DNA of 64,000 bases from NCBI GenBank assembly GCA_021839245.1, contig JAKCBQ010000005.1, positions 4,043-68,042 on the forward strand. The letters are read 5' to 3'. This document shows positions 1 to 64,000 of this stretch, piece after piece. The notes below the pieces were generated by a model, which worked only from the letters and a program-made list of their open reading frames with translations, searched no databases and was not told the origin of the DNA. The translations under genes and the position numbers were made by a program. The first letter of the stretch is position 1. Each line of letters begins with the position of its first letter. The stretch is from Pseudomonadota bacterium (GTDB lineage: Bacteria; Pseudomonadota; Gammaproteobacteria; JAKAQQ01).

Positions 1-110
1 CCGATACCCCGAGGCGCCTCTACCGCATTGCCCTTCTCAAGCGGCTCGATCGGATCATGCACGCCGTCGCTGCCCTGGAGAAGATCCACGTACCGAGTTC
101 CACTTCGTGA
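1..110 (+). CDS. glyS: Glycine--tRNA ligase beta subunit, C-terminal fragment (5' part lies outside the window)
   Basis: Frame-3 reading frame is open from the window edge to TGA at 108-110. The C-terminal peptide ...RRLYRIALLKRLDRIMHAVAALEKIHVPSSTS resembles GlyS C-termini. glyS-gmhB-plsC neighbourhood matches Pseudomonas PA0008-PA0005. Confidence 0.4.
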   Translation, partial: DTPRRLYRIALLKRLDRIMHAVAALEKIHVPSSTS

Positions 111-673
111 ATTCGCATATCGGGCAGCCCCGTCTCATCATCCTTGATCGTGACGGTGTCCTGAACGAGAATCGACCGGACTACGTCCTTCGCCCGGAAG
201 ACTGGATCCCCATTCCGGGGAGTCTTGAGGCGGTTGCCCACCTGCAGGCCCGCGGGCACACCGTTGTTGTTGCCACCAACCAGTCCGCGGTTGGTCGTGG
301 TCTTCTTACGCCAACCGCTCTCGAGGCCGTACATGCACGGATGCGTGTGCTTTTGGCAAGTGCCGGTGTGTCAGATATTGATGTCTATATCTGTCCGCAC
401 GGGCCGTCGGACGGTTGCGACTGCCGCAAACCGGCACCTGGGCTCTACCGTCGCATCCTGGCGGAACACCCTCATTCGCTTGAGCTAGTCGACGTAGTCG
501 GCGACGCGCGTCGCGATCTCGTTCCCGCCTGGACCCTTGGGCTCAGCGCTCATCTCGTGCGCAGCGGACTGGGTTGCTTGGCGGAGCACGAACTGAGCGA
601 CACCGAAAGGCTCAGGACCACCGTCCACAACAGTTTGGCCGATTACGCACGGAGAGTGACAGAGCCCCTGTGA
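107..673 (+). CDS. gmhB: D-glycero-beta-D-manno-heptose-1,7-bisphosphate 7-phosphatase (HAD-IIIA family)
   Basis: 188-aa ORF with the HAD motif LILDRDGVLN and a CxHxxxDxCxCRKP zinc-binding segment typical of GmhB. GTG start at 107 overlaps the glyS stop. Confidence 0.8.
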   Translation: MNSHIGQPRLIILDRDGVLNENRPDYVLRPEDWIPIPGSLEAVAHLQARGHTVVVATNQSAVGRGLLTPTALEAVHARMRVLLASAGVSDIDVYICPHGPSDGCDCRKPAPGLYRRILAEHPHSLELVDVVGDARRDLVPAWTLGLSAHLVRSGLGCLAEHELSDTERLRTTVHNSLADYARRVTEPL

Positions 674-1422
674 TGGCCTCGCGATTTTTGCTGTTCTTCC
701 GCTCGCTCATCCTTTTCGTGGGCATGATCACACTCATTCTTCCGTTCACCGGACTGATCATCGTGACCGTCGGTACGCGAAACGCACCACGACGGAGGCG
801 CCGGCTCGCCGCAATCTGCGGACACCTGTGTCTCCGCTGGTTTGCCTGCTCGGCGGGTCTCGACTATTCCATCGAGGGGTCGCAACAGTTGCCCGTCATG
901 GGTGATGTCCCCACCATTCTTTTCTGGAGACACGAGTCGGCATGGGAAACTTTTCTTTCGCTCACACTCTCCACCGACCCGACCTGGGTGCTTAAACACG
1001 AGTTGCTTTGGCTTCCCATCGTGGGGTGGGGCATCTTTCTCCTCGATCCCATCCCCATCGACCGCGCGTCAGGTCGAACAGCCGTGGCACGCGTTCTCAA
1101 GGTCGGCCGTCAGCAGCTCCTTGCCGGCCGCGTCCTCAATCTTTTCCCCGAAGGGACACGTCTGGCACCACAGGCCAGGCGCCGCTACGGCATGAGCGGG
1201 GCTCTGCTGGCCTCAGCGTTGGGCGCACGCATCATTCCGATCGCCCACGACGCAGGAACGTATTGGCCACGCCGCGGATTTTTTAAGCGCCCAGGACGTA
1301 TTCGTGTCCTGGTGGGTCCCCCTATCGACGTGGCTGTGGGCGACGCCCCTGAGTCAATTAATGCTCGTGTCACCGCCTGGATGGAGGGAGCCCTCGCCTC
1401 GCTCCGACCGGAGCAGCGTTAG
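673..1422 (+). CDS. plsC: 1-acyl-sn-glycerol-3-phosphate acyltransferase
   Basis: ATG at 673 overlaps the gmhB stop. Carries NLFPEGTR (FPEG acyltransferase motif) and an N-terminal membrane anchor. LPLAT family. Confidence 0.8.
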   Translation: MASRFLLFFRSLILFVGMITLILPFTGLIIVTVGTRNAPRRRRRLAAICGHLCLRWFACSAGLDYSIEGSQQLPVMGDVPTILFWRHESAWETFLSLTLSTDPTWVLKHELLWLPIVGWGIFLLDPIPIDRASGRTAVARVLKVGRQQLLAGRVLNLFPEGTRLAPQARRRYGMSGALLASALGARIIPIAHDAGTYWPRRGFFKRPGRIRVLVGPPIDVAVGDAPESINARVTAWMEGALASLRPEQR

Positions 1423-1441
1423 GTTTCACGGATCTTCGTGC

Positions 1442-4033
<2,592 letters not shown>

Positions 4034-5080
4034 CTAGGGGACGTTCCACGTGGAACATTCTCCAAGATCCTCCCTGCCTACAAGACCATTTTCCTGTGAG
4101 GTAAGGATCAATTGATGCCTCCCGCCTGTAATGAAGTCAAAAACTTCTTTCCTCGATGCAGGGTCAAGGTCCGATGGAAAATCATCGAAAAGGACATGCA
4201 CGTCCTTTCCCGTCATGTTCGAAACAGCATCCATTGCCGCCCACATTATTCCAACTGCAAGTCTCTTTTGCTGACCCCTTGAGAGATGGCCTCGTGTGTC
4301 AGAGGTGCCGTCGACACGGATCATAAAGGAGGAAAGTTGAGGACTAGAAAATAGCCTTGTTCCCTTGAGAATCGTCTCGCGAATTTTTTTGTAGTCGACC
4401 TTTGCATCGAAGCCTGCTGAGTAGGCGAAGACAATGCTTCGCCCTGGGAAAAGTTTTATGACATTTTGATCGAGCGTCGGTATAAGACTGGAGAAAGCCT
4501 GACTTCGGCTGATTTCAATGGCCTCCGCAGCATTTGCAGCCTGCCTCCACCAAGATTCTTCTCCTGGCATGGACAGCCTCACACATTCCTTCCACTGGAT
4601 GTAGGCTTTTCTGAAATTCCTAAGATTGGAGACGTGGTCACGTTCCACGTGGAACGCAACCCAATCCAGAACACCTCTTTTTCGTGCAGGCTCCCCTGAG
4701 ACAATATCCACAATATCCCTATTCAAATAAACAAATGGGAAACGCCTCGAAATATCAGAATGCGTGGTTGTTGCTGTATTCATTTCGAGCTCGGTCTTCC
4801 TTCTTGACCCATCGAAGAGAAACCTGATACTGGCATGCTTCTCGTTCTTCGAAGAAAAATCTATTCTCGATTCAAATGACTTTCTACCGTCAGAAATCAT
4901 CCTATTCAGGTGTCCCGTGCGAAAGGAACGCCCTCTCATCGTGGTATAGATTGCCTCAAGGAAAGTCGTCTTCCCAGATCCATTTGGCCCCTGTATGAGA
5001 AGGTCTCTCTGACTCAGATTAACGATCACGGGCTCGCGAAAGCAGCGGATCCCCTCCAGGGCGACCCGGATGAGTGCCAT
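4034..5080 (-). CDS. recF: DNA replication and repair protein RecF
   Basis: 348-aa ORF with Walker A GPNGSGKTTFLEAI and the SMC-like signature LSRGQQKRL. Located downstream of dnaN. Markedly lower GC (about 45%) than flanking DNA. Confidence 0.93.
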   Translation of the reverse strand: MALIRVALEGIRCFREPVIVNLSQRDLLIQGPNGSGKTTFLEAIYTTMRGRSFRTGHLNRMISDGRKSFESRIDFSSKNEKHASIRFLFDGSRRKTELEMNTATTTHSDISRRFPFVYLNRDIVDIVSGEPARKRGVLDWVAFHVERDHVSNLRNFRKAYIQWKECVRLSMPGEESWWRQAANAAEAIEISRSQAFSSLIPTLDQNVIKLFPGRSIVFAYSAGFDAKVDYKKIRETILKGTRLFSSPQLSSFMIRVDGTSDTRGHLSRGQQKRLAVGIMWAAMDAVSNMTGKDVHVLFDDFPSDLDPASRKEVFDFITGGRHQLILTSQENGLVGREDLGECSTWNVP

Positions 5081-6195
5081 CAGATGCGAAGGGGCATAAT
5101 CACGCTCTTCTGCTCTCCCTTGCTTGTGCCCGGCTCAAGAATGCTGCTTGCGGCTGCCGTTGTCATTCGAAAAACTCCTCTCTCATCTCTTATGCTGGCC
5201 AATGCCTCGAGTATGTAGTCTGCGTTGAAGGAAATCTCAATGTCTTCTCCCTGTTGCTCGACATCGACTGTTTCCTCCGATATGTCGTTCTGTTTGTTCT
5301 TGGCCAACACACGTAGGACACTGCTGGAAAGAAGAAAGTTGACAGCACCATACTTTTCTCCGACGAGAGCACGCGCATGCTTGACGGATTCCTTTAAGTC
5401 GTTAATATTGAAATAAAAAAACTTATCTGGCGCGACGGGGATCACCCTTTCGTAGTCCGGGTAATCCTTGCCAGGCATGATGCGACTGGAGAGCCTCAGG
5501 TCTCTTGTCAGAAACCTAACGGTATTTTCGCTAAGAGCGATTGTGACCGTTGTGTCCGTTAGCGTAGCCAGAATTTTTTCCATTTCCAGGACGGCCTTGC
5601 GGGGAAGTATGAGGTTGGCACTTTCTCCCGTACTTTTGACTTCGGCTTCATCCATCGAGAGTCTGTGTCCATCCGTTGCGACCGCACGTAATTTTCCATC
5701 TCGCAGGACGAGGAGCATGCCGTTGAGATAGTGTCTCGAGTCGTTCTGGGCCATGGCATATGATGTGGCACGAAAGAGAGAGAGAAGTCGCTCTGACGAA
5801 ATTTCGAGCGTGCCCCTTGGCTCCTCTGCCCTCATGACAGGGAAGTCCTCTGCCGGAAGAGTGGCGATAACGAAACGGCTCTTGCCGCTGTGCATCTGGA
5901 TGCGGTCTTGGCCCTGATCCTGTCGAAGCTCAAAGACCGCTTCTTCAGGGAAACTTCTCAGGATTTCATAAAACTTCCTTCCTTGGACGAGGACTTGGAA
6001 CTCCTCACCCGTAACATCGAGAGACTGCTGCGCCTCCAGCTCGACCTCGCTGTCGGTCGCACAGGCTTTGAGGTGAGATCCCTTTTTGTAGAGAAGAACA
6101 TGACTCAGTACGGGAAGTGGTGCACGGGTATCAACGACACCAAGGACATGTTGGAGAATTCGGCTGATCTGAGAGTTGACGATATTCATCCGCAT
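5080..6195 (-). CDS. dnaN: DNA polymerase III beta sliding clamp
   Basis: 371-aa ORF with three-domain beta-clamp architecture. The N-terminus MRMNIVNSQISRILQHV is DnaN-like. Stop overlaps the recF start by 1 bp. GC about 48%. Confidence 0.95.
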   Translation of the reverse strand: MRMNIVNSQISRILQHVLGVVDTRAPLPVLSHVLLYKKGSHLKACATDSEVELEAQQSLDVTGEEFQVLVQGRKFYEILRSFPEEAVFELRQDQGQDRIQMHSGKSRFVIATLPAEDFPVMRAEEPRGTLEISSERLLSLFRATSYAMAQNDSRHYLNGMLLVLRDGKLRAVATDGHRLSMDEAEVKSTGESANLILPRKAVLEMEKILATLTDTTVTIALSENTVRFLTRDLRLSSRIMPGKDYPDYERVIPVAPDKFFYFNINDLKESVKHARALVGEKYGAVNFLLSSSVLRVLAKNKQNDISEETVDVEQQGEDIEISFNADYILEALASIRDERGVFRMTTAAASSILEPGTSKGEQKSVIMPLRI

Positions 6196-6267
6196 GGGAG
6201 AGCCTCATAAGAATGTAACGGGTATCAGTAAAGATTTACCTGTAGAAACGTTAGCTGTAGTGGAATC

Positions 6268-6398
6268 TGTGGGTAACTAGGAGGACAGCGTAGAGGATCG
6301 GTTGTTTGCATGGTTGTGTTCAACGTGATGGATGTGGAAAATCTGTGAATATCCTGAAGGGTAATGGGGCCAACCGACATAGAAAAAACTTATTCACA
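6268..6398. promoter_or_regulatory. Cluster of DnaA boxes in the dnaA-dnaN intergenic region
   Basis: Matches to TTWTNCACA: ttattcaca at about 6390-6398 (perfect), tgtggaaaa (rc ttttccaca) at about 6333-6341 (perfect), tgtgggtaa at about 6268-6276 (one mismatch), tgtgaatat at about 6344-6352 (one mismatch). AT-rich context. Confidence 0.5.
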
Positions 6399-6403
6399 GC
6401 TTG

Positions 6404-7741
6404 TCAGCCAGTGATTATACGAAGCAGATTTTGATAATCCTCCTGGACCTTGGGGTCAGATTTGCGTAATTCCTTGATCTTCTTGGAGGCATGAAGGACG
6501 GTGGTGTGATCGCGGCCGCCGAAAGCGTCACCGATTTCCGGTAGGCTGTGATGGGTGAGCTCCTTCGAAAGAGCCATGGCCATCTGTCGTGGCCGAGCCA
6601 CAGAACGGCTTCGGTTCTTCGAGTTGATGTCCGAAATTCGTATGCGATAGTAGTTGGCGACAGTCTTCTGTATGTTGTCGAGGCTGATGAGCCTTTGCTG
6701 CAAGGAAAGCAGGTCGTGAAGAGCCAGTTTGGTCGTTTCGATATCAATGGGCTGGGAAGTGAATCGGGCGTGGGCGATTACGCGGTGGAGCGCTCCCTCC
6801 AGTTCGCGTACGTTAGAGCGAATCCTCTCCGAAATAAAAAAAGCGACCTCGTGTGGTAGGCACAGACCGAGTCGTTCAGCCTTGGCCGAGAGAATCGCAA
6901 CGCAAGTCTCGACCTCGGGGGGTTCGATGGCCACGGTAAGTCCCCAGCCAAAGCGGGATTTGAGGCGCTCTTCAAGACCATCAACTTCTTTCGGATAGCG
7001 ATCGCAGCTGAGGACCACCTGCTGACGGGCCTCGAGAAGGGTATTGAAGGTGTGAAAAAACTCTTCCTGAGTTCTCTCTTTCCCCGAGAAGAACTGAATA
7101 TCGTCAATGAGAAGCATGTCGAGGGAACGGTAACGTCGCTTGAATTCCCCCATCGTGTTGCTTTGCAGGGCGACGACCATGTCACCCACAAAGCGCTCCG
7201 AATGAACATAGGCCACACGACGGGTGGAATCTTTGCCGAGAAAATGTTGACCAATTGCGTGCATGAGATGCGTTTTGCCCAGACCGACACCGCCATAGAC
7301 AAACAGGGGGTTGTAAGCCTTGCCCGGGTTATCGGCAACGGTGTAAGCCGCCGCACGCGCGATCCTATTGCACCCACCTTCGACGAAGTTGGCAAAGATG
7401 TAATCGGTATTAAGCGGACTTCCCGGGATCGGGAACGGAGCGTTCGTGTCGCCCTTGCGAGTGGCTTGGCCGCGCACCCGAGCTGGTGTCTTTTCGTTCG
7501 AGCCGACGACGACGGAGACGTCGAGAATTTGACCTGCGACGTGAGAGACGACCGCATGCAGTCGTTGGAGGTAGTTCTCGCGAACACGGTCCGCGACCAG
7601 AGCGTTCGGCGCCTGCAGAGAAAAAGTTCCGTCGGAAAGGCGGGCCTGGAGCGGTCGCAGCCAAAGTGTGATTTCCCGCTCCCCGACATCCCGTTCGAGG
7701 ATGCGAAGACATTCGTTCCAGAGCAGACGGGAATCGGTCAC
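6404..7741 (-). CDS. dnaA: Chromosomal replication initiator protein DnaA
   Basis: AAA+ Walker [11 protein letters not shown] and a C-terminal DNA-binding domain. About 65% identical to Pseudomonas DnaA from memory. The ORF extends to a TTG at 7810, but the alignment (MSLSLWQQCL versus [12 protein letters not shown]) favours the GTG at 7741. Confidence 0.9.
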
Positions 7742-8049
7742 AGGGCTTGGCGAGACGGGCCGGGGGTGGAAGTGTAGACCCTTACCCGATGGCGGGCAAG
7801 TCGGGACCAAGTGCGCTTGGACATCTCGAAGCTAACACGCGAAGGATCCTTGTGAAAACGAGAGAAGAGCGAAGGTTAGGCCTCGACACGGAGGGAGGCC
7901 ACATCACGTGCGGTGGCGCGCTCGACAGTGGCACGCAGGTCAATCATGATGTAAAATTCGCGTCCCGTGGAATAGTTTCCGGCGCCCACACAAAGAAAAG
8001 TGAGGATGCCTCTGGCGGAAGTCGAGTTATTGAGATTGAGGATGAGGAC

Positions 8050-8184
8050 ATGAAACGCACCTACCAGCCCAGCCGGTTGCATCGAGCCCGCACGCACGGA
8101 TTTCGTGCGCGCATGGCGACTCGGCAAGGACGTGCTGTCCTTAGTGCCCGGCGGAGCAAGGGGCGCAAACGTCTCATTCCCTGA
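8050..8184 (+). CDS. rpmH: 50S ribosomal protein L34
   Basis: [44 protein letters not shown], 44 aa. Near-universal L34 sequence. Confidence 0.95.
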
Positions 8185-8203
8185 CCGACAACGGCCCTTA
8201 GCC

Positions 8204-8575
8204 GTGGTCGGATCCTTGCGGAAGACGTGGAAGAGTCTGCGGGGAAAGAAAGAGTTCGACAGCGTTTTCGACGCCGGCAACCGGCAGACGGGACGCTACT
8301 TCACGCTGTTCCTGGTTACTGGAACGGGCGGTGGGCCGAGGCTCGGCCTGATCGTTTCGAAGAAAGTGGCGCGTGCCGCCACGAGGAGAAACATGATCAA
8401 GCGCATCGTCCGGGAGAGTTTTCGGCACGCCGATCTGGCCCGCTCTCAGGGATTCGATCTCGTCGTTCTGGCACGACCGTCGCTGTCCGCTGCTCGGCGT
8501 GAGGAGATTCGGGCGAGCATCGATCGACAAATCGCTCATGCTGCCGCAAGGATTTGCCCAGGAAAACAAGCGTGA
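8204..8575 (+). CDS. rnpA: Ribonuclease P protein component
   Basis: Follows rpmH. RnpA core motifs (RLGLIVSKKVARAATRRNMIKRIVRESFR). GTG at 8204 chosen to give a protein of about 123 aa. The ORF tool allows a longer 8105 start. Confidence 0.8.
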   Translation: MVGSLRKTWKSLRGKKEFDSVFDAGNRQTGRYFTLFLVTGTGGGPRLGLIVSKKVARAATRRNMIKRIVRESFRHADLARSQGFDLVVLARPSLSAARREEIRASIDRQIAHAAARICPGKQA

Positions 8576-8823
8576 TGCGTCGTCTGCTCCTGAGCCTTAT
8601 CGCTTTTTACCGGCGTTGGATTTCTCCTGCGACCGGGACGCGCTGCCGCTTCGAGCCCACCTGCGCACGCTACGCGGAAGAAGCGATCATCCTACACGGC
8701 GTGATTGTGGGTTCACTACTCACAGTCGCAAGGCTCTTGCGCTGTCACCCGCTCTGTCGCGGCGGGCACGATCCCGTGCCTGAGGAAAGGTTCGCCTGGC
8801 CCGGGAGACGATCCAGTGGATAA
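8575..8823 (+). CDS. yidD: Membrane protein insertion efficiency factor YidD
   Basis: 82 aa. MRRLLLSLIAFYRRWISPATGTRCRFEPTCARYAEEAI is the canonical YidD motif. ATG overlaps the rnpA stop. Confidence 0.85.
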   Translation: MRRLLLSLIAFYRRWISPATGTRCRFEPTCARYAEEAIILHGVIVGSLLTVARLLRCHPLCRGGHDPVPEERFAWPGRRSSG

Positions 8824-10486
8824 CCGAAGGGTTTTGCTTCTTTTCGCGCTCGTCGCGGTCCTCTATCTACTTTGGAATGCATGGGAAAACCAGTTCCATC
8901 CGGTTCTGCCTCAATCGCAAGCGCGAGTCGTTGCATCCCGGACGCATCCAGCGTCTGCTCTTCCCTCTTTACCGCCGCCACCCGAGAGCTCCGCTGCAAG
9001 CAGCTTGCCCGTGCAACGGTCGCCGGTCCCGCTCCCCCGTACAGGTTACGTGCGGGTGCGTACACGTGTTCTTCGTGCTCGTATTGCGCTGAGGGGCGGT
9101 GGGCTTGAGCGAGTTGCGCTCCTTGCTTACCGTCAAGGGCTTTCCTACCGCAGCCCACCAGTCACGCTTCTTGACAGCCATGGCCATGGGTGGATGGTCG
9201 TCACGAGCGGTCTTGAATCAAGCAATACGGCGCCTGCCCCCGGGAGCGATGCGGTTTACGCCGCGCCTTTCCATCACGCCCTCTGCCTGAAGGACTGTCG
9301 GCGCCTTGTGGTTCCCCTCGTCTGGCGAGGACCGAAAGGGTTGCGCGTCGTCAAGGAGTACGTCTTCCGCCCCGACGGGTACGTGTTGCGTGTTCGTTAC
9401 ATCGTCCGCAACGGAGGGGGGCAAAGCTGGCGGGCGGCGCCCTATGTTCTCCTCCGACGCGCTCATGTGCGCCATAACTACTCATTTTTTAATCCCCGTC
9501 ACCTTGTCTACAGCGGACTCGGGTACGACGCCCGGGGGGCCTACCACAAAATTTCCTACGATCATCTGCGCCATCATCCTTTCGAAAAGACCCTCCGCTC
9601 GGGCTGGATCACTTACGTCGACAACTACTTCTTGGCCACAATGATTCCTCCCCGTGGGGAGCCGTGGCGGTACTTCGCGCGAGCTCTGCGACGGGGGATC
9701 TACGAGGCTGGTGTGGTGGGGCCGGTCCTGACGGTGCCTGCGCACGCCACGGGCAGGTTTGGTCTTCGTCTCTATCTCGGGCCCAAGCTTCAACGACATC
9801 TTGCTGCCGTGGCCCCGGCACTGCGCCAGACGGTCGACTACGGGTATATGACCATCCTGGCCGTGCCTCTTTACGATCTTCTGGCCTTTATCGAGCGGAT
9901 CGTCGGTAACTGGGGATGGGCCATCGTTCTTCTGACCCTGCTCATCAAGGCACTTTTCTTTCCCCTGCAGAGGATGAGCGGGACGTCGATGGCACGCATG
10001 CGTGCGCTTCAGCCGAGGATGCGTGCGCTTCAGGAACGATACGCCGAAGACAAGACGCGTTTAACGCAGGCCATGATGGAGCTCTACAAAAAGGAGAAAG
10101 TCAATCCGGCGAGCGGCTGTTTACCAATGCTGGTCCAGTTTCCAATCTACATCGCTCTCTACTGGGTGCTTCTCTTCAGCGTCGAGTTGCGTCACGCCCC
10201 CTTCATTCTTTGGATCCGTGATCTTTCGGCTCCAGACCCGTATTACATACTGCCCGTGCTTTATGCCGTGACGCTGGCGGCGTATCAGAGACTCGTTCCA
10301 CAGATGACGACCGATCGCCTGCAGGCACGGCTGATGACGATCGTCGTCCCCATCGCCGTGGCTGGGATTTCTCTCCTCATGCCGGCCGGTCTCGTGGTCT
10401 ACTGGTTTGTGGGGGGGGTGTTCAACATCCTCCAGCAATGGCACATCAATCGGCTCGTGGGCGTGACGAGAGCACGGCAGACGTGA
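8816..10486 (+). CDS. yidC: Membrane protein insertase YidC
   Basis: About 556 aa. Large periplasmic domain followed by the conserved 5-TM core (NPASGCLPMLVQFPIYIALYWVL). GTG start at 8816 overlaps the yidD stop. Confidence 0.9.
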   Translation: MDNRRVLLLFALVAVLYLLWNAWENQFHPVLPQSQARVVASRTHPASALPSLPPPPESSAASSLPVQRSPVPLPRTGYVRVRTRVLRARIALRGGGLERVALLAYRQGLSYRSPPVTLLDSHGHGWMVVTSGLESSNTAPAPGSDAVYAAPFHHALCLKDCRRLVVPLVWRGPKGLRVVKEYVFRPDGYVLRVRYIVRNGGGQSWRAAPYVLLRRAHVRHNYSFFNPRHLVYSGLGYDARGAYHKISYDHLRHHPFEKTLRSGWITYVDNYFLATMIPPRGEPWRYFARALRRGIYEAGVVGPVLTVPAHATGRFGLRLYLGPKLQRHLAAVAPALRQTVDYGYMTILAVPLYDLLAFIERIVGNWGWAIVLLTLLIKALFFPLQRMSGTSMARMRALQPRMRALQERYAEDKTRLTQAMMELYKKEKVNPASGCLPMLVQFPIYIALYWVLLFSVELRHAPFILWIRDLSAPDPYYILPVLYAVTLAAYQRLVPQMTTDRLQARLMTIVVPIAVAGISLLMPAGLVVYWFVGGVFNILQQWHINRLVGVTRARQT

Positions 10487-11832
10487 GATCAGCGCGGGCG
10501 ACCATCGTCGCCCAATCGACTCCCGTTGGGGTGGGGGCGATCGGCATCGTGCGCCTGAGCGGGCCGGAAGCGCAGAACCTGGCGGCACGGTTGGTGTCGC
10601 CACTTCCTCCTCCGGGGCGTGCGGAGTTGTGCCTCGTACGAGACGAGGACGGCCAACCCATCGACCGTGGCTTGGTGATGGTTTTTCGTGCACCACGGTC
10701 GTATACGGGTGAAGATCTCGTCGAGTTCCATCTCCACGGCAACCCGGTCCTTCTTGCACGTCTTCTCGATGCGCTCGTGACTCTCGGGTGTCGGCCCGCC
10801 GAGCCGGGTGAGTTCACCCGACGGGCGTTCATCAACGGCAAGCTGGATCTTGCACAGGCCGAAGCCGTCGCCGATCTCATCGAAGCCCGTGACCGCGCTG
10901 CGGCCCGGGCGGCCCTTCGTTCGCTCGAGGGGGATTTCTCTCGTTGTGTGCGCGATCTTGACGCGCTTCTGCGTGAAGGACGCGTCTACGCCGAAGCGGA
11001 GCTGGATTTTGCGGACCAGGACGTCGACGACGGTCTCGCCATCGAACTGGAGCGGATCTTGACTGAAGCGCGGGCCCAGCTCGAGCATTTATGTCGCAAC
11101 GGTCGCCGAGGCGAAAGCCTGAGAACCGAACCACGCATCCTGCTTCTCGGGCGGCCGAACGTGGGAAAATCGAGTCTTTTTAACCGTCTTGTGGGTCGGG
11201 AGCAAGCCATCGTCACCCCCGTAGCGGGCACGACGCGCGACCTTCTTGAAGCGGAGGTTCTCTGGGGAGAGTTTCGCGTCTGCCTATGCGACGGCGCGGG
11301 ACTTCGCACGACCGATGAACCGATTGAGCGCGAGGGTGTGGCCCGTGTCTGGCGTGAAGTCGATCGTGCCGATCTCCTTGTCTACGTTCTTGACGCCAGT
11401 GTCGGGTGGACCGAAGAGGACCGCGAGCAGTACCAGCGGCTCGAGCGTACGCGCCGACTTGCGGTCGCGAACAAATCCGATCTCGGAGGCACGATCGACG
11501 AAGGGGAGGATGGCCCTGTTTTTGCGGTTTCAGCGCTCCGTGGAGAAGGCCTCGAGACATTGGTGATTGCGCTGCGTGTCCGCTTGGCTCGTGATCCGTT
11601 GGTAACCGGGGAGGAGGGGGTCTATCTCGCCCGACGACGTCACCTGACAGCGCTTGACGAAGCAGCCGAGCATCTCGCGAATGCCAGCGCGCTGCTCAAA
11701 AAGGAGGGGAAGGCGGATCTCCTCGCCGAAGAGATCCGATGGGCGCAGAAAGCCTTGGGTGCGATTCTCGGGGAAGACGCCGACCATCAGCTCCTCGACG
11801 ATGTCTTCCGCCGTTTTTGTATCGGCAAATAA
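10483..11832 (+). CDS. mnmE: tRNA modification GTPase MnmE
   Basis: N-terminal TIVAQSTPVGVGAIGIVRLSG, G-domain GRPNVGKSSLFN, C-terminal CIGK tetrapeptide. Confidence 0.9.
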   Translation: MRSARATIVAQSTPVGVGAIGIVRLSGPEAQNLAARLVSPLPPPGRAELCLVRDEDGQPIDRGLVMVFRAPRSYTGEDLVEFHLHGNPVLLARLLDALVTLGCRPAEPGEFTRRAFINGKLDLAQAEAVADLIEARDRAAARAALRSLEGDFSRCVRDLDALLREGRVYAEAELDFADQDVDDGLAIELERILTEARAQLEHLCRNGRRGESLRTEPRILLLGRPNVGKSSLFNRLVGREQAIVTPVAGTTRDLLEAEVLWGEFRVCLCDGAGLRTTDEPIEREGVARVWREVDRADLLVYVLDASVGWTEEDREQYQRLERTRRLAVANKSDLGGTIDEGEDGPVFAVSALRGEGLETLVIALRVRLARDPLVTGEEGVYLARRRHLTALDEAAEHLANASALLKKEGKADLLAEEIRWAQKALGAILGEDADHQLLDDVFRRFCIGK

Positions 11833-11904
11833 ACCGTCCCCAACCGTCCGTGGGAGAGGGAGGCCGTACAATGATTTGTCATGAGGTACACGGGGTAGAT
11901 CGAG

Positions 11905-13749
11905 TTGCCGGAGGAAGCCGACGTCATCGTCGTGGGAGGTGGTCACGCGGGGACGGAAGCCGCTTCGGCCGCCGCTCGCTTGGGCTTGCGGACCATTCTC
12001 ATCACGCAAAGTCTCGACACCCTCGGCCAAATGAGTTGCAACCCTGCGGTCGGGGGGGTCGGCAAGGGTCATTTGGTGCGCGAGATCGACGCGCTCGGTG
12101 GGGTGATGGGTTGGGCGGCCGACCGTGCTTGTATCCACGGACGGGTTCTCAATACGCGCAAGGGACCAGCCGTCCAAGCGACACGCCTTCAATGCGATCG
12201 GGTTCTCTACCGGGCTCTTGTGCGCGCTCGGCTGGAATCTCATTCCGAGCTGCGTTTCGTCCAGCAGGGAGTAACAGATCTTCTCCTGGAAGGCGAACGC
12301 TGTACGGGCGTGGTCACCGGTCTCGGGATTCGGCTGAGAGCGCGCACGGTGGTGCTGACCACCGGAACGTTCCTTTTGGGTCGACTTCACGTCGGTCAAT
12401 GGCAGGGCGAAGGCGGACGAGCCGGCGACCCTCCGGCGCAACATCTTGCACGGCGCCTGCGGGAATTGCCTCTGCGGGTGGGCCGACTGAAGACAGGTAC
12501 CCCGCCACGTTTGGACGGTCGGACCATCGATTTTTCGGGTCTCGAGGTCCAACCTGGCGATGAGCCGCCCCCGTGGTTTTCGTTCGACGGACCGCCAAGC
12601 AAGCGCCCACGCCAGGTGTCTTGCCATCTGACCCGAACTCGGACCGAGACGCACGAGATCATCCGTGCCGCCTTGGATCAATCGCCGGTCTACGCGGGTC
12701 GGATTGAGGGGGCCGGTCCGCGATACTGCCCGTCGATCGAGGACAAAGTCGTGCGTTTCGCCGATAAGACAGGCCACCAGATTTTTCTTGAACCCGAGGG
12801 GCTCGAAACCACAGAGATCTACCCCAACGGCGTTTCAACCAGTCTGCCCTACGATGTCCAGTTGGCGTTTCTGCGTACCATTCCCGGACTCGAAAAGGTC
12901 GTTATCACCCGACCGGGCTACGCGGTCGAATACGATTACATGGATCCCCGCGATCTGCATCCTTGGTTGGAGAGTCGGGTGGTCGGCGGATTGTTCTTGG
13001 CCGGCCAGATCAACGGCACGACGGGGTACGAAGAGGCCGCCGCTCAAGGGCTTCTTGCGGGATTGAACGCGGGACGAATGGCCCGCGGACTCTCACCGTG
13101 GTGGCCCGAGCGCGAGCGGGCGTACCTTGGCGTGCTGGTCGACGATCTTCTTACGCAGGGCGCTCCCGAGCCGTACCGGATGTTCACAAGCCGGGCCGAG
13201 TACCGTCTGTGGCTTCGTGAGGATAACGCCGACGAACGGCTCACACCTCAAGGCCGCGAGCTGGGGCTCGTCGATGACGAACGCTGGCGTGTCTTTGTCC
13301 GCAAACAGGAGCGCATCACCGACGCCCTCGAGACTCTCGCGCGTGTGGCGACGCCCTCGGGGGGTTCCCGAACGCCCGTCGAGGTTCTTGCTTCCCCCGA
13401 AAGCGAGTACGAAACTCTTCGTCGGCATTATCCTGACCTGCCGGGCCTTGAGGGTGAAGAAGCGCGCGGCGTCGCCATTCGCCTGCGTTATCGGGGGTAT
13501 CTCGAACGGCAGCGAGCCGAAATCGAACGCTGCCGTGAATTTGCCGCCGAACCTCTCCCGCCGGATCTCGATTACGCCGCGCTGCCCGGGCTGACGAACG
13601 AGGCACGGATCCGGCTTCTCGAACGCCGTCCGCGGACGGTGGGTGAGGCATCTCGGCTGCCCGGCATCACACCGGCGGTCATCACGATTCTCGTCGCGGC
13701 CAGCCGTCGCCGCGCATCTCGAGGCGAACGCCTCACGGTGCGGCCGTGA
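11905..13749 (+). CDS. mnmG: tRNA uridine-5-carboxymethylaminomethyl synthesis enzyme MnmG (GidA)
   Basis: FAD-binding [14 protein letters not shown]. 614 aa. TTG start by the ORF tool, so the exact start is uncertain. Confidence 0.92.
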
Positions 13750-14753
13750 CGGCGTTCCCGCCCTCGCCCGATATTCCTCTCGCAACGGGGGATGGGCCAA
13801 CAGCGCCTCGGGTGGACCCTTTTGGAGTGGGGATTGTGGACGCGCATCACGTCAGACCGGGTGTTCTTGCGTGTCATGTTCTGCGCTCTGGGCGTGATCT
13901 CGGTCTTATCGACGTAGGTCCTAACCCTTCGGTGCCACACGTTCTCGCCGGACTGGCCAGTCTTGGTCTTGAGCCCACCGGGGTGACCCACCTTTTTGTG
14001 ACCCATGTCCATCTCGATCACGCCGGGGGTGTCGGCCGGATCCTGTCCGAGCTGCCGCGCGCGCGGGTTTACGTCCACCCTGCGGGTGCCCGGCATTTGG
14101 CACGCCCGCAACGGCTCGAGCAGGCGACGAGGGAGGTTTACGGAGACGCTCGCTACGAGCGTTATTTCGGCGCTCTTATTCCCGTGCCGGAGGAGCGAAT
14201 GACGAGTGTCGCGGACGCGGAAGCCATCGTCTTTGGAGAGACGCGACTGCGTGTTCTGCACACTCTGGGTCATGCGCGGCACCACTACTGTTTGCATGAC
14301 GAGGAGGGCGGTCTCGTCTTTGCCGGGGACAACTTCGGGATCGCCTATCGGGCTCTCGTAACCGAGCAAGGTTCGTTTGCGTTCCCCTCGACAACGCCGA
14401 CTCAGTTTGACCCTGATGAGGCGCGTTTGAGCCTGGAACGTCTTCTGGCCTTGAACCCACGGGCGCTCTATGTCGCGCATTACAGCCGCATCGACGAGCC
14501 CGAGCGTGTGGGCCGGGAATTGGTGGCCGACCTTGCCGCCTACGTCCGCATCGCGCGCGAACACGCTTCGGAACGAGCCGGCTCAGCCCGGACGGAACGC
14601 CTGCGGAACGCTCTTGCGAGCTACACGCTCGGGCGACTGCGTGCGCACCGCTGCGCGCTTTCCGAAGAGACCATCGGCGAGTTGCTTTCCACGGACCTCG
14701 AGCTCAATGCGCTCGGACTGGACCACTGGCTCACACGGCTCGATTCGGAATGA
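13746..14753 (+). CDS. MBL-fold metallo-hydrolase
   Basis: HVHLDHAGG (HxHxDH) metallo-beta-lactamase motif. Start overlaps the mnmG stop. First gene of the inserted block. Confidence 0.7.
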
Positions 14754-15775
14754 ATCTTTCCCTGCCTCCGGGGCGTGCTCTTATACTGAGTCTGGAGGAG
14801 GGAGCCGTGCGAGCGCAGGTGGTGACGCAAACACCGCCCCATCCCGGCGAAGGGGAACTGCTCGTCCGCGTCCTCTATTCGGCCATCAATTACAAGGACG
14901 CCCTTGCGGTGAGTGGGCGGGGTCGGATTCTGCGTCGGAGTCCACTCATCGGAGGCATCGACGCGGTGGGCATCGTCGTGGCAAGTCGTGCTCACGGCTG
15001 GACGCCGGGGACCGTCGTCGTGGCCGCAGGGGGAGGACTCGGGGAAGAGCGGGACGGTGGCTACGCCGATTATCTCTCCGCACCGGCCACCATCCTGACA
15101 CGTGTTCCGGAGGGCTTGAACCCGTTCGAGGCCGCCGCTCTGGGAAGCGCGGGACTCACCGCCGCGCTGGTTCTCGAGCGACTGGAGCAAGCCGGTCTCA
15201 GACCCGAGCAGGGCACGGTGCTCGTTACCGGGGCGAGCGGCGGCGTCGGCAGTTTCGCCATCGATCTCTTCACCCGGGCTGGCTACCACGTGGTTGCCAT
15301 GAGCGGACGGGAGGAACTGCGTGAGTATCTGACAGCTCTTGGAGCAGTGGAGGTCATTGCACCGCCTCAATCCGCTGCGGCTCCGGTCGGTTTGGCTTCG
15401 GCCCGCTGGTCGGCGGCCGTCGACAATGTGGGTGGACAGACGTTGGCCTGGATCCTCGAGCGCATCCGACGTGGGGGCAAGGTGGCCGCCGTCGGGATGG
15501 CGGCGAGCAGCACCGTCACTCTAAGCATCTTCCCCTTGATCCTGCGTCAGGTGGATCTCTTGGGCGTGAATTCGACCGAGGTTGATCACGAGCGACGAGC
15601 CTCCCTCTGGGCGCGTTTGGCCGGCCCATGGCGTCCCAGACATCTCGATCGGATTGCGGCTCGAACTGTCGGTTTTGACGAGATTCCCGGAGCCGTTGAC
15701 GACGTTCTCGAGCGCCGTCACCACGGACGGATTGTCGTTGGCCTCGGAGGCGGTGTCGCAGAGTCCGCGTGTTAG
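14750..15775 (+). CDS. acuI: YhdH/AcuI-family NADPH-dependent acrylyl-CoA reductase / quinone oxidoreductase
   Basis: Aligns throughout with E. coli YhdH (SAINYKDALA, VLVTGASGGVGS, GGKVAAVGMA). MDR superfamily. Confidence 0.75.
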   Translation: MNLSLPPGRALILSLEEGAVRAQVVTQTPPHPGEGELLVRVLYSAINYKDALAVSGRGRILRRSPLIGGIDAVGIVVASRAHGWTPGTVVVAAGGGLGEERDGGYADYLSAPATILTRVPEGLNPFEAAALGSAGLTAALVLERLEQAGLRPEQGTVLVTGASGGVGSFAIDLFTRAGYHVVAMSGREELREYLTALGAVEVIAPPQSAAAPVGLASARWSAAVDNVGGQTLAWILERIRRGGKVAAVGMAASSTVTLSIFPLILRQVDLLGVNSTEVDHERRASLWARLAGPWRPRHLDRIAARTVGFDEIPGAVDDVLERRHHGRIVVGLGGGVAESAC

Positions 15776-15825
15776 AATCTGAGACATTCACCGAGTCCTC
15801 GTGATCGTCTCGTGATCGTCCGCCC

Positions 15826-16731
15826 ATGACGAAGATTCCTTCGCTCCACGATGCGCTTGCCCGGGAGCAACCCTTGCAGGTTGTGGGTGTTGTCAACGCT
15901 TACTGTGCGCTCCTCGCTCGTCGTGCAGGCTTCCGGTCCCTTTATCTCTCGGGGGCCGGAGTGGCGAATGCCGATCTTGGTGTGCCGGATCTCGCGATCA
16001 CCACTCTTCATGATGTTGCGTCCCAAACCGATCGGATCACATCCGCCGTCGATCTGCCGCTGCTGGTGGACGCCGACACCGGCTTTGGGTCCGCGTTCAA
16101 CATCGCCCGCACGGTACGCACGCTTGAGCGGGCGGGGGCCGCAGGGCTTCATCTCGAGGATCAGGTTGCGGCCAAGCGCTGCGGCCACCGGCCCGGCAAA
16201 CGACTGGTGCCGTCCTCGGAAATGGTCGACCGCCTCAAGGCGGCTCTTGACGCACGCGAGAACCGCGCTTTCGTCATCATGGCCCGTACTGACGCGGCGG
16301 CGGTCGAGGGACTCGAGGCCGCGATCGATCGTGCCCGTCTCTACGTCGAGGCGGGGGCCGATATGATCTTCGCTGAGGCGCTCACGGACGAGGCGTCGTA
16401 TGTCCGCTTCACGAGCGCAGTTTCCGTCCCTGTTCTCGCGAACATGACCGAGTTCGGGCGAACGCCCCTCCTTGATTTGGCAACGCTCGGACGCCTCGGC
16501 GTGGCTCTTGCCCTCTATCCGCTCACGGCGTTCCGCGCGATGAGTGCCGCGGCGCAACACACCTATGAGGTGCTTCGTCGGGATGGGCACCAGCGTGCTC
16601 TTCTCAAAGCTATGCAGACACGGGAAGAGCTCTACGAAATCCTGAACTACCACGCCTATGAGCACCGCCTTGATCGTCTTTTTGGGGCTGGGAACGACGG
16701 TGACAGGCCAAACGAGGAGACTATATCGTGA
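15826..16731 (+). CDS. prpB: 2-methylisocitrate lyase
   Basis: ICL/PEPM family with the EDQV..KRCGH catalytic loop (HLEDQVAAKRCGH). Followed by prpC and prpD. Confidence 0.85.
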   Translation: MTKIPSLHDALAREQPLQVVGVVNAYCALLARRAGFRSLYLSGAGVANADLGVPDLAITTLHDVASQTDRITSAVDLPLLVDADTGFGSAFNIARTVRTLERAGAAGLHLEDQVAAKRCGHRPGKRLVPSSEMVDRLKAALDARENRAFVIMARTDAAAVEGLEAAIDRARLYVEAGADMIFAEALTDEASYVRFTSAVSVPVLANMTEFGRTPLLDLATLGRLGVALALYPLTAFRAMSAAAQHTYEVLRRDGHQRALLKAMQTREELYEILNYHAYEHRLDRLFGAGNDGDRPNEETIS

Positions 16732-17852
16732 GCAAAACCTCCATCAAGACCGGCGGTCTCGCCGGCGTGACCGCCGGCGAGACCGCCATTTCGACCGTCG
16801 GTAAGGAAGGTGTCGGACTGACCTACCGTGGTTATGCGATTGAGGAACTTGCGGCTCGTGCATCGTTTGAAGACGTGCTCTATCTCCTTCTCGAAGGGCG
16901 ACTGCCCTCTCACAAGGAGCGCACGGACTACGAGCGGAGACTTGCCGAGGCGGCGCCGTTGCCTGCGTCTCTTGCTTCCGTTCTCGAAAGGATCCCCGCG
17001 TCAACCCATCCGATGGACGTCTTGCGCACCGGCCTCTCCATGCTTGGGTGTCTCGAGCCTGAAAAAGACTTTTCCCAACTGAACGCTTGCGCTATCAGAT
17101 CCGTGGCTCTTGCGCCCGCCATCCTTCTTTACTGGTTTCGTTTTTGCCGCGACGGGAAACGGCTTGATACAACGAAGGGTGCGGGCCGGGTGGCACGACA
17201 TTTCCTGACCCTTCTTCACGACCGCGCCCCCACCAGCGAGCATGAGCGCGCCCTCGACGTATCGCTCATTCTCTACGCCGAACACGAATTCAACGCTTCG
17301 ACTTTCGCCGCGCGTGTGTGTGCCGGCACGCTTTCCGATTACCACTCGTGCATCACCGCCGCGGTCGGGACGCTCCGTGGGCCTCTCCACGGCGGGGCCA
17401 ATGAGGCGGCGATGGAGCTCATCGAACGTTTTGCGACGCCCGAAGAGGCCGCACGCGGCGTCCGTTCAGCCTTGGATCGCAAGGAGAAGATCATGGGGTT
17501 CGGGCATCGCGTCTATCGCGATCACGATCCCCGGCACGCGGTGATCAAGGAATGGTCGCGCCGCCTTGCAGCCGAGGTGGGTGACCGACGCCTTTTCCCC
17601 GTCTCGGAGGCGATTGAGCAGGTCATGTGGGAAGAAAAACGGCTCTTCCCTAATCTTGATTTCTACAGCGCTACGGCCTACCACTTCCTCGGTATTCCCA
17701 CTCCGCTGTTTACCCCGATCTTTGTCTGCTCACGTTTGAGTGGCTGGTCGGCCCACGTCTCCGAACAGCGGGCCAACAACCGTCTCATCAGACCCGATGC
17801 CGCTTATGTGGGGCCGGATCCCCGCCCGTTTCCTGAGGAAACGGAGCGGTGA
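16728..17852 (+). CDS. prpC: 2-methylcitrate synthase
   Basis: Citrate-synthase family (GFGHRVY, LYPNLDFYSA). Overlaps the prpB stop. Confidence 0.85.
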   Translation: MSKTSIKTGGLAGVTAGETAISTVGKEGVGLTYRGYAIEELAARASFEDVLYLLLEGRLPSHKERTDYERRLAEAAPLPASLASVLERIPASTHPMDVLRTGLSMLGCLEPEKDFSQLNACAIRSVALAPAILLYWFRFCRDGKRLDTTKGAGRVARHFLTLLHDRAPTSEHERALDVSLILYAEHEFNASTFAARVCAGTLSDYHSCITAAVGTLRGPLHGGANEAAMELIERFATPEEAARGVRSALDRKEKIMGFGHRVYRDHDPRHAVIKEWSRRLAAEVGDRRLFPVSEAIEQVMWEEKRLFPNLDFYSATAYHFLGIPTPLFTPIFVCSRLSGWSAHVSEQRANNRLIRPDAAYVGPDPRPFPEETER

Positions 17853-19264
17853 ACGTCTCGCCCACCTACGACCCGCTTCTCGTCGAACTCACCCGCTACG
17901 CGCACGGTCCGGAAGCGGGGGGTGAAGAGGCCTTCCGCAACGCACGGATCTCGCTTGGAGACGCTCTGGGTTGCGCCTGGCGGGCGCTGGCTCTCCCCGC
18001 CTGTCGGCGTGTTCTTCCCCCGCTCGGCCCTGTCGGTGCCCCGGCGGACGGACTCCCCGTCCCAGGGCTCCGCGTTTCGCTTGACCCGGTACAGGCGGCG
18101 TTCGCCCTCGGGACGATGGTTCGCTGGCTCGACTACAACGACACCTGGCTGGCCCGCGAATGGGGGCATCCTTCCGACAACCTTGGCGCGCTTTGGGTCG
18201 CAGCCCTCTTATCCTCCCGCGAAAAACGTTCGGCCGTGCCGATGCGCACACTGCTCGCCGCGCTCATCAAAGCCTACGAAATCCAGGGTGTTCTCGCCTT
18301 GGGTACGGCGCTCAATCTTTACGGATTCGATCATGTTTTCTACGTCCGCTTGGCGAGTACGGCCGTCTGCTCGGTGCTGTTGGGCACGGACGAGGAGACG
18401 ACGTTGCGTGCACTTTCGAATGCGGTCGTCGACGGCGCTGCGCTGCGCACCTACCGCCATGCCCCCAATACCGGATCGCGCAAATCCTGGGCCGCGGGCG
18501 ATGCCACGGCGCGCGGACTCTGGCACGTTCTTCTGGCCCGACGGGGAGAAATGGGATATCCCGGAGCGCTGAGCACCTCGACCTGGGGGTTTGAGGATGC
18601 CGTTCTCCGCGGTGAACGTCTCACTCTTCCCAGGGCGCTAAATTCGTATGTCATGGAAAATATCCTCTACAAAGTTTCCTATCCGGCCGAGTTCCACGCG
18701 CAGACGGCTGTGGAGGCGGCGGTGGCCCTTCACGCCGAGATCGGCGGTCGGACGGAAGAGATCGAAAGCATTGAGCTTGAGACTCAGGAAGCCGGTCTGC
18801 GTATCATTCACAAGACCGGTCCTTTGCGCAACCCCGCCGATCGTGACCATTGTCTCGAATACATGGTGGCCGTCGCTCTCCTGCGTGGCACCCTCAGGGT
18901 CGAGGATTATGAGGACGAGCAGGCCCGAGACCCCCGGATCGACACGCTTCGGGCACGGATGACCGTCCGCGAGAATCCGGCGTTCACCCGTGACTATCAC
19001 GACCCCGACAAGCGGACCATCCCCAATGCGGTTCACCTCGTCATGCGCGACGGTCGTCGACACGAACGGCTCATCGCGGCTCCTCTTGGCCACCGCTCGC
19101 GCCGCACGGAAGCCCGTCCTCTTCTGATCGAAAAGTTCCGGCACAACGCCGCCATGGCTTTGCCTCCCGAGCGAGTCGAGCGTCTCGCGGCCCTCTGCTT
19201 TGGTCAAGGAAATGAGCTCGACACGATGACGGTGGAAGACTTCGCCACTCTTCTCACCGCCTAA
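17849..19264 (+). CDS. prpD: 2-methylcitrate dehydratase
   Basis: MmgE/PrpD family, 471 aa. Overlaps the prpC stop. Confidence 0.85.
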   Translation: MNVSPTYDPLLVELTRYAHGPEAGGEEAFRNARISLGDALGCAWRALALPACRRVLPPLGPVGAPADGLPVPGLRVSLDPVQAAFALGTMVRWLDYNDTWLAREWGHPSDNLGALWVAALLSSREKRSAVPMRTLLAALIKAYEIQGVLALGTALNLYGFDHVFYVRLASTAVCSVLLGTDEETTLRALSNAVVDGAALRTYRHAPNTGSRKSWAAGDATARGLWHVLLARRGEMGYPGALSTSTWGFEDAVLRGERLTLPRALNSYVMENILYKVSYPAEFHAQTAVEAAVALHAEIGGRTEEIESIELETQEAGLRIIHKTGPLRNPADRDHCLEYMVAVALLRGTLRVEDYEDEQARDPRIDTLRARMTVRENPAFTRDYHDPDKRTIPNAVHLVMRDGRRHERLIAAPLGHRSRRTEARPLLIEKFRHNAAMALPPERVERLAALCFGQGNELDTMTVEDFATLLTA

Positions 19265-19272
19265 AGGGACCG

Positions 19273-20358
19273 GTGCCGACATTGCGCGGACGGACATCAC
19301 CCGACGAGGCGTTGCGCCGCCTCGAAAAAGTCGGGCTGATTCCACCCGCCATGCTCACGGATGTTCTCGAGCTGCTGCGCGAACGTGCAGCGGGAGGACC
19401 CGTTTATCGTTGGGAAATAAGAGGACAGTCACGTCTGGCCGTTTTCGATCCTCTTCTCGCGGGCGAGACAGCTCGTCCGCGCGTTCATGCTCTTGCTTTT
19501 CCGCGGCCGCATGGGCCGCGCGAACGGCGCTGGGCCTCGTCTTTTGTGGCCGAGTCGGTGCACGGTGGTGGTCTGCGGACCACACGATTGTCCGAGGCGG
19601 CGGAAAGCGCCTGGAATAGCCTTCGTCAAAGCCGTGCACGAGCAAGGCTTCTGGATGATCTTCTTGCCCGCTATAGCCCTGGAGCCCTCCGTCCGCTGGG
19701 GCGCGATCTTCGTGACCACGCTCATCGCCTCACCGTTTTCTGGACGGAGGGGCACGAGGATGAGGAGTCGGTGCGGTTGCTCGGTCGGGCGGTCGCGGGA
19801 GACGAGCTGGCCGCCCGGCTTTACCGTCAGCGTCTGGACGGTATTTCAGGCGCGGCTCACGACAGTGTCCTGTCCCGTCTTGGTGAGACGGATCCAGAGA
19901 CGCTCGATGACGCCGCTCTCTTTTCTGAGATCACCGCCCGTGTGTTCGGGGATCTCCTTGGCGCGATGGGCCGGGTCTTGTGCACTGTCCACCCCGGCGG
20001 CAGCGCGGCGTTGCTCGAACACGTCCTCTCGAACGATCCGCCGTGGTGGATCCATGTGCGTGAGACGACGCACGACTACCGCCTGGGTGTACACCGCTTG
20101 CCCCCAAGGGCCCGAATCTTCATCACTGTGCCGCTTCTGACTGTCGAGGGGACGGAATCTACGGTCTGCGGTCACATGCGCGCCCTTGCTCTCGGTGCCA
20201 ATCTTTGCCCCTCGCTGCTGCTCTTGCTCCAGCATGCCCGTGACCTTGATGATCGTTTGGCGGCGGTTGGTCGCCTCGAGCCAGTTCTGTCCGTACATTT
20301 CATCGAAGCCAACGGCGCCAGCGTTTCGGACACGATGGGCGTTCATGTCCGCCGATAA
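19273..20358 (+). CDS. Hypothetical protein, fourth gene of the prpBCD operon (unknown family)
   Basis: 361-aa ORF starting 9 bp after the prpD stop on the same strand. No motif I can assign. Confidence 0.5.
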   Translation: MPTLRGRTSPDEALRRLEKVGLIPPAMLTDVLELLRERAAGGPVYRWEIRGQSRLAVFDPLLAGETARPRVHALAFPRPHGPRERRWASSFVAESVHGGGLRTTRLSEAAESAWNSLRQSRARARLLDDLLARYSPGALRPLGRDLRDHAHRLTVFWTEGHEDEESVRLLGRAVAGDELAARLYRQRLDGISGAAHDSVLSRLGETDPETLDDAALFSEITARVFGDLLGAMGRVLCTVHPGGSAALLEHVLSNDPPWWIHVRETTHDYRLGVHRLPPRARIFITVPLLTVEGTESTVCGHMRALALGANLCPSLLLLLQHARDLDDRLAAVGRLEPVLSVHFIEANGASVSDTMGVHVRR

Positions 20359-20469
20359 GCCCGTCCTCGTCCAAGGTCACGATCGAGACGGCCAGGAGAA
20401 CATGTCGAGCTTTGCTAGAATGAGCCCGGCGCCCCCGGGCGCTCTTTGAAACCTCTTGGAGATGCACGT

Positions 20470-20904
20470 ATGACTCGTGGCCCACATTCGCGTACGGTCC
20501 TGGCCTTGCTGGGAATGTTGCTGCTTCCGGCGCTTCACGCCACCCCTATGCTTCGGTCCGGACTCTGGCGCTACGACATTCATATTCTCAGCGGTGGTCA
20601 CAACACCAGCACCCATACGCTAGAGCATTGCTACAAGAAGCCCCGACTTCTGAAACCCGACACACCCAAGGGGTGCGAGGCTCCGGCCCTCCATGTCCAA
20701 GGCACAACGGCACGGTGGGTGGTGGCATGCACGCTTGCAAACGGCATGGTTCATATCCGTTCGCGGGGGATCATTACCTATCTCGACAGAGGGAACGCCT
20801 TTCAGGAGTCCTCGGTGAGCCAGATCACAATGCCCACAACAGGAACCCGTGTCTTCCAAGTGCGCATGACTGGGACGCGGCTGGGGGCGTGCCCGAAAGG
20901 GTGA
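20470..20904 (+). CDS. Secreted DUF3617-like protein
   Basis: N-terminal signal peptide (LALLGMLLLPALHA, no lipobox Cys), then a GLW-containing domain that from memory resembles DUF3617 periplasmic proteins. A search is needed. Confidence 0.45.
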   Translation: MTRGPHSRTVLALLGMLLLPALHATPMLRSGLWRYDIHILSGGHNTSTHTLEHCYKKPRLLKPDTPKGCEAPALHVQGTTARWVVACTLANGMVHIRSRGIITYLDRGNAFQESSVSQITMPTTGTRVFQVRMTGTRLGACPKG

Positions 20905-21012
20905 TGGAATGAGGACGATTGCGCTCGGGCACGGCGTGGCTCGTGGCGCGTGCCAGGCCGCTTCGTGGTCCCTGCGTGATGGTGGCCGCCGCGCTCACGG
21001 CTCAGGCACAGC

Positions 21013-22734
21013 ATGACGCGCCCGCGGCGATCGGCGGGTTCCCTTTGGTGTTGGTGGTTTGCCGTCGTCCCGGCTCTGGCTGTCGCCCAGGCCAGCCCGC
21101 GCCCTGTTCCGGTGGGGGTGGAGAGTTGCGCACGGCTTCTCCCCCCAAAGGTTTCGATCAGCGCCGGGCCGTGGGCTTATGCGCATCTCTGGTCACTCCT
21201 CCAGAAGCAAGGCTACGTGTTGCGTGCGGTCCGGATCAGGCGCATCAATGTCTACAACCTTGCGCGTCCCGGCGAGAATCTCTGGTACACCCGCCTCGTT
21301 GACTTTCTGCACATTAAGACGCGCACCTCAACCGTCCGGGTGCTTCTTTTCCTCCATGCGGGACAAGCGGTGCGTGCCCGGACGGTCTACGAAAACGAAC
21401 GTTTCCTTCGTTCGTTGGGCTTTCTGCGCAACGCCGTCGTGGTGCCGGTGGATTGTCACCAGCGCAAAGTTACGGCCCGCGTGATCACCTACGACGCATG
21501 GACGCTCAAGCTTGATGTCAAATTTGGCCGCGTCGGAGGAAGCAACGAAACCCGCTACAAGTTGGTCGACACCAATTTTTTGGGATTCGGGAAAACGATT
21601 GGGATTGGCCGGGCCACGACGCTCGAGCGGTCTGAGACGATTTACGAATACAAGGATCCCGCTCTCTTGGGCAGCCGATGGCAAGGGCAGTTCTTTTACG
21701 ATCAACTTTCAGACGGGGCTCGCAGGATCGTCGATGTGGGTCGACCGTTTCTGCGCGATACCACACCCGTTGCATGGAATTTTGCCGAGTTGGATCAGCA
21801 AGAAAATCTGCAGATCTATGACCACGGTGCACTGGCCGATCTTGTGCCCTGGGACGAGAAATCACTGACAGCCAGTTACGGACGGCTTTATGCGGCGCGG
21901 GGGAGCACCTTTGATCGGCTGTTTCTTGTTGCGCGTGTGGAGGACGACACGTACGGCGTTCCTACCGCCGTCGATCAGCCCGCGCTTGACGCCACGATCC
22001 CGCAGCCCGATCGGCGGGAACACGGTCTCGGCCTCGGTTGGCAGAGTTATCAAGACCGCTTCGCGAGTTTCGAGAACATCCGCTATATCGGGCGTGTGGA
22101 AGACTACGATCTTGGCTGGAACATGTCCGCCCGTCTGCTTTTCGACCCGACATTTCTGGGCAGCTCCGCCACCGGCTGGGCCGGACGCTTCGCCGCGAGC
22201 GATGGATGGCGGGTGGGCTCGCACGGACTTTTGCTCGGCCACTTCACACTGGTCGGGCAGAGCCTCGACGGTCGCCTTGAGAACGGTGTACTGCGTACGG
22301 ACCTCACACTCTACGAGCAAACCTGGCCGTTTCAGACCCTTGTTCTGCACGGAGCGTACGCCGGCGAAGTCCATCCGTTTCCTGAAAATTTTCTCTATCT
22401 CGGAGGCGCAAACGGGTTGCGCGGTTATCCCAATTTCTTCCGGATTGGCACACAACGTTGGATCACGACCGTTGAAGACCGGATTGTGACTCCCATCGTT
22501 CTGTTGCACACGTTCGAGATCGGCTTCGTGGCGTATGCCGATGCCGGTGCCGTCCGCCGTCTCTCGCCGGGAGGCTGGAGCCGGATCTTCGCGGACGTCG
22601 GAGGGGGATTGCGCCTCGGCAATTTGCGAGGCGCCTACGGGGAAGTGCTTTACTTCACGCTGGCCTGGCCCCTCGTGCGTACACCCAATGTTCCGAGCCA
22701 TCAGTTCGTCGTCGGCGACCAGGTGCGGTTTTGA
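21013..22734 (+). CDS. Omp85-family outer-membrane beta-barrel protein (POTRA plus barrel; BamA/TamA/TpsB-like)
   Basis: 573 aa, signal peptide WWFAVVPALAVAQA, long beta-strand-rich C-terminus ending in the aromatic residue F (...VGDQVRF). No TpsA-like partner gene is adjacent. Confidence 0.65.
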   Translation: MTRPRRSAGSLWCWWFAVVPALAVAQASPRPVPVGVESCARLLPPKVSISAGPWAYAHLWSLLQKQGYVLRAVRIRRINVYNLARPGENLWYTRLVDFLHIKTRTSTVRVLLFLHAGQAVRARTVYENERFLRSLGFLRNAVVVPVDCHQRKVTARVITYDAWTLKLDVKFGRVGGSNETRYKLVDTNFLGFGKTIGIGRATTLERSETIYEYKDPALLGSRWQGQFFYDQLSDGARRIVDVGRPFLRDTTPVAWNFAELDQQENLQIYDHGALADLVPWDEKSLTASYGRLYAARGSTFDRLFLVARVEDDTYGVPTAVDQPALDATIPQPDRREHGLGLGWQSYQDRFASFENIRYIGRVEDYDLGWNMSARLLFDPTFLGSSATGWAGRFAASDGWRVGSHGLLLGHFTLVGQSLDGRLENGVLRTDLTLYEQTWPFQTLVLHGAYAGEVHPFPENFLYLGGANGLRGYPNFFRIGTQRWITTVEDRIVTPIVLLHTFEIGFVAYADAGAVRRLSPGGWSRIFADVGGGLRLGNLRGAYGEVLYFTLAWPLVRTPNVPSHQFVVGDQVRF

Positions 22735-23420
22735 TGACCGCGGTGAGTGCAGGCGAAGAACTCGGGTCCAGTGAGCACGCTCTTCTTCGCCCGTGGCTGA
22801 CGAGCCTTGATGAGCAAGACGCCGCCGTCTTTCTCGATGCTCTCGCCCGCTACCTCGAACTCCTCCACCGGTGGAGTCGTGCGTACGATCTCGTCGGCCC
22901 GAAGGAGTTCGGCCGTCTGGTGGCCCGTCACGTCCTTCCCTCCCTCGCTCTCGCCACGTACCTGAATCCACAGGCTTCACTGCTCGATGTCGGTTCCGGA
23001 GCGGGGTTCCCGGGACTTGTGATCGCTCTGCGCGATCCCACCCGACGGGTTGTTCTCGTTGAGCGTAACGGGAAAAAGGCTCGTTTCCTCGATCACGTGG
23101 CGCGTCGCCTGAATCTCGAGCATCTGCAGGTTGTCCACGACGATGTCCGTCGCTTCCAGGATGGCCCGTTCGACGTGGTCACGGCACGCGCCTGGGGATC
23201 GGCCCGGAATCTCCTGGCCGCCAGCGGCCATCTTGCTCATGAGGCAACGGTCTGGCATCTCCTCAAAGGCCGGCGGGGGCGCACTGAAATCGACGCTTTG
23301 TCGCCTACGTGGCGGCCGGTCTTTGCTCCCCTTTTCCCCGATGCCTTTGGGCGGAGAGAAGATTTTCTGCTGACGGTGGTACGATCGAACCCCTCTCCTT
23401 CCACCGGGCGATCCACGTGA
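22731..23420 (+). CDS. rsmG: 16S rRNA (guanine527-N7)-methyltransferase RsmG (GidB)
   Basis: SAM-binding LLDVGSGAGFPGLVIAL. Canonical partner of mnmG, here separated from it by about 9 kb. Confidence 0.9.
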   Translation: MMTAVSAGEELGSSEHALLRPWLTSLDEQDAAVFLDALARYLELLHRWSRAYDLVGPKEFGRLVARHVLPSLALATYLNPQASLLDVGSGAGFPGLVIALRDPTRRVVLVERNGKKARFLDHVARRLNLEHLQVVHDDVRRFQDGPFDVVTARAWGSARNLLAASGHLAHEATVWHLLKGRRGRTEIDALSPTWRPVFAPLFPDAFGRREDFLLTVVRSNPSPSTGRST

Positions 23421-24250
23421 GCACCATCGTTGCTGTCGCCAACCAGAAAGGGGGTGTCGGCAAAACGACGACCGCCGTTAACCTCGCGGCCGCCTTGGCG
23501 AGTCACCGTCTGCCGGTTCTTCTCGTCGATCTCGACCCCCAGGCCAACGCCACAGCCGGGGTCGGAGTCGACAGGCGACAGCTCCATGCGTCTGTCTACG
23601 ACGTGCTCGTCGGAGGCCGGTCGGTCACAGGCCTCCTACACGAAGTGGAGACGGGTCCTCTGCGTTTCCACCTTTTGCCCGCGCATCCCGATCTGACGGC
23701 CGCTGAAGTCGTCATGACGCGTGAGGGGGGGGCCGAGCGGCGGCTCGCCGAGGCGTTGGCGCCCCTGCGCGAAGGGTTCACGTGGATCCTGATCGATTGT
23801 CCCCCGAGCCTGAACGTTCTCACCCTCAACGCGCTCGTCGCGGCCGACAGCGTTCTCATCCCGGTCCAATGTGAATACTATGCCCTTGAAGGGTTGAGCG
23901 CTCTTTGCGCCACGATCGAACGGGTGCGCGCGAGTGTCAACCCTCGGCTCGTCATCGAAGGACTTCTGCGCACTATGTACGATCCACGAAGCAATCTCAA
24001 CCAGGAGGTTGCGCGTCAGCTGCTCGACCATTTCGGTAGCCAGGTTTTCCGGACCATCATTCCGCGCAACATCCGCCTCGCTGAGGCTCCGAGCCACGGA
24101 CGAAGTGCACTCGCGCACGATCAAGGCGCCAAGGGGGCGTGGGCCTACTTCCTTCTTGCACGTGAGATCCTGGTCCGTCGGGGCATGATGACCGCCGATC
24201 TCTCCGACCCGTCCGGCCTGGAAGAGCGGCCATTCCCCCCCGGGGATTGA
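23417..24250 (+). CDS. parA: Chromosome partitioning ATPase ParA (Soj)
   Basis: Deviant Walker A VANQKGGVGKTTTAVNLAAAL. GTG start overlaps the rsmG stop. Confidence 0.9.
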   Translation: MSTIVAVANQKGGVGKTTTAVNLAAALASHRLPVLLVDLDPQANATAGVGVDRRQLHASVYDVLVGGRSVTGLLHEVETGPLRFHLLPAHPDLTAAEVVMTREGGAERRLAEALAPLREGFTWILIDCPPSLNVLTLNALVAADSVLIPVQCEYYALEGLSALCATIERVRASVNPRLVIEGLLRTMYDPRSNLNQEVARQLLDHFGSQVFRTIIPRNIRLAEAPSHGRSALAHDQGAKGAWAYFLLAREILVRRGMMTADLSDPSGLEERPFPPGD

Positions 24251-24293
24251 TAGAATCGCGGCAACAGCGCGCGATTCGAGGGAGGTGCGTAAG

Positions 24294-25163
24294 ATGGCGA
24301 AAAAACCGGCTTTGGGACGCGGGCTTGAGGAACTTCTCGGACGCGCGACCGTCGTCGGCGGTGAGACGGAAGGCGATGGGGATGTGCGACCCATCCCCAT
24401 CGAGTGGCTCACCCCCGGCCCGTATCAGCCGCGGCGCAGCATGGATCCCGACGCGCTCGAGGATCTGGCGGACTCCGTGCGTCGTCACGGCATTGTGCAA
24501 CCGGTGCTCGTCCGCCGATTGGCGCCCGACCGCTATGAGATCGTTGCCGGCGAGCGGCGTTGGCGTGCCGCGCAGAAGGCGGGCCTTCGGGAGATCCCCG
24601 CGATGGTTCGCTCGCTCGATGACCGCACGGTTTTGCAGATGGCGCTCATCGAGAATGTCCAACGGGCCGACCTGAGCCCGCTTGAGGAGGCACAGGCCCT
24701 CGATCGTCTGTGCCGGGAGTTCGGCATGACGCACGAGGAGGCGGGACGTGCGGTCGGCCGTTCACGAGCGACGGTATCGAATCTTCTCCGTCTTCTCGAT
24801 CTTGACGAGGAGGTGCAGCGTGAGGTTTTGGACCGCCGCCTCGACATGGGCCACGCACGGGCGCTTCTTGCTCTTCCTGCGGAAGAACAACGGGGCTTGG
24901 CCCGCCGCGCGGTCCGAGAGAAACTCTCGGTTCGTCGTCTTGAAGCTCTTGTGCGCGCGGCCCAGAAGGGATCCGTCAAACGCGCACGGCCGAAGGCCCT
25001 GACCGATCCCGATCTGGCGCGTGTGGCCCGTCTCTTGGGCGAGCGGCTGGCCACTCGCGTCGAGATTGTCCCCCGCATCGGAGGGGGGGGGCATCTCAAG
25101 ATCCACTATGAGAGCCTGGCGGCTTTCGACGAGCTGATGGAGCGGCTCTCCGTCGAACTCTAG
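24294..25163 (+). CDS. parB: Chromosome partitioning protein ParB (Spo0J)
   Basis: MAKKPALGRGLEELL start, ParB box GERRWRAAQKAGL. GGAGG ribosome-binding site about 10 nt upstream of the ATG at 24294. Confidence 0.9.
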   Translation: MAKKPALGRGLEELLGRATVVGGETEGDGDVRPIPIEWLTPGPYQPRRSMDPDALEDLADSVRRHGIVQPVLVRRLAPDRYEIVAGERRWRAAQKAGLREIPAMVRSLDDRTVLQMALIENVQRADLSPLEEAQALDRLCREFGMTHEEAGRAVGRSRATVSNLLRLLDLDEEVQREVLDRRLDMGHARALLALPAEEQRGLARRAVREKLSVRRLEALVRAAQKGSVKRARPKALTDPDLARVARLLGERLATRVEIVPRIGGGGHLKIHYESLAAFDELMERLSVEL

Positions 25164-25200
25164 AGCCTCTTCACCGTCGCCACGGGAAGAATCGCCGTAG

Positions 25201-26466
<1,266 letters not shown>

Positions 26467-26516
26467 GGCGCGAAAGACGCGCGCCACCGTTTTCGTTCCG
26501 CCACCGTCGAGGGTAA

Positions 26517-26816
<300 letters not shown>

Positions 26817-26861
26817 TCTCGCGGGACTCAGCACGGCGGTGCCGCACCCAGGAGGAAACGT

Positions 26862-27335
26862 ATGAATCTTGACCTCACCTTTCTCGGTGAAGTCGTCGGC
26901 TTCGTCCTCTTCGTCGGCTTTACCCTGCGTTACGTTTGGCCCCCCATTCTTGCCGCTATCGAGCGACGGGAACGTGAGATTGCCGCGGGCCTCGAGGCCG
27001 CCGAACGGGGTCGGCAGGCGCTCGCGGACGCGGAGGCGCGTACGGCCGAGATGATGCACGAGGCCCGCGATCGCGCGGCACGACTGCTCGATGACGCGAC
27101 ACGTCAGGTTGCCCGCCTTCTCGAAGAAGGGCGACGTGACGCTGAACGCCAGCGTGCCGAAGCCTTGGCGGCGACCGAAGCTCAGATCCAGCAGGCCGTG
27201 ATTCGCGCCCGTGATGAGCTGCGGACCGACTTGGGCCGTCTTGTGGTGATCACGGCCGGGCGCCTTCTTGAGCGCGAAGTCCGCGCTGAAGATCACGAAC
27301 GCCTCCTGACCGAGGCGGCCCGGGAGCTGGGATGA
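26862..27335 (+). CDS. atpF: F0F1 ATP synthase subunit b
   Basis: Single N-terminal TM followed by a long charged helix. Operon position. Confidence 0.9.
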
Positions 27336-27862
27336 TGGACCGGCAGAGTTTGGCTCGCCCCTACGCTCGCGCGTTCCATGATCATGCCCGTGCGCACGGG
27401 GTGTTGGACCTTTGGGGGAGCTTCCTCGAGGCGGGCGCCGCACTGGCCGCCGACGCACGAGTGCGCGGAATGTTGGCCGATCCTCGCCATACCCCGTCGG
27501 GAAAACTCGCGCTTCTGGCCCACCTTCTGGACATCGGGGACGAGGCCCGACGTCGTGCTTGCGGACTGCTTCTCGAACATCGGCGTTTTGCTCTTTTGCC
27601 CGCGATCGCCACGGAGTTCCGTGCGCTACGGGCCCGCGACGAAGGTTGGGTCGATGTCGAGGTCGCAACCGCCCAGGTGGTCCGCGAAAACGCTCTGGAA
27701 CCGCTGGTGCGTGCTCTCGAGGCCCGATGGGCACGGCGTCCGCGAATTCGTCTTCGGACCGAGCCCACCCTTCTGGCGGGTGCTGAGATTCGCGTCGGGG
27801 ATACGGTTCTCGATGCCTCCCTCCGCGGTCGACTCGCCCGGCTGGCTGCGGCTGTTTCGTGA
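27332..27862 (+). CDS. atpH: F0F1 ATP synthase subunit delta
   Basis: [14 protein letters not shown] start typical of delta/OSCP. Operon position. Confidence 0.9.
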
Positions 27863-27911
27863 ATCGGGTATTTCAATCACCGTCTCGAACGGGGCGGCAA
27901 GGTGGAGTGAC

Positions 27912-29465
27912 ATGATCGAAAACGACCATCTGAGCGCAGCGGAGATCAGCGATCTCCTGCGGCAACGGCTCGAGGCCGTCGACTGGCGTCCCGAGGAACA
28001 CGACGTGGGCACCGTGGTGACGGTGACCGACGGCATCGTCCGCATCTACGGGATCGCGGGCGTGCAGTACGGGGAGATGATCGAGTTCCCGGGGCCGGTT
28101 TACGGCCTCGCGCTCAACCTCGAACGGGATGTTGTGGGTGCCGTGGTTCTTGGCGACTACCGGCACTTGCGCGAGGGGGACCGAGTGCGAACAACGGGGC
28201 GAATCCTCGAGGTTCCGGTGGGTGAAAGTCTGCTTGGTCGGGTGGTGGATCCGCTCGGCCGCCCCCTCGACGGCCGTGGTCCCGTGGCGGCCAAGGAGCA
28301 CGCACCGATCGAGAAGGTTGCTCCGGGCGTGATCACACGGCAGTCCGTCGGTCAACCGTTGGCCACCGGGCTCAAGGCGATTGACAGCATGGTCCCGATC
28401 GGCCGCGGGCAGCGGGAGCTCATCATTGGCGATCGCCAGACGGGCAAAACCGCCATTGCCATCGATACGATCATCAACCAGAAAGGAACAGGTGTGCGCT
28501 GCATTTATGTGGCCGTGGGGCAAAAAGCGTCGAGTGTCGCCTCCGTCGTTCGCAAGCTCGAGGAGCACGGCGCACTCGAGCACACAATCGTGGTCGCGGC
28601 GAATGCCGCTGAAGCGGCGGCCCTTCAGTACATCGCACCGTACAGCGGTTGCACCATGGGCGAATATTTTCGGGACCGTGGTGAGGACGCGCTCATCGTC
28701 TACGACGATCTCACCAAGCACGCCTGGGCCTACCGACAGATCTCCCTTCTGCTCCGCCGCCCCCCCGGGCGCGAGGCGTACCCCGGTGACGTTTTCTACC
28801 TCCACTCACGACTTCTCGAGCGGGCGGCTCGCGTCAATGCGGAGTACGTGGCCGAGAAGACCGGGGGGCGGGTGCGCGGGCGGACGGGATCCCTCACGGC
28901 ACTGCCGGTCATCGAGACCCAAGCCGGGGACGTTTCAGCCTTCATCCCGACCAATGTCATCTCGATTACGGACGGGCAAATCTACCTTGAGACCGATCTT
29001 TTTAACGCGGGGGTACGCCCGGCGATCAACGCGGGGCTTTCGGTCTCGCGTGTGGGTGGCGCGGCCCAGACCAAGATCATCAAGAAACTCGGCGGTGGTG
29101 TCCGCCTCGCTCTTGCCCAGTACCGCGAGCTTGCCGCCTTTGCTCAGTTCGCCTCCGAGCTCGATGAGGCAACGCGTCGGCAGCTTGAGCGCGGGCGCCG
29201 TGTCACCGAGCTCATGAAACAAAAACAGTACACCCCCCTCAGTACCGCGGACATGGCCGTGGGTCTTTTCGCCGCCAACGAGGGGTTCCTCGACACCCTC
29301 GCGGTCGAGGAGGTCGGGATGTACGAACGTGAACTGTTGGGCTACTTCCGAGCGGCCGCCCGACCACTTTACGACCGTATCAACACGAACGGAGACTACG
29401 ACGAGACGACCGCGCGGGAGCTGCGCGCCATTGTCGAGGGCTTCGTTCGCGAGACGCGGGGTTAA
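27912..29465 (+). CDS. atpA: F0F1 ATP synthase subunit alpha
   Basis: Start [21 protein letters not shown] aligns with E. coli MQLNSTEISELIKQRI. Walker A GDRQTGKT. Confidence 0.93.
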
Positions 29466-29468
29466 TCC

Positions 29469-31758
<2,290 letters not shown>

Positions 31759-31764
31759 ACTCAC

Positions 31765-32187
31765 GTGATGCACATCCGCGTTCAAATCGTAGATCCCGAG
31801 GCCCCACTCTACAGCGGAGAGGCGGAGGCCGTATTTGCGCCGGCCGAGCTCGGCGAGGTCGGGATCATGCCCCGTCATGCGCCGCTTCTGACCCGCCTTC
31901 GTGCGGGAGAAGTGCGTGTGCGTCACGACACCGAAGAGGAAAGCTTTTTCGTCACAGGCGGAATTCTCGAAGTGCAGCCTTTTGCTGTGACCGTGCTGGC
32001 AGACCGCGCCGTTCGTTCCACCGAGCTCGACGAAGAAGAGGCGCGGAGGGCACGCCAACGGGCCGAGGAACGGCTCGCGCAAAAGGCGGCCGAGCTCGAT
32101 ATTGCGCACGCGGAGGCGGAGCTTGCCGAGGCGGTGGCGCGTCTTCGGGCCATCGAACGGTTGCGTAAGATCGGCGTCCTCAAGTGA
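31765..32187 (+). CDS. atpC: F0F1 ATP synthase subunit epsilon
   Basis: 140 aa, beta-sandwich plus helical hairpin. Operon position. Confidence 0.9.
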   Translation: MMHIRVQIVDPEAPLYSGEAEAVFAPAELGEVGIMPRHAPLLTRLRAGEVRVRHDTEEESFFVTGGILEVQPFAVTVLADRAVRSTELDEEEARRARQRAEERLAQKAAELDIAHAEAELAEAVARLRAIERLRKIGVLK

Positions 32188-33569
32188 GCAAAGCGTCCGC
32201 GCGTGCGACACCTCCTCTTGCGGTAGTCGTGCTGGCTGCGGGCCGCGGAACACGGATGCGCTCGGAACGCCCGAAGGTTCTGCAGACACTGGCTGGGCGC
32301 CCGCTTCTCGATTGGGTTCTCGAAACCGCTCTCTCGCTGAACCCGGAGCGAATCCTTCTTGTTCACCCTCCGGACGCCGATTGGATTCCGGCGGGTGTTC
32401 CTCGGCTTACGGGCGTTGTGCAGCCGAGTCCACTCGGGTCCGGCGATGCGGTTCGTTGCGCTCTACAGCATGTCGATCCCGGCGATCGCATTCTCGTTCT
32501 TTACGGCGATGTGCCTCTGGTTTCCTTCGACGACATCGCAGGTCTCCTCGACGTCGTGCAGGATGACGGGCTCGCCCTTCTTACGGCCCGACCACAGGAT
32601 CCCGGCGGATACGGGCGCGTGTTGCGCGACGCGCGGGGTCGGATCTGCGCCGTTCGCGAAGAACGCGATCTCGATCCGGCAGAGACCTTCAAATTAAAGG
32701 AAATAAACACGGGAGTTATGACAGCCCGCGCCGCCCGCTTGAAACACTGGCTCCGCGATCTTCGGAACGACAACGCTCAGGGCGAATACTACCTTACGGA
32801 TGTTGTGGCCAGAGCGGTGGCCGACGGCTCTCCGATTCTTGATCGTGAGGCCCGCGACAACGACGGTGCACTCGGGGCCAACGACGCTCGAGACCTGGCT
32901 CGCCTCGAAGCGGTGGTTCGCAGACGCAAGGCGGAGTCCCTTCTCGACGCGGGTGTCCACGTTCTCGACCCCCTGCGACTCGACGTACGCGGGACGGTGG
33001 TTGTTGGGCGCGACGTCGTCCTCGACGTCGATGTGATCCTTGAGGGGCGGGTTGAACTCGCCGACGGCGTTCGCGTCGGTGCGTTTTCCTATCTCCGCGA
33101 TGTGACGGTGGAATCCGGCGCTGAGATACGACCGTTTTCGCATCTCGAGGATGCGCGTGTGGGCGCCGGCTGCCGCGTAGGGCCGTACGCCCGCCTCCGG
33201 GATGGGGTCGTGCTTGCCGGATGTGTCCGCGTCGGTAATTTTGTCGAACTCAAGAAGTGCTCGATTGGGGATGGAAGTAAAATCCTGCACCTGAGCTACG
33301 TCGGAGACGCCCGCATCGGCCGAGACGTGAACCTCGGTGCCGGTGTCGTTACCGTCAACTACGACGGCACGAACAAGAATACGACCGTCGTTGAGGATGG
33401 GGCCTTCGTCGGCTGTGGCAGCGAACTCGTGGCACCGGTCGTTGTGGGCGCAGGCTCCTACGTTGGGGCCGGCTCGACGGTGACCGAGGACACGCCCCCG
33501 GGCGAGCTCACCCTCGCCCGAGCCCGACAGGTGACTGTCCGGGGTTGGCGTCCCCCGGGCAAGCGCTGA
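32184..33569 (+). CDS. glmU: Bifunctional UDP-N-acetylglucosamine pyrophosphorylase / glucosamine-1-phosphate N-acetyltransferase
   Basis: N-terminal LAAGRGTRM nucleotidyltransferase motif. C-terminal left-handed beta-helix hexapeptide repeats. Confidence 0.92.
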   Translation: MSKASARATPPLAVVVLAAGRGTRMRSERPKVLQTLAGRPLLDWVLETALSLNPERILLVHPPDADWIPAGVPRLTGVVQPSPLGSGDAVRCALQHVDPGDRILVLYGDVPLVSFDDIAGLLDVVQDDGLALLTARPQDPGGYGRVLRDARGRICAVREERDLDPAETFKLKEINTGVMTARAARLKHWLRDLRNDNAQGEYYLTDVVARAVADGSPILDREARDNDGALGANDARDLARLEAVVRRRKAESLLDAGVHVLDPLRLDVRGTVVVGRDVVLDVDVILEGRVELADGVRVGAFSYLRDVTVESGAEIRPFSHLEDARVGAGCRVGPYARLRDGVVLAGCVRVGNFVELKKCSIGDGSKILHLSYVGDARIGRDVNLGAGVVTVNYDGTNKNTTVVEDGAFVGCGSELVAPVVVGAGSYVGAGSTVTEDTPPGELTLARARQVTVRGWRPPGKR

Positions 33570-33576
33570 CCGTTCC

Positions 33577-35427
33577 GTGTGTGGGATCGTCGCGTTCCTG
33601 ACCGCCCCCGGGGGGAACGTCGTCCCGCGCCTTCTCGCGGGGCTGGACCGTCTCGAATACCGGGGCTATGATTCCGCAGGGCTCGCCGTCGTCACTTCAG
33701 AGGGCATTCTTGCGGCCCGACGAACGGTCGGGAAAGTCGCCTGCCTGCGTGAGGACATCGCGCGTGATCCGGTGCACGGTCCCGTCGGGATCGCGCACAC
33801 CCGTTGGGCGACGCACGGGCGCCCGAGCGTCCCCAACGCCCATCCCCATCTCAGCGGTGACACCCTCGCGCTTGTTCACAACGGGATCATCGAGAATCAG
33901 GTCCTCTTGCGCGCGGAACTCGAGAGTGCCGGCTACGTCTTTCGCTCCGAAACTGACAGCGAGGTGATCGTTCACTTGATTCACCGAGCGCGGCGCCAAG
34001 GTGCCAGTTTGCCTGAAGCGGTCGCTGAAGCACGGTCCCGGCTCGAGGGAACCTACGCCATCGCCGTGATCGACCGTGACGAACCCGCTACGATTGTCGC
34101 GGCCCGTGAGGGCAGCCCGCTCGTCGTGGGCTTCCCCGATCCCGACGGGGAGCTCTTGGGGGCTCTTGCTTCCGATCCCGCAGCGCTGGCCGGTTTCGCG
34201 TCTCGGGTTCTCTATCTCGAGGACGGTGACATCGCGGTTGTACGCGGTGGGAACGTCGACGTTGTCGAGCACAAGGGGAGCCCGACGGCAAGGGCTGTGC
34301 ACGACAATCCCTGTCACCCGGCCGCGCTCGACCGCGGTGGCTTCCGTCATTACATGCTCAAAGAAATCCACGAGCAACCGGTGGCCGTCGAGCGAACACT
34401 CGAATCGCGTCTCGTGCGTGGACACGTCCCCGACGAAATCTTCGGACCGCAAGCGGCGGGGGTTCTTTCGGCCACGCGATCCGTTCATCTTGTGGCTTGC
34501 GGAACGAGTTACCACGCATCTCTCCTTGGACGCCGTGTGCTCGGTCGGCTTGCCGGCGTCGAAACGCTCGCGGAGGTCGCCAGCGAATACCGTTACCAAC
34601 CGCCGCCGGTGGGCCCGGGGTCGCTCATCGTGGCCGTCTCGCAGTCGGGCGAGACGGCCGACACTTTGGCCGCGGTGCGCCAAGCACGGACTCTCGGCTA
34701 CGAAAGCCTACTCGGCATTTGCAACGTGGCGGGCTCCAGCCTCCTTCGCGAGACCCCACTGGCCTTTCTGACACAGGCGGGGCCCGAGATTGGGGTGGCA
34801 TCGACCAAAGCATTCAGCACGCAAACGGTGGGTCTTTACCTTCTGGCACTCGCTTTGGCACGTCACCGCACGGCGTCTTCTCAGTCACTTGCCGAAGGGA
34901 CGCAGGCCCTGCATCAACTTCCGGATGCACTTCGCACTGCTCTCGATCTTGAACCTTCCGTCAAGGGGGTGGCCGAGGAGATCGCTGAAGATGCACACGT
35001 GCTCTATATCGGCCGCGGGAATCATTACCCGGTCGCTCTTGAGGGCGCCCTCAAGCTCAAGGAAATCTCTTACATTCACGCCGAAGCCTATCCGGCGGGC
35101 GAACTCAAGCACGGCCCTCTGGCGCTTGTCGACCACCGTATGCCGGTCGTTGCACTTGTTCCGCGCGACGAACTGTTCGAGAAAATGACGTCCAATCTCG
35201 CCGAGATCTCCGCCCGAGGAGGGCGTCTTTATATCTTCACCGACGCGGTCGACTTGCCCAGCTTCCCGGGGGCACGGATCGTGCCTGTTCCGGGGCCTTG
35301 GCCCCCGCTCGTATCGCCGCTTGTCTACACCGTGGTCCTGCAACTTCTCGCTTACCACACGGCCGTTGCCAAAGGGACCGATGTTGATCAACCGCGCAAT
35401 CTCGCCAAGTCGGTGACGGTCGAATAG
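33577..35427 (+). CDS. glmS: Glutamine--fructose-6-phosphate aminotransferase
   Basis: MCGIVAF N-terminal nucleophile, tandem SIS domains, C-terminal ...KSVTVE. Confidence 0.93.
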   Translation: MCGIVAFLTAPGGNVVPRLLAGLDRLEYRGYDSAGLAVVTSEGILAARRTVGKVACLREDIARDPVHGPVGIAHTRWATHGRPSVPNAHPHLSGDTLALVHNGIIENQVLLRAELESAGYVFRSETDSEVIVHLIHRARRQGASLPEAVAEARSRLEGTYAIAVIDRDEPATIVAAREGSPLVVGFPDPDGELLGALASDPAALAGFASRVLYLEDGDIAVVRGGNVDVVEHKGSPTARAVHDNPCHPAALDRGGFRHYMLKEIHEQPVAVERTLESRLVRGHVPDEIFGPQAAGVLSATRSVHLVACGTSYHASLLGRRVLGRLAGVETLAEVASEYRYQPPPVGPGSLIVAVSQSGETADTLAAVRQARTLGYESLLGICNVAGSSLLRETPLAFLTQAGPEIGVASTKAFSTQTVGLYLLALALARHRTASSQSLAEGTQALHQLPDALRTALDLEPSVKGVAEEIAEDAHVLYIGRGNHYPVALEGALKLKEISYIHAEAYPAGELKHGPLALVDHRMPVVALVPRDELFEKMTSNLAEISARGGRLYIFTDAVDLPSFPGARIVPVPGPWPPLVSPLVYTVVLQLLAYHTAVAKGTDVDQPRNLAKSVTVE

Positions 35428-35432
35428 CCGCT

Positions 35433-35471
35433 CCGAGTCAGGGGAGAAGACTCGGCCTCTACTCTATACTT
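35433..35471 (+). terminator. Candidate intrinsic terminator downstream of glmS
   Basis: Perfect 7-bp inverted repeat ccgagtc-(9 nt)-gactcgg followed by a weakly T-rich tract (cctctactctatactt). Confidence 0.35.
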
Positions 35472-35538
35472 GAACCGGGTCGGACGTGACAACGCGCTAC
35501 GTTTCGATGGTCCGTGTGTTGACTTCAAGGAGTCCGTG

Positions 35539-38007
35539 ATGCCTCATTTTGCGACGTTCTGGTCCATCCTTTGGTGGGTCCTTTTTATCCCGCCTCTCCT
35601 CGTCGATTTCTACCGGCGAACCCGTCTTCCGTGGGTGAGCGCTCGCCTTCTTCTCCTCCTCGTCCTGGCCAGCCTCGTCCCGACGATGCCCGCCGGAATC
35701 CTGTGGGCTCTGTGGATCGTGGTGGGGCTGGCTCTTCTTCTTCTCCATACGCCCCCGCTGCGGCGCCTCGTTCTCACGGGCCCCATCTTCGCGCTCTACC
35801 GACGGGTTCTGCCGGCGATGTCTGCGACGGAGCGCGAGGCCTTGAACGCGGGGGATGTCGGTTGGGAGGGAGAACTTTTCACGGGTCGCCCCCACTGGGA
35901 GAAACTCCACGCGCTCCCGTCCGCTCGCCTGAGCCCCGAGGAACAAGCCTTTCTTGACGGACCCGTCGAAGAGCTCTGCGCCCGTCTTGACGACTGGAAA
36001 ATCACGCACGAATGGGGGGATCTCCCGCCCGAGATCTGGACGTTTCTCAAAGAGAAGCGGTTCTTCGCGATGATTATTCCGAAAATCTACGGGGGACTGG
36101 AATTTTCGAATTACGCACATTCCGAAGTTCTGTTACGGATCGCCTCACGCAGCATGACCGCGGCTTCGGTCATCGCCGTTCCCAATTCGCTCGGCCCGGC
36201 GGAACTCCTGCTTCACTACGGGACCGAGGAACAGAAAAGCCACTATCTGCCACGCCTCGCTCGCGGCGAGGAGGTGCCGTGCTTCGCCTTGACCGCGCCT
36301 GCGGCAGGTTCCGACGCCGCCTCAATGCTGGATCGGGCCGTGGTGATCCGTGAGCGTCGCGACGGGCGCGAGGTTCTCGCTCTTCGTCTCGATTTCGACA
36401 AGCGCTACATCACGCTCGCGCCCGTGGCGACCGTGATTGGCCTGGCCGTTCGTGTGTTCGATCCCGATCGTCTCCTCGGCGGTGATGTCGATCGCGGGAT
36501 CACCTGTCTTCTGCTCCCGCGGACGACGCCTGGGCTCGAGATCGGACGCCGACACTTTGCACTGAACACACCGTTTGCGAACGGACCGGTACGCGGGCAC
36601 GGCCTCGTCGCTCCGCTCGACGCGGTGATCGGCGGGGAGAAAATGATCGGTCAGGGCTGGCGCATGCTCATGGAGAACCTGGCCGCGGGGCGGTCGATCT
36701 CACTGCCTTCAAATGCCACCGGCGCGGCCAAGCTGGCGGTGCGGACAAGCGGGGCTTATGCCCGTGTGCGCCGTCAATTCCACGTTCCGATCGCCCGTTT
36801 CGAGGGGGTGGCTCAGGTTCTCGCGCGGATGGGCGGCACTCTCTACGCTATGGATGCCGTTCGTGCGGTGACTCTGGCCGCTTCCGACGCTGGAGGGCGC
36901 TCCGCCGTCACGTCGGCGATCGTCAAGGCGCAAGTCACCGAGATGGGTCGTCGGATTGCGATGGACGCGATGGACATCCACGGCGGCAAGGGCATCATGC
37001 TCGGGCCGCGCAATTACTTGGGACGCGGGTTCGAGGCCGTTCCTATTGCCATCACCGTCGAAGGGGCGAACCTCCTCACGCGCAACCTCATCATCTTTGG
37101 CCAAGGTGCGGTTCGGGCGCATCCTTACGTGTTCCGCGAGATGGAGGCCGCGCGCGACCCCGATCCCGCGGCCGGACGTCGCGCCTTCGATCGGCTCATT
37201 GTCGCCCACATCGGCTTTTTCCTCAGCAACGCGGTCCGAGCCTTTGTGATGGGTCTTCACGCCGCCCGCTTCGCCCCCAGTCCCGTCCGTGGCTCTCTCC
37301 GACGGTACTACCAGCATCTCAACCGCTACAGTGCGGCCTTCGCGCTTCTGGCCGACGGGAGCATGTTCGCGCTCGGCGGGAATCTCAAGCGACGCGAAGC
37401 TCTTTCGGCGCGTCTCGCCGACATGCTGAGTTCTCTTTACATCGCCTCGTGTGTGCTCAAGCATTACGAGGACCACGGACGGCCGGCGGAGGAGGAGGAC
37501 GCCGTGAGTTGGGCGGTTCGTGATCTCGTTTACGCCTTCCAGGAACAGGCGCACGGTCTTCTGCGTAATTTCCCCAACCGTTTCATGGCGGCGATTCTTC
37601 GCGTGGCCGTTTTCCCGACAGGTCGGAGCTACTCGGCCCCGTCCGACGCGGTTGGGTTCCGCGTCGCCGCCCGTCTGTGCGAGGATTCGCTCTTCCGGCA
37701 AACCCTGGTCCACGGTTCCTACGCCACCGAGCCTGAAGCCGGACACGTCGCTCTCCTTGAGGCCGCGCTTCGTCTCGCTCCGGAAGTCGAGGACATCGAG
37801 CGGCGCTTGCGGACGACGCTTGGAGAGGTCCCCCCCGGGGTCTTGGGCGAGCGGGCCCGCCTGAACGTGGCGGTCGAGCGGGGTCTTCTCGACAGTCGCG
37901 AGCGCGACCTCCTCGTCCGCTACTACGATCTGGTCGACGAGATCGTGGCGGTAGACGATTTCGATCGCCGTGAGCTTGGCACCCATCCACTGCCCTCCAG
38001 CGGCTGA
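35539..38007 (+). CDS. fadE: Acyl-CoA dehydrogenase FadE (large, about 820 aa)
   Basis: AAGGAG ribosome-binding site 7 nt before the ATG at 35539. N-terminal membrane-associated segment, central ACAD domain, long C-terminal DUF1974-like region as in E. coli FadE. Confidence 0.8.
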   Translation: MPHFATFWSILWWVLFIPPLLVDFYRRTRLPWVSARLLLLLVLASLVPTMPAGILWALWIVVGLALLLLHTPPLRRLVLTGPIFALYRRVLPAMSATEREALNAGDVGWEGELFTGRPHWEKLHALPSARLSPEEQAFLDGPVEELCARLDDWKITHEWGDLPPEIWTFLKEKRFFAMIIPKIYGGLEFSNYAHSEVLLRIASRSMTAASVIAVPNSLGPAELLLHYGTEEQKSHYLPRLARGEEVPCFALTAPAAGSDAASMLDRAVVIRERRDGREVLALRLDFDKRYITLAPVATVIGLAVRVFDPDRLLGGDVDRGITCLLLPRTTPGLEIGRRHFALNTPFANGPVRGHGLVAPLDAVIGGEKMIGQGWRMLMENLAAGRSISLPSNATGAAKLAVRTSGAYARVRRQFHVPIARFEGVAQVLARMGGTLYAMDAVRAVTLAASDAGGRSAVTSAIVKAQVTEMGRRIAMDAMDIHGGKGIMLGPRNYLGRGFEAVPIAITVEGANLLTRNLIIFGQGAVRAHPYVFREMEAARDPDPAAGRRAFDRLIVAHIGFFLSNAVRAFVMGLHAARFAPSPVRGSLRRYYQHLNRYSAAFALLADGSMFALGGNLKRREALSARLADMLSSLYIASCVLKHYEDHGRPAEEEDAVSWAVRDLVYAFQEQAHGLLRNFPNRFMAAILRVAVFPTGRSYSAPSDAVGFRVAARLCEDSLFRQTLVHGSYATEPEAGHVALLEAALRLAPEVEDIERRLRTTLGEVPPGVLGERARLNVAVERGLLDSRERDLLVRYYDLVDEIVAVDDFDRRELGTHPLPSSG

Positions 38008-38576
38008 TCCGTCTGGGGCACAAAGAGCGACGAGGGGGCGCGGGGGGGGGCGAAGACGAGACGTAAGGGAGCGGGATTGAGGATCCCTCCTTCGGTCCCC
38101 GCGAGGGTGACGTGTTGCCAGAGGCGAGCGCGATGAGCAAGCCACCTTGCTCCGGTCCCCCACGGCCGTGGGGGACCACCGCGGCGGACGGCCCCTTCCG
38201 GGAAAAGGCAGACCGCCCCGCCGACGTCAAGGTGCCGTCCAAGCGTGCGCAGGGCAAACGGCTCGGTGGGCGAGAGGCTGACGAAAGCGTGACCGAAGAG
38301 CGTGGCGTAAGCCCTAAGAAGCTGGCCCCAAGGAGCCTTATGAGCGTAGTCGGGATCGACGCCGAAGAGGAGCGGGCGGCGCACGGCAAGGCCTAGTAGC
38401 GGTCCGTCGATGAAGCCGGGATGATCGGCTGTCAGGAGGAGACCGGATTCTTCGCTGGGGACGCCTTGGACAATGAGGGAGCGGTGGAGGGTCAGGAGTT
38501 TGAGAAGACGGAGGCGCAGGAAAGGTTCGGGCACGATGGATTCCTGAAAAAAGGGGGCCTGTGAAAAGGCCCCCAA
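37923..38576 (-). CDS. PlsC-family lysophospholipid acyltransferase (C-terminus questionable)
   Basis: HxxxxD motif (DHPGFID) and FPEG motif (CLFPEGAVRRG). The last 60 codons are low-complexity and overlap the fadE 3' end by 85 bp, so the true stop or frame is doubtful. Confidence 0.45.
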   Translation of the reverse strand: MGAFSQAPFFQESIVPEPFLRLRLLKLLTLHRSLIVQGVPSEESGLLLTADHPGFIDGPLLGLAVRRPLLFGVDPDYAHKAPWGQLLRAYATLFGHAFVSLSPTEPFALRTLGRHLDVGGAVCLFPEGAVRRGGPPRPWGTGARWLAHRARLWQHVTLAGTEGGILNPAPLRLVFAPPRAPSSLFVPQTDQPLEGSGWVPSSRRSKSSTATISSTRS

Positions 38577-38582
38577 GGGTGA

Positions 38583-38828
38583 TTAGACGACCCCGTGGCG
38601 TTGACGGAGGGCTTGTTCGGCCTCGTCCAGCTGGCGCCGGGTGAGATCGCCCCGCAGCCGTCGGCGGCCTGCGGTGATCATCCGCTCAAGACGCGGGCGG
38701 TCGCGTCGCGCGATCGCGGCGAATCGCGCGTGGAGCTCTTCGTTTTCCTCGTCGCGGACAGCCGCTTCCTCGTCGGCCGTGAGTCCGTCGAGTATTGTCA
38801 ACGCCCCGTTTTCGACGTCGTTTCCCAT
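38583..38828 (-). CDS. Small highly charged helical protein (81 aa), hypothetical
   Basis: ATG-initiated ORF MGNDVENGALTILDGLTADEEAAVRDEENEELHARFAAIARRDRPRLERMITAGRRRLRGDLTRRQLDEAEQALRQRHGVV. Could be a spurious high-GC ORF. Confidence 0.3.
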   Translation of the reverse strand: MGNDVENGALTILDGLTADEEAAVRDEENEELHARFAAIARRDRPRLERMITAGRRRLRGDLTRRQLDEAEQALRQRHGVV

Positions 38829-39171
38829 GAGAAGCACCTCGTGATGGACGGGCGACCGCACCCGCCCGCGGCGAAGACACCACGGGTGGTGCGGCACCCG
38901 CGCACGGGTGCCCAACGACGGTCCCAGGCCCCGTACAGAGTCCAAGGACCCCGAGGGGCTCCCTGCGCCGTTTCCTTGCGGAAGCGGCGCCGTCCGCCAG
39001 CGGCGGACGCCGGGCCCGCGGGCGGATTCGCCCGTTCCGGGAGAACGGGCGGACCAGAGCCGCGGAGCACACAGTCTTCTTCCGACCGCGGGGGTGCCAA
39101 CCCGCGGGCGGAGCGGGACACCACCCGCCCGAGCGCGCTCATGCCGCGCGTGCTACTCTCCCTGTCCGACG

Positions 39172-40029
39172 ATGGACGAAACGCTCCTTGATCTCCTTTC
39201 TCCGGTCCTGACCGCTGTCCGTGCGGCCGGTCGGGCGATCCTTGACGTCTACGGGGGACCGTTCGAAGTCGCGAGCAAAGGAGACCGTTCTCCGCTCACG
39301 GAAGCCGATCTTCGCGCCCACGGGATCCTCCACGCGTCTCTTTCGTCGCTCGCTCCGTCTTGGCCGGTGCTGTCCGAGGAGGGGAGCGCTCCCGCCTGGG
39401 AGGTCCGGAAGACCTGGTCCCGCTACTGGCTCGTCGATCCGCTTGATGGTACGCGCGAGTTTGTGAAGAGGAACGGTCAATTCACGGTCAACGTGGCCCT
39501 GATTGAGGGGCAGAGAGCGCGGTTGGGAGTGATCCACGCCCCGGCGCTGGGCGAGGCTTACTTTGGCATCGCCAATCTTGGGGCGTTCGCCTCGAGAGGG
39601 GGTGAGCCGTGGGAACGTTTGCGCGGTGGGCACGCCCGAAAAGACGGCGAACTTCGTGTCCTCGCCTCACGATCCCACGACGATCACCGCCTGGAGGGGT
39701 GGCTCTCTCTTCTCGGTCCTCACCGCAGAGTCGGCCTCGGCAGCTCCCTCAAGTTCTGCCGTCTGGCCGCCGGTGAGGCCGATCTCTATGTTCGGCTCGG
39801 GCCGACCAGCGAGTGGGACACGGCCGCTGGTCAATGCATCCTTGAGGCGGCGGGAGGTTGGGTTTGCGATCTAGCAGGCCGTGCGTTGGCCTACAACACA
39901 CGCGAGGGATTACGCAATCCCTTTTTCGTTGCCGGACGTGGCCCCGAAGAGCGCACGTTGGTACGCTCCCGGTTTCTCCGCGATGAGAACGAGCTTGCGG
40001 CTAGTGGCGACCGAGGAGACGGTGCTTGA
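39172..40029 (+). CDS. cysQ: 3'(2'),5'-bisphosphate nucleotidase
   Basis: Inositol-monophosphatase-fold motifs WLVDPLDGTREF and WDTAAG. Start MDETLLDLLSPVL. Confidence 0.85.
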   Translation: MDETLLDLLSPVLTAVRAAGRAILDVYGGPFEVASKGDRSPLTEADLRAHGILHASLSSLAPSWPVLSEEGSAPAWEVRKTWSRYWLVDPLDGTREFVKRNGQFTVNVALIEGQRARLGVIHAPALGEAYFGIANLGAFASRGGEPWERLRGGHARKDGELRVLASRSHDDHRLEGWLSLLGPHRRVGLGSSLKFCRLAAGEADLYVRLGPTSEWDTAAGQCILEAAGGWVCDLAGRALAYNTREGLRNPFFVAGRGPEERTLVRSRFLRDENELAASGDRGDGA

Positions 40030-40576
40030 GGCTGTGGGTGGGAGGGTGGGAGCCCAGCCAGATTCGCAGCAAGGCTTCGTGGAAGCGGTGTCCCGGGAAA
40101 ACACCAATATTCTTGCTGTCGAGACGGACGGTGGTGCCTTTGCCCGGAACGTAGTCGAGCAAGACCACGTCGTGGTTATGGACACGAGTCCAGAGCGCGA
40201 TGAATCGATGAATTTCGGGGGCGAGCGCGCGACGGACGTTCGGAGGATTGTTTCGGCGGAAGCCCGATTTCCAGGCCGAGACGAGGCTGCCGTGACCCAC
40301 GCCACGCAGAAAATCCATCACGATCCTGTCCGGGCCGTGCTCGGCCAAAGCCACGTGGGCGCTGTGGGTGGGTGTGGGAAGGTATAGGGCGCCGACGTAG
40401 ACACGGAAGAAAATGGCGTAGTACCGAACCCCCGCTCCGTTGAGCGCCAGGGTGCGCCCGCCGACCGTGACCGTCCGCGGGAGTGTTCGGGAGGCGATGG
40501 TGATCGTCGCGGGAGACGCCCGGAGTGCCGGAGCGAGAAGAGCGGCGAAGAGGAGAATGACAAGATAACGTCGCAC
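40001..40576 (-). CDS. Chalcone-isomerase-like periplasmic protein
   Basis: Signal peptide MRRYLVILLFAALLAPALRA. LNGAGVR..YVGALYL pattern of bacterial CHI-like proteins. Convergent 29-bp overlap with cysQ. Confidence 0.55.
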   Translation of the reverse strand: MRRYLVILLFAALLAPALRASPATITIASRTLPRTVTVGGRTLALNGAGVRYYAIFFRVYVGALYLPTPTHSAHVALAEHGPDRIVMDFLRGVGHGSLVSAWKSGFRRNNPPNVRRALAPEIHRFIALWTRVHNHDVVLLDYVPGKGTTVRLDSKNIGVFPGHRFHEALLRIWLGSHPPTHSLKHRLLGRH

Positions 40577-40654
40577 GGGCGGGAACTCCCTGGTGTCTGA
40601 AGATACCCGTATCCTGCCACGAGGAGCGGGGTCTTGTCCACTGTCCTCTTTCGC

Positions 40655-41029
40655 TCAATCTCCTTCGGGAGCGTAGAGCGCGCCCGAGGTCGGGGTTTCT
40701 CCAACCTCGACGGCGACGAGCTCGGGCAGAGCGGGCTTGAGTGTGCGGTACAGCCAGACGGCCAGGATCTCGGACGTCGGGTTCTCGAGGCCGGGGATAT
40801 CGTTGAGACAACGGTGGTCGAGCTTCTCACGAACGGGTGCGAAGGCCGCCGTCACCTCGGCAAAATCGCGCACCCACCCCTCGGGGGTCTGCAGTGGCCC
40901 GCGCAGACGCAGCTCGATGCGGTAACTATGTCCGTGCAGACGGGCGCATTTGTGCCCGGGGGGGGTGTGGGGAAGACGGTGCGCGCACTCGAGATGGAAC
41001 GTCTTGTGGATCAGGCAGGTCTCGGGCAC
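40655..41029 (-). CDS. queD: 6-carboxy-5,6,7,8-tetrahydropterin synthase
   Basis: FHLECAHRLPHTPPGHKCARLHGHSY matches the QueD/PTPS zinc site (CxH..H..GH). Probable GTG start at 41029. The ORF tool extends to 41233. Confidence 0.75.
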   Translation of the reverse strand: MPETCLIHKTFHLECAHRLPHTPPGHKCARLHGHSYRIELRLRGPLQTPEGWVRDFAEVTAAFAPVREKLDHRCLNDIPGLENPTSEILAVWLYRTLKPALPELVAVEVGETPTSGALYAPEGD

Positions 41030-41042
41030 GGTCCGCCGGAGC

Positions 41043-41708
41043 TCAGAATCCGTAGCGGAAAGAGAGCGTCGCCCCGTGCCAACGTCCGCCGTCGACGAAA
41101 AGAGCAATACGGCCACCTTCCGAGGTGACGTAAGAGATCCCGCCGTAGGGTCCGGCGAGTGTCTCCCCGTCGACCGCAAGCGTCTCCGCGTGCGGTGAGG
41201 CCAGGAGTTCGTTCCCCTCGAGGTGGCGGACATAACCGCCGCCCGAAAGTCTCAGGTGACCGTAGCTCAACCAGAGCCCAAGGCGGGCTCCGGCGTCGTA
41301 CCAGTGGAGGCGGTTGTGCCCCCCCGGGACGCTGGATGAGGCGTCATGGTAGGTGTCCCCTCCGCTTAGTGTGACACCGAGGTCGCTCGTGAGGGGAACC
41401 GTTCCGGTGGCGGTGACACCGACGTCGTAGCCGCTGACATTGAGTCCCGACAATGCGGGGTTGTCATCCTGGGTCACGCCGATATAGCCGCCGTGCAGAC
41501 CCACGAGAACGTAGCGACCGAGGTGATCTCGGAAATCGAGGTTGATCTCGCTGAGATGCGTGCCGTAGGTGACCCCCCCCACATCAAGGGGGAAGTGGAC
41601 ATCCTCGTAGGTGATGGCCGCCGCGAGCGGATGCGCCGAGAGGGGCAAAAAGAGGGGCAGACAAACGGCAAGCGCTGCGAGGGCGGTTGCGGCGCGGGGG
41701 GTCGGCAC
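41043..41708 (-). CDS. Small outer-membrane beta-barrel protein (OmpW/opacity-like)
   Basis: Signal peptide ending AHPLAA. Alternating aromatic/Gly-rich beta-strands. C-terminal ...TLSFRYGF. Confidence 0.55.
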   Translation of the reverse strand: MPTPRAATALAALAVCLPLFLPLSAHPLAAAITYEDVHFPLDVGGVTYGTHLSEINLDFRDHLGRYVLVGLHGGYIGVTQDDNPALSGLNVSGYDVGVTATGTVPLTSDLGVTLSGGDTYHDASSSVPGGHNRLHWYDAGARLGLWLSYGHLRLSGGGYVRHLEGNELLASPHAETLAVDGETLAGPYGGISYVTSEGGRIALFVDGGRWHGATLSFRYGF

Positions 41709-41759
41709 GGGGGATCCTCCCTCGGTGTTTGCAAGGATTGTAGCCGAAGCCTCGGAGTC

Positions 41760-42362
41760 TCAGGCGTGGCCGCCAGCGGCAAGGCGGCTGTGAAGAGGGC
41801 TCTCGCGCGGGAAACGGGCGCGCAAGAAATCCATCTGATCTGCCACGATCCTCTTGCCCTTGAGGTAGATGAACTCCGCGTGCGTGGGGGCGAAGGGAAC
41901 CGCGAGGAGCGTCATGCCGGCCTCCTCGGGTGTCCGCCCCGCTTTGCGGTTGTTGCAGCGTTTGCAGGCGGTTACCGAGTTCGTCCAGCTGTCTTCCCCA
42001 CCCCGAGACAGCGGTCGAACATGATCGCGGGAGAGGCGCGAGGGTGGGAAGCGGCCCCCGCAGTAAAGGCAGATCCACGCGTCGCGCCGGAAGAGAGCCG
42101 CGTTGCTGAGCGGCGGAATGTAGGGACGGTACAACCACGATCGGTGCGCGTCGTCGATTCGGGTGGCGAGGATGGCGTGCACGTCGAGGCGGCTTTGGCG
42201 GCCGCTCAGGGCGTTGATCCCACCCCGCAGACGGTAAAGGATGATCCCGCTGGCGTAACAGACCTCGCCGAGGACGAGCAGACGTGCGGCCTCGGGATAT
42301 TCCACCCAACCGATGGGTTGTCCACTCGGATCGGTGCGCAGGATCTGCCGGTGTCTGCTCAT
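41760..42362 (-). CDS. HNH endonuclease
   Basis: CLYCG...DHVRPLSRGG...NSVTACKRCNNRK HNH/zinc-finger motif. Confidence 0.7.
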   Translation of the reverse strand: MSRHRQILRTDPSGQPIGWVEYPEAARLLVLGEVCYASGIILYRLRGGINALSGRQSRLDVHAILATRIDDAHRSWLYRPYIPPLSNAALFRRDAWICLYCGGRFPPSRLSRDHVRPLSRGGEDSWTNSVTACKRCNNRKAGRTPEEAGMTLLAVPFAPTHAEFIYLKGKRIVADQMDFLRARFPRESPLHSRLAAGGHA

Positions 42363-42471
42363 GGCTTTAAGGATACAGGACCTAAGGGTTGATGCGATCC
42401 CGACGAATTGTGAGGCTACTATAATCTTGGGGAAGCCGCAGTAGGGTCGGGCCCATTCTCAAGGTCGCTTC

Positions 42472-43596
42472 ATGATCCGTCTCCATGTCCCCTGCGGACG
42501 GCGCCCCGGCGAGAAGCGTGTGCCCCTTGTGCCCGAACAGATCGCCCGTTTCGCCGAGCTGGGCTTTGCGGTCGCGATCGAAAGGGGTGCGGGCGTGGGG
42601 GCCTTCTACGACGACGGTGATTATGCGTCTGCGGGGGCCGAGCTCGTCGGGCCCGAAAACCGGGCACGGGCCGATGTCGTCCTCACCCTCGAGGGTCTGC
42701 CCGAGGAAGGCGAATGGAAGAGGGGGGCGCTCCTCGTGGGTCTCCTTCTCGAAGAGACGGATCGCGAGCGCCTCGCGGCGCTTGCAGGCCGTGGTGTGGA
42801 CACCTATGCTCTCGAATACCTGCCGCGCGTCTCCCGAGCCCAAACCATGGACGTCCTATCTTCGCAGGCGACCTGCGCCGGCTACCACGGTGCGGTCCTG
42901 GCGGCCTCGGCCCATCGGGCCTTTTTCCCGATGATGACGACCGCGTTCGGGACCCTGAAACCAGCGCGTGTTCTGGTTCTCGGCGCGGGCGTTTCCGGTC
43001 TGAGCGCCCTCGCCGCCGTCCGCCGTCTCGGCGCGGAAGCTTGGGGCTACGACGTTCGCCGGGCGGCGCGCGAGCAGGTTGAATCTCTCGGGGCCCGTTT
43101 TCTCGATCTCGGGATCGACGCGTCGACGCCCGAAGGCTACGCCCGGCCGCTCACCGCGGAAGAGCTTCGCCGACAAGACGACGGGCTTCTCGAGCGGCTC
43201 CCGCAGATGGATGTCGTGATCACGACGGCGCTTCTTTCCGGCCGTCGGGCCCCGGTGCTTCTCGAGGAACGCCACGTGGACGTGCTTCCGCCCGGAGCCC
43301 TCGTCGTCGATCTTGCCGTCGATGGAGGTGGAAACTGCCGCCTGTCGCGGCCGGACGAAACCGTCGTACGGGGGGTGAGGCGCATTCTCGCGCCGCGTCG
43401 GCCGGCCGCGGGGCTTGCGCGTCACGCGAGCACAATGCTTGGCCGCAACTTTCACGCGTTTCTCGGTCTTCTCGTCCGGGACGGCAAGTTGGGGAACGTG
43501 CCCGAAGATCCCCTCCTTCGCGCCACCGCCCTGACTCTCGGCGGAACCATTGTCCACCCCGCCTTCGCGTCCTCCGCGCCGGGAACTCCTGCGTGA
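42472..43596 (+). CDS. pntAA: NAD(P) transhydrogenase subunit alpha part 1
   Basis: Alanine-dehydrogenase/PNT fold with GAGVSGLSA Rossmann motif. Confidence 0.88.
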   Translation: MIRLHVPCGRRPGEKRVPLVPEQIARFAELGFAVAIERGAGVGAFYDDGDYASAGAELVGPENRARADVVLTLEGLPEEGEWKRGALLVGLLLEETDRERLAALAGRGVDTYALEYLPRVSRAQTMDVLSSQATCAGYHGAVLAASAHRAFFPMMTTAFGTLKPARVLVLGAGVSGLSALAAVRRLGAEAWGYDVRRAAREQVESLGARFLDLGIDASTPEGYARPLTAEELRRQDDGLLERLPQMDVVITTALLSGRRAPVLLEERHVDVLPPGALVVDLAVDGGGNCRLSRPDETVVRGVRRILAPRRPAAGLARHASTMLGRNFHAFLGLLVRDGKLGNVPEDPLLRATALTLGGTIVHPAFASSAPGTPA

Positions 43597-43886
43597 GTGA
43601 TCTCGTCGTCCTCTATCTCGGACTGCTTGCCGTCCTGGCCGGCTACGAACTCATCGCCCGTGTGCCGGCGCTCTTACACACGCCCCTCATGTCGGCGACA
43701 AATTTCATTCACGGGATCGTCGTGATCGGAGCTCTTGCCGCGCTCTTCACCGCACACGGGACACTGGCCGTTGCGGTGTCCTGGTGCGCGCTCGTGGCTG
43801 CCGCCGCCAACGTGGTGGGTGGGTTTGTCACGACCGAGCGCATGCTGCGCATGTTCCGAACGAGCCGGGAAGAAAAGCCCCGGTGA
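43593..43886 (+). CDS. pntAB: NAD(P) transhydrogenase subunit alpha part 2 (membrane)
   Basis: 97-aa protein with three TM helices. Overlaps the pntAA stop. Confidence 0.85.
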   Translation: MSDLVVLYLGLLAVLAGYELIARVPALLHTPLMSATNFIHGIVVIGALAALFTAHGTLAVAVSWCALVAAAANVVGGFVTTERMLRMFRTSREEKPR

Positions 43887-45277
43887 GCTCAAGCGGCGTT
43901 CTCCTGGCTGGCGCGGACTTCCTGGCCGCCCTTCTCCTCCTCGTCGGTCTCAAGGCCATGAGCCATCCGCGTACGGCACGCCCTGGTGTTGTGGCCGCCG
44001 GGGCCGGCATGCTCCTGGCCGTTCTTGCCAATCTCTTTCTCGATGCCTTTGGGCGCGGCAGCCTGACGCTCGCCTTTCTGGCCCTTGTCGCCCTTTTTGT
44101 GGGCGGCGCGCTTTCGGCCGTGCTCAGCCGCCGTGTGCCGATGACAGCGATGCCTGAGATGGTGGCCCTCTTCAACGGCCTCGGAGGAGCGGCGGCTGCG
44201 CTTCTCGTGTTTGCCCGTGTGCTTGCCGGGGGGACCCCCGGTCCCCTCGCCTTAGGGTTGGCCGTTTTTGCCGCTCCCGTCGGCAGCGCGTCCTTCGGTG
44301 GCAGCCTGGTGGCCGTGGTGAAACTTCAGGATTGGCGCCTTCCGACGGGCCGCCTGCCCGGGCGCCGGATCTTCACAGGGGCGTTGATTGTCCTCTCGTT
44401 CGCACTCTTCGCTCTGGCGCTTCTCGCCCGCGTCCCCGAGATGAGGATCCTGAGCGCGGGGGGCGCCCTTGCGTTGGGCTTTCTCGGTGGGGTGGCGCTC
44501 ACCCTGCCGATCGGTGGCGCGGACATGCCGGTCGTCATCGCGTTCTACAACGGGCTCACGGGTCTTGCGGTGGGCTTCGACGGTGTCCTTCTGCACAGTC
44601 CGGCGATGGTGGTCGCCGGTGTCGTCGTTGGGGCTTCGGGCACGATGCTCACGCGGCTTATGGCGCGGGCGATGAACCGCTCGTTGGCCGCGGTGCTCTT
44701 TCGCGGATTCGGCTCACCGGTTTCCTCTTCCGCGCCTGTCGAGAATGAGCCCCTCGCGACCGATGCGGCAGATGCCGCCGTGGTTCTTGCCTACGCGCGT
44801 GAGGTTGTGATCGTTCCGGGCTACGGGATGGCCGTCGCACAGGCCCAACACCGACTCCAGGATCTCGCCCGTCTTCTCGAAAAGCGTGATGTCCGCGTTC
44901 TCTTCGCCATCCATCCGGTTGCCGGGCGGATGCCCGGGCACATGAACGTGCTGTTGGCCGAGGCGGGGGTCCCGTACGATCGCCTCCTCGATCTTGAGGA
45001 GGCGAACGCCGCCCTTGCCGTGGCCGACGCGGTTCTCGTCGTGGGGGCCAACGACGTGGTCAACACCGACGCCCGCAACAACCCCGCGAGCCCTCTCTAC
45101 GGCATGCCCGTTCTCGAAGTGACACGAGCTCCGCGCGTTCTCGTCATCAAGCGTGGGCGCGGACGGGGTTTCTCGGGCGTCGAAAACCCTCTCTTTACGG
45201 CTGAAAATGTCCGCCTCGTCTATGGCGACGCGAGCGAGGTCCTCGGGCGGATCCTCGCGTCGGTTCGGGAACTCTAA
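43883..45277 (+). CDS. pntB: NAD(P) transhydrogenase subunit beta
   Basis: GTG start overlapping the pntAB stop. Multi-TM N-terminus plus C-terminal NADP(H)-binding domain (GYGMAVAQAQH). Confidence 0.85.
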   Translation: MSSSGVLLAGADFLAALLLLVGLKAMSHPRTARPGVVAAGAGMLLAVLANLFLDAFGRGSLTLAFLALVALFVGGALSAVLSRRVPMTAMPEMVALFNGLGGAAAALLVFARVLAGGTPGPLALGLAVFAAPVGSASFGGSLVAVVKLQDWRLPTGRLPGRRIFTGALIVLSFALFALALLARVPEMRILSAGGALALGFLGGVALTLPIGGADMPVVIAFYNGLTGLAVGFDGVLLHSPAMVVAGVVVGASGTMLTRLMARAMNRSLAAVLFRGFGSPVSSSAPVENEPLATDAADAAVVLAYAREVVIVPGYGMAVAQAQHRLQDLARLLEKRDVRVLFAIHPVAGRMPGHMNVLLAEAGVPYDRLLDLEEANAALAVADAVLVVGANDVVNTDARNNPASPLYGMPVLEVTRAPRVLVIKRGRGRGFSGVENPLFTAENVRLVYGDASEVLGRILASVREL

Positions 45278-46018
45278 GCTCCCCTGATCTTCCGGACGAG
45301 ACTCAAGCTGTCCGTGTGTGAAGGCCCCTCCGTAGCGCTGGTGCTGGCAGCACAGGTGGAGGTCCGGCTGCTGCCCGCCGTTTTGCCCGGAGGACATGGT
45401 GATCGATCCAGTCATGGCTCAAGCACAGACCCCGTCAGTGGCGCAGGAACAGACTGATCGGCTTCGGACACCAATTCCCGCGCAGCCACGCCTCGACCTC
45501 TGCGCACAGCGGAGCGGGGATCCGCGTGCAGTGGCCGTTCTGGCGGCGCCTGCGGGCCAGGCGCTGGGCCTGGCGTGGCCGATAGTCACGTCCGCCGTGG
45601 TTTACAGCGCAGCTCGCGTCTGATTGTGGCCTTGTGCATGCCACGACCGCCGCGGTTTCGCTCTGGTGAGGGGGCTTTCATCAGCGCGTAAATGATGATG
45701 ATCGGCCGCGGCCATGGGTTTCCCCTCCTCCTCTGCCTTCAAAGATTCGCCCACCTCACCGGTTGGTCTCAGGGTCGGCATATCCTCCGTGCCCCGCGCG
45801 CTGTCCAGCGTGAGCGTCGATGTTCCTTCGTCCTATGCGTCAAACGCCATGAAAACACCCGTCCTGTGGGGGTGCAGGATCTTCTCTGGTCCAACGGCCG
45901 CTCCGACATGTGCGAGGGCCGAAGCGTTTGCCGTGATGGACATCGTGGCCTTTCACCTGTGCGGGCTGAGCGGAGGCGTCCGCGCTTCGATCGGATGACT
46001 TGAGTATGAACGGAGCCA

Positions 46019-46107
46019 TGGCGGAGAGGGTGGGATTCGAACCCACGTGACATTGCTGTCCATCCGATTTCGAGTCGGCGCCGTTATGACCGCTTCGGTA
46101 CCTCTCC
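46019..46107 (-). tRNA. tRNA-Ser (anticodon CGA)
   Basis: 89-nt class-II tRNA. Acceptor GGAGAGG/CCTCTCC, discriminator G, encoded CCA. D-stem CCG/CGG. Anticodon loop CTCGAAA. Long variable arm GGACAGCAATGTC. T-arm GTGGG-TTCGAAT-CCCAC. Confidence 0.85.
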
Positions 46108-46145
46108 GCGTCCGGCGTAGGATTTTACCATCCGGCTGTCTATCC

Positions 46146-47324
46146 TTAGAGGGTCGTGCCCTTTTCTGGGGACGGGAAGCGGATGGTTCGGGCGACCAGA
46201 ACGTTGAAGCGTGTTCCGCGCCGGATGATGATGGTGGGAGGGAGATCCTGGTCCCGCGCGAGTAGATCCTGAACCGTCTGATCGAGGGCTTCGCCCGCCG
46301 CCGTGCCTGCGATCAACGGGGTCCCCGACGGGAGGACGAGCTCCTGGCTGGTGTTGTCGGGTAACGCGGCCCCGAGTCCGGCAATGAGAAAAGAGGATCC
46401 GAACATCCGCCAAAAATGCGTGCGGACGAGGTCGTGAAGCCCGGCGCCCCCTCGTTGCCCCGCGGCTTCCATGCCCGGAAGGCGGATGCTGGCTCCGTTG
46501 GGGGTCTCGATCCGGTCGAAACTCACAAAGATGCGCCTCTCGCCCGGTCGTACGCTCTCCCCGTAACGGCCGACGAGGAGCGATCCCGCGGGAATGAGGA
46601 GCGTGCGCTCATGGATGCTCCCGTAAACCGCGCGGCTCGTCCGCGCCTCGACGAGGCCCGAGAGATCACTCACAAGCCGGGTCAGGAGGACGGCGGGGAT
46701 CACGGTCCCGGGGAGGAGCACGTGCCCCCGTGGCGCGGGATGCAGCTGGACCCTACGGCCACGGAGGCTCCGGTCGGCCCCGTGCGTCGTCGTCAGGCGG
46801 TCGACGGGCTCATCGGTGTTGAGCGGCCAGAGTCCGACCGGTTGCGGCAGCGGCAAGGACGGGGCTCCGACGACTCCGTTTTCGTCGTGCGCCCGGAGTC
46901 TGTTTTCTGACATGAACAGTGCGCCGTGAGTGTCGTTCGGAGTTCCGACGTCGAAGGCGAGGATGGGGGCCGCGCGCGCTTGGGCCCGTACGCCGGGGAA
47001 CGCTTTTGGAGACCGAACGCGATGTCGCGCCGGAGGGGGTTTCGCGGTCGTGGGTGGAGGTTGGGCGTGGCGCGGAGATGACGTCACGGGCGGGGAGCGG
47101 GGCGAAGACGTACGTTTGAGACGACGAAGAAATCTCTTCACCGAGGGGCGGGCTAGCCCGCGGAGGGGGGTTCCAACCCGTGTTGGAAGTCTTCTGCCCG
47201 TTGCGCTGTCGAGCCTCCCCTCGACGATCGTGGCCACGATGAGAGCCAGGAGAATGATAGCCAGCGCCCACCAGTGAAGGCGTCGGCTGAGTGGCGGTGG
47301 CGGGGCGAGATCCGGGTCGTTCAT
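46146..47324 (-). CDS. trbI: Conjugal transfer protein TrbI (VirB10 family)
   Basis: N-terminal TM, Pro-rich linker, C-terminal VirB10 domain (...IIIRRGTRFNVLVA). Confidence 0.85.
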   Translation of the reverse strand: MNDPDLAPPPPLSRRLHWWALAIILLALIVATIVEGRLDSATGRRLPTRVGTPLRGLARPSVKRFLRRLKRTSSPRSPPVTSSPRHAQPPPTTAKPPPARHRVRSPKAFPGVRAQARAAPILAFDVGTPNDTHGALFMSENRLRAHDENGVVGAPSLPLPQPVGLWPLNTDEPVDRLTTTHGADRSLRGRRVQLHPAPRGHVLLPGTVIPAVLLTRLVSDLSGLVEARTSRAVYGSIHERTLLIPAGSLLVGRYGESVRPGERRIFVSFDRIETPNGASIRLPGMEAAGQRGGAGLHDLVRTHFWRMFGSSFLIAGLGAALPDNTSQELVLPSGTPLIAGTAAGEALDQTVQDLLARDQDLPPTIIIRRGTRFNVLVARTIRFPSPEKGTTL

Positions 47325-48121
47325 CGCAAGCGAAGGACTTCCACCCGGCGGTGACCGAGGACAAGGACGGCTTGTCGGAAGAGTCCGGGATAGATGATCG
47401 AGCGGCCCACCACGGCGTAGTCGACGAGTTGCGCATGTCCGTGCGTGAGAAGGAAAAGAGCGGGCAGACTGGCCGCATGTCGGCGGAACATGAAGTAGGT
47501 TCTGTGCCCGATGGCGTAGACCTCCTGCGGGCGCCAGCGGGCGTGCCCGCGGATCAGAAAACGCGTGTCGATCCGGGGGGACGGAGGCGGAGGGGCCGGG
47601 TGAACGGGCGGTGATACGGGACGCTCGAAAACCATGAGGGGGCGCGGGGCGCGCCAGCGCACTTCTTGGTCCCAGGGCGACCCGCGGGAGACGCTTGCCA
47701 ATAAAAGTTCGTAGCGGTGTTTGTTGGTGATCAGGGTGGCCGATGTCTCAAGACCTGCGCGCACGGGCTTGACGAAAATGTCCTCTGCGTCGCGTGCGAC
47801 TATCCAGCGGACGGTGTCTCCGAGGGCAAAGACGAGTGGGTGTTCTCCGGGTCGTAGGGCGATGTCGGTGATCGCACCAGCGAGGGTGCGAACCGTGTAG
47901 ATGCGCCCGTGACGGTAGCGGTAAACGAGCACCCGCGCGCCGGCCGCTGGGGTGCCGGGGAGCGCTCGCCCGTGGGCGCGCGCGGGGGCTTCACCCAACA
48001 CGAGGAAAAGAGTAAACAAGCCCGTAAGGACAAGTTCAGAGTGTTTTCTCAAGCGTAAAGTTCGTGACATACAAACCGAGAGGATCGAGCAGCAGCGTGC
48101 GCCGATGACGCGGGCGGGCAA
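47321..48121 (-). CDS. trbG: Conjugal transfer protein TrbG (VirB9 family)
   Basis: VirB9/CagX fold with RIYTVRTLAGAITDIAL. Start uncertain. The 5' region overlaps the trbF 3' end. Confidence 0.8.
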   Translation of the reverse strand: MPARVIGARCCSILSVCMSRTLRLRKHSELVLTGLFTLFLVLGEAPARAHGRALPGTPAAGARVLVYRYRHGRIYTVRTLAGAITDIALRPGEHPLVFALGDTVRWIVARDAEDIFVKPVRAGLETSATLITNKHRYELLLASVSRGSPWDQEVRWRAPRPLMVFERPVSPPVHPAPPPPSPRIDTRFLIRGHARWRPQEVYAIGHRTYFMFRRHAASLPALFLLTHGHAQLVDYAVVGRSIIYPGLFRQAVLVLGHRRVEVLRLR

Positions 48122-48800
48122 GTGTGTAGTTGAGTGTCAGGAGCCAGCTCGCACGCCGTTCACGATTCCCGCCGTCCGGGCGGGTGACCGTCTTGAGTCG
48201 GAGGATCGCCACCCCCTGAGGTAGGAGGCTGACCGCCCGCAGGTGGACCGTGCGGACGAGTGCAGGATCCTGCCGTAGGCGCGTGAGAGGTGCGCTGCGT
48301 GTGGCCCAGGCCTGGAATTCCCCGACCGCCGCCCCCCGCACGAGACGGTAATCGCGCGTGAGATTCCGGGTTGTGAGGCCGGCATCGAGTGTCAGAAGGC
48401 GGATCGCCCAACGAGCAAGAAAGTAACGCAGGACGACCGCGTGGACGCGGCGTGCCGGCCGGGTCAGAACGAGGCTTGTCCGCCCGGACGGGTGGGCGAC
48501 GACGACGTAGGGGCGATAGCGCACGGTCGGAGGGCGTGCCAGCGCCGCCCAGGAGAGAAGAACGAGCGCAAGCGCTTGGACGAGCGTGAGGATAAAGAGC
48601 CTGTTGCGGGTAACAAGAACCGCACCGTAGCGTTCGAAGTGGCGGGCGCTTACTTCTGGGCCGAGACGGGCGTGCGGAGGAACCGCCGGTGGAGGAAAAG
48701 ATGCGCTCACAGGCGGAAGAGCGCGACAAACAGGAGGCGGATGAGGTAGCTCACGGTGGCCGTGCCCCCCAGGAGGACGACAAAGGGTTGGTCTTTCCAT
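48036..48800 (-). CDS. trbF: Conjugal transfer protein TrbF (VirB8 family)
   Basis: ERYGAVLVTRNRLFILTLV aligns with the TrbF N-terminus (NERYGSYIARERNWRLMAF). ATG at 48800 chosen. The ORF tool allows 48839. Confidence 0.8.
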   Translation of the reverse strand: MERPTLCRPPGGHGHRELPHPPPVCRALPPVSASFPPPAVPPHARLGPEVSARHFERYGAVLVTRNRLFILTLVQALALVLLSWAALARPPTVRYRPYVVVAHPSGRTSLVLTRPARRVHAVVLRYFLARWAIRLLTLDAGLTTRNLTRDYRLVRGAAVGEFQAWATRSAPLTRLRQDPALVRTVHLRAVSLLPQGVAILRLKTVTRPDGGNRERRASWLLTLNYTLARPRHRRTLLLDPLGLYVTNFTLEKTL

Positions 48801-48884
48801 CGGCGGTGAAGTTCGGCACCGAAAAGGTGCGCCAGGCACGGCAGAGAGACGTCCCGACGCGGGAGAGAGGGAGCGCGCACCGTG

Positions 48885-49961
48885 CTAGCCTGCAATCCAA
48901 TCGGTGGCCCGACCTGCAAGGCGCATCCCTCCGCTCCAGATGCCTTGACCGCTCGAACCCCTCCCGGACAAAAGATGCTGCACGATCGACGGAATCTGAC
49001 GCAGCAAAAGCAGAATGAATCCCACAGCGAGAAGCACCGCGCAGTCGTAGAGAAGGAGCGAGATGGGCGCGACGAGCGCTTTGACAGGACCGTGACCGTG
49101 GAGGAGGGTCTTCTGCCCGATGACTACGGTTTCGTGGAGTGCGAAAGTCAGCACAGGCACGATGAGCGCGACGATGACTGCGGCAACGATTTTGTAGAAC
49201 CCGACGCCGAGGAGAAAGCGGAACCAACCGTGTGCCAATTCGGAGAGGTAAGGAACAAGGAGACAGATGATCAAAAGCGGACCGAGCGCGACGGCGACGG
49301 CAGTGAGCGCCTCCGCCATGAAATAGATCCCGAGAAACCCGAGCCAGGCGGCGAGGAGCGCGACGAGCGCCAGACCCAAAAGGATCGACCCGAGGAGCAC
49401 AATCCACAGCACCGCCGCCGTTCGACGAAGGTCCCATCCCAAAGCGGGAAGATGGCGAAGGGGGAGTGCACGCCAGAGCTCTGCGACGGCGTGGAGAAAC
49501 GCTCGGGAGGCAACCCTGACGGGAGCGAGGGCAAGCCCCGATCCGTGCGTGTGCTCTACGAGAAGCGTGTTGGCCACGGTGTCGAAACCACCGTCGAAGG
49601 CGTGAAGGAGCGGCCCATAATCGTGAAGCACCCAGGCAACGAGCCCCCAAAGAAGGATAAAACGAACCGCCGAGGCCACCGTGCTCTCGAGACTCGCGGG
49701 ATGCAGCGTGACGGCAAGCCCGCCGAGTGCGAGCATGAGCGATGTCAGGAGATAAAAAAGCGGGTGGGGCCCGGCCAGGACCAGCCGTCTCATCTTGCGA
49801 GCGAGACGGAATCCGCTTGCGCCTGTGGCGTGGATGAGGTGAGCCAGAAGCTGAGGGAGAGAAACGGCGAGACGGAGCCCGTCCCCAGAAGACGCGGAGA
49901 CCGCAGCGGTGATGTGTGGGTGTAGGTCGACACTAAGGACGCTGGCGAGAAGGGCGCTCAT
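48885..49961 (-). CDS. trbL: Conjugal transfer protein TrbL (VirB6 family)
   Basis: Polytopic membrane protein of about 358 aa in the canonical position between trbJ and trbF. Confidence 0.8.
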   Translation of the reverse strand: MSALLASVLSVDLHPHITAAVSASSGDGLRLAVSLPQLLAHLIHATGASGFRLARKMRRLVLAGPHPLFYLLTSLMLALGGLAVTLHPASLESTVASAVRFILLWGLVAWVLHDYGPLLHAFDGGFDTVANTLLVEHTHGSGLALAPVRVASRAFLHAVAELWRALPLRHLPALGWDLRRTAAVLWIVLLGSILLGLALVALLAAWLGFLGIYFMAEALTAVAVALGPLLIICLLVPYLSELAHGWFRFLLGVGFYKIVAAVIVALIVPVLTFALHETVVIGQKTLLHGHGPVKALVAPISLLLYDCAVLLAVGFILLLLRQIPSIVQHLLSGRGSSGQGIWSGGMRLAGRATDWIAG

Positions 49962-50776
49962 TGATGAGCTTCGAATGGGGTTGTTGCGAGCCTGAGGCGT
50001 TGGGCAAGGGTGCTGTTTGCGGTGGTGGCCAGGAGTCGGCTGAGAAGTGCTCGGTCGCGGCGCTTGAGACGGCGGTAGCGGGAGAGAATTGCCCGGTCGA
50101 GAGCCGCGCGGTGGCTGCGTCCCCGAGCGCGTCGCTCGGCATGATGGGCGAGAAGCGCAAGTTCGGCGGCGTCCGATGCCGTGAGTGTCCCCATGTGGTC
50201 GTTGAGGAGTTCAAGTTCCTGCTTGAGAGACCCCGAGACATCGAGACGGGCCTCGAGCAAGCGCAGGCGGTGGTAATCGGAGGCCACCGAGGCCAAGAGG
50301 CGCCGATCGAGGAGGACGCTGTGCTCGGCAGCGTGCTCTCGTTTTCGCAATCCGCGATCGAGGTTCTTTTCGTATCCGCTCCAGCTTATCCGTGCACTCG
50401 CGAGCCGGCGGTTAACGGCGAGCAGACGGTGGTAAGCGGCGTTGACCGATCCGCGTGTCCGGCGGAGAGCGGTGAGAAAGTGTTGGTAGGATCGGATTTG
50501 GTCATCGAGAGCACGCCCGCCGGCAAGATCGATGAGCGTGCGACCGGGATACGAGCGCCACTCCGCCAGTTGAGCCCGGAATTCCTCTTCGAGCGTGAGC
50601 ACCGTTTCCGCTTCGGCCTCAACCTGCTGAATTGAGTTGAGTGCGGTCGTTGTGTTGCGCATGAAGTTCATCGGGTCGAAGACGGTGCTTCCCGTGGCAA
50701 GAGCATGGGCGCAGGGCGCTTCGACGAGAAGCAGGAGCGTGAGGACGGACGACAGGACCGCCGGTTTAAGAGTCAT
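49958..50776 (-). CDS. trbJ: Conjugal transfer protein TrbJ (VirB5 family)
   Basis: Signal peptide plus coiled-coil periplasmic protein. Position between trbE and trbL. Confidence 0.78.
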   Translation of the reverse strand: MTLKPAVLSSVLTLLLLVEAPCAHALATGSTVFDPMNFMRNTTTALNSIQQVEAEAETVLTLEEEFRAQLAEWRSYPGRTLIDLAGGRALDDQIRSYQHFLTALRRTRGSVNAAYHRLLAVNRRLASARISWSGYEKNLDRGLRKREHAAEHSVLLDRRLLASVASDYHRLRLLEARLDVSGSLKQELELLNDHMGTLTASDAAELALLAHHAERRARGRSHRAALDRAILSRYRRLKRRDRALLSRLLATTANSTLAQRLRLATTPFEAHQ

Positions 50777-53162
50777 GGTTCATGCTCTCGAGGTACCGGG
50801 TCGCCCAGGCCTCTCCGCCCCGACGGGCCTCCTCGAAACGTCTGAGTGCACGGGAGTCGGAGCGGAGATGGGCGAGAAGCGCGGGAGGGAAGCGGACGTC
50901 CAGGACATGCCCTCCGCGCGGTGTGCGGACGAAATAGTGGCGGTGAGGGGTGGCCTGCGCGATCAGGTCGAGATCGCTCGTCCCGAGTCCGAGAAGTTCC
51001 CTGTACAGATGCTGCTGAGCATGAGCGTGGGGGTTGGGCAGAAGAATGCGGGTCGGAGCGTTCTCGAGGAGCACCGACGCGGCGGGGCTTCGGGCGATCT
51101 CGGACAGCGACTGGGTCGCCAGGATCAGGCAGGCGTTGCGCTTGGCGAGCGTGCGCAGCCAAGTCTCGAGGTGTGGAGCGAACTGGGGATCGGTGAGTGC
51201 CGCCCATGCTTCCTCGATGTAGATCAGAGTGGGTTGCCCGTCAAGATCGAGGCGGATCCGCTCAAAGAGGTAGTCGAGAAGAAAGCGAGCGGGCCCCGGC
51301 CGCCCAAGTAACGTGCCGAGATCGATGGCGGTAAAGGTCCCGAAAACGAGTCGATCCTCGACGTGATCGAAGAGTCCTCCCGAAGCTCCGCGCTCGAGCC
51401 AGGGGGTGAGTCGAGCGGCCAGTTCACGCGGCAAGAGTTGGGCCAGGGTGAGAAGACGACGCCGGTCCTCAGGAAGATCTGCCATGGCTTCAAGCGCCTC
51501 GGCGAGACACCGTTCGGCTTCGGGTTCTCGGGTTGGATCCTCGGCTCCAAGAAGTCCAAGGATCCAACGCAGGAGCCAGGCTCGACTTCCTTCACGCGCG
51601 AGCAGCTGGAGCGGATTGAGTGTCGGGGTCCCCGTCTCGTTCTCAAGATCGAGGTAGCTTCCCCCCTGAAGCACCGTGGGGATGAGGCACGAGTGATCAC
51701 GATCGAAAATATATGTGCGGCCACGGTACTTCTGCCACGAAGCGATGAGAAAATTCACGAAGACACTTTTCCCGCTGCGGCTTGGTCCGAGGACGAGCGT
51801 GTGGCCCAGGTCGTCGACATGGAGGTTGAAGGAGGTGAGCCCTCCGCGTGCGGTGCGGAATGTGGCGAGGGCGGGGATGGGCCGCCCAACCTGCCGGGTG
51901 AGGTAGGCATTTTGGGGCTGCCCGGCATCTTCTCCGGACGTCGGGGCGAGATCGGCGAGGTTGGACGTTCCGACGAGCGACCAACGAACCGGTTCCCACC
52001 ACTGTCCCGGAAGTGTTCCCGCCCAAGCGCCGAGCGCGTGGAGCCTTTCGCGAATGCAGAGCATTCCTGCCCGGTGCAGGGCGGCGACGGCCCCTTGGGC
52101 CGTCGCTTCGGCTTCGTCGGGGTCGCGTCCGTAGCAGACCACGGTGACGTTGACGTATCCGAAATGCTGGTGGGCAAGGCTGGCTTGGGCACGGACGGCC
52201 TCTTGGACAGAGGCTTCGTGCTGCGGACGGTCGCTGGCGCCGTGTTCCCGGGTCAGCGCCTCGCGGAGGTAGCTGCGCCAGCTTCGTGCCAAGAGCAGAT
52301 GATGACGTTGTACCTTGGAAATCCAAGCCTCGGCTTGCGCGTTGGGGATCCGGCGGAACGCCAGCGAGAGGCGCAGCGTCCCGCTCAGGGTGAGGAGCTC
52401 ATCGAGACTGCCGGGGCGTGTCACCGATTCTCCTCCCCGAGGCCATCCGCGCAGGGAGAGGACGACCCCGTACCGTTGCTCAAGAGGGCCGCTCCAAACC
52501 AGTGTGCCCCGGGCGATATCGAGAAACGAATCGGCCAAGGCGTCGTCGAGGTAGGCGCCTTCGGCGAGAGTGACTTGGGGGCACATCTCGATGCCAAGGC
52601 GATCGTGAAGGAACCCTGCGAGATCGGCTCCCGTGAGAGGGCGCCAGCGAAGCTCCGGACAAAGGTCGTTGAGTACGGCGATCTCGGCGTCGTGGCGGGC
52701 TATCTGCTCGAGCAGCGCCGATTCTTCGAAACGGGCCAGCGACCTGTGACTGAGTGGGGTGAGGAATCGCCGTCTCAGACGCGGCGGTCGACCGTGCGTT
52801 GGCTCCTCCCCCCCACCCGGGGCGCCGAACGGGGCGTCGGGCGGGGTGATCAGGCTGAGATGGTGCACGTTTTGATAAGGGGTGGGGCAGCGCAATGATT
52901 CTGCGTGCAGTTCCTCAAGACGGGCGCTCACCGAACCGCCACGGTCGTTCGTGTGGGGGTTCGGAATTGTGGCAGGGTGGCGATCGACGCTCCACCAGAG
53001 CGAGGTGTTGTCGCCGAGAAGTTCGAGCGCCCGGTCCAGACGCTCTGTGTGGCGGTCGCGTGCACCTTCTTCCCCCGTCCAGAAATCCATCCCCTCGAAG
53101 GCGAGCACGCTGAGGAGAGAGCCGTCTTTGAGGAGGATGTGCCGTGTATCGATCAAGAGCAT
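50766..53162 (-). CDS. trbE: Conjugal transfer ATPase TrbE (VirB4 family)
   Basis: Walker A GPSRSGKS. About 800 aa. Start set at MLLIDTRHILLKDGSLLSVLAF by alignment with TrbE N-termini. The ORF extends to 53384. Confidence 0.9.
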   Translation of the reverse strand: MLLIDTRHILLKDGSLLSVLAFEGMDFWTGEEGARDRHTERLDRALELLGDNTSLWWSVDRHPATIPNPHTNDRGGSVSARLEELHAESLRCPTPYQNVHHLSLITPPDAPFGAPGGGEEPTHGRPPRLRRRFLTPLSHRSLARFEESALLEQIARHDAEIAVLNDLCPELRWRPLTGADLAGFLHDRLGIEMCPQVTLAEGAYLDDALADSFLDIARGTLVWSGPLEQRYGVVLSLRGWPRGGESVTRPGSLDELLTLSGTLRLSLAFRRIPNAQAEAWISKVQRHHLLLARSWRSYLREALTREHGASDRPQHEASVQEAVRAQASLAHQHFGYVNVTVVCYGRDPDEAEATAQGAVAALHRAGMLCIRERLHALGAWAGTLPGQWWEPVRWSLVGTSNLADLAPTSGEDAGQPQNAYLTRQVGRPIPALATFRTARGGLTSFNLHVDDLGHTLVLGPSRSGKSVFVNFLIASWQKYRGRTYIFDRDHSCLIPTVLQGGSYLDLENETGTPTLNPLQLLAREGSRAWLLRWILGLLGAEDPTREPEAERCLAEALEAMADLPEDRRRLLTLAQLLPRELAARLTPWLERGASGGLFDHVEDRLVFGTFTAIDLGTLLGRPGPARFLLDYLFERIRLDLDGQPTLIYIEEAWAALTDPQFAPHLETWLRTLAKRNACLILATQSLSEIARSPAASVLLENAPTRILLPNPHAHAQQHLYRELLGLGTSDLDLIAQATPHRHYFVRTPRGGHVLDVRFPPALLAHLRSDSRALRRFEEARRGGEAWATRYLESMNHDS

Positions 53163-53215
53163 CCAGGGAACGAGCTCGCCAAGCGGACGGCCCTCACGCG
53201 GTGGTCGGGCGAGTC

Positions 53216-53536
53216 TCAGCACAATGTCGACACCGGGGCGAACCCTTCCGGGCGGAAGCCGCAGCGACGAAGCCCCGCCCACGGTATGTAACGGTCGGCT
53301 TGTCGGACGTAGCGAAGGTACACGTTGCGCATCTGGGGATCGTGGCGTGCAATCCGCATGAGAAGCAGGTGGTTCGCAACCCACAACGGCGACAGGAGAT
53401 ACCAGTGCATCCCGAGGGTCAAGCCGGTCGCCAGCACAAGGTGCGCGAGTGCGAGATCGCGTTCTGCACCCAGGAAGAGTAGGGGTTCGCTAAGAACGCA
53501 GTACAGCGGACTACGGCGTGCGGATGCTGTGCTCAC
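53216..53536 (-). CDS. trbD: Conjugal transfer protein TrbD (VirB3 family)
   Basis: RHDPQMRNVYLRYVRQADRYIP matches TrbD (KSDPKMRHVYLRHRRYKPYYP). Start is a guess (GTG). Confidence 0.72.
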   Translation of the reverse strand: MSTASARRSPLYCVLSEPLLFLGAERDLALAHLVLATGLTLGMHWYLLSPLWVANHLLLMRIARHDPQMRNVYLRYVRQADRYIPWAGLRRCGFRPEGFAPVSTLC

Positions 53537-53540
53537 AGAA

Positions 53541-53843
53541 TCAAAATCGGAAGAGTGCCAGCCAGCTGCTGACTGCGAAGACCAGGCTGAGCCCAAAAGC
53601 GACACGAATGAAGAGAGCAAAAAAGCCACGGACTTCCCCGAACGCGATCAGGAAGCCGAGGACAATCAGCAAAATTGTGGCGATGAGACGAGCCGTGGGT
53701 CCCTGGAGATCGGCCACGATGGTTTCGAGCACGCCGTCCCAGGGGAGCCCACCTCCCGCAAAGCTTCCTTGGGCGTAGGCGCGAGAGAAAACCAGGGGGA
53801 GCATCCCGGATGTGAACAGAACGAACGAACGGCGAGCGGTCAT
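53541..53843 (-). CDS. trbC: Conjugal transfer pilin TrbC (VirB2 family)
   Basis: Signal sequence plus two hydrophobic helices. ATGA overlap with the trbB stop. Confidence 0.72.
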   Translation of the reverse strand: MTARRSFVLFTSGMLPLVFSRAYAQGSFAGGGLPWDGVLETIVADLQGPTARLIATILLIVLGFLIAFGEVRGFFALFIRVAFGLSLVFAVSSWLALFRF

Positions 53844-54913
53844 AGAGGAGTCTCCTTCGAGGTGGGATCGGGGTGTCGTGTCGGTCGTGCCTCGTGCAAA
53901 GGCCACAGGGGAACCAGACGGTACGCACCGTCGTCGGTCAGCGCGACACGCACGAGCTCGCTCACTCGTCTCTCGCCACCTAGACGTTGAAGATGGACGA
54001 CGTGACCGAATGCGGCGGCGACAGCGCGGCGGATGGCCACGTGGGGCCAGCCGGTTCCGGCGGTCAGCACGAGGGTCTCCAGGCGGTGAAGAGCCTCCCC
54101 GGCGCTGTTGGCGTGGACTGTGAGCATTGTTCCACGGTGCCCCGTGTTTGCCGCTTGAACGAGGTCAAACGCTTCGGCGCCCCGGGTCTCGCCGAGGATG
54201 AGCCGGTCGGGGCGCAGGCGAAGCGCTTGGCGAACGAGAAGCCGGAGATCCACGCCGAAAGTGTCGTGCGCCAGGAGACGAATCCAGTTGCCACGGTCGA
54301 GTTCGAGCTCGGCCGTGTCTTCCAGGAGCACGAGACGCTCATGTTCCGGTACGGCGGCGACGAGTGCGTTGAGCAGGCTCGTTTTCCCGCTCGAGGTTCC
54401 TCCCGAGATCAGAAGGTTCTCTCCACAAGAGACGAGGCCGGTAAGAACCTCTTCGAGAGAACGCCCGGGAGTTGTGACGGGCGGGCGCCTGGGACTCGCG
54501 ACGGGTCCGCCGAAGCAAAAATCCTCGAGCCGGGTCTTGCGGCGCGGGCGGCGACGAAACGCGAGGGCATCGCCACGCGCGGCAACGGGGTGGAGGACCC
54601 CGGAGACTCGCCAATCATCGTGGTGGACGTCGAGCAAAGCTTCAGGCCCGTCTTCGCGAACATCGCGCCCGTTGAGGCGCGCCAGGAGGATGAGGCTGCT
54701 GCGTACCCCTTGAGCGGTAAGCGTTCCATTCCAGCGGGTCATTCTTCCAGAGCGCTCGATATAAATCTCCTCGGGGGTGTTGACGACCACCTCGTCGACG
54801 GTCTCGTCACGCAAGGCCGGGAGAATCGGGCGGAGGAGGACCTTGAGGGTCTCGCGCGCGTTTTCTTCGGGCGAGGCCGGGTGGGTTGCGAAGGGTGTGC
54901 GGAAGCGAGCCAT
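53840..54913 (-). CDS. trbB: Conjugal transfer ATPase TrbB (VirB11 family)
   Basis: Walker A ISGGTSSGKTSLLNAL. VirB11/GspE-type hexameric ATPase. Confidence 0.9.
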   Translation of the reverse strand: MARFRTPFATHPASPEENARETLKVLLRPILPALRDETVDEVVVNTPEEIYIERSGRMTRWNGTLTAQGVRSSLILLARLNGRDVREDGPEALLDVHHDDWRVSGVLHPVAARGDALAFRRRPRRKTRLEDFCFGGPVASPRRPPVTTPGRSLEEVLTGLVSCGENLLISGGTSSGKTSLLNALVAAVPEHERLVLLEDTAELELDRGNWIRLLAHDTFGVDLRLLVRQALRLRPDRLILGETRGAEAFDLVQAANTGHRGTMLTVHANSAGEALHRLETLVLTAGTGWPHVAIRRAVAAAFGHVVHLQRLGGERRVSELVRVALTDDGAYRLVPLWPLHEARPTRHPDPTSKETPL

Positions 54914-54978
54914 GGCGACTATTGCACACGCTTGGAGACGTTCCTGCGACAGGGAATCACGGCCGTTTCGGACGTGGT

Positions 54979-55380
54979 TCAGAGGCTGCCGCTACGGACG
55001 CGGTGCAGCAGGCTGGCAATGAGGGCAACGAAGAGGTATTCCCCATGTTCCCCGTACGACAGCGGCGTAAGGAGAGCGATTGCGGCGGTTGTCGCCGCGA
55101 GGGCTGCGGCTTGAGCACCGTTCGGGAAACGGCGGCAAGGAGGTGCGATAAACGCATCGGCAAGCACGGTGGCAAAAAGTGACAAAACGAGGAGTAGAGA
55201 GTGGCGCAGGCGCTCCAGGCGGTGGTGAACCATGGTGGTGACCGGCCACGACAAGTGAGCGTGCGTCTTCTCGGGCCTGTGAAGCATCCCGAGAAGAACA
55301 TCGGCGCCGCAGAGCAACGCCGCCACAAGGAGAGCCGCGGCCCAGAGGCGTGCTGCGGAGAGTGTGGCGTAACGCTTCAC
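54979..55380 (-). CDS. Hypothetical small membrane protein between traG and trbB
   Basis: 133-aa ORF with about 3 predicted TM helices. 4-bp overlap with the traG stop. No ribbon-helix-helix signature, although a CopG-like regulator often sits here. Confidence 0.35.
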   Translation of the reverse strand: MKRYATLSAARLWAAALLVAALLCGADVLLGMLHRPEKTHAHLSWPVTTMVHHRLERLRHSLLLVLSLFATVLADAFIAPPCRRFPNGAQAAALAATTAAIALLTPLSYGEHGEYLFVALIASLLHRVRSGSL

Positions 55381-57230
55381 GTGGTTGGGATGCTCAAGGT
55401 ACGCCCCTTGATGAGCTGTCCTCCCGCGAGGCTGGCGATGAAGTGGCCTGTTGGCAGCGTTCCCAAGAGATCGGGAGGGATCCGCTCGCGTCTCTCAGCG
55501 CCGACGGAGCGCGAGTGAGATCCGCTGTGGTGTCCGTGCCCCTGACTGTCACGCCCGCGCGAGGTCGTACGGGCCACTCGGGCCACCGGGATGTCCTCAC
55601 GGCCGAATTGTTCGCTGCAGAAACGCTGGGTGAAACCGTCACGCACGCGAAACACCACGAGCTGCGTGGTGTTACCCACGATGACCCGTGCTGGGGCTTC
55701 TCCTCCCAAGCGCGCGGCGAGGTCGGAAAGGGTTTGCAGGCAGAGGGTGAGATGGAATCCACTGCCGCGCCCTTTGTTGAGAAGCTGGATGAACGCGGTT
55801 CCGGCGGTTTCACCGGCCTCATCGACATAGACTTGAACGGGATCCGCATCTCGTCCGTGTCCGTAACGGCGGGCCGCAAGCGCCGCGAGTTCGCCGAGGA
55901 AGAGAGAGCCGACGGCTTGCCCTACGAACGGATCCGCAAGCGTGTCGAGCCCGATGTACGCTACAGTACCGGGCCGGCATAGGAGATCGATGTTCCAGAT
56001 CGGGCGTGGATCCGCGGCGCCCTCTGCAGGCGAGAGAAGTCCTCGAAGTTCTCCGCTTGTGAGACTTCCAAGAAGCGGAAGAAGAGTGGCCACCATCTTC
56101 CCGTAGTGCCCAAGGTCGTGTTCAGCGACGGCAAGAATCTTGTCGATGGTGGGCTCGGCGCTGCGATCGCGGCGGTAGGCGGCGGCCAGGGAAGCAAACC
56201 ATGCTTCCTGAGTCTCTTGAGACGAACGAGCTCGGCCGCGATTTACTTGAAGCAGAGGGAACGGCCCGCGTTGCTGCACCCGTTTCTCGAGGAGGGATGT
56301 CGCGAGGGTGCGACCGCGCTCGAGAACATGACGGTGGAGGGTGGCCAGGGTGATCGGTTCGCCCTGGAGGCGTAGTCCTTCGCCGATGGCCTCGAGCACC
56401 ATCCATGAGAAAGCCACAAACGGTGAGGATCCCTCGCTGGCCGGGAGAAGACGGACGATCCGGCTGGCAAGCTCCGAGGTCCGGTTCGCCTCGGACAACG
56501 CGTCGAAGCGGCACGAGTGGGCGGGATGGCCAAGATGGAAATAGACATAGGGGCGCCCGTGACGTTGGGCTCCCTCGCGCATCCTTCGCTCAAGCTCTCG
56601 GTCGCCTTTGGGGTCGAGGACCAGCACGCACTGCCCACAAGCAATGTCCTGCTCGATGAGGGAACTGATCCAAAACGTTTTCCCGCTGCCTGGAGCTCCT
56701 AAGACGAGGGTGTTGCCGCTCCGTTGTGCATATGTCAGGCTGAGAAGCCGCTCTCGCCCCAGGCCGTGGAGCCTGGGATCGCCGCGGTCGTCGGTGGCGC
56801 GAGGGGGATTCACAGGAGGCCCCCGAAGACGTTCGTAAAGGCGCGCGCTCGTTCCCTCTGTCCAGGCAAATCCCCGCCCGACAACGTAGGTGCCGGGGCG
56901 TGCACGCCAGAATTCGGGGTCTCCTCGGTCTCGGTAGGGAACGACACGACGAAGGACCAGAGCCAAGGCGACGAGAAGCGCAACGCTCCCTTCGATCCGG
57001 TCCATGTCGGTTGTTTTGGGGTCTTGTCCCCAAGCCGCAAGAAGACACACAAGAGCGAGTGTGCACCAGAGGAGAAGGCGTAGACCAAGACGTGTGGAAG
57101 GGGAGTGCGTAGTCAACGTCGGACGCTTCTGGGAACCACGTCCGATCTTGTGGTGATCGGCCCCCGCTGTCGCGCTGAGACGCGGCCGTTCCGGCCCGTT
57201 CCGGCTTCCCCCGATTTTCTGACCCGCCAA
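55377..57230 (-). CDS. traG: Type IV secretion coupling protein (TraG/TraD/VirD4 family)
   Basis: N-terminal TM helices, Walker A GAPGSGKT, Walker B (VQVYVDEAG). Confidence 0.85.
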   Translation of the reverse strand: MAGQKIGGSRNGPERPRLSATAGADHHKIGRGSQKRPTLTTHSPSTRLGLRLLLWCTLALVCLLAAWGQDPKTTDMDRIEGSVALLVALALVLRRVVPYRDRGDPEFWRARPGTYVVGRGFAWTEGTSARLYERLRGPPVNPPRATDDRGDPRLHGLGRERLLSLTYAQRSGNTLVLGAPGSGKTFWISSLIEQDIACGQCVLVLDPKGDRELERRMREGAQRHGRPYVYFHLGHPAHSCRFDALSEANRTSELASRIVRLLPASEGSSPFVAFSWMVLEAIGEGLRLQGEPITLATLHRHVLERGRTLATSLLEKRVQQRGPFPLLQVNRGRARSSQETQEAWFASLAAAYRRDRSAEPTIDKILAVAEHDLGHYGKMVATLLPLLGSLTSGELRGLLSPAEGAADPRPIWNIDLLCRPGTVAYIGLDTLADPFVGQAVGSLFLGELAALAARRYGHGRDADPVQVYVDEAGETAGTAFIQLLNKGRGSGFHLTLCLQTLSDLAARLGGEAPARVIVGNTTQLVVFRVRDGFTQRFCSEQFGREDIPVARVARTTSRGRDSQGHGHHSGSHSRSVGAERRERIPPDLLGTLPTGHFIASLAGGQLIKGRTLSIPTT

Positions 57231-57242
57231 GGCGGGAAGGGG

Positions 57243-58169
57243 TCATGGGAGCGTGAGGGGCTTGTGCGGGCCGGCAGCAACCATGAGAAGCGGCACGTCG
57301 AGTCGCTCGATCAGCCGTCCCGGCAGATGTTCGTGTCCCCATGCCGCGAGCCCGTGACGCCCGTGACTCGCGAGAACGACAAGGTCAATGCCAAGCCGAT
57401 GGGTCAGCGACGCCAGAACGCCCGCCGGATTGCCCGTCTCGATAACGGGACGCACACGCACGGAATCTGTGTTTGCCTCCCGGGCGCAACGCTCCAGATA
57501 AGCCGTGCGTAGCCGTTCTCCACGACGGCGCAGAAAGCGATCCGCGTGCGGGGCGAAACGCGCGCGCAGGGCACCCAAGCCGTCAGTGTCTTGATGCCCC
57601 GGAAGGACATGGACGAGATCGACGCTTCCCTCGTCCTCGCTCGCGAGCCACAAGGCACGTTGAAGGGCAGTTTCGTGACTCCTGTCGCCATCCAGTGGGA
57701 CGAGAAAATGGTGCGGTCCTGGTGCCGGGGGGAGAGAGCGAGGTGTGAGCTGAAGCACGTCGCATCGGGCCCGTGCCAGAACTCTTTGGGCGACACTACC
57801 ACGGAGCCAGCGGCGTGGGTCGACGCGGCCGTGTGTGGCGAGGAGCACCACATCGCATTGCTGATCGTCAGCCGTGAGGGAGAGGGCGTTCGCAACGTCT
57901 TCGGGAGACGATCGCCGCAGCATGCAGGCGGTAGTGTGGCCGATGCGGCGTAGCCTTTCTGCGCAGTCCTCGAGATAACGTGCCGCCGTTTGGGCGTCGT
58001 GCAAATGAGGGGCTCCATGGACCCGCTCGGGCCCGCCCTCCTCCACGATGTGGACGAGCGTGATGGTGCAACGACCGGGCGCGGCCCAGCAAGCGACGAG
58101 ATCGAGAAGATGCTCGGCCCAGGGCGTACCATCGAGGGCAAGAAGAAGGCGACGGTAGGGCAGTGTCAT
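57243..58169 (-). CDS. Universal stress protein (tandem UspA domains)
   Basis: Two USP domains (308 aa). Ends 12 bp upstream of the traG start. Overlaps the mntH stop. Confidence 0.72.
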   Translation of the reverse strand: MTLPYRRLLLALDGTPWAEHLLDLVACWAAPGRCTITLVHIVEEGGPERVHGAPHLHDAQTAARYLEDCAERLRRIGHTTACMLRRSSPEDVANALSLTADDQQCDVVLLATHGRVDPRRWLRGSVAQRVLARARCDVLQLTPRSLPPAPGPHHFLVPLDGDRSHETALQRALWLASEDEGSVDLVHVLPGHQDTDGLGALRARFAPHADRFLRRRGERLRTAYLERCAREANTDSVRVRPVIETGNPAGVLASLTHRLGIDLVVLASHGRHGLAAWGHEHLPGRLIERLDVPLLMVAAGPHKPLTLP

Positions 58170-59497
58170 ATCTTGATGCCCAGAGTCTGGAGGATCAGTA
58201 CGACGTTGAGGCCTGTGATGGCCCAGGCGAGACCGTAGGCCACGACGACGGTCGTTCGACGGTTACGTAACGAGCCCATGAGTTTCCGGTCGGATGTGAA
58301 GCGCGCCAGAGGGAGAAGAGCCAAGGGAAGACCGAAACTGATGATCACCTGGGTCAAGACGAGGACCGCGGTCGGCGAAAACCCCGAGGCGATCACAAGA
58401 AACGCCGGAATCATGGTGAGGCCCCTCCGAAGCCAAAGCGGAAACCGACGACCGAGAAAGCCTTGCATGATGACCTGACCGGCCACCGTGCCGACGGTGG
58501 ATGAAGCCACGCCCGAGGCCAGAAGGGCAAGAGCGTAGAGCAGGGCCGCCCCTGTGCCGAGAAGTGGGACGAGTGTTCGGTAAGCCTGGTTCAATCCGGC
58601 CACGTTGACGATCCCGTCGTGATGAAAGGTGGCGGCAGCCATGATCAGCATGGCGAGATTGGTCAGTGTGGCCACGGCCATGGCGATGCCGATATCAAGG
58701 GTTTCAAAGCGAAGTATGCGCCGTTTGGTTCGCGCGTCGCGGACCGGCAGACGGTCCTGTGTCAGGGCCGAATGGAGAAAGATGACGTGGGGCATCACGG
58801 TGGCCCCGACGATGCCCACCGCGAGATAGAGGGCTCCGTGGGGCAGCGAGGGAAGGAAAAGGCCTCGGGCCACGTGGGACCAATGTGGGCCGCCGAGGGG
58901 GATCTCGACGAGATACGCGAGTGTGACAAGGGAGACAACCGCGGCCATGACGGCTTCCAAAGGACGGAAGCCGTGCCGTTCGAGGGTCAGAACGAGGACA
59001 ACCGTGATTGCGGTGAGCGCTCCCCCCACCGGCAGGCTGACCGCGAGCAGTATGTGGAAGGCAATACTTGCACCGACGAACTCGGCCACGTCCGTTGCCG
59101 CCGCAACGACCTCCATAGAAACCCAGAGGATGGCGATCGTTTTCGGCCCGTAATGTTCGCGGCAAAGCTCGGCGAGATTGCGTCCGGAGGCGAGCCCAAG
59201 CTTGGCGGCAAGATACTGCATGACGGCCGCCGTGAGGCTGGCGCCGGCAACCACCCACAAAAGTGCGTATCCGAACGCCGATCCCCCCTGAAGATTGGTC
59301 GCGAAGTTTCCCGGGTCGATGTAGGCGATGGCGGCGATAAACGCCGGCCCGAGAAACGGGAGGAAGCGCGCAGGGCCACGGCGGGGACTTCGGCCCTCAA
59401 GGACTTCCAGAGCGTCGTCCTTCGTCCTTCGGCTCGAACTGCGTAAGCGTTCCGCGAGATCCACTCGAGACTCCCGCACACGTGACGGCACGATCAT
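58166..59497 (-). CDS. mntH: Nramp-family divalent metal (Mn2+/Fe2+) transporter MntH
   Basis: GPAFIAAIAYIDPGNFATN (DPGN motif), 11-12 TM. Confidence 0.85.
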   Translation of the reverse strand: MIVPSRVRESRVDLAERLRSSSRRTKDDALEVLEGRSPRRGPARFLPFLGPAFIAAIAYIDPGNFATNLQGGSAFGYALLWVVAGASLTAAVMQYLAAKLGLASGRNLAELCREHYGPKTIAILWVSMEVVAAATDVAEFVGASIAFHILLAVSLPVGGALTAITVVLVLTLERHGFRPLEAVMAAVVSLVTLAYLVEIPLGGPHWSHVARGLFLPSLPHGALYLAVGIVGATVMPHVIFLHSALTQDRLPVRDARTKRRILRFETLDIGIAMAVATLTNLAMLIMAAATFHHDGIVNVAGLNQAYRTLVPLLGTGAALLYALALLASGVASSTVGTVAGQVIMQGFLGRRFPLWLRRGLTMIPAFLVIASGFSPTAVLVLTQVIISFGLPLALLPLARFTSDRKLMGSLRNRRTTVVVAYGLAWAITGLNVVLILQTLGIKI

Positions 59498-59536
59498 AAC
59501 CCCGAGCAGGCGTTAGGGAGACTGTTTGTATAGTGG

Positions 59537-59552
59537 TTCTATTAAAATAGAA
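59537..59552. promoter_or_regulatory. Inverted repeat TTCTAT-n4-ATAGAA in the mntH/folE divergent promoter (candidate metalloregulator operator)
   Basis: ttctattaaaatagaa sits in the only AT-rich stretch of the 80-bp intergenic region upstream of mntH. Confidence 0.3.
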
Positions 59553-59577
59553 ATCCTGAAAAGTCACGGGCCCATTC

Positions 59578-60165
59578 TTGTCCGACACGTCTCCCCCTCC
59601 TGATCCACGTTTTGTGGAGTTGGTTGCCTGTTACCGCAGGATGCTTGCGTTGCTCGGCGAGGACGAGCAACGCGAAGGGTTGCGACGCACGCCCGGCCGT
59701 GCCGCCGAAGCTCTGCGTTTTCTCACACGCGGCTACGGAACGCGGCTTGAGGACGTGGTCAACGGCGCGCTTTTTGAAACCGATCTCGACGAAATGGTTG
59801 TGGTCCGAGGCGTCGAGTTCTACTCGTTGTGCGAGCATCATCTCCTGCCTTTCTTTGGGTACTGCCATGTCGGCTATCTTCCGCGTGGGCGTGTTCTTGG
59901 GCTGTCCAAAGTCGCCCGTCTAGTCGATGTTTTTGCGCGACGTCTTCAGGTTCAGGAACAGATGACCGTACAAATTGCGCGCGCTGTCTCCGAAGTGACC
60001 GGCGCCCTCGGCGTTGGTGTGGTCGTCGAGGCCCGACACCTGTGCATGATGATGCGCGGTGTCGAGAAGCAGCACAGTTCGACCACGACATCATCGATGC
60101 TTGGCGAATTTCGGCTTAACGCCGCAACCCGGGCGGAATTTTTGAGCTCTGTGGGTCGAAGTTGA
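59578..60165 (+). CDS. folE: GTP cyclohydrolase I
   Basis: FolE core [23 protein letters not shown] with the zinc-binding CEHH. Confidence 0.88.
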
Positions 60166-60298
60166 TGATGTTTGAGAGCTGTCTCGGAACGGATCGAAAA
60201 CCTCCGTACGCGAGCTCACAACGCGACGATCGACGACATCGCTAATTTTTGGCTCGCGCCGACGGGCATGGACCGTGCTTGCTTGAGCTCTCACCCTT

Positions 60299-60436
60299 GT
60301 GGGCTGTGATTGGGGCATCTGGTATCGGTTCGTCGGGCGCTATTACGTGACGACGGATGACGCTTATGTGCACGCGGACCGGATTCCGATCGCGAGTCGG
60401 CGTGCTGGGACGGTCGTGTTGATCAGCGTGGCCGAT
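60299..60436 (+). pseudogene. Remnant of an HlyD/EmrA-family membrane fusion protein gene (N-terminal about 45 codons only)
   Basis: WYRFVGRYYVTTDDAYVHADRIPIASRRAGTVVLISVAD aligns with the EmrA N-terminus (YWFLVLRHFEETDDAYVAGNQIEIMSQVSGSVTKVWAD). In-frame stop 15 bp upstream. No TM helix. Similarity is lost after about 45 codons. Confidence 0.3.
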
Positions 60437-60515
60437 TCTTCTGTCCGTCCCGTTGATCTGGATGGCGCGGGCCCTTCCGTCCGCGCGGAGCAACCCTCAC
60501 AGTTGAGCGCCCCTC

Positions 60516-61826
60516 TCAGGCTTCGTCGCTCTCCGGATTCACACGGTGGATCCCAAGACTGCGGAGCTTGCGGTAAAGATGTGTGCGCTCCATGCCGCTG
60601 GCCTCCGCAAGCCGCCCGATGCGCCCTTCGCAGCGTCGCAAGAGTTCTTCCAGATAAGCCCGCTCGAAACGCTCGCGTGCGTCGCGCAGAGGCAGGCCCA
60701 ACCAGTCCTCACCAAGGACGCTGCGGGGCGGGTGGGCGATGTCGTTCCGACGGGTGAGAACTTCCTGCACAGCCTCAGGGCTGATTTCTTCACTCTCGGC
60801 TTCATGGAGCACAGTTTCGACAACATGCGACAGCTGCCGGAGGTTGCCGGGCCAGTCTTGTTGACGCAGAAAATTCAGTGCGCCTATGGAAAAGCGCCGG
60901 TAGGGAAGCGCCTGGGCGGCCGTGAGCCGCTCGGCAAGTGTGGTGACCAGCTCGGGGATATCGGGGCGGTAATCGCGAACCGCCGGTACAGTGAGGACCC
61001 GGCGGCCCACACGTTCCAGAAGTTCCGCAGACACTTCGTGGCGTTCCATGCGGAGGCCAAGCTCCGAAGTAGCGGTGGAGATCAGGAATCGCCGACCTTG
61101 TTCTTCGGGACTGAGTGCGATGAGCCACGCGAGTAGACGATCTTGTGCCGCAGTCGTCAACCCCTCCAGATCTTGGAGACAGAGGGTTCCGCCCGTTGCC
61201 GCACGGATCCGGTCGACAAAAACCGTGGGAGACTCGATATCGGTCGGGGTGCAGGTGATGAACGGACCGTGGCGCTGCGTCCTCTCGTGCAAGGTCCGGG
61301 CAATTTCCTCTCGCCCGCTCCCGGGCTCTCCGATGAGGAGCGTTTCGAGAGGAAGGTGGACGAGAGCCGAGACGGCCTGCCGGAGCGCATGCAGCGTGCC
61401 GCTGCGGCCCCAGGCGGGATCAAGGAGAATCGGCGGCGGCGGTGGCACGGGAGACACTCGAACCTGCATTTCGAGGGCGCGGGCGACCGCCGAAAGGAGG
61501 CGACGTAAGGAAATGGGTTTTTCGAGAACATCCACCGCACCCCACCTCGACGCTTCGAGAGCCGCATCGATGGTGGCGTGGCCCGAGATCATGATGACGG
61601 GCGTCTTGGTGTGTCCGGACCATTCGCGCAGCAGGGTAATGCCGTCGGAATCGGGCAACCAGATATCAAGCAAAACCAGGTCGTAGGATCCTGAGCCAAG
61701 AGCCTGCCGAGCCTCTTCAGCGGTGCTGGCCGTGTCCACCCGGTAGCCCTCTTCGCTCAGAATCTCGTGCAGCAGAACGAGAATGTCGTGCTCGTCATCC
61801 ACGACAAGGATGCGGTTTGTTGTCAC
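60516..61826 (-). CDS. ntrX: NtrX-like response regulator (receiver, degenerate AAA+, Fis-type HTH)
   Basis: Receiver (VVDDEHDILVLL ... LLDIWLPDSDG), central AAA+ with Walker A GEPGSGRE (K to R), no GAFTGA. C-terminal HTH (ASGMERTHLYRKLRSLGI). Confidence 0.78.
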   Translation of the reverse strand: MTTNRILVVDDEHDILVLLHEILSEEGYRVDTASTAEEARQALGSGSYDLVLLDIWLPDSDGITLLREWSGHTKTPVIMISGHATIDAALEASRWGAVDVLEKPISLRRLLSAVARALEMQVRVSPVPPPPPILLDPAWGRSGTLHALRQAVSALVHLPLETLLIGEPGSGREEIARTLHERTQRHGPFITCTPTDIESPTVFVDRIRAATGGTLCLQDLEGLTTAAQDRLLAWLIALSPEEQGRRFLISTATSELGLRMERHEVSAELLERVGRRVLTVPAVRDYRPDIPELVTTLAERLTAAQALPYRRFSIGALNFLRQQDWPGNLRQLSHVVETVLHEAESEEISPEAVQEVLTRRNDIAHPPRSVLGEDWLGLPLRDARERFERAYLEELLRRCEGRIGRLAEASGMERTHLYRKLRSLGIHRVNPESDEA

Positions 61827-64000
61827 AGTGGTTCGGCCTCGCTCGGGTGATAGCGATGCGCGGCGGCCCGAAGTCGTTCCGCTCGTGTGCGCTCGTTGAC
61901 CGGCAGCACGACAGCGATGCGCGCGCCGCCTTCTGCTCGGTTGCTCAGAAGGGTATGCCCACCGTGCTCCTCGATGATTTTCTTGGTGATGGCGAGTCCG
62001 AGCCCTGTCCCTCGTGGTTTGCTCGTGGTGTAGGGCTCAAAAGCGTGTTCAAGCATGACCGGACTGAAGCCCGGCCCGTTGTCTTCGACGAGGAGTTCGG
62101 CATCGCCCTGCACGAGATCGTAACGGACACGGAGCAGGACCTGCCCGTTCGCTTGGGCGTAAAGTGCTTCAAGAGCGTTGCGGAGGAGATTGTGGAGAAC
62201 CTGGCGTATCCGCTCTTCGTCGGCTTCGATCAGTGGCGCCGGCTCGGCAAGATCGGTGACGATCTCGATGCGCGGGTAGCGGCCTCGGTAGAGATCGGCG
62301 ACTTCGGCGGTGAGAGCGCTCAGATCGAAGCGGGTGAACCTGAGATCGGGAGCACGTGCGTAATCACCGAAAGCCCGAACCATGTTCTGCAGGGCTTCGA
62401 CTTGCCGGACGATGGTCTCGACGGCGTGCTGTAACCAGGCTCGGTCGTTCTCGCTCAGGCGGTCGAAGAAGCGATGGCCGATCCGTTCGGCGGTGAGCTG
62501 AATGGGGGTCAGGGGGTTGCGGATTTCGTGCGCCATACGTCGCGCGACCTCCCCCCACGCCGCATCGTGCTGGGCTTCCAAGAGATCGGTGAGATCTTCG
62601 AACACCACGGCACCGCCGCGTCCAATGCCCGGAAGCTCCGGGAGCGCGGTCACGCGGGCCACCACGACGCGCCGTCGCCGTCCCCCGCCCAGCACAATCT
62701 CGCGGCGGATCTCTTCCCGACTTGCGGGAAGGAGCTCGTCGACGGTGGCAAAAAAATCTTCGAGAGCAGGATGGGCGGCACGCAGCGCACCCACATCCCG
62801 GCCGACGTCCTGTTCACGATTGAGCCCAAGGAGACGTCGTGCGGCTTCGTTGGCGAGTTCGAGTACACGCTGTTCGTCGAAGACCAGGACGCCCGCCGAG
62901 AGGTGTGCCAGCACCGTTTCGAGAAGAGCCCGCTCGCGCTCCTCGCGTTGGCGGTGCTCTTCCGCGGTTCGTTGCGCTGTCTCGAGGCGTCCGATCATGC
63001 GGTTGAACGGACGCTTGAGAGGGCCAAAATCGTCGCCGGTCGTTTCGAGGCGAACGTCCAGTCGCCCTTCGGCCACCGCGCCGATCGCCCCGACCAGCTC
63101 GTCGACCGGGGCGACAATGCGTCGGGCGAAATAAAGCGCGCTGGTCACCAGGGCGAGAACCCCTAGGAGAGCCACGAGAATGAGGGTCAGGATGAGACTC
63201 CAAGTGAGCGGTCGGCGGAGGAGTGTGAGTTCTTCGTAGCGCGCGTAGGCCCTCTCGACCTGCCGTGCGGTTCGTGTTTCGTGTCCCGAGACAGGGAACA
63301 CGGCTTCGAGAACGAGCGGTCTCGCAAAGGGATCGGAGGTGGGCACGGGCACAACGGCGCGAACGGTGTAGCGGTGGCCTTGGCCCGGAGACAGAACCAC
63401 GTTTGTGGAGGCGTGGGCGGCCTCTTCCAGCGCGGCCCGGGATGGCGTGGGCGGCAAGAGCAGGAAAGGAAACGCCGAGTCCATTGCAACGATGCGCCCG
63501 TTGCTGTCGAGGAGAACGACGTCGAGGGCGTGCGACTGGGAACGGAGGCGCCCCAAGAGAAACGGCCATGCGGGCGGCGCCGCGAGGGAGAGATTTCGGG
63601 CCAGCCGGCGTGTGATGTGAAGATCTTTTTTCAGGGTGTCGTCGATAGCCCCTCGGCTTAGCGCGACCGCCGTGTGGACGACGCGTGCGACCGGGGGGGC
63701 GTACCAGGACCGAATGCTGTTGCGGATGAACACCGCGGCGAATGCGCAGATGAGCACGATCGGAATCAGGGCAAGGCCGACGAACGTCCGCACCATGCGT
63801 CGTATGAGGTTCCATCCGGGTTCCCGTCTCGGGTAGATCCGCCCGAGATGGATGATCTGCACGGCGATCAGGCTCAACAGTCCCGTGGTCCCGAACACGA
63901 CGAGCACGAGAAGAGGAACGTCGAGCTTACCGAAAAGGCCGGGATTTTCGGTGGTTGAAGCCAGGAGAACGAACGTGCAAAAGACAGCCAGAAGCGTCGC
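61823..64000 (-). CDS. ntrY: NtrY-like sensor histidine kinase (N-terminus probably continues beyond the window edge)
   Basis: TM helices, HAMP, PAS, HisKA H-box HEIRNPLTPI, HATPase_c. The frame stays open from 63907 to 64000 with no start codon, so the true start may lie outside the window. Confidence 0.78.
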   Translation of the reverse strand, partial: ATLLAVFCTFVLLASTTENPGLFGKLDVPLLVLVVFGTTGLLSLIAVQIIHLGRIYPRREPGWNLIRRMVRTFVGLALIPIVLICAFAAVFIRNSIRSWYAPPVARVVHTAVALSRGAIDDTLKKDLHITRRLARNLSLAAPPAWPFLLGRLRSQSHALDVVLLDSNGRIVAMDSAFPFLLLPPTPSRAALEEAAHASTNVVLSPGQGHRYTVRAVVPVPTSDPFARPLVLEAVFPVSGHETRTARQVERAYARYEELTLLRRPLTWSLILTLILVALLGVLALVTSALYFARRIVAPVDELVGAIGAVAEGRLDVRLETTGDDFGPLKRPFNRMIGRLETAQRTAEEHRQREERERALLETVLAHLSAGVLVFDEQRVLELANEAARRLLGLNREQDVGRDVGALRAAHPALEDFFATVDELLPASREEIRREIVLGGGRRRRVVVARVTALPELPGIGRGGAVVFEDLTDLLEAQHDAAWGEVARRMAHEIRNPLTPIQLTAERIGHRFFDRLSENDRAWLQHAVETIVRQVEALQNMVRAFGDYARAPDLRFTRFDLSALTAEVADLYRGRYPRIEIVTDLAEPAPLIEADEERIRQVLHNLLRNALEALYAQANGQVLLRVRYDLVQGDAELLVEDNGPGFSPVMLEHAFEPYTTSKPRGTGLGLAITKKIIEEHGGHTLLSNRAEGGARIAVVLPVNERTRAERLRAAAHRYHPSEAEPL

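Follow-up and report, generated by a model that had tools for sequence, protein, structure and literature searches.

Between mnmG and rsmG in the window (the 64,000-nucleotide stretch of gammaproteobacterial DNA analyzed here) lies a block of eight genes, with predicted roles mainly in the disposal of propionyl-CoA and related toxic CoA esters, that is an old, inherited feature of an uncultured gammaproteobacterial group rather than a recent insertion. On balance, the block is probably neither mobile nor newly inserted but an expansion of the origin-proximal mnmG-rsmG-parAB unit that is specific to its lineage and has been passed on vertically. The genes are co-directional and tightly packed on the plus strand (13746-22734), in the order MBL hydrolase, YhdH/AcuI reductase, prpB, prpC, prpD, a 361-aa open reading frame (ORF), DUF3617, and Omp85 barrel (Table 1). 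All eight ORFs named in the initial annotation were confirmed at their coordinates, and their families match.

Table 1. Genes of the mnmG-rsmG interval and its borders
Feature	Position	Strand	Evidence
mnmG (gidA), upstream border gene	11905..13749	+	TIGR00136 784 bits, PF01134 525 bits
MBL-fold metallo-hydrolase	13746..14753	+	PF00753 81.8 bits
YhdH/AcuI-family (MDR012) NADPH enoyl-CoA reductase, putative acrylyl-CoA reductase	14750..15775	+	TIGR02823 343.5 bits (cutoff 297)
prpB, 2-methylisocitrate lyase	15826..16731	+	NF008455 459 vs 353; TIGR02317 410 vs 354 bits
prpC, 2-methylcitrate synthase/citrate synthase II	16728..17852	+	TIGR01800 465 bits (cutoff 421)
prpD, 2-methylcitrate dehydratase	17849..19264	+	NF006943 628 vs 575; TIGR02330 587 vs 458 bits
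361-aa lineage-restricted ORF, candidate divergent P450-fold protein	19273..20358	+	structure + sequence profile
DUF3617 protein	20470..20904	+	PF12276 28.7 bits (cutoff 24.5)
573-aa Omp85-superfamily outer-membrane protein	21013..22734	+	AF2 model + Foldseek
rsmG (gidB), downstream border gene	22734..23420	+	TIGR00138 127 bits (cutoff 99.5)
parA + parB, rest of gidAB-parAB-type unit	23417..25163	+	gene calls, Pfam families

The junctions are close throughout. Four-nucleotide overlaps join the MBL gene to acuI, prpB to prpC, and prpC to prpD, the omp stop codon and the rsmG ATG share one nucleotide (TGATG), and the remaining intergenic gaps in the block measure 8 to 111 nt. The MBL gene begins either at GTG 13746, which overlaps the mnmG stop codon, or at GTG 13812, which leaves a gap of at most 62 nt; a 305-aa version starting at 13836 was rejected, as a conserved DPFGVGI motif lies upstream of that position. 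The DUF3617 ORF opens at TTG 20446 and encodes an N-terminal, signal-like hydrophobic stretch. Beyond parA-parB comes the atp operon, which encodes ATP synthase. The presence of the same arrangement on 20 independent contigs with an identical 361-aa protein rules out an assembly artefact.

As the initial annotation held, mnmG and rsmG are normally adjacent. Among species representatives, rsmG lies directly 3' of mnmG at 49 of 76 evaluable mnmG loci, including Gammaproteobacteria with the identical yidC-mnmE-mnmG-rsmG-parA-parB synteny. In gene content, order, and strand the flanks match gidAB-parAB of P. aeruginosa and the gammaproteobacterial yidC-mnmE-mnmG-rsmG-parA-parB-atp unit, but eight genes are interposed here and ten in a second clade described below. 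The close translational coupling of the block to mnmG and rsmG at its borders is what is expected of genes added into an existing operon. The term "insertion" is nevertheless valid only relative to distant bacteria; within its own lineage the block is ancestral.

How far back does the arrangement go? A search of 5.8 billion proteins yields just 6 clusters of homologues of the 361-aa ORF, all of which (99% to 41% identity) lie within the same mnmG-...-rsmG block. The block is shared by two relatives, L011 and L021, whose mnmG genes are 95% and 83% identical to that of the window, and by the second clade (L100, L103, and L107), whose mnmG is 60% identical. The second-clade version, ordered mnmG-GSHPx-MBL-acuI-prpBCD-orf395-DUF3617-omp-ppsA-rsmG-parAB-atp, is larger, with glutathione peroxidase (GSHPx) and PEP synthase added, and the homology of its orf395 to the 361-aa ORF is weak. 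In Steroidobacteraceae-type contigs the order is mnmG…GSHPx–cytochrome c–MBL–acuI–rsmG–parAB, and a scan of metagenome AcuI proteins recovered several loci of the form mnmG-(SBP5)-GSHPx-(AidB)-cytochrome c-MBL-acuI-rsmG-parA-parB; three AcuI proteins from loci of this GSHPx/cytochrome c type bear the NCBI label Steroidobacteraceae. The host probably belongs to a deep, uncultured gammaproteobacterial lineage that has this trait in common with Steroidobacteraceae-type genomes. The synteny comparison that the initial annotation proposed as a refuting test of an insertion in or near this genome went against such an event, in that every relative found has the same arrangement, ancestral for the clade. 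A single-gene mnmG tree joins the window clade to the second clade with 64.5% bootstrap support, a value that drops to about 20% once Steroidobacteraceae-type sequences are added. The mnmG trees thus leave room for one clade or several with an occupied interval, and the arrangement may have spread by recombination through the conserved flanks.

A recent entry of a genomic island or mobile element into the mnmG-rsmG interval, in this organism or in its immediate ancestry, is hardly credible. In its favor, none of the other named taxa sampled has the arrangement, their mnmG and rsmG genes being adjacent, and the block genes are metabolic cargo of a kind typical of islands. Against it stand the presence of the block in every relative found, down to the 41%-identical homologues of the 361-aa ORF and the second clade, and its resemblance to its surroundings. 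Block genes have a GC3 of 0.64 to 0.71, compared with 0.65 to 0.77 for most flanking genes, and an equal codon-usage score, as had been guessed. Their dS relative to L011 (0.15 to 0.20) equals that of mnmE, mnmG, rsmG, and parA (0.18 to 0.21). All eight are under purifying selection, with dN/dS values of 0.07 to 0.34: 0.13 for the MBL hydrolase, 0.17 for the reductase, 0.23 for the 361-aa ORF, and 0.34 for the DUF3617 gene, the least constrained. Searches in and beside the block found neither an integrase or transposase nor a tRNA, an Rfam RNA, or a flanking direct repeat, in keeping with the earlier view that integrase and IS signatures are absent and leaving its suggested check for short repeats empty. 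Elsewhere in the window, at about 46 kb, type IV secretion genes beside a tRNA-Ser do form a real candidate mobile element.

The MBL family has more than 5,000 members at about 45% identity, and alignment A4 shows no variation in its HxHxDH motif or at further His/Asp positions. The reductase belongs by TIGR02823 to the same MDR012 subfamily as AcuI/YhdH of E. coli, Rhodobacter sphaeroides, and Ruegeria pomeroyi and is similar over its full length to the solved YhdH and AcuI structures (PDB sequence matches: YhfP, 245 bits; E. coli YhdH, 223; R. pomeroyi AcuI, 194). Unlike known AcuI, it scores below the cutoff of the AcuI equivalog NF051456 (274.6 versus 440 bits), so acrylyl-CoA is a putative substrate only. 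In the metagenome AcuI scan, MBL lay immediately upstream of acuI in 15 of 63 evaluable loci, and the gene immediately 3' of acuI was rsmG in 9 and prpB in 8. An MBL-acuI-prpB-prpC(-prpD) unit also occurs in five further loci (L120, L125, L128, L167, and L174), and MBL-acuI-prpBCD occurs in the second clade. This recurrence in several lineages argues for a connection between acrylyl-/propionyl-CoA and the methylcitrate cycle and strengthens the coupling that had been claimed; propionyl-CoA, the product of the AcuI reaction, is the substrate of the neighboring PrpC.

Does the acrylyl-CoA come from DMSP, an origin that had been raised as possible? After activation, acrylate derived from DMSP would be reduced by AcuI and would enter the methylcitrate cycle for assimilation, and in DMSP degraders acuI does convert acrylyl-CoA to propionyl-CoA (PMC3338564). 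The reductase is of the AcuI family, yet such a catabolic module is very unlikely. The usual partners of acuI in DMSP users are ddd or dmdA genes (PMC3338564), whereas its neighbors here are the MBL hydrolase, prp genes, and rsmG, and AcuI/YhdH homologues are common among bacteria without any DMSP link or exposure (PMC3338564, PMC4029986). No ddd, dmdA, acuN/acuK, or transporter genes were found in the block or among the window ORFs scanned (at least 200 aa for ddd and dmdA), and the equivalog score again falls short. An endogenous or general source of acrylyl-CoA is more likely, possibly side reactions of propionate, 3-hydroxypropionate, or acyl-CoA metabolism.

PrpB, PrpC, and PrpD are encoded in the same order as in prpBCDE of Salmonella enterica and E. 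coli, and each passes curated NCBIfam cutoffs, PrpC being borderline for one model (NF009006, 549.2 bits against a cutoff of 550). The set is of the PrpD type, which depends on an aconitase of its own, rather than of the AcnD/PrpF type. Unlike prpBCDE, the locus has no prpE and no prpR-type regulator, the MBL and YhdH/AcuI genes precede prp, and the P450-fold, DUF3617, and Omp85 genes come after it; the whole is embedded in the mnmG-rsmG-parAB housekeeping unit instead of forming a separately regulated catabolic operon. The pathway is incomplete at the locus: the window ORFs of at least 200 aa that were scanned include neither an enzyme that forms propionyl-CoA (PrpE or a CoA transferase) nor an aconitase or prp regulator. 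Judging from family membership, PrpC would condense propionyl-CoA with oxaloacetate, PrpD would dehydrate the 2-methylcitrate, a housekeeping aconitase encoded elsewhere would rehydrate the product, and PrpB would cleave 2-methylisocitrate to pyruvate and succinate. The reductase, again by family, most likely turns acrylyl-CoA into propionyl-CoA, and its combination with PrpCDB would let the locus dispose of two toxic C3 CoA esters. The constant partner of the reductase, the MBL hydrolase, may act on a thioester.

A less probable but serious alternative is that the core is a general electrophile/oxidative-stress module of an ancestral GSHPx, cytochrome c, glyoxalase-II-like MBL, and AcuI-type reductase. 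The set would detoxify reactive enoyl/thioester species, the reductase would not be specific to acrylate catabolism, and prpBCD and the distal genes would have joined later in some lineages. Six loci without prp (L109, L110, L136, L145, L151, and L183) have GSHPx-(AidB)-cytochrome c-MBL-acuI directly before rsmG, GSHPx precedes MBL in the second clade, and in bacteria that do not use DMSP it is an open question what YhdH/AcuI naturally acts on and is for, with other substrates possible (PMC4029986). In the window clade, however, GSHPx and cytochrome c are missing, whether by loss or from the outset, and yet MBL-acuI stays joined to prpBCD; MBL-acuI-prpB is about as frequent as MBL-acuI-rsmG (6 versus 6 loci), and the available trees do not resolve the order of gain and loss. 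This explanation overlaps with the methylcitrate one and does not exclude it.

Another reading of the conserved position is a function shared with mnmG and rsmG in RNA modification (for example, an MBL-fold ribonuclease and a reductase with tRNA or rRNA as their substrate) or with parAB in chromosome biology. In several divergent lineages MBL-acuI keeps its place immediately before rsmG, and human LACTB2 (4ad9, E 6.6e-7), an endoribonuclease, is among the better PDB sequence matches of the MBL protein. Such a role is scarcely plausible, as members of the same MBL family also occur by themselves in unrelated surroundings (in Azonexus and Thiodiazotropha), MBL-acuI is joined to prpB equally often, the reductase is clearly a YhdH-family enoyl-CoA reductase, and no RNA-binding domain was detected.

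What of the last three genes? They have no shown tie to propionate, and the single functional module of the initial annotation is to that extent not demonstrated. The 361-aa ORF, there called novel, is lineage-restricted (3 credible representatives among 1.84 billion proteins) and as a single sequence has no Pfam, NCBIfam, or PDB match, nor any to PF00067 even at E 10. It nevertheless resembles the P450 fold: the top 50 Foldseek PDB matches of its AF2 model (pLDDT 66, pTM 0.66) are all P450s (best E 8e-4, TM about 0.4), and profile A3 finds CYP170A1 (E 1.2e-4) and CYP175A1 (E 5.5e-4) among PDB sequences in an alignment spanning the K-helix, Cys pocket, and L-helix. The predicted topology matches that of its nearest structures (CYP170A1, CYP175A1, and CYP102/109), with an N-terminal beta domain, helical core, Cys loop, L-helix, and C-terminal strands, and LALGANLC312PS aligns with the CYP170A1 heme-ligand motif FSAGKRKCPS. 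Cys312 is invariant in the window clade and is Ser in 2 of 3 second-clade sequences. In contrast to P450s, the protein is shorter at 361 aa, lacks the meander segment with the PERF motif in the alignment, and has no intact ExxR. Structure and sequence profile thus agree in tentatively suggesting a very divergent cytochrome-P450-fold protein.

A positional counterpart of the DUF3617 gene is present in all relatives. The 573-aa outer-membrane protein reaches no Pfam or NCBIfam cutoff, but its proposed Omp85 identity is upheld by an AF2 model (pLDDT 88.3, pTM 0.83) with one POTRA-like domain and a 16-strand barrel, for which BamA/TamA are the best Foldseek PDB matches (E 3e-16 to 1e-12, probability 1.0). 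The predicted barrel, N-terminal POTRA-like domain, and C-terminal Phe (...VRF) are shared with those proteins; the differences are a single POTRA domain instead of five (BamA) or three (TamA), an identity of 10 to 13%, and a family restricted to a few gammaproteobacterial groups. Three of its 48 homologues carry PF01103, and one stands alone in an unrelated context in a Rhodanobacteraceae MAG. These three genes, the DUF3617 product being periplasmic, may be co-inherited cargo, probably envelope-related.

The origin-proximal placement also holds, with some 7.5 kb between the unit and the putative oriC. Read-through from mnmG to rsmG-parAB is suggested by the overlap of stop and start codons at each border and by absent terminators, although the promoter scan and the scan for terminator-like sites, which found fewer (12) than in shuffled sequence (15.6), are themselves uninformative. 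From spacing, the block is probably cotranscribed with the housekeeping genes. In P. aeruginosa gidAB-parAB is a DnaA-regulated operon with internal promoters (PMC13438810); no DnaA-box cluster was found at mnmG here. Read-through would give broadly constitutive expression linked to origin dosage. The locus would represent a known type of operon, one for the disposal of propionyl-CoA, in an unusual, origin-proximal place amid housekeeping genes.

The window covers what gene calls and family scans mark as a classical gammaproteobacterial origin region. Between its mnmG and rsmG genes lie eight genes that encode, in order, an MBL-fold hydrolase (MBL), a YhdH/AcuI-family reductase (acuI), PrpB, PrpC, PrpD, a 361-aa protein, a DUF3617 protein, and a 573-aa barrel protein (omp). 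The initial annotation had listed these same genes and was essentially right. The block is tightly packed. MBL and acuI, prpB and prpC, prpC and prpD, and also rsmG and parA overlap by 4 nt, the omp stop and the rsmG start have one base in common (TGATG), and the remaining intergenic gaps in the block are 8 to 111 nt. The start codon of MBL overlaps the mnmG stop or follows it by no more than 62 nt; a start at 13836 (305 aa), adopted by some gene callers, was rejected as too late because it is preceded by a conserved DPFGVGI motif. Assembly produced this arrangement independently on 20 contigs. In a promoter and terminator scan, the number of sites did not exceed that in shuffled sequence. Near the start of prpC (16752-16787), at its 5' end, a perfect palindrome of 16 nt with a 4-nt loop was considered as a conserved structure and rejected: it is imperfect in relatives and codes for GGLAGVTAGET, a motif conserved in PrpC, and is thus a coding coincidence.

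Features of the origin region and of the putative mobile element in the window
Feature	Coordinates	Strand	Remark
gyrB, recF, dnaN, dnaA		-	
recF and dnaN	4034-6195	-	low GC
DnaA-box-like cluster	6268-6398		dnaN-dnaA intergenic region; candidate oriC
yidC, mnmE, mnmG, block, rsmG, parA, parB, atp operon, glmU, glmS		+	in this order
mnmG	11905-13749	+	upstream border of block
Eight-gene block	13746-22734	+	
rsmG	22734-23420	+	downstream border of block
Acyl-CoA dehydrogenase to pntA/pntB	35470-45277		downstream of glmU/glmS
tRNA-Ser(CGA)	46019-46107		
Type IV secretion/conjugation gene set	region 46019-57230	-	after tRNA-Ser

Is the block an insertion? rsmG directly follows mnmG in 49 of the 76 evaluable species-representative mnmG loci, among them Gammaproteobacteria with the same yidC-mnmE-mnmG-rsmG-parA-parB order. 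Compared with bacteria at large the block is an insertion; within its own lineage it is not. The two nearest species representatives, with mnmG 95% and 83% identical, both have it. Among 5.8 billion proteins, homologues of the 361-aa ORF form only six clusters (99% to 41% identity), and all six sit in the context mnmG-MBL-acuI-prpBCD-ORF-DUF3617-omp-rsmG-parAB. Even on contigs L091/L092 (1-2663), which belong to one lineage of the window clade (the relatives sharing the block with this ORF), the block is still intact where upstream synteny is broken, with NADH-dehydrogenase-like genes (Complex1_30kDa/49kDa, Oxidored_q6) and not yidC-mnmE upstream of mnmG. Patchy presence among close relatives was not seen, the block being found in all relatives recovered. 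The initial annotation had taken the block for an insertion splitting mnmG from rsmG; its occurrence in the same place in these relatives makes the arrangement ancestral to the clade, the very finding that the initial annotation had named as refuting its reading.

In comparison with the 95% relative, dS for the block genes (0.15 to 0.20) is equal to that for mnmE, mnmG, rsmG, and parA (0.18 to 0.21), and all eight block genes are under purifying selection (dN/dS, 0.07 to 0.34). The composition had been described as host-like, and indeed GC3 (0.64 to 0.71 in the block and 0.65 to 0.77 in most flanking genes) and codon-usage scores, which are equal, do not distinguish the block from neighboring genes. 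Family scans on both strands, covering the eight genes and nine alternative-frame or antisense ORFs, confirmed the reported lack of integrase and insertion sequence signatures: there were no integrase, transposase, or conjugation families, and the alternative-frame and antisense ORFs matched no family at all. A search of the flanks for short direct repeats, which the initial annotation had proposed, found no direct or inverted repeats at the borders, only chance-level ones (31 nt or less, 66 to 100% identity). tRNA and Rfam scans found nothing near the block, the sole tRNA being that at 46019. A 1.7-kb mnmG-rsmG gap in an Acidiferrobacterales locus (L048) was considered as a parallel and rejected, as the DUF2914 gene inside it is unrelated and oppositely oriented.

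A likely mobile element does occur elsewhere in the window. The genes after tRNA-Ser encode TrbI/VirB10, CagX/VirB9, VirB8, TrbL/VirB6, a TraG-P-loop/VirB4-like ATPase, a VirB11-type ATPase, and a VirD4/TraG coupling protein, and GC skew is strongly positive from about 46 kb. This region is probably an integrative conjugative element at tRNA-Ser.

Other lineages also fill the mnmG-rsmG interval. In a second clade (contigs L100, L103, and L107), mnmG is 60%, PrpC 70%, and omp 45% identical. Its block is larger, reading mnmG-GSHPx-MBL-acuI-prpB-prpC-prpD-orf395-DUF3617-omp-ppsA-rsmG-parAB-atp, where orf395 is the counterpart of the 361-aa ORF, and dnaA lies about 5 kb upstream. Metagenome contigs were also scanned with an AcuI alignment. 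Among the 63 loci with enough downstream sequence, acuI is directly followed by rsmG in 9 and by prpB in 8; an MBL gene directly precedes acuI at 15 loci of the scan. Two fully covered contigs, L109 and L136, read mnmG-(peptide-binding protein)-GSHPx-(AidB-like acyl-CoA dehydrogenase)-cytochrome c-MBL-acuI-rsmG-parA-parB, and the order MBL-acuI-prpB-prpC-prpD is present in L174, L167, L125, L120, and L128. Three AcuI proteins among these loci carry the NCBI label Steroidobacteraceae. Contig L158 (1-5300) has MBL-acuI-prpB fragment (86 aa)-prpD-rsmG-parA-parB with prpC absent, which looks like prp genes decaying in situ within the interval. In L128 (400-12892), whose AcuI is labelled Steroidobacteraceae, rsmG-parA run in the opposite orientation, some 4 kb away from MBL-acuI-prpB-prpC, an arrangement that suggests a local inversion.

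Could these arrangements have arisen by convergence? The order GSHPx, MBL, acuI within the mnmG-rsmG interval is common to the second clade and the Steroidobacteraceae-type contigs, which makes it far more likely that the arrangement descends from a common ancestor or was transferred as one unit. Neighbor-joining of mnmG gives a bootstrap value of 64.5% for the window clade plus the second clade and about 20% when the Steroidobacteraceae-type contigs are added; these single-gene trees do not separate one clade from several.

What might the metabolic genes do? PrpC passes TIGR01800 (465 bits versus a cutoff of 421) and is borderline for the NF009006 equivalog (549.2 versus 550), PrpD passes NF006943 (628 versus 575) and TIGR02330 (587 versus 458), and PrpB passes NF008455 (459 versus 353) and TIGR02317 (410 versus 354). 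By family membership, this trio is the PrpD-type 2-methylcitrate cycle. Scans of the block and of the other window ORFs of 200 aa or more turned up no prp regulator and no enzyme that forms propionyl-CoA, be it PrpE or a CoA transferase; these may be encoded elsewhere in the genome. With no CoA ligase or transferase, aconitase, or regulator, the locus cannot be a self-contained catabolic operon.

The reductase passes the YhdH-subfamily model (TIGR02823, 343.5 bits versus a cutoff of 297.25), falls below the AcuI equivalog cutoff (NF051456, 274.6 versus 440), and in a comparison with PDB sequences scores 223 bits with YhdH and 194 bits with AcuI. Characterized YhdH/AcuI members reduce acrylyl-CoA to propionyl-CoA, as described in assays of NADPH-dependent acrylyl-CoA reduction or of the rescue of acrylate-sensitive E. 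coli yhdH mutants, and AcuI homologues are frequent among bacteria that have nothing to do with DMSP (PMC3338564, PMC4029986). That acuI is repeatedly joined to prpB, in lineages independent of one another, newly supports a functional link; in the literature on acuI or acrylyl-CoA reductase with methylcitrate, we found no description of an acuI-prp linkage. The block had been proposed to be an acrylate/propionate detoxification module, possibly for DMSP-derived substrates. This proposal is supported in part. The recurrent MBL-acuI-prpB(CD) linkage favors its first part, and the DMSP part has no support: the scans of the block and of other window ORFs revealed no ddd, dmdA, or acuN/acuK gene. 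The source of acrylyl- and propionyl-CoA is more probably endogenous or general than DMSP. Farther along, downstream of glmU/glmS, are genes for a FadE-type acyl-CoA dehydrogenase (845 aa), an inositol-monophosphatase-family protein, and the pntA/pntB transhydrogenase, the last of which is a possible NADPH source for the reductase.

The MBL protein matches PF00753 (81.8 bits versus 22.7), has the HxHxDH metal-binding motif, and keeps an intact metal site, with H87, H89, D91, H92, H176, D195, and H245 invariant in the alignment; it attains no specific cutoff among the curated subfamily models. It belongs to a large family, and the gene stands alone in Azonexus and Thiodiazotropha. Its pairing with acuI is specific to the lineages compared here.

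The 361-aa ORF, called novel in the initial annotation, matches no curated family, and a search with Pfam PF00067 was empty up to an E value of 10. It is not featureless, in that a structure model and a profile both find P450s, albeit as weak matches. The top 50 Foldseek PDB matches of its AF2 model (pLDDT 66) are all P450s (best E value, 8e-4; TM, ~0.4). A profile that includes the second-clade counterparts independently finds CYP170A1 (E value, 1.2e-4) and CYP175A1 (5.5e-4) among PDB sequences over about 100 residues, a stretch that spans the K-helix, the Cys pocket, and the L-helix, placing LALGANLC312PS opposite FSAGKRKCPS. G308 and P313 are invariant in all 10 aligned sequences, and C312 is invariant in the 7 from the window clade and present in L103, whereas L100 and L107 have Ser at this position. 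Of the heme-thiolate motif FxxGxRxCxG, the Phe and Arg are not retained, ExxR is not intact in the window protein, and the PERF meander is a gap in the alignment. Because it departs from P450s in these hallmarks (no Pfam match, no intact ExxR, no meander, and Cys replaced by Ser in two second-clade members), we call it a divergent protein of predicted P450 fold, with putative heme binding. Single-sequence matches to P0056 and P0057, which are weak, multi-stretch, and to long proteins, were disregarded.

The model of the 573-aa omp protein (AF2, pLDDT 88) has one POTRA-like N-terminal alpha/beta domain and a 16-strand barrel, with BamA/TamA as the best Foldseek matches (E value, 3e-16), and this predicted structure makes it a member of the Omp85 superfamily. 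Among curated models it has no Pfam match (PF01103), and it scores 19.5 bits versus 200 for NF047779 and 18.1 versus 297 for TIGR03303; three homologues of the family do carry PF01103. A homologue in a Rhodanobacteraceae metagenome-assembled genome lies in an unrelated context, so the tie between omp and the block is lineage specific. The DUF3617 protein matches PF12276 (28.7 bits versus a gathering score of 24.5). Apart from their co-inheritance, no evidence connects the 361-aa, DUF3617, and omp genes with propionate metabolism. A joint reading, which we consider a long shot, is that the 361-aa protein founds a compact, extremely divergent P450-fold family that keeps the heme-ligand Cys in the window clade and forms, with the periplasmic DUF3617 protein and the single-POTRA Omp85, an envelope-linked system selected jointly with the AcuI/methylcitrate genes in clades that share only about 60% mnmG identity. 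It would perhaps oxidize a substrate of odd-chain, branched, or steroid-like structure, imported or derived from the membrane, that gives propionyl-CoA when broken down, with everything expressed from the origin-proximal gidAB-parAB operon.

Where does replication start in relation to the block? Three DnaA-box-like 9-mers, each with one mismatch, cluster between dnaN and dnaA near the cumulative GC-skew minimum; this site, some 7.5 kb away from the block, is a candidate for oriC. It was the sole cluster in the box search; there was none at mnmG or inside the block. The nearby recF and dnaN have GC contents of 0.49 and 0.51 and GC3 values of 0.52 and 0.57, next to about 0.62 and 0.68 in their neighbors, values that one would not expect of genes for core replication functions.

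For these uncultured organisms, known from metagenome-assembled genomes, what is observed directly is the content and order of the genes in the block, their conservation, and the selection on them. Overall, this is a variation on a known type of operon; its genomic position is unusual, and two further protein families are attached. In P. aeruginosa, the gidAB-parAB unit is DnaA regulated and has internal promoters (PMC13438810). The block is probably an old expansion of an operon of this type, in which case its genes, close to oriC, would be broadly expressed. Its function would be the removal of propionyl-CoA and acrylyl-CoA. What YhdH/AcuI does without DMSP is a question raised in the AcuI literature, and the GSHPx-MBL-AcuI and MBL-AcuI-PrpBCD linkages supply genomic context for its role in bacteria that never meet DMSP; they suggest that endogenous acrylyl- and propionyl-CoA are what is being disposed of. 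Two protein families of interest also come from the block, a degenerate protein of predicted P450 fold and a single-POTRA Omp85. More broadly, a gidAB-parAB-type housekeeping operon by the origin can stably take up metabolic genes, across clades with only about 60% identity in mnmG, and stay tightly packed despite them.

Follow-up and report, generated by a model that had tools for sequence, protein, structure and literature searches.

Immediately downstream of prpD, in the methylcitrate operon of an uncultured proteobacterium, lies an open reading frame, ORF361, whose product cannot be placed in any protein family by eye. The locus raises the question of what kind of protein this gene encodes, and whether it serves the metabolism of the operon that it follows. 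A reading of the sequence alone had described it as an uncharacterised gene coupled to prpD and as a candidate for a missing component of the methylcitrate cycle. The locus was analysed within a window of 64,000 nucleotides (the whole stretch of DNA under study), and its features are collected in Table 1.

Table 1. Genes and predicted protein elements at the ORF361 locus, in window coordinates
Feature	Position	Strand	Evidence or remark
MBL-fold metallo-hydrolase	13746..14753	+	Pfam Lactamase_B, 82 bits
YhdH/AcuI-family acrylyl-CoA reductase	14750..15775	+	TIGR02823, 343.5 bits (cutoff 297)
prpB, 2-methylisocitrate lyase	15826..16731	+	NF008455, 459 bits (cutoff 353); TIGR02317, 410 bits (cutoff 354)
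prpC, 2-methylcitrate synthase	16728..17852	+	TIGR01800, 465 bits (subfamily cutoff 421)
prpD, 2-methylcitrate dehydratase	17849..19264	+	NCBIfam NF006943, 628 bits (cutoff 575); TIGR02330, 587 bits (cutoff 458)
prpD-ORF361 spacer, 8 nt, AGGGACCG	19265..19272	+	Shine-Dalgarno-like AGGGA; translational coupling junction
ORF361	19273..20358	+	361 aa (stop included), GTG start; predicted cytochrome P450 fold
RERRW motif (R83-E-R-R-W87), start of predicted C helix	19519..19533	+	Invariant in 8/8 sequences
Predicted I helix, residues 208-236, longest helix, FSEITARVFGDLLGAMGRVL	19894..19980	+	DSSP of models; family alignment
Predicted K helix and beta1-4/beta2/beta1-3 core, residues 245-283, AALLEHVLSNDPPWWIHVRETTHDYRLGVHRLPPRARIF	20005..20121	+	hhalign, invariant residues, models
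Cys-pocket equivalent of FxxGxHxCxG, residues 305-315, LALGANLCPSL	20185..20217	+	Family alignment, hhalign

Coding evidence for ORF361

ORF361 has an in-frame codon score of 0.21, beside scores of 0.20-0.36 for its confirmed neighbours, and the two shifted forward frames score negative. Its frame is the sole full-length open frame in all seven loci examined, across which it is retained at 40-91% identity, and comparison with a 90%-identical homologue in locus L020 gives a dN/dS of 0.23. The codon score, the dN/dS and the open frame in all seven loci place ORF361 beyond chance: it is a real gene under purifying selection. An antisense ORF at 19846-20346 was rejected as a true gene because in locus L009 it stays open over no more than 87 codons; the openness of this frame differs among loci, as that of a GC-rich mirror frame would. 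A secreted or membrane location was also rejected, since inspection of the sequence by eye found no signal-peptide-like or hydrophobic N-terminus.

Compared with prpBCD, the gene evolves at two to three times the rate. ORF361 identity is 41-62% between loci where that of PrpD is 77-87%, and its dN/dS of 0.23 compares with 0.08 for the prp enzyme comparison. Such fast evolution fits a dispensable accessory protein, even a non-catalytic one.

The junction with prpD and the operon

The prpD stop codon (TAA, 19262-19264) is followed after the 8-nt spacer by the GTG start of ORF361, which agrees with the start that had been placed 9 bp after the stop, counted from its last base. A TAA-(A/G)GGG-start arrangement is common to loci L001, L004, L008, L009 and L020, and in L022 the start of the homologue overlaps the prpD stop by 4 nt; across loci the spacing is thus either 8-11 nt with a Shine-Dalgarno sequence or a 4-nt overlap. 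Set against the 87-nt gap between ORF361 and the next downstream gene, this spacing places ORF361 in the prpBCD translational unit and not with the genes that follow. Scans for promoters and terminators detected nothing in the prpD-ORF361 junction or shortly after ORF361, with counts that did not exceed shuffle expectation.

The assignments of the upstream genes are supported by family models. The NCBIfam equivalog cutoffs are passed by prpB and prpD and the subfamily cutoff by prpC, whose product scores 549.2 bits against NF009006, slightly below the cutoff of 550. Both the N and the C domains of Pfam MmgE_PrpD are matched by PrpD. Because prpBCD pass these equivalog and subfamily cutoffs, and so belong to primary metabolism, a link to fungal secondary-metabolite clusters of citrate-synthase, PrpD-like and P450 genes was rejected. 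Overlaps of 4 nt join prpC to both prpB and prpD, the start of the MBL-fold gene to the mnmG stop, and the stop of the MBL-fold gene to the acuI-like start. The MBL-fold gene matches no NCBIfam model at its cutoff. The AcuI-like protein scores 275 bits against the AcuI equivalog NF051456, under the cutoff of 440; as a member of the AcuI family encoded upstream of prpB, it is predicted from its sequence to be a direct source of propionyl-CoA for the operon. Searches with Pfam and NCBIfam found none of prpE, acnD, prpF and prpR in the operon, in line with the earlier statement that prpE and acnD/prpF are missing from it.

Distribution of the ORF361 family

In the databases searched, the ORF361 family consists of about eight sequence clusters from one uncultured proteobacterial lineage. 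Six clusters were found among 5.8 billion proteins; 1.84 billion representatives, searched exhaustively with an HMMER profile, yielded three proteins, all of them family members; and a genome-contig scan located the family in two MAGs only. A pattern scan of metagenome contigs yielded no further homologues.

Every homologue found sits directly after prpD, as the proposed tight coupling would have it, in one shared origin-proximal block with the order mnmG-MBL-acuI-prpBCD-ORF-DUF3617-Omp85-like-rsmG. The larger block, from mnmG to the atp operon, consists of co-oriented, tightly packed and functionally unrelated genes (mnmG, rsmG, parAB, Omp85-like, DUF3617). Since all of these loci share synteny across about 20 kb and belong to one lineage, their adjacency to prpD counts as a single evolutionary observation rather than many. 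The suggested test of neighbourhood conservation was answered in two ways: where a homologue exists it is always beside prpD, but the homologue is absent from all three of the nearest outgroup prp loci examined. Co-occurrence with prpBCD was found in this single lineage and not across diverse lineages.

Sequence searches and predicted structure

Neither the single protein nor the family profile retrieved anything relevant from Pfam, NCBIfam or the PDB sequences, even at E≤10. The failure to recognise a family by eye is thus repeated by these libraries, and ORF361 is indeed an uncharacterised gene. The Pfam P450 model PF00067 matched none of seven family members, even at E≤10, and the sole matches of the PDB profile search, alpha-synuclein and AhpF at E about 1, are noise and include no P450. 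No match to ORF361 was obtained in Pfam or NCBIfam with the models for aconitase, PrpF (PF04303), AMP-binding and sigma-54 activator/HTH proteins.

Structures were predicted with AlphaFold for the window protein (pLDDT 68, pTM 0.67) and for its 45%-identical homologue P0007 (pLDDT 76, pTM 0.80), and compared with the PDB using Foldseek, the route that the sequence-only reading had recommended. At E≤1e-3 there were 1112 matches for the window protein and 1515 for P0007, and all 50 matches listed for each search are cytochrome P450s, aligned over nearly the full length. These matches have TM scores of 0.5-0.64 (best 0.63-0.64) at a Foldseek probability of 1.00, with an RMSD of 6.5-9 Å and a pairwise identity of 12-20%. 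The models were built on alignments of 7-8 sequences from one lineage, and the two are mutually non-independent. The five models of the second AlphaFold run range in pLDDT from 37 to 76, and in the window model residues 287-311, which span the predicted Cys-pocket and meander region, are of low confidence (pLDDT <50). The order of elements in the models is a long I helix, a K helix, four beta strands, a coil, the cysteine, an L helix and a terminal beta sheet, an order that is predicted to follow P450 topology. The predicted fold is that of a shortened and highly diverged cytochrome P450. With this fold and the blank family searches, ORF361 was rejected as an aconitase, PrpF, PrpE or regulator.

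Conserved motifs and profile-profile alignment

A comparison that does not depend on the models was made by aligning the ORF361-family profile with ten annotated plasmid P450s using hhalign. Residues 247-341 aligned with P450 columns 271-374 over 95 columns at E 6.3e-4, with a probability of only 28%. In this alignment C312 falls on the heme cysteine, G308 on the pocket glycine, L305 on the phenylalanine and R263 on an invariant P450 arginine. The score of 29.5 exceeds those of all 82 reversed or shuffled controls by a small margin (control maximum 27.8). A relaxed alignment is collinear over residues 26-342, at low confidence and with an uncertain register at the I helix. The global mode produced a meaningless alignment of seven columns, so that hhalign is informative in local modes only.

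The Cys pocket is the clearest of the P450-like elements. Residues L305, A306, L307, G308, L311, C312 and P313 are invariant, C312 in eight of eight sequences, and C312 (20206-20208) is predicted to be the heme thiolate ligand, placed directly before the predicted L helix (313-331). The start of this helix is residue 313 in the model of the window protein; in that of P0007 it is residue 316, following C315. The pocket deviates from the P450 pattern in having leucine for phenylalanine and S/P/A for the glycine two residues past the cysteine. Where the predicted C helix starts, RERRW is a candidate heme-propionate contact equivalent to the HxxxR/WxxxR of P450s, and in the relaxed, low-confidence alignment it faces the HxRLR region of the P450 profile; the same alignment puts an invariant R234 at the C-terminal end of the I helix. 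The segment that had been noted as conserved-looking, HPGGSAALLEHVLSNDPPWWIHVRETTHDYRLGVHRLPP, is present and maps to the predicted K-helix/beta-sheet core, where conservation within the family peaks at the block PPWWIHVRET.H.YRLG.

Other P450 hallmarks were not found. In the eight-sequence alignment the I-helix motif (A/G)Gx(D/E)T(T/S) is not recognisable in residues 208-236, DDAALFSEITARVFGDLLGAMGRVL; E219 is followed by I/L/V, and a conserved Thr/Ser after an acid is absent. The K-helix region, L-L-E249-H-V-L252-S253, has no canonical ExxR arginine, nor a conserved arginine in either register: hhalign puts H250 and S253 on the ExxR E and R positions, and in a register shifted by one residue E/D249 is conserved and the arginine position is L252 (Val in P0007). 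No PERF-type arginine was found by hhalign or in the family alignment, and no ferredoxin or reductase was found, either next to ORF361 or among larger ORFs of the window.

Discussion

The explanation that accounts best for these observations, and that is held to be fairly probable, is that ORF361 encodes a cytoplasmic, short and diverged member of the P450 superfamily, with heme-thiolate ligation through Cys312, and forms the prpD-coupled last gene of a lineage-specific acuI-prpB-prpC-prpD module. Its product is probably a lineage-specific accessory enzyme of the heme-thiolate type.

The proposal that ORF361 is a core methylcitrate component replacing AcnD/PrpF or PrpE, or else a prp regulator, drew on its tight coupling to prpD and on an operon without prpE, acnD, prpF and prpR; within the lineage, moreover, the gene is always found with prpBCD. 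The premise is flawed, however, as there is no gap to fill. In the E. coli/Salmonella-type pathway PrpD and the housekeeping aconitase perform the dehydration and rehydration, and AcnD/PrpF are an alternative to PrpD, not a partner that PrpD lacks. The AcuI family yields propionyl-CoA, and prpE is unnecessary if propionyl-CoA arrives directly, as the AcuI-family reductase is predicted to provide. None of the family models for such a component or regulator is matched, and the predicted fold is that of a P450. Restriction of ORF361 to one narrow lineage, with only about eight clusters in the databases searched, and its absence from the nearest outgroup prp loci imply that methylcitrate cycles normally run without it. 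ORF361 is not a core or generally missing enzyme of the cycle; distribution and fold largely refute that proposal, which has become extremely unlikely. The broader suggestion was of an accessory enzyme or regulator. An accessory part in propionyl-CoA metabolism, specific to this lineage, is possible; a regulator finds no support in the HTH searches or the predicted fold. ORF361 might also be a functional P450-type enzyme unrelated to propionate that happens to lie in the long co-oriented string from mnmG to atp. This block does pack together functionally unrelated genes, the linkage in a single lineage is phylogenetically one event, and a literature search returned no described P450 in a prp operon, only Mycobacterium cholesterol-related and other unrelated co-mentions. 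Such a passenger is nevertheless distinctly unlikely given the close spacing to prpD with its conserved Shine-Dalgarno sequence, as opposed to the wide gap downstream, and the survival of the prpD-ORF361 arrangement through divergence down to 41% identity.

Two further alternatives concern the protein itself. It could be a relic that keeps the P450 fold without heme chemistry and acts as a ligand or gas sensor, a scaffold, a chaperone or a binding partner, for instance of PrpD or of a further protein of the operon. This might be suspected from the loss of the ExxR and PERF arginines and of the I-helix threonine, the shortened meander, the absence of a redox partner nearby, a length of only 361 aa and an evolution faster than that of the enzyme neighbours. 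Yet LALG..LCP with C312, R263 and RERRW are invariant across sequences that are 40% identical overall, and invariance at the P450 heme- and propionate-contact positions is the pattern expected from heme retention; the dN/dS of 0.23 also reflects real constraint, and a relic is regarded as unlikely. The fold could, on the other hand, be an AlphaFold artefact of a very shallow alignment, in which case ORF361 would represent a new helical family. The MSAs of 7-8 sequences, the mean pLDDT of 68-76, the high RMSD and the failure of HMMER-level searches to reach any P450 all leave room for this view. It is very unlikely when weighed against two target sequences that gave one answer, with solely P450s among the matches listed of more than 1,000, against a model-free alignment that brings the Cys, Gly and Arg onto their P450 counterparts and stays collinear for about 300 residues, and against a secondary-structure order that matches P450 topology.

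As a diverged P450 at the end of the acuI-prpB-prpC-prpD module, ORF361 would be co-transcribed and translationally coupled with prpD. The protein would most likely bind heme through the invariant Cys312, having kept the Cys pocket and one heme-propionate arginine, and may have an accessory role in acrylyl-/propionyl-CoA metabolism, oxidising or rearranging a small acid or CoA thioester. Since it has no I-helix acid-alcohol pair, ExxR arginine or adjacent ferredoxin/reductase, non-canonical chemistry is likelier, if it is catalytic, than classical O2/NAD(P)H monooxygenation. The CYP152 peroxygenases, the CYP74 allene oxide synthases and P450nor work without an acid-alcohol pair and without redox partners. 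Examples of suitable chemistry would be a peroxide-driven or substrate-assisted oxidation, or reactions of the isomerase/dehydratase type, as in P450s that lack the acid-alcohol pair. A bolder version is decidedly improbable. In it, ORF361 founds a minimal, redox-partner-free heme-thiolate class whose direct substrate is a short-chain acid or CoA thioester from the acrylate/propionate/methylcitrate network, perhaps a toxic intermediate that is oxidised, decarboxylated or isomerised. If it were true, the lineage would possess a new enzymatic step in propionyl-CoA detoxification, and no functional P450 scaffold known would be smaller or more diverged.

Should the predicted fold be correct, ORF361 would lie at the edge of the P450 definition, retaining only the thiolate pocket and some of the heme-propionate cradle, and would help to define the minimal P450 scaffold. 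It would also be a heme-thiolate protein in a methylcitrate operon, for which the literature search found no precedent. Every sequence-based annotation pipeline tried misses ORF361, which would then illustrate how a known fold can lie concealed in a 'hypothetical protein' of a core-metabolism operon. For the methylcitrate cycle the outcome is negative, in that ORF361 fills no missing core step, and its practical weight is limited: the family does not extend beyond a handful of uncultured MAGs, and the evidence points to no particular substrate.

Comparison with known systems

The position of ORF361 at the end of the prpBCD operon, a frequent site of accessory prp genes, is one that it shares with prpE, acnD, prpF and prpR, to which it has no sequence or fold similarity.

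Among P450s, the cysteine is the only absolutely conserved residue, and A/P/S are tolerated two residues after it (PMC3990721). The Streptomyces CYP157 enzymes lack ExxR (EVLW/EQILW) and are described as functional in the passage of PMC3990721 that cites Rupasinghe et al. 2006. Such functional ExxR-less P450s mean that the missing ExxR does not exclude ORF361 from the superfamily. ORF361 has E-(H/R)-V-L at the corresponding place, a likeness of motif only: the CYP157 enzymes are otherwise ordinary P450s recognisable by sequence, unlike ORF361.

CYP152 peroxygenases such as OleT are without the conventional I-helix acid-alcohol pair, according to a passage of PMC10988616. Their carboxylic-acid substrates belong to the chemical class of the prp operon metabolites, an analogy of mechanism only. 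Their I-helix Arg-Pro signature is not evident in ORF361, and neither CYP152 nor CYP74 and P450nor show specific similarity to it or appear among the structural matches listed.

The top structural matches among those listed are CYP121, CYP175A1, CYP170A1, EryK, AurH, P450 BioI, P450cin and PtmB/GymB5. Bacterial class I P450s are longer (about 390-420 aa, against 361 aa), and ORF361 differs from them in having no ExxR arginine, PERF-type arginine or I-helix threonine, a shortened meander, apparently no J helix, and C-P-(S/P/A) in place of C-x-G. What it has in common with these enzymes is the predicted fold, a pocket of the form hydrophobic-xx-G-xxx-C before the L helix, an arginine after the K helix and a basic C-helix motif.

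ORF361 is a coding sequence coupled to prpD

ORF361, the 361-aa gene directly after prpD, is separated from the prpD stop codon (TAA, 19262-19264) by an 8-nt spacer, AGGGACCG, which contains the SD-like sequence AGGGA. This stop-SD-start arrangement is kept in all homologous loci, and in one of these (L022) the ORF start and the prpD stop overlap by 4 nt. By codon usage ORF361 looks coding: its in-frame codon log-odds was 0.21, compared with 0.20-0.36 in confirmed neighbours, and the two shifted forward frames were negative. Comparison with the 90%-identical homologue in locus L020 gave a dN/dS of 0.23 at dS 0.20 for ORF361, ~0.08 for prpB/C/D, 0.225 for rsmG and 0.37 for the DUF3617 gene. The sequence-only reading of a gene coupled to prpD is borne out by position, codon score, dN/dS and the conserved junction. 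Its remark that the protein fits no family also held: for every member of the family, searches of Pfam, NCBIfam and PDB sequences returned no matches even with the threshold relaxed to E<=10.

In the seven loci examined, only the ORF361 frame was open at full length in all (7/7). The antisense mirror frame was open for 87 to 371 codons depending on the locus, as is expected in DNA of 63% GC; this long frame is a GC-rich mirror-frame effect that could mislead gene callers. It lies at 19846-20346 (-) in the window, is stop-free across the whole gene in L004, L008 and L022, and reaches only 87 codons in L009.

Gene neighbourhood and distribution

Among 5.8 billion clustered proteins, homologues of ORF361 made up six clusters (41-99% identity). 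Of 1.84 billion representatives at 50% identity, three matched the family profile in an exhaustive HMMER search; all three belong to the family, and one (P0007) was new. ORF361 was found in two MAGs labelled 'Proteobacteria bacterium' in a one-genome-per-species scan (185,579 species), and a metagenome pattern scan gave no additional homologues.

Gene order in every locus is (yidC-mnmE)-mnmG-MBL hydrolase-MDR reductase-prpB-prpC-prpD-ORF-DUF3617-~570-aa protein-rsmG-parA-parB-atp operon, and the window also holds gyrB, dnaN, dnaA and mnmE. In Proteobacteria, mnmG and rsmG usually lie side by side. From the conserved order and these marker genes, the block is an insertion of eight genes that separates mnmG from rsmG beside the chromosomal origin; the related loci (L001-L009, L020-L022) all keep its arrangement. 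There are 4-nt overlaps between the MBL gene and the mnmG stop and between the 573-aa gene and the rsmG start, so that central-metabolism genes appear embedded within a housekeeping gene string. The 573-aa protein, 72-95% identical within the lineage and translationally coupled to rsmG, is possibly a diverged beta-barrel protein of the outer membrane.

Features of the window around ORF361
Feature	Position	Strand	Remarks
Eight-gene block	13746-22734	co-oriented	MBL hydrolase, AcuI-like reductase, prpB, prpC, prpD, ORF361, DUF3617, 573-aa Omp85-like
MBL-fold hydrolase	13746-14753	+	unclassified; directly upstream of AcuI-like gene
YhdH/AcuI-family acrylyl-CoA reductase	14750-15775	+	TIGR02823 (subfamily) 343.5 bits, cutoff 297
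prpB			immediate upstream group of ORF361; NF008455 459 bits, cutoff 353
prpC			between prpB and prpD; TIGR01800 465 bits, cutoff 421
prpD	ends 19264	+	NF006943 628 bits, cutoff 575
ORF361	19273-20358	+	361 aa, GTG start
DUF3617 protein	20446-20904		fast-evolving; precedes 573-aa gene
573-aa protein	21013-22734	+	no Pfam hit; faint NCBIfam Omp85/BamA similarity, E about 6e-4, far below cutoffs
FadE-type long acyl-CoA dehydrogenase	35470-38007	+	ACDH_C domain; just downstream of glmS
Chalcone-isomerase-like protein	40001-40576	-	near FadE-type gene
TrbL/VirB6-like	48885-49961	-	
TraG P-loop (VirB4-like)	50766-53384	-	872 aa
VirB11-type T2SSE ATPase	53840-54913	-	
TraG/VirD4 coupling protein	55377-57230	-	

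Identity of ORF361 was 62, 56, 54 and 41% where that of PrpD was 87, 82, 82 and 77%; on these comparisons it is evolving much faster than its neighbours within the lineage. A PrpD search showed a sharp break, with lineage PrpDs 79-99% identical and all others at most 59%. Of a constant pairing with prpD, one half stood: wherever ORF361 exists, prpD adjoins it. Three loci from among the nearest outgroups carry prpB-prpC-prpD (or prpD-prpB) followed by unrelated genes, with no ORF361 homologue. As ORF361 is confined to one narrow lineage, the adjacency counts as a single evolutionary event.

The AcuI-like reductase and MBL hydrolase directly upstream of prpBCD suggest that acrylyl-CoA, derived from acrylate, 3-hydroxypropionate or DMSP-type sources, is handled by the module besides propionate. 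With a FadE-type acyl-CoA dehydrogenase also in the window, propionyl-CoA could come from odd-chain fatty acids by beta-oxidation as well. Elsewhere in the window, type IV secretion and conjugation genes (~48885-57230, -) suggest an integrated conjugative element ~25 kb from the prp block.

ORF361 is predicted to adopt a P450 fold

The window protein was modelled with AlphaFold2 from a 7-sequence alignment (mean pLDDT 68, pTM 0.67). Foldseek returned 1112 PDB matches at E<=1e-3, and the matches listed were all cytochrome P450s (50/50), among them CYP121, OxyA, GymB5/PtmB, CYP175A1, CYP170A1 and EryK; these were essentially full-length, with TM up to 0.63, probability 1.00 and 9-18% identity. 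As a robustness check, P0007, at 45% identity the most divergent member, was modelled as well (pLDDT 75.7, pTM 0.80) and gave 1515 matches at the same threshold, with all those listed again P450s (TM up to 0.64).

Both models follow the P450 order of elements, with an N-terminal beta hairpin and a helical bundle before the predicted I helix (residues 208-236; 29-30 residues) and a short K helix (244-254). Four short strands (260-285) and a coil lead to the invariant Cys312, and right behind it come a predicted L helix of 19 residues (313-331) and a terminal beta sheet. The window protein stops right after the last predicted strand; P0003, P0006 and P0007 (L004/L005/L006 10001-11164; L009 874-2013) carry 7-21 extra non-conserved C-terminal residues past the family core. 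ORF361 very probably has a P450 fold, which would place it outside the prp enzyme families.

A model-free test used a profile of ten annotated plasmid P450 genes, for which a P450cam-type sequence served only as bait. Aligned with this profile in hhalign, the family gave a single local alignment (95 columns, E 6.3e-4, probability 28%) whose register is the one that the fold predicts. The K-helix region lay opposite AveExLR; PPWWIHVRET..YRLG..LPxGxRIF paired with the strands xxRxaxxDxxxxGxxIPaGxxV, putting R263 on an invariant P450 Arg; and L305-A-L-G308-A-N310-L-C312-P-S314 paired with F-G-x-G-x-H-x-C-x-G, putting C312 on the heme-ligand Cys. Relaxed settings gave a collinear alignment from residue 26 to 342, in which the family's invariant RERRW lies close to the HxxxR motif of the P450 C helix. 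In the control set-up the real score, 29.5, was higher than those of both reversed and all 80 shuffled controls by a small margin (maximum 27.8). Taken alone this signal would not convince; in its details it matches what the structural models show.

Proposed role and alternatives

ORF361 is on balance probably a diverged, shortened member of the P450 superfamily with heme bound via C312; heme binding as such is rather likely, and a function linked to prp is conceivable at somewhat less than even chances. It would be made stoichiometrically with PrpD from an acuI-prpBCD transcript and might be an accessory enzyme, probably of non-canonical chemistry, that oxidises or rearranges a small acid or a CoA ester linked to acrylyl-/propionyl-CoA metabolism.

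The alternatives partly overlap with this reading, differing from it in layer (fold, heme or function). That the protein is a heme-less relic with a P450 fold, serving as scaffold or sensor, is unlikely; the loss of several P450 residues speaks for it, the invariant Cys against. Somewhat less likely still is that it works as a true P450-type enzyme with no tie to propionate and is carried as a passenger in a long co-oriented origin-proximal gene string; the single evolutionary event speaks for this, the conserved prpD junction against. A modelling artefact concealing a novel fold is improbable; the modest pLDDT of the window protein speaks for it, the same fold for P0007 against.

The sequence-only reading had taken the absence of acnD/prpF and prpE to make a missing component plausible. 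That argument fails: on the PrpD route the housekeeping aconitase does the rehydration, AcnD/PrpF being an alternative to PrpD, and the 'alcohol dehydrogenase' upstream of prpB belongs to the YhdH/AcuI family, whose members yield propionyl-CoA without PrpE. Given its narrow distribution, the outgroup prp loci that lack it and the predicted P450 fold, the gene is very unlikely to supply a component that methylcitrate cycles generally miss, and a core component is the least credible alternative of all. A lineage-specific accessory role, resting on the tight coupling to prpD, is possible. No described prp operon with a P450 was found; among the matches listed, literature combining cytochrome P450, methylcitrate and prpD was Mycobacterium cholesterol-related or unrelated.

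Comparison with known P450s

The structural identity resolves an 'unplaceable' gene cleanly and somewhat surprisingly, although the family is tiny. By sequence it is an orphan; its predicted structure makes it a new and unusually reduced form of a kind that is very well known, and under the usual convention (identity below 40%) it would count as a new CYP family. At 361 aa it is shorter than ordinary P450s (about 390-420 aa), whose meander is ~9-15 residues longer; only ~7 residues lie between the predicted helices I and K, apparently leaving no J helix. The canonical ExxR Arg is absent, the region L-L-E249-H-V-L252-S253 having no conserved Arg in either register, and the family alignment shows neither a recognisable PERF-type Arg nor, in the I helix, a Thr/Ser after the conserved acid. 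The Cys pocket ends in C-P-(S/P/A), unlike the typical C-x-G. Neighbouring genes and the larger ORFs of the window include no ferredoxin or reductase gene. Among P450 residues only the Cys is conserved without exception, A/P/S occur two residues after it, and Streptomyces CYP157 P450s are functional with EVLW/EQILW in place of ExxR (PMC3990721); P450 peroxygenases lack the acid-alcohol pair (PMC10988616). These precedents make the departures of ORF361 compatible with a working heme-thiolate protein, though with such departures classical O2-dependent monooxygenation seems less likely.

What the first reader, a model, noticed from the sequence alone, without database searches (positions are those of the whole stretch)
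46146..59497. Complete Trb-type T4SS with coupling protein but no relaxase or integrase, transcriptionally fused to a mntH-usp cassette
All MPF-T components (TrbB/C/D/E/J/L/F/G/I) plus a VirD4/TraG coupling ATPase are present and look intact. The 7 kb on either side contain only chromosomal housekeeping genes (pntAB, folE, ntrYX). No MOB relaxase, oriT-binding protein, integrase or replication gene is visible. The genes that normally precede traG (relaxase, traF, traR) are replaced by a Mn2+ transporter and a tandem universal stress protein, ending 12 bp from the traG start on the same strand. A palindromic candidate metalloregulator site lies upstream of mntH. This points to either a domesticated, possibly metal- or stress-regulated T4SS for protein or DNA export or uptake, or an ICE whose DNA-processing module lies more than 7 kb away.
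Basis: partly seen in the sequence, partly recalled or inferred. Interest (0 to 1): 0.7.

Follow-up and report, generated by a model that had tools for sequence, protein, structure and literature searches.

The report
Domesticated chromosomal type IV secretion system
A complete DNA-transfer-type secretion machine has lost the enzyme that would load DNA, yet has been kept intact and inherited vertically near the replication origin of an uncultured gammaproteobacterial lineage, so it is a host-recruited ("MOBless") secretion system, a kind already known, and not a mobile element.

Summary
The gene content is real. Window 46146-57116 (- strand) holds a coupling ATPase, a 133-aa membrane protein, TrbB/C/D/E/J/L, a 70-aa ORF and TrbF/G/I, all intact, downstream of mntH and a tandem-Usp gene.

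- The coupling protein is SXT/TOL-type TraD, not TraG/VirD4.
- Its start is most likely TTG 57116, 126 nt after usp. The 12-bp start is not conserved.
- A tRNA-Ser lies 38 bp past trbI.

No relaxase, integrase or replication gene lies in the 64 kb, which is the dnaA/gyrB origin region, or in 10 kb beyond it.

The arrangement folE-mntH-usp-traD-trb-tRNA-Ser recurs in at least five diverged lineages. Synonymous divergence there (dS about 1-1.5) matches the flanking housekeeping genes, dN/dS is 0.07-0.3, and codon usage is ameliorated. A neighbouring efflux pair decayed over the same period.

The closest relatives are MOBH/MPF_T plasmids (pTK9001, an Azonexus plasmid) ordered mobH-traD-x-DUF4400-virB11...virB10. 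So the relaxase and DUF4400/DtrJ were lost and the locus is not an ICE.

The function is inferred: TraD-dependent export, probably of proteins. Co-transcription with mntH-usp is possible but untested; Nramp-Usp is an independent cassette elsewhere. MOBless T4SSs are a known category, so interest is moderate.

The parts
58166..59497 (-). mntH (Nramp Mn2+/Fe2+ transporter), 443 aa. Conserved neighbour, probably not part of the machine.
   Evidence: PF01566, 2.5e-114. The ATG context GTTATGATCG is invariant in 5 lineages. dN/dS 0.10-0.13.
57243..58169 (-). Tandem universal stress protein, 308 aa. Overlaps the mntH stop by 4 bp.
   Evidence: PF00582, two stretches, 4e-32. Orthologues occur only in this clade (95-56% identity, then 37% or less). 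Distant homologues also follow Nramp genes in unrelated genomes.
57117..57242 (-). usp-traD spacer, poorly conserved. No terminator or sigma-70 consensus. Candidate site of read-through or of a new promoter.
   Evidence: (fold z = +0.85).
55377..57116 (-). Type IV coupling protein, TraD (SXT/TOL-type), about 579 aa, with two N-terminal TM helices. Start most likely TTG 57116; gene callers use ATG 57005; the longest ORF starts at TTG 57230.
   Evidence: NCBIfam TIGR03743, 426.5 bits (cut-off 366). PF12696/PF10412. Conserved LLLWCxLALVCLL and GALLVALxxVLRRL lie upstream of the called ATG. Walker A GAPGSGKT and Walker B VYVDEAGE. dN/dS 0.16-0.20.
54979..55380 (-). orf133: clade-specific small membrane protein (3-4 TM helices) in the position that hyp + DUF4400/DtrJ occupy in related plasmids.
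   Evidence: No Pfam or NCBIfam hit. Conserved in 5 lineages at 39-80% identity. dN/dS 0.43-0.64. hhalign against the DtrJ-like and 'x' proteins gives probability 0.1.
53840..54913 (-). trbB (VirB11-type ATPase), 357 aa.
   Evidence: PF00437, 1e-36. TIGR02782, 191.9 bits, below the 304.55 cut-off. dN/dS 0.10-0.16.
53541..53843 (-). trbC (VirB2-type pilin), 100 aa, with a signal peptide.
   Evidence: PF04956 precomputed. 57-76% identity to plasmid/MGE pilins. dN/dS 0.07-0.10.
53216..53536 (-). trbD (VirB3), 106 aa.
   Evidence: PF05101, 4e-7. NF010395, 1.4e-8.
50766..53162 (-). trbE (VirB4 ATPase), 798 aa.
   Evidence: NF010447, 3.8e-105, 352.6 bits, below the 1020 cut-off. PDB TrwK/VirB4, 3.6e-30. 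Walker motifs intact. dN/dS 0.13-0.15.
49958..50776 (-). trbJ (VirB5 position), 272 aa, signal peptide plus helical region.
   Evidence: NF010448, 5.9e-5. 44% identity to the L026 counterpart. dN/dS 0.20-0.22.
48885..49961 (-). trbL (VirB6), 358 aa, polytopic membrane protein.
   Evidence: PF04610, 2.2e-9. dN/dS 0.07-0.16. Some assemblies call an ORF on the opposite strand here.
48707..48919 (-). orf70: small ORF with a C-terminal TM helix between trbL and trbF. Small ORFs occupy this position in related systems too.
   Evidence: Called in relatives. 43-80% identity, dN/dS 0.35-0.71. No family hit.
48036..48710 (-). trbF (VirB8), 224 aa.
   Evidence: PF04335, 2.2e-25. dN/dS 0.08-0.12.
47321..48070 (-). 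trbG (VirB9), 249 aa (or 232 aa from position 48019).
   Evidence: PF03524, 5.5e-42. dN/dS 0.20-0.23.
46146..47324 (-). trbI (VirB10), 392 aa.
   Evidence: PF03743, 1.3e-44. dN/dS 0.22-0.36.
46019..46107 (-). tRNA-Ser(CGA). Marks the conserved end of the locus and has its own extended -10-like box (TGGTAAAAT) in the 38-bp spacer.
   Evidence: ARAGORN. Rfam, 49.1 bits. Alignment A6.
59537..59552 (.). 7-2-7 palindrome TTCTATT-AA-AATAGAA in the folE/mntH divergent promoter region.
   Evidence: Only exact copy in the window. Present in window and L015 only; distant lineages keep just an AT-rich core.
60251..60507 (+). Flank: deletion scar of an emrA-MFS efflux pair that is intact in two related lineages. 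Serves as an internal control for gene decay at this locus.
   Evidence: tblastn: emrA codons 7-70 at 62.5% identity, E 3.5e-20, with a stop; the MFS C-terminus is also present.

Best explanation
The locus is a chromosomally fixed, vertically inherited type IV secretion system. It descends from the transfer module of a MOBH/MPF_T conjugative plasmid.

Shown:
- The ancestral order mobH-traD-(hyp)-DUF4400/DtrJ-virB11-virB2-virB3-virB4-virB5-virB6-small-virB8-virB9-virB10 is retained, minus the relaxase and the DUF4400/DtrJ DNA-transfer component.
- The remaining eleven genes are intact, translationally coupled and ameliorated in composition.
- They are under purifying selection in every sampled lineage of a deep-branching uncultured gammaproteobacterial clade.
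- The locus always lies between usp and tRNA-Ser, about 40 kb from dnaA.

Inferred:
- The machine no longer transfers itself. [quoted passage not shown]
- The membrane-anchored TraD hexamer still selects cytoplasmic substrates and hands them to the TrbB/TrbE-energised channel and TrbC pilus. The substrates are most probably proteins delivered to neighbouring cells or the milieu.
- Losing mobH removed the ancestral upstream promoter context. Expression must now come either from read-through of the mntH-usp operon or from a new promoter in the 126-nt spacer.
For: Gene content and integrity.

Conserved position:
- The same locus is 100% identical in 21 contigs from several samples.
- It is present with the same neighbours in L015 (93% nt), L012/L016 (about 75%), L013 and L014 (about 72%). 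L021 has usp at 56% aa identity, and the TraD N-terminus follows usp at the contig end.

Selection and composition:
- T4SS dS is 0.9-1.9, against 0.9-1.7 for mntH/ntrX/ntrY in the same pairs. dN/dS is 0.07-0.30 for all Trb genes and traD.
- GC3 and synonymous codon usage match housekeeping genes (r = 0.95).
- A neighbouring emrA-MFS pair decayed to a scar over the same period.

Absence of mobility genes:
- No relaxase, integrase or replication gene in the 64 kb, nor in 10 kb beyond the right edge.
- No MobH or DUF4400 remnant.

Relatives:
- The closest relatives carry mobH abutting traD, then DUF4400, then the same MPF order. pTK9001 is typed conjugative/MOBH/MPF_T.

Isolation of the clade:
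- The gap (TraD 70-100% then 40%; TrbE 74% then 42%) mirrors GyrB (81-85% then 52%). It reflects the host lineage, not recent transfer.

Literature:
- MOBless chromosomal T4SSs without integrases are common and are interpreted as exaptations. Protein-secreting T4SSs need no relaxosome but usually need a T4CP (PMC3548315).
- DtrJ and TraI/TraD are DNA-transfer components of IncC plasmids (PMC13635750).
Against: - No substrate, effector or immunity gene is visible in the locus, and the function is entirely inferred.
- Whole genomes of these MAGs could not be searched, so a relaxase elsewhere is not excluded.
- Retention of a TraD-type T4CP, which normally partners MOBH relaxases, fits DNA transfer as well as protein export.
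- No sister lineage lacking the T4SS was found, so the insertion event and the ancestral state of the site are not reconstructed.
- In one lineage (L014) traD has no canonical start codon upstream of its TM helices.
- All sequences are metagenome-assembled.
Confidence: 0.6

Rival explanations
1. The locus is a conjugation or mobilisation machine that works with a relaxase encoded elsewhere. In this reading the chromosomal MPF + TraD serves relaxase/oriT modules on other replicons or islands, or exports chromosomal DNA (Hfr-like transfer, or DNA release as in the Neisseria GGI).
For: - TraD of the SXT/TOL subfamily is retained under purifying selection.
- In all close relatives this T4CP is paired with a MobH relaxase.
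- A MOBH relaxase is needed for GGI DNA export (PMC3548315).
- Genomes outside the roughly 85 kb examined could not be searched.
Against: - Both dedicated DNA-transfer partners, MobH and DUF4400/DtrJ, are gone without a trace in every lineage.
- Host-level purifying selection over dS greater than 1 is harder to explain for a helper of foreign elements.
- No oriT-like structured repeat is evident in the locus.
Confidence: 0.25
2. The locus is an ordinary ICE, or an integrated plasmid, whose integrase/relaxase module lies outside the region inspected.
For: A tRNA gene abuts the cluster, and tRNA genes are classic integration sites. The closest MPF relatives sit on mobile elements.
Against: - The cluster lies on the 5' side of the tRNA. 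The variable DNA is on the 3' side.
- There are no flanking direct repeats. The only tRNA-like 16/18 match lies inside an emrA pseudogene remnant.
- Flanks are origin-region housekeeping genes for 46 kb to the left and about 20 kb to the right.
- The position is identical and dS equals that of the flanks in at least five lineages.
- Codon usage is ameliorated.
Confidence: 0.03
3. The locus is a decaying, non-functional remnant of an integrated plasmid or ICE.
For: The relaxase, DUF4400 and type IVb pilus genes found in related plasmids are missing. traD uses weak or non-canonical start codons in several lineages.
Against: - All eleven genes are full-length in every lineage, with dN/dS 0.07-0.3 at saturating dS, and the ATPase motifs are intact.
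- A neighbouring gene pair did decay over the same interval. Neutral DNA is therefore not preserved at this locus.
Confidence: 0.05
4. The T4SS is co-transcribed from the mntH promoter and is therefore induced by Mn limitation or stress. This concerns regulation and is compatible with the best explanation.
For: - Same strand, with adjacency conserved in six lineages.
- No terminator-like structure in the spacer.
- Loss of mobH removed the ancestral upstream context.
Against: - The spacer is 126 nt, not 12, and ranges from 77 to 240 nt in relatives. It is poorly conserved, which leaves room for a separate promoter.
- The palindrome upstream of mntH is conserved only in the nearest lineage and is not repeated near the T4SS.
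- No Mn riboswitch is present.
- Nramp-Usp is an independent cassette elsewhere, so adjacency may simply be inherited.
Confidence: 0.3
5. The locus is a ComB-like DNA-uptake (competence) T4SS.
For: It is a MOBless chromosomal T4SS, as ComB is (PMC3548315). TrbI gives a weak hit to ComB10.
Against: A coupling protein and a VirB11-type ATPase are both present and conserved. From my own knowledge of ComB, not tested here, ComB systems lack a T4CP. The ComB10 score of 79 bits is far below its 300-bit cut-off.
Confidence: 0.04

Closest known systems
MOBH/MPF_T conjugative plasmids, e.g. Thioalkalivibrio sp. K90mix pTK9001 (NC_013930.1), the Azonexus hydrophilus NCP973 plasmid (NZ_CP151407.1), and metagenomic plasmid-like contigs L017-L020
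   Same: Collinear module traD-...-virB11-trbC-virB3-virB4-virB5-virB6-small ORF-virB8-virB9-virB10. TraD is of the SXT/TOL subfamily. Identities: TrbE 32-37%, TrbB 39-46%, TrbC up to 65%, TraD 32-40%.
   Different: The plasmids carry a MobH relaxase gene abutting traD, a DUF4400/DtrJ-like gene, replication/partition genes and (pTK9001, Azonexus) type IVb pilus genes. The window has none of these and carries orf133 instead.
MOBless (relaxase-less) chromosomal T4SSs interpreted as exaptations (Guglielmini et al. 2013, PMC3548315). From my own knowledge, examples include Bartonella VirB/VirD4 and the Xanthomonas bacteria-killing X-T4SS.
   Same: Chromosomal, with no neighbouring relaxase or integrase, a complete MPF_T-type set with the T4CP retained, and vertically inherited within a clade.
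   Different: Derived from a different MPF_T sub-lineage, one linked to MOBH/TraD. No effectors, immunity proteins or recognisable secretion-signal domains are known, and the organism is uncultured.
IncP/Ti-type Trb systems and Tn4371-family ICEs
   Same: Gene order trbB-C-D-E-J-L-F-G-I preceded by a coupling-protein gene.
   Different: All NCBIfam P-type equivalog scores are far below their cut-offs (for example TrbE 352.6 against 1020, TrbL 31 against 129). The T4CP is TraD-type, not TraG (no PF02534 hit). There is no TrbH/TrbK, and no traF/traR/relaxase.
Neisseria gonorrhoeae gonococcal genetic island T4SS (DNA secretion)
   Same: A chromosomal T4SS that uses a TraD-type coupling protein from the MOBH world and serves the host rather than self-transfer (PMC3548315).
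   Different: According to PMC3548315, the GGI keeps its MOBH relaxase, which DNA export needs. From my own knowledge, it is F-like (MPF_F) and is a variably present island. Here the relaxase is absent and the locus is fixed.
Closest MPF relative L026 (ENA ERZ27237319 k141_64539)
   Same: trbB-C-D-E-J-L-small-F-G-I at 38-76% aa identity, the nearest found. TrbL is of similar size, and a small ORF follows trbL.
   Different: It sits among ParE/RHH toxin-antitoxin genes, IS3 fragments, an HNH gene and a PLD-DEAD helicase, which is a mobile context. No traD lies within 8 kb upstream.

Membership tests
Self-transmissible conjugative element (plasmid/ICE; relaxase + T4CP + VirB4 + MPF genes) | A relaxase (MOB) gene associated with the T4SS | tested here: not met
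   No relaxase family hit in any long ORF of the 64-kb window. tblastn with four MobH/TraI_2 relaxases gives only E of about 1 noise in the window and in L012-L015 and L021. The 10 kb beyond the right edge is housekeeping. The rest of the genome could not be searched.
Self-transmissible conjugative element (plasmid/ICE; relaxase + T4CP + VirB4 + MPF genes) | T4CP, VirB4 and MPF genes co-localised | tested here: met
   traD, trbE and nine further MPF genes are contiguous on one strand at 46146-57116.
Integrative and conjugative element | Integrase and flanking att direct repeats | tested here: not met
   No integrase hit. No repeat pair brackets the cluster. The 16/18 tRNA-like match lies in an emrA remnant.
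Integrative and conjugative element | Mobile distribution: variable presence, or divergence discordant with the flanks | tested here: not met
   Same site in at least five lineages. dS and aa identity track the flanking ntrXY and mntH genes. Codon usage r = 0.95 with housekeeping genes.
MPF_T class of T4SS | VirB4 plus VirB2/3/6/8/9/10/11 homologues in one locus | tested here: met
   Pfam TrbC, VirB3, VirB4_TrbE_N, TrbL, VirB8, CagX, TrbI and T2SSE. The closest annotated plasmid is typed MPF_T by MOB-suite. CONJscan itself was not run.
IncP/Ti 'P-type' Trb system (NCBIfam equivalogs TrbB_P, TrbE, TrbJ_Ti, TrbL_P, TrbG_Ti) | Scores above the curated equivalog cut-offs | tested here: not met
   TrbB 191.9 against 304.55; TrbE 352.6 against 1020; TrbJ 16.3 against 100.55; TrbL 31.1 against 128.85; TrbG 88.8 against 180.85.
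VirD4/TraG coupling proteins (Pfam T4SS-DNA_transf, PF02534) | Match to PF02534 | tested here: not met
   Only PF12696 and PF10412 hit.
SXT/TOL-type TraD coupling proteins (NCBIfam TIGR03743) | Score above the subfamily cut-off | tested here: met
   426.5 bits against a cut-off of 366, covering profile positions 142-632 of 636. The N-terminal TM region differs.
MOBless / exapted T4SS (PMC3548315) | Complete chromosomal T4SS with no neighbouring relaxase or integrase, and not degrading | tested here: met
MOBless / exapted T4SS (PMC3548315) | An identified non-conjugative substrate or phenotype (effector delivery, killing, DNA release or uptake) | not testable with these tools
   No effector-like gene in the locus. 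The organism is uncultured.
ComB-type DNA-uptake T4SS | Absence of a coupling protein | tested here: not met
   traD is present and conserved.
Mn-responsive regulon (mntH-linked) | A conserved metalloregulator operator or Mn riboswitch controlling the unit | tested here: inconclusive
   The palindrome at 59537-59552 is present only in the window and L015; distant lineages keep an AT-rich core. No second copy in the window. No Rfam riboswitch.

The most novel reading that the evidence does not exclude
A whole deep-branching gammaproteobacterial lineage has kept, for a time long enough to saturate synonymous sites, an origin-proximal T4SS that retains a MOBH-world TraD coupling protein but no relaxase. 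The T4SS is expressed as the distal part of a Mn/stress-responsive mntH-usp operon. It exports either chromosomal DNA by a relaxase-independent or non-canonical route, or a novel class of TraD-recognised effectors. This would be the first exaptation documented from the MOBH/TraD branch of conjugation systems.
Probability: 0.12. Interest if true: 0.75.

Novelty: new member of a known kind. Interest (0 to 1): 0.45.

Why it matters
MOBless T4SSs in free-living bacteria are numerous but almost unstudied. Guglielmini et al. (PMC3548315) explicitly predicted that novel exaptations hide among them.

This locus is an unusually clean example:
- The ancestral plasmid architecture can be identified.
- The two lost genes are exactly the DNA-processing ones.
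- Vertical inheritance under selection is demonstrable from sequence alone, with a decayed neighbouring gene pair as an internal control.

It would give a defined test case for how a TraD-type coupling protein is re-targeted once its relaxase is gone. The practical limit is that the hosts are uncultured and no substrate is visible, so for now it adds one more member to a known category rather than a new principle.

Tried and rejected
- Relaxase or integrase hidden in the window. Pfam/NCBIfam on about 45 long ORFs, plus tblastn with MobH, DUF4400 and 'x' proteins from four related elements, found nothing.
- att repeats. The only tRNA-related repeat (46063-46080 against 60385-60402, 16/18) lies in an emrA pseudogene scar and does not extend. 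Rejected as chance.
- orf133 as a shrunken DtrJ/DUF4400. hhalign probability is 0.1 against both candidate counterparts. The single-sequence AlphaFold model has pLDDT 62 and pTM 0.38, so no fold search was run.
- Terminator, promoter or structured RNA in the usp-traD spacer. Consensus scans are at chance level, the fold z-score is +0.85, and only a small GC hairpin without a U-tract is conserved.
- Mn riboswitch or other Rfam element. Only the tRNA was found.
- A shared operator. There is no second copy of the mntH palindrome.
Not conserved.
- Source papers for the MAG accessions. None found.
- A sister lineage with an empty site. None is detectable: usp orthologues and close GyrB relatives all belong to T4SS-bearing lineages.
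- PDB sequence match for TraD. None at E of 1e-3 or better.

Full report
**1. What is in the sequence**

All genes of the finding lie on the minus strand. HMM searches identify the following:
- TrbI/VirB10 (46146-47324)
- TrbG/VirB9 (47321-48070)
- TrbF/VirB8 (48036-48710)
- TrbL/VirB6 (48885-49961)
- TrbE/VirB4 (50766-53162)
- TrbD/VirB3 (53216-53536)
- TrbC/VirB2 (53541-53843)
- TrbB/VirB11 (53840-54913)
- a coupling protein ending at 55377
- a tandem Usp (57243-58169)
- an Nramp MntH (58166-59497)

TrbJ (49958-50776) has no Pfam hit. It is supported by position, a signal peptide, weak NCBIfam hits, and 26-44% identity to the VirB5-position protein of related systems.

Two further conserved small ORFs belong to the cluster:
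- orf133 (54979-55380) is a 3-4-helix membrane protein.
- orf70 (48707-48919) has a C-terminal TM helix.

None of the genes has an internal stop. The Walker A and B motifs of TraD, TrbB and TrbE are intact. Genes overlap or are separated by at most 65 nt, except for the usp-traD spacer.

**2.

(a) The coupling protein is not TraG/VirD4-type.
- It has no PF02534 hit.
- It passes the NCBIfam SXT_TraD subfamily cut-off at 426.5 against 366 bits.
- Its named relatives are all 'conjugative transfer system coupling protein TraD' at 32-40% identity.

(b) The '12 bp' junction is an artefact of the longest ORF.
- The TTG at 57230 is ATC in the 93%-identical relative.
- Protein-level conservation starts just upstream of two conserved transmembrane helices (LLLWCxLALVCLL and GALLVALxxVLRRL). 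These helices lie upstream of the ATG (57005) that gene callers chose.
- The homologous candidate start is TTG 57116 in the window, CTG in L012, GTG in L013 and ATT in L014. L021 has an ATG further upstream.
- The usp-traD spacer is therefore about 126 nt here and 77-240 nt elsewhere, and it is poorly conserved.

(c) A tRNA-Ser(CGA) at 46019-46107 lies 38 bp beyond the trbI stop.

(d) The Trb proteins are very divergent. Every NCBIfam P-type equivalog score is far below its cut-off.

**3. The neighbourhood**

The window is the chromosomal replication-origin region. In order it holds:
- gyrB, recF, dnaN and dnaA (1442-7810), with a GC dip and the cumulative GC-skew minimum at 5-6 kb
- yidC, mnmE and mnmG
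- a prpBCD cluster
- rsmG, parA and parB
- the atp operon
- glmU, glmS, fadE, suhB, queD and pntAB

On the other side come folE and ntrX/ntrY. Beyond the window edge lie DUF4390, rsmB, fmt, def, a LysM protein, smg and topA.

No relaxase, integrase or plasmid replication gene was found. tblastn with four MobH relaxases and with DUF4400/DtrJ-like proteins from related elements finds no remnant in the window or in any related chromosomal locus.

**4. Comparative genomics: the decisive evidence**

The window is 100% identical to contigs of GCA_027436675.1 and GCA_021819365.1. The identical TraD occurs on 21 contigs from several samples, always in the same context.

The same arrangement, (ntrYX)-folE-mntH-usp-traD-orf133-trbBCDEJL-orf70-trbFGI-tRNA-Ser, is found in these diverged lineages:

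| Locus | Source | Similarity to window | Reference |
|---|---|---|---|
| L015 | MAG TL1-5.bin26; its proteins are named 'Gammaproteobacteria bacterium' in NCBI | 93% nt | |
| L012/L016 | MAG YF2.bin84 | about 75% nt | |
| L013 | JGI 3300050357 | about 72% nt; contig ends inside trbE | |
| L014 | GCA_041825655.1 | about 72% nt | |
| L021 | Logan SRR7903764 | Usp 56% aa; the TraD N-terminus follows usp at the contig end | |

Nei-Gojobori estimates against the window:
- For the distant lineages, dS is 0.9-1.9 for T4SS genes and 0.9-1.7 for mntH, ntrX and ntrY.
- dN/dS is 0.07-0.30 for traD and all Trb genes.
- dN/dS is 0.35-0.71 for orf133 and orf70.
- For comparison, dN/dS is 0.09-0.13 for ntrXY and mntH against the distant lineages (0.05-0.23 against L015).

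GC3 (0.66-0.75) and synonymous codon usage (r = 0.95) match housekeeping genes.

An emrA-MFS efflux pair is intact between ntrX and folE in L013 and L014. It is reduced to a 250-nt scar with a stop codon in the window (60251-60507) and to larger fragments in L015. Dispensable genes at this very locus therefore do decay on this timescale, while eleven T4SS genes have not.

Together these results show long-term vertical inheritance under purifying selection.

**5. Where it came from**

After its own clade (TraD 70-100%), the next TraD relatives are at 39-40% identity. They lie on plasmid-like contigs:
- They carry Rep3, or RPA plus ParAB.
- A TraI_2/MOBH relaxase gene directly abuts traD.
- A hypothetical gene and a DtrJ-like (DUF4400) gene follow.
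- Then comes virB11-trbC-virB3-virB4-virB5-virB6-small ORF-virB8-virB9.

Annotated plasmids show the same order. The Azonexus hydrophilus NZ_CP151407.1 plasmid has it. So does Thioalkalivibrio pTK9001, which PLSDB types as conjugative, MOBH, MPF_T. Both add type IVb pilus genes.

DtrJ is a DNA-transfer component of IncC plasmids. There TraI (MOBH12) and TraD form the relaxosome/T4CP pair (PMC13635750).

The nearest MPF relative (L026, TrbE 41%, TrbC 76%) is also in a mobile context, with a ParE/RHH toxin-antitoxin pair, IS3 fragments and a helicase.

The chromosomal locus is thus the Mpf + T4CP part of a MOBH/MPF_T transfer module, from which precisely the DNA-processing genes (mobH and DUF4400) have been removed.

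The large identity gap is not a sign of recent import. GyrB shows the same gap (81-85% within the clade, then 52% to any named bacterium), and so do TrbE (74% then 42% among 1.84 billion representatives) and Usp. The host is a deep-branching, poorly sampled gammaproteobacterial lineage.

**6. The mntH-usp link**

mntH and usp overlap by 4 bp and form a unit. Distant homologues of this tandem Usp (33-35% identity) also sit directly downstream of Nramp genes in unrelated genomes that lack any T4SS. Nramp-Usp is therefore an independent cassette.

Evidence bearing on co-transcription:
- Its adjacency to traD is conserved in all six lineages, but simple vertical inheritance would produce that.
- The spacer has no terminator-like hairpin with a U-tract and no sigma-70 consensus. 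Counts are at shuffle level, the fold z-score is +0.85, and only a small conserved GC hairpin is present.
- In the plasmid relatives traD is translationally coupled to mobH. Deleting mobH must have left traD dependent either on read-through from usp or on a new promoter in the spacer.

Evidence bearing on metal regulation:
- The palindrome TTCTATT-AA-AATAGAA (59537-59552) is real and is the only copy in the window.
- It is conserved only in L015. The three distant lineages keep just an AT-rich core.
- No Mn riboswitch is present.

**7. The tRNA end**

The trbI-tRNA spacer contains an invariant TGGTAAAAT, an extended -10-like box, 12-14 nt upstream of the mature 5' end. The tRNA therefore probably has its own promoter.

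Conservation stops exactly at the CCA end. The 3' flank is unrelated in every lineage: an IS630 transposase remnant in L015, a methyltransferase in L014, and 740 bp of non-coding DNA here.

The T4SS lies on the 5' side of the tRNA, not where tRNA-targeting integrases place islands. No direct repeats bracket it.

**8. Mechanism**

Shown: the locus is a complete minimal T4SS (VirB2-6 and VirB8-11 homologues) plus a membrane-anchored T4CP, all under selection.

Inferred: it is a host-recruited 'MOBless' T4SS. PMC3548315 documents the following:
- Such systems are frequent and mostly chromosomal.
- They lack integrases.
- They arose many times within MPF_T.
- Protein-secreting T4SSs need no relaxosome but usually need a T4CP.

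I therefore rank the possibilities as follows:
- Most likely: TraD-dependent export of protein substrates encoded elsewhere. This mechanism is the main inferred part of the best explanation, to which I give 0.6 overall.
- Main rival: use with a relaxase in trans, or DNA export (0.25).
- Remnant, ordinary ICE and ComB-like uptake are each at or below 0.05.

**9. Novelty and score**

This is a new member of a known category. Its specific ancestry, the MOBH/TraD-linked MPF_T branch, has no characterised exapted representative that I know of. The case for domestication is unusually clean.

Against that, no substrate or phenotype can be proposed from sequence, and the hosts are uncultured. Interest is 0.45.

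Noticed in passing
window 1442-8700: Chromosomal origin region: gyrB, recF, dnaN and dnaA on the - strand, then yidC/mnmE/mnmG on the + strand. GC drops to 0.48-0.54 and the cumulative GC-skew minimum is at 5-6 kb. The T4SS lies about 40 kb from dnaA and is transcribed head-on to replication.
   Followed up: partly
window 60251-60507 (+): Deletion scar of an emrA-MFS efflux gene pair that is intact in L013 and L014. The scar keeps emrA codons 7-70 (62.5% identity, with a stop) joined to the last 30 or so codons of the MFS gene. L015 keeps larger fragments.
   Followed up: yes
window 46108-46145 and alignment A6: An invariant TGGTAAAAT (extended -10-like box) lies 12-14 nt upstream of tRNA-Ser in four lineages. 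Sequence conservation ends exactly at the tRNA CCA end.
   Followed up: partly
window 45278-46018; L015 17145-17695; L014 20640-21254; L012 13678-14304: The 3' flank of tRNA-Ser is unrelated in every lineage. L015 holds the C-terminal remnant of an IS630-family transposase, L014 holds a methyltransferase, and the window has 740 bp without any family hit. This is a rearrangement hotspot on the side of the tRNA opposite the T4SS.
   Followed up: partly
window 57116; L012 about 2640; L013 about 9090; L014 about 9515; L021 about 9487: The traD start codon at the homologous position is TTG, CTG, GTG or ATT in different lineages, and ATG further upstream in L021. L014 has no canonical start upstream of the TM helices and Walker A, and callers truncate it to 417 aa. 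This may indicate deliberately weak initiation.
   Followed up: partly
L022 3637-5984; L023 3798-5954: Nramp followed directly by a tandem-Usp gene recurs in unrelated genomes without a T4SS. In L023 the Nramp gene is split into three ORFs.
   Followed up: partly
window 57165-57195 (- strand); columns 93-119 of A2: A small GC-rich hairpin (CGGnCCG-NNN-CGGnCG) in the usp-traD spacer is kept in all five lineages. It has no U-tract and its function is unknown.
   Followed up: no
L026 1-8000: The closest MPF relative sits next to ParE/RHH toxin-antitoxin genes, IS3 fragments, an HNH protein and a 1032-aa PLD-DEAD/DUF3427 helicase. No coupling protein lies within 8 kb upstream.
   Followed up: no
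L024 21190-24298; L025 19760-24316: The MOBH/MPF_T plasmids carry type IVb pilus genes (PilN, TcpQ, PilO2, PilP, DotD/TraH-like lipoprotein) right after virB10. These are absent from the chromosomal locus.
   Followed up: no
whole window: Unusual composition: GC1 (about 0.70-0.79) is equal to or higher than GC3 (about 0.63-0.77), and the proteins are Arg-rich. GyrB is only about 50% identical to any named bacterium, the best being Inmirania thermothiophila at 52%.
   Followed up: no
window 19273-20358 and 21013-22734 (+): Two long ORFs between prpD and rsmG have no Pfam hit. The second has only faint Omp85/BamA-like NCBIfam hits.
   Followed up: no
L001/L005 (GCA_027436635.1) against L002-L004: Public gene calls are inconsistent. 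TrbL is replaced by an opposite-strand ORF in some assemblies, TrbD is missed in others, and usp is replaced by three antisense ORFs in L002.
   Followed up: no
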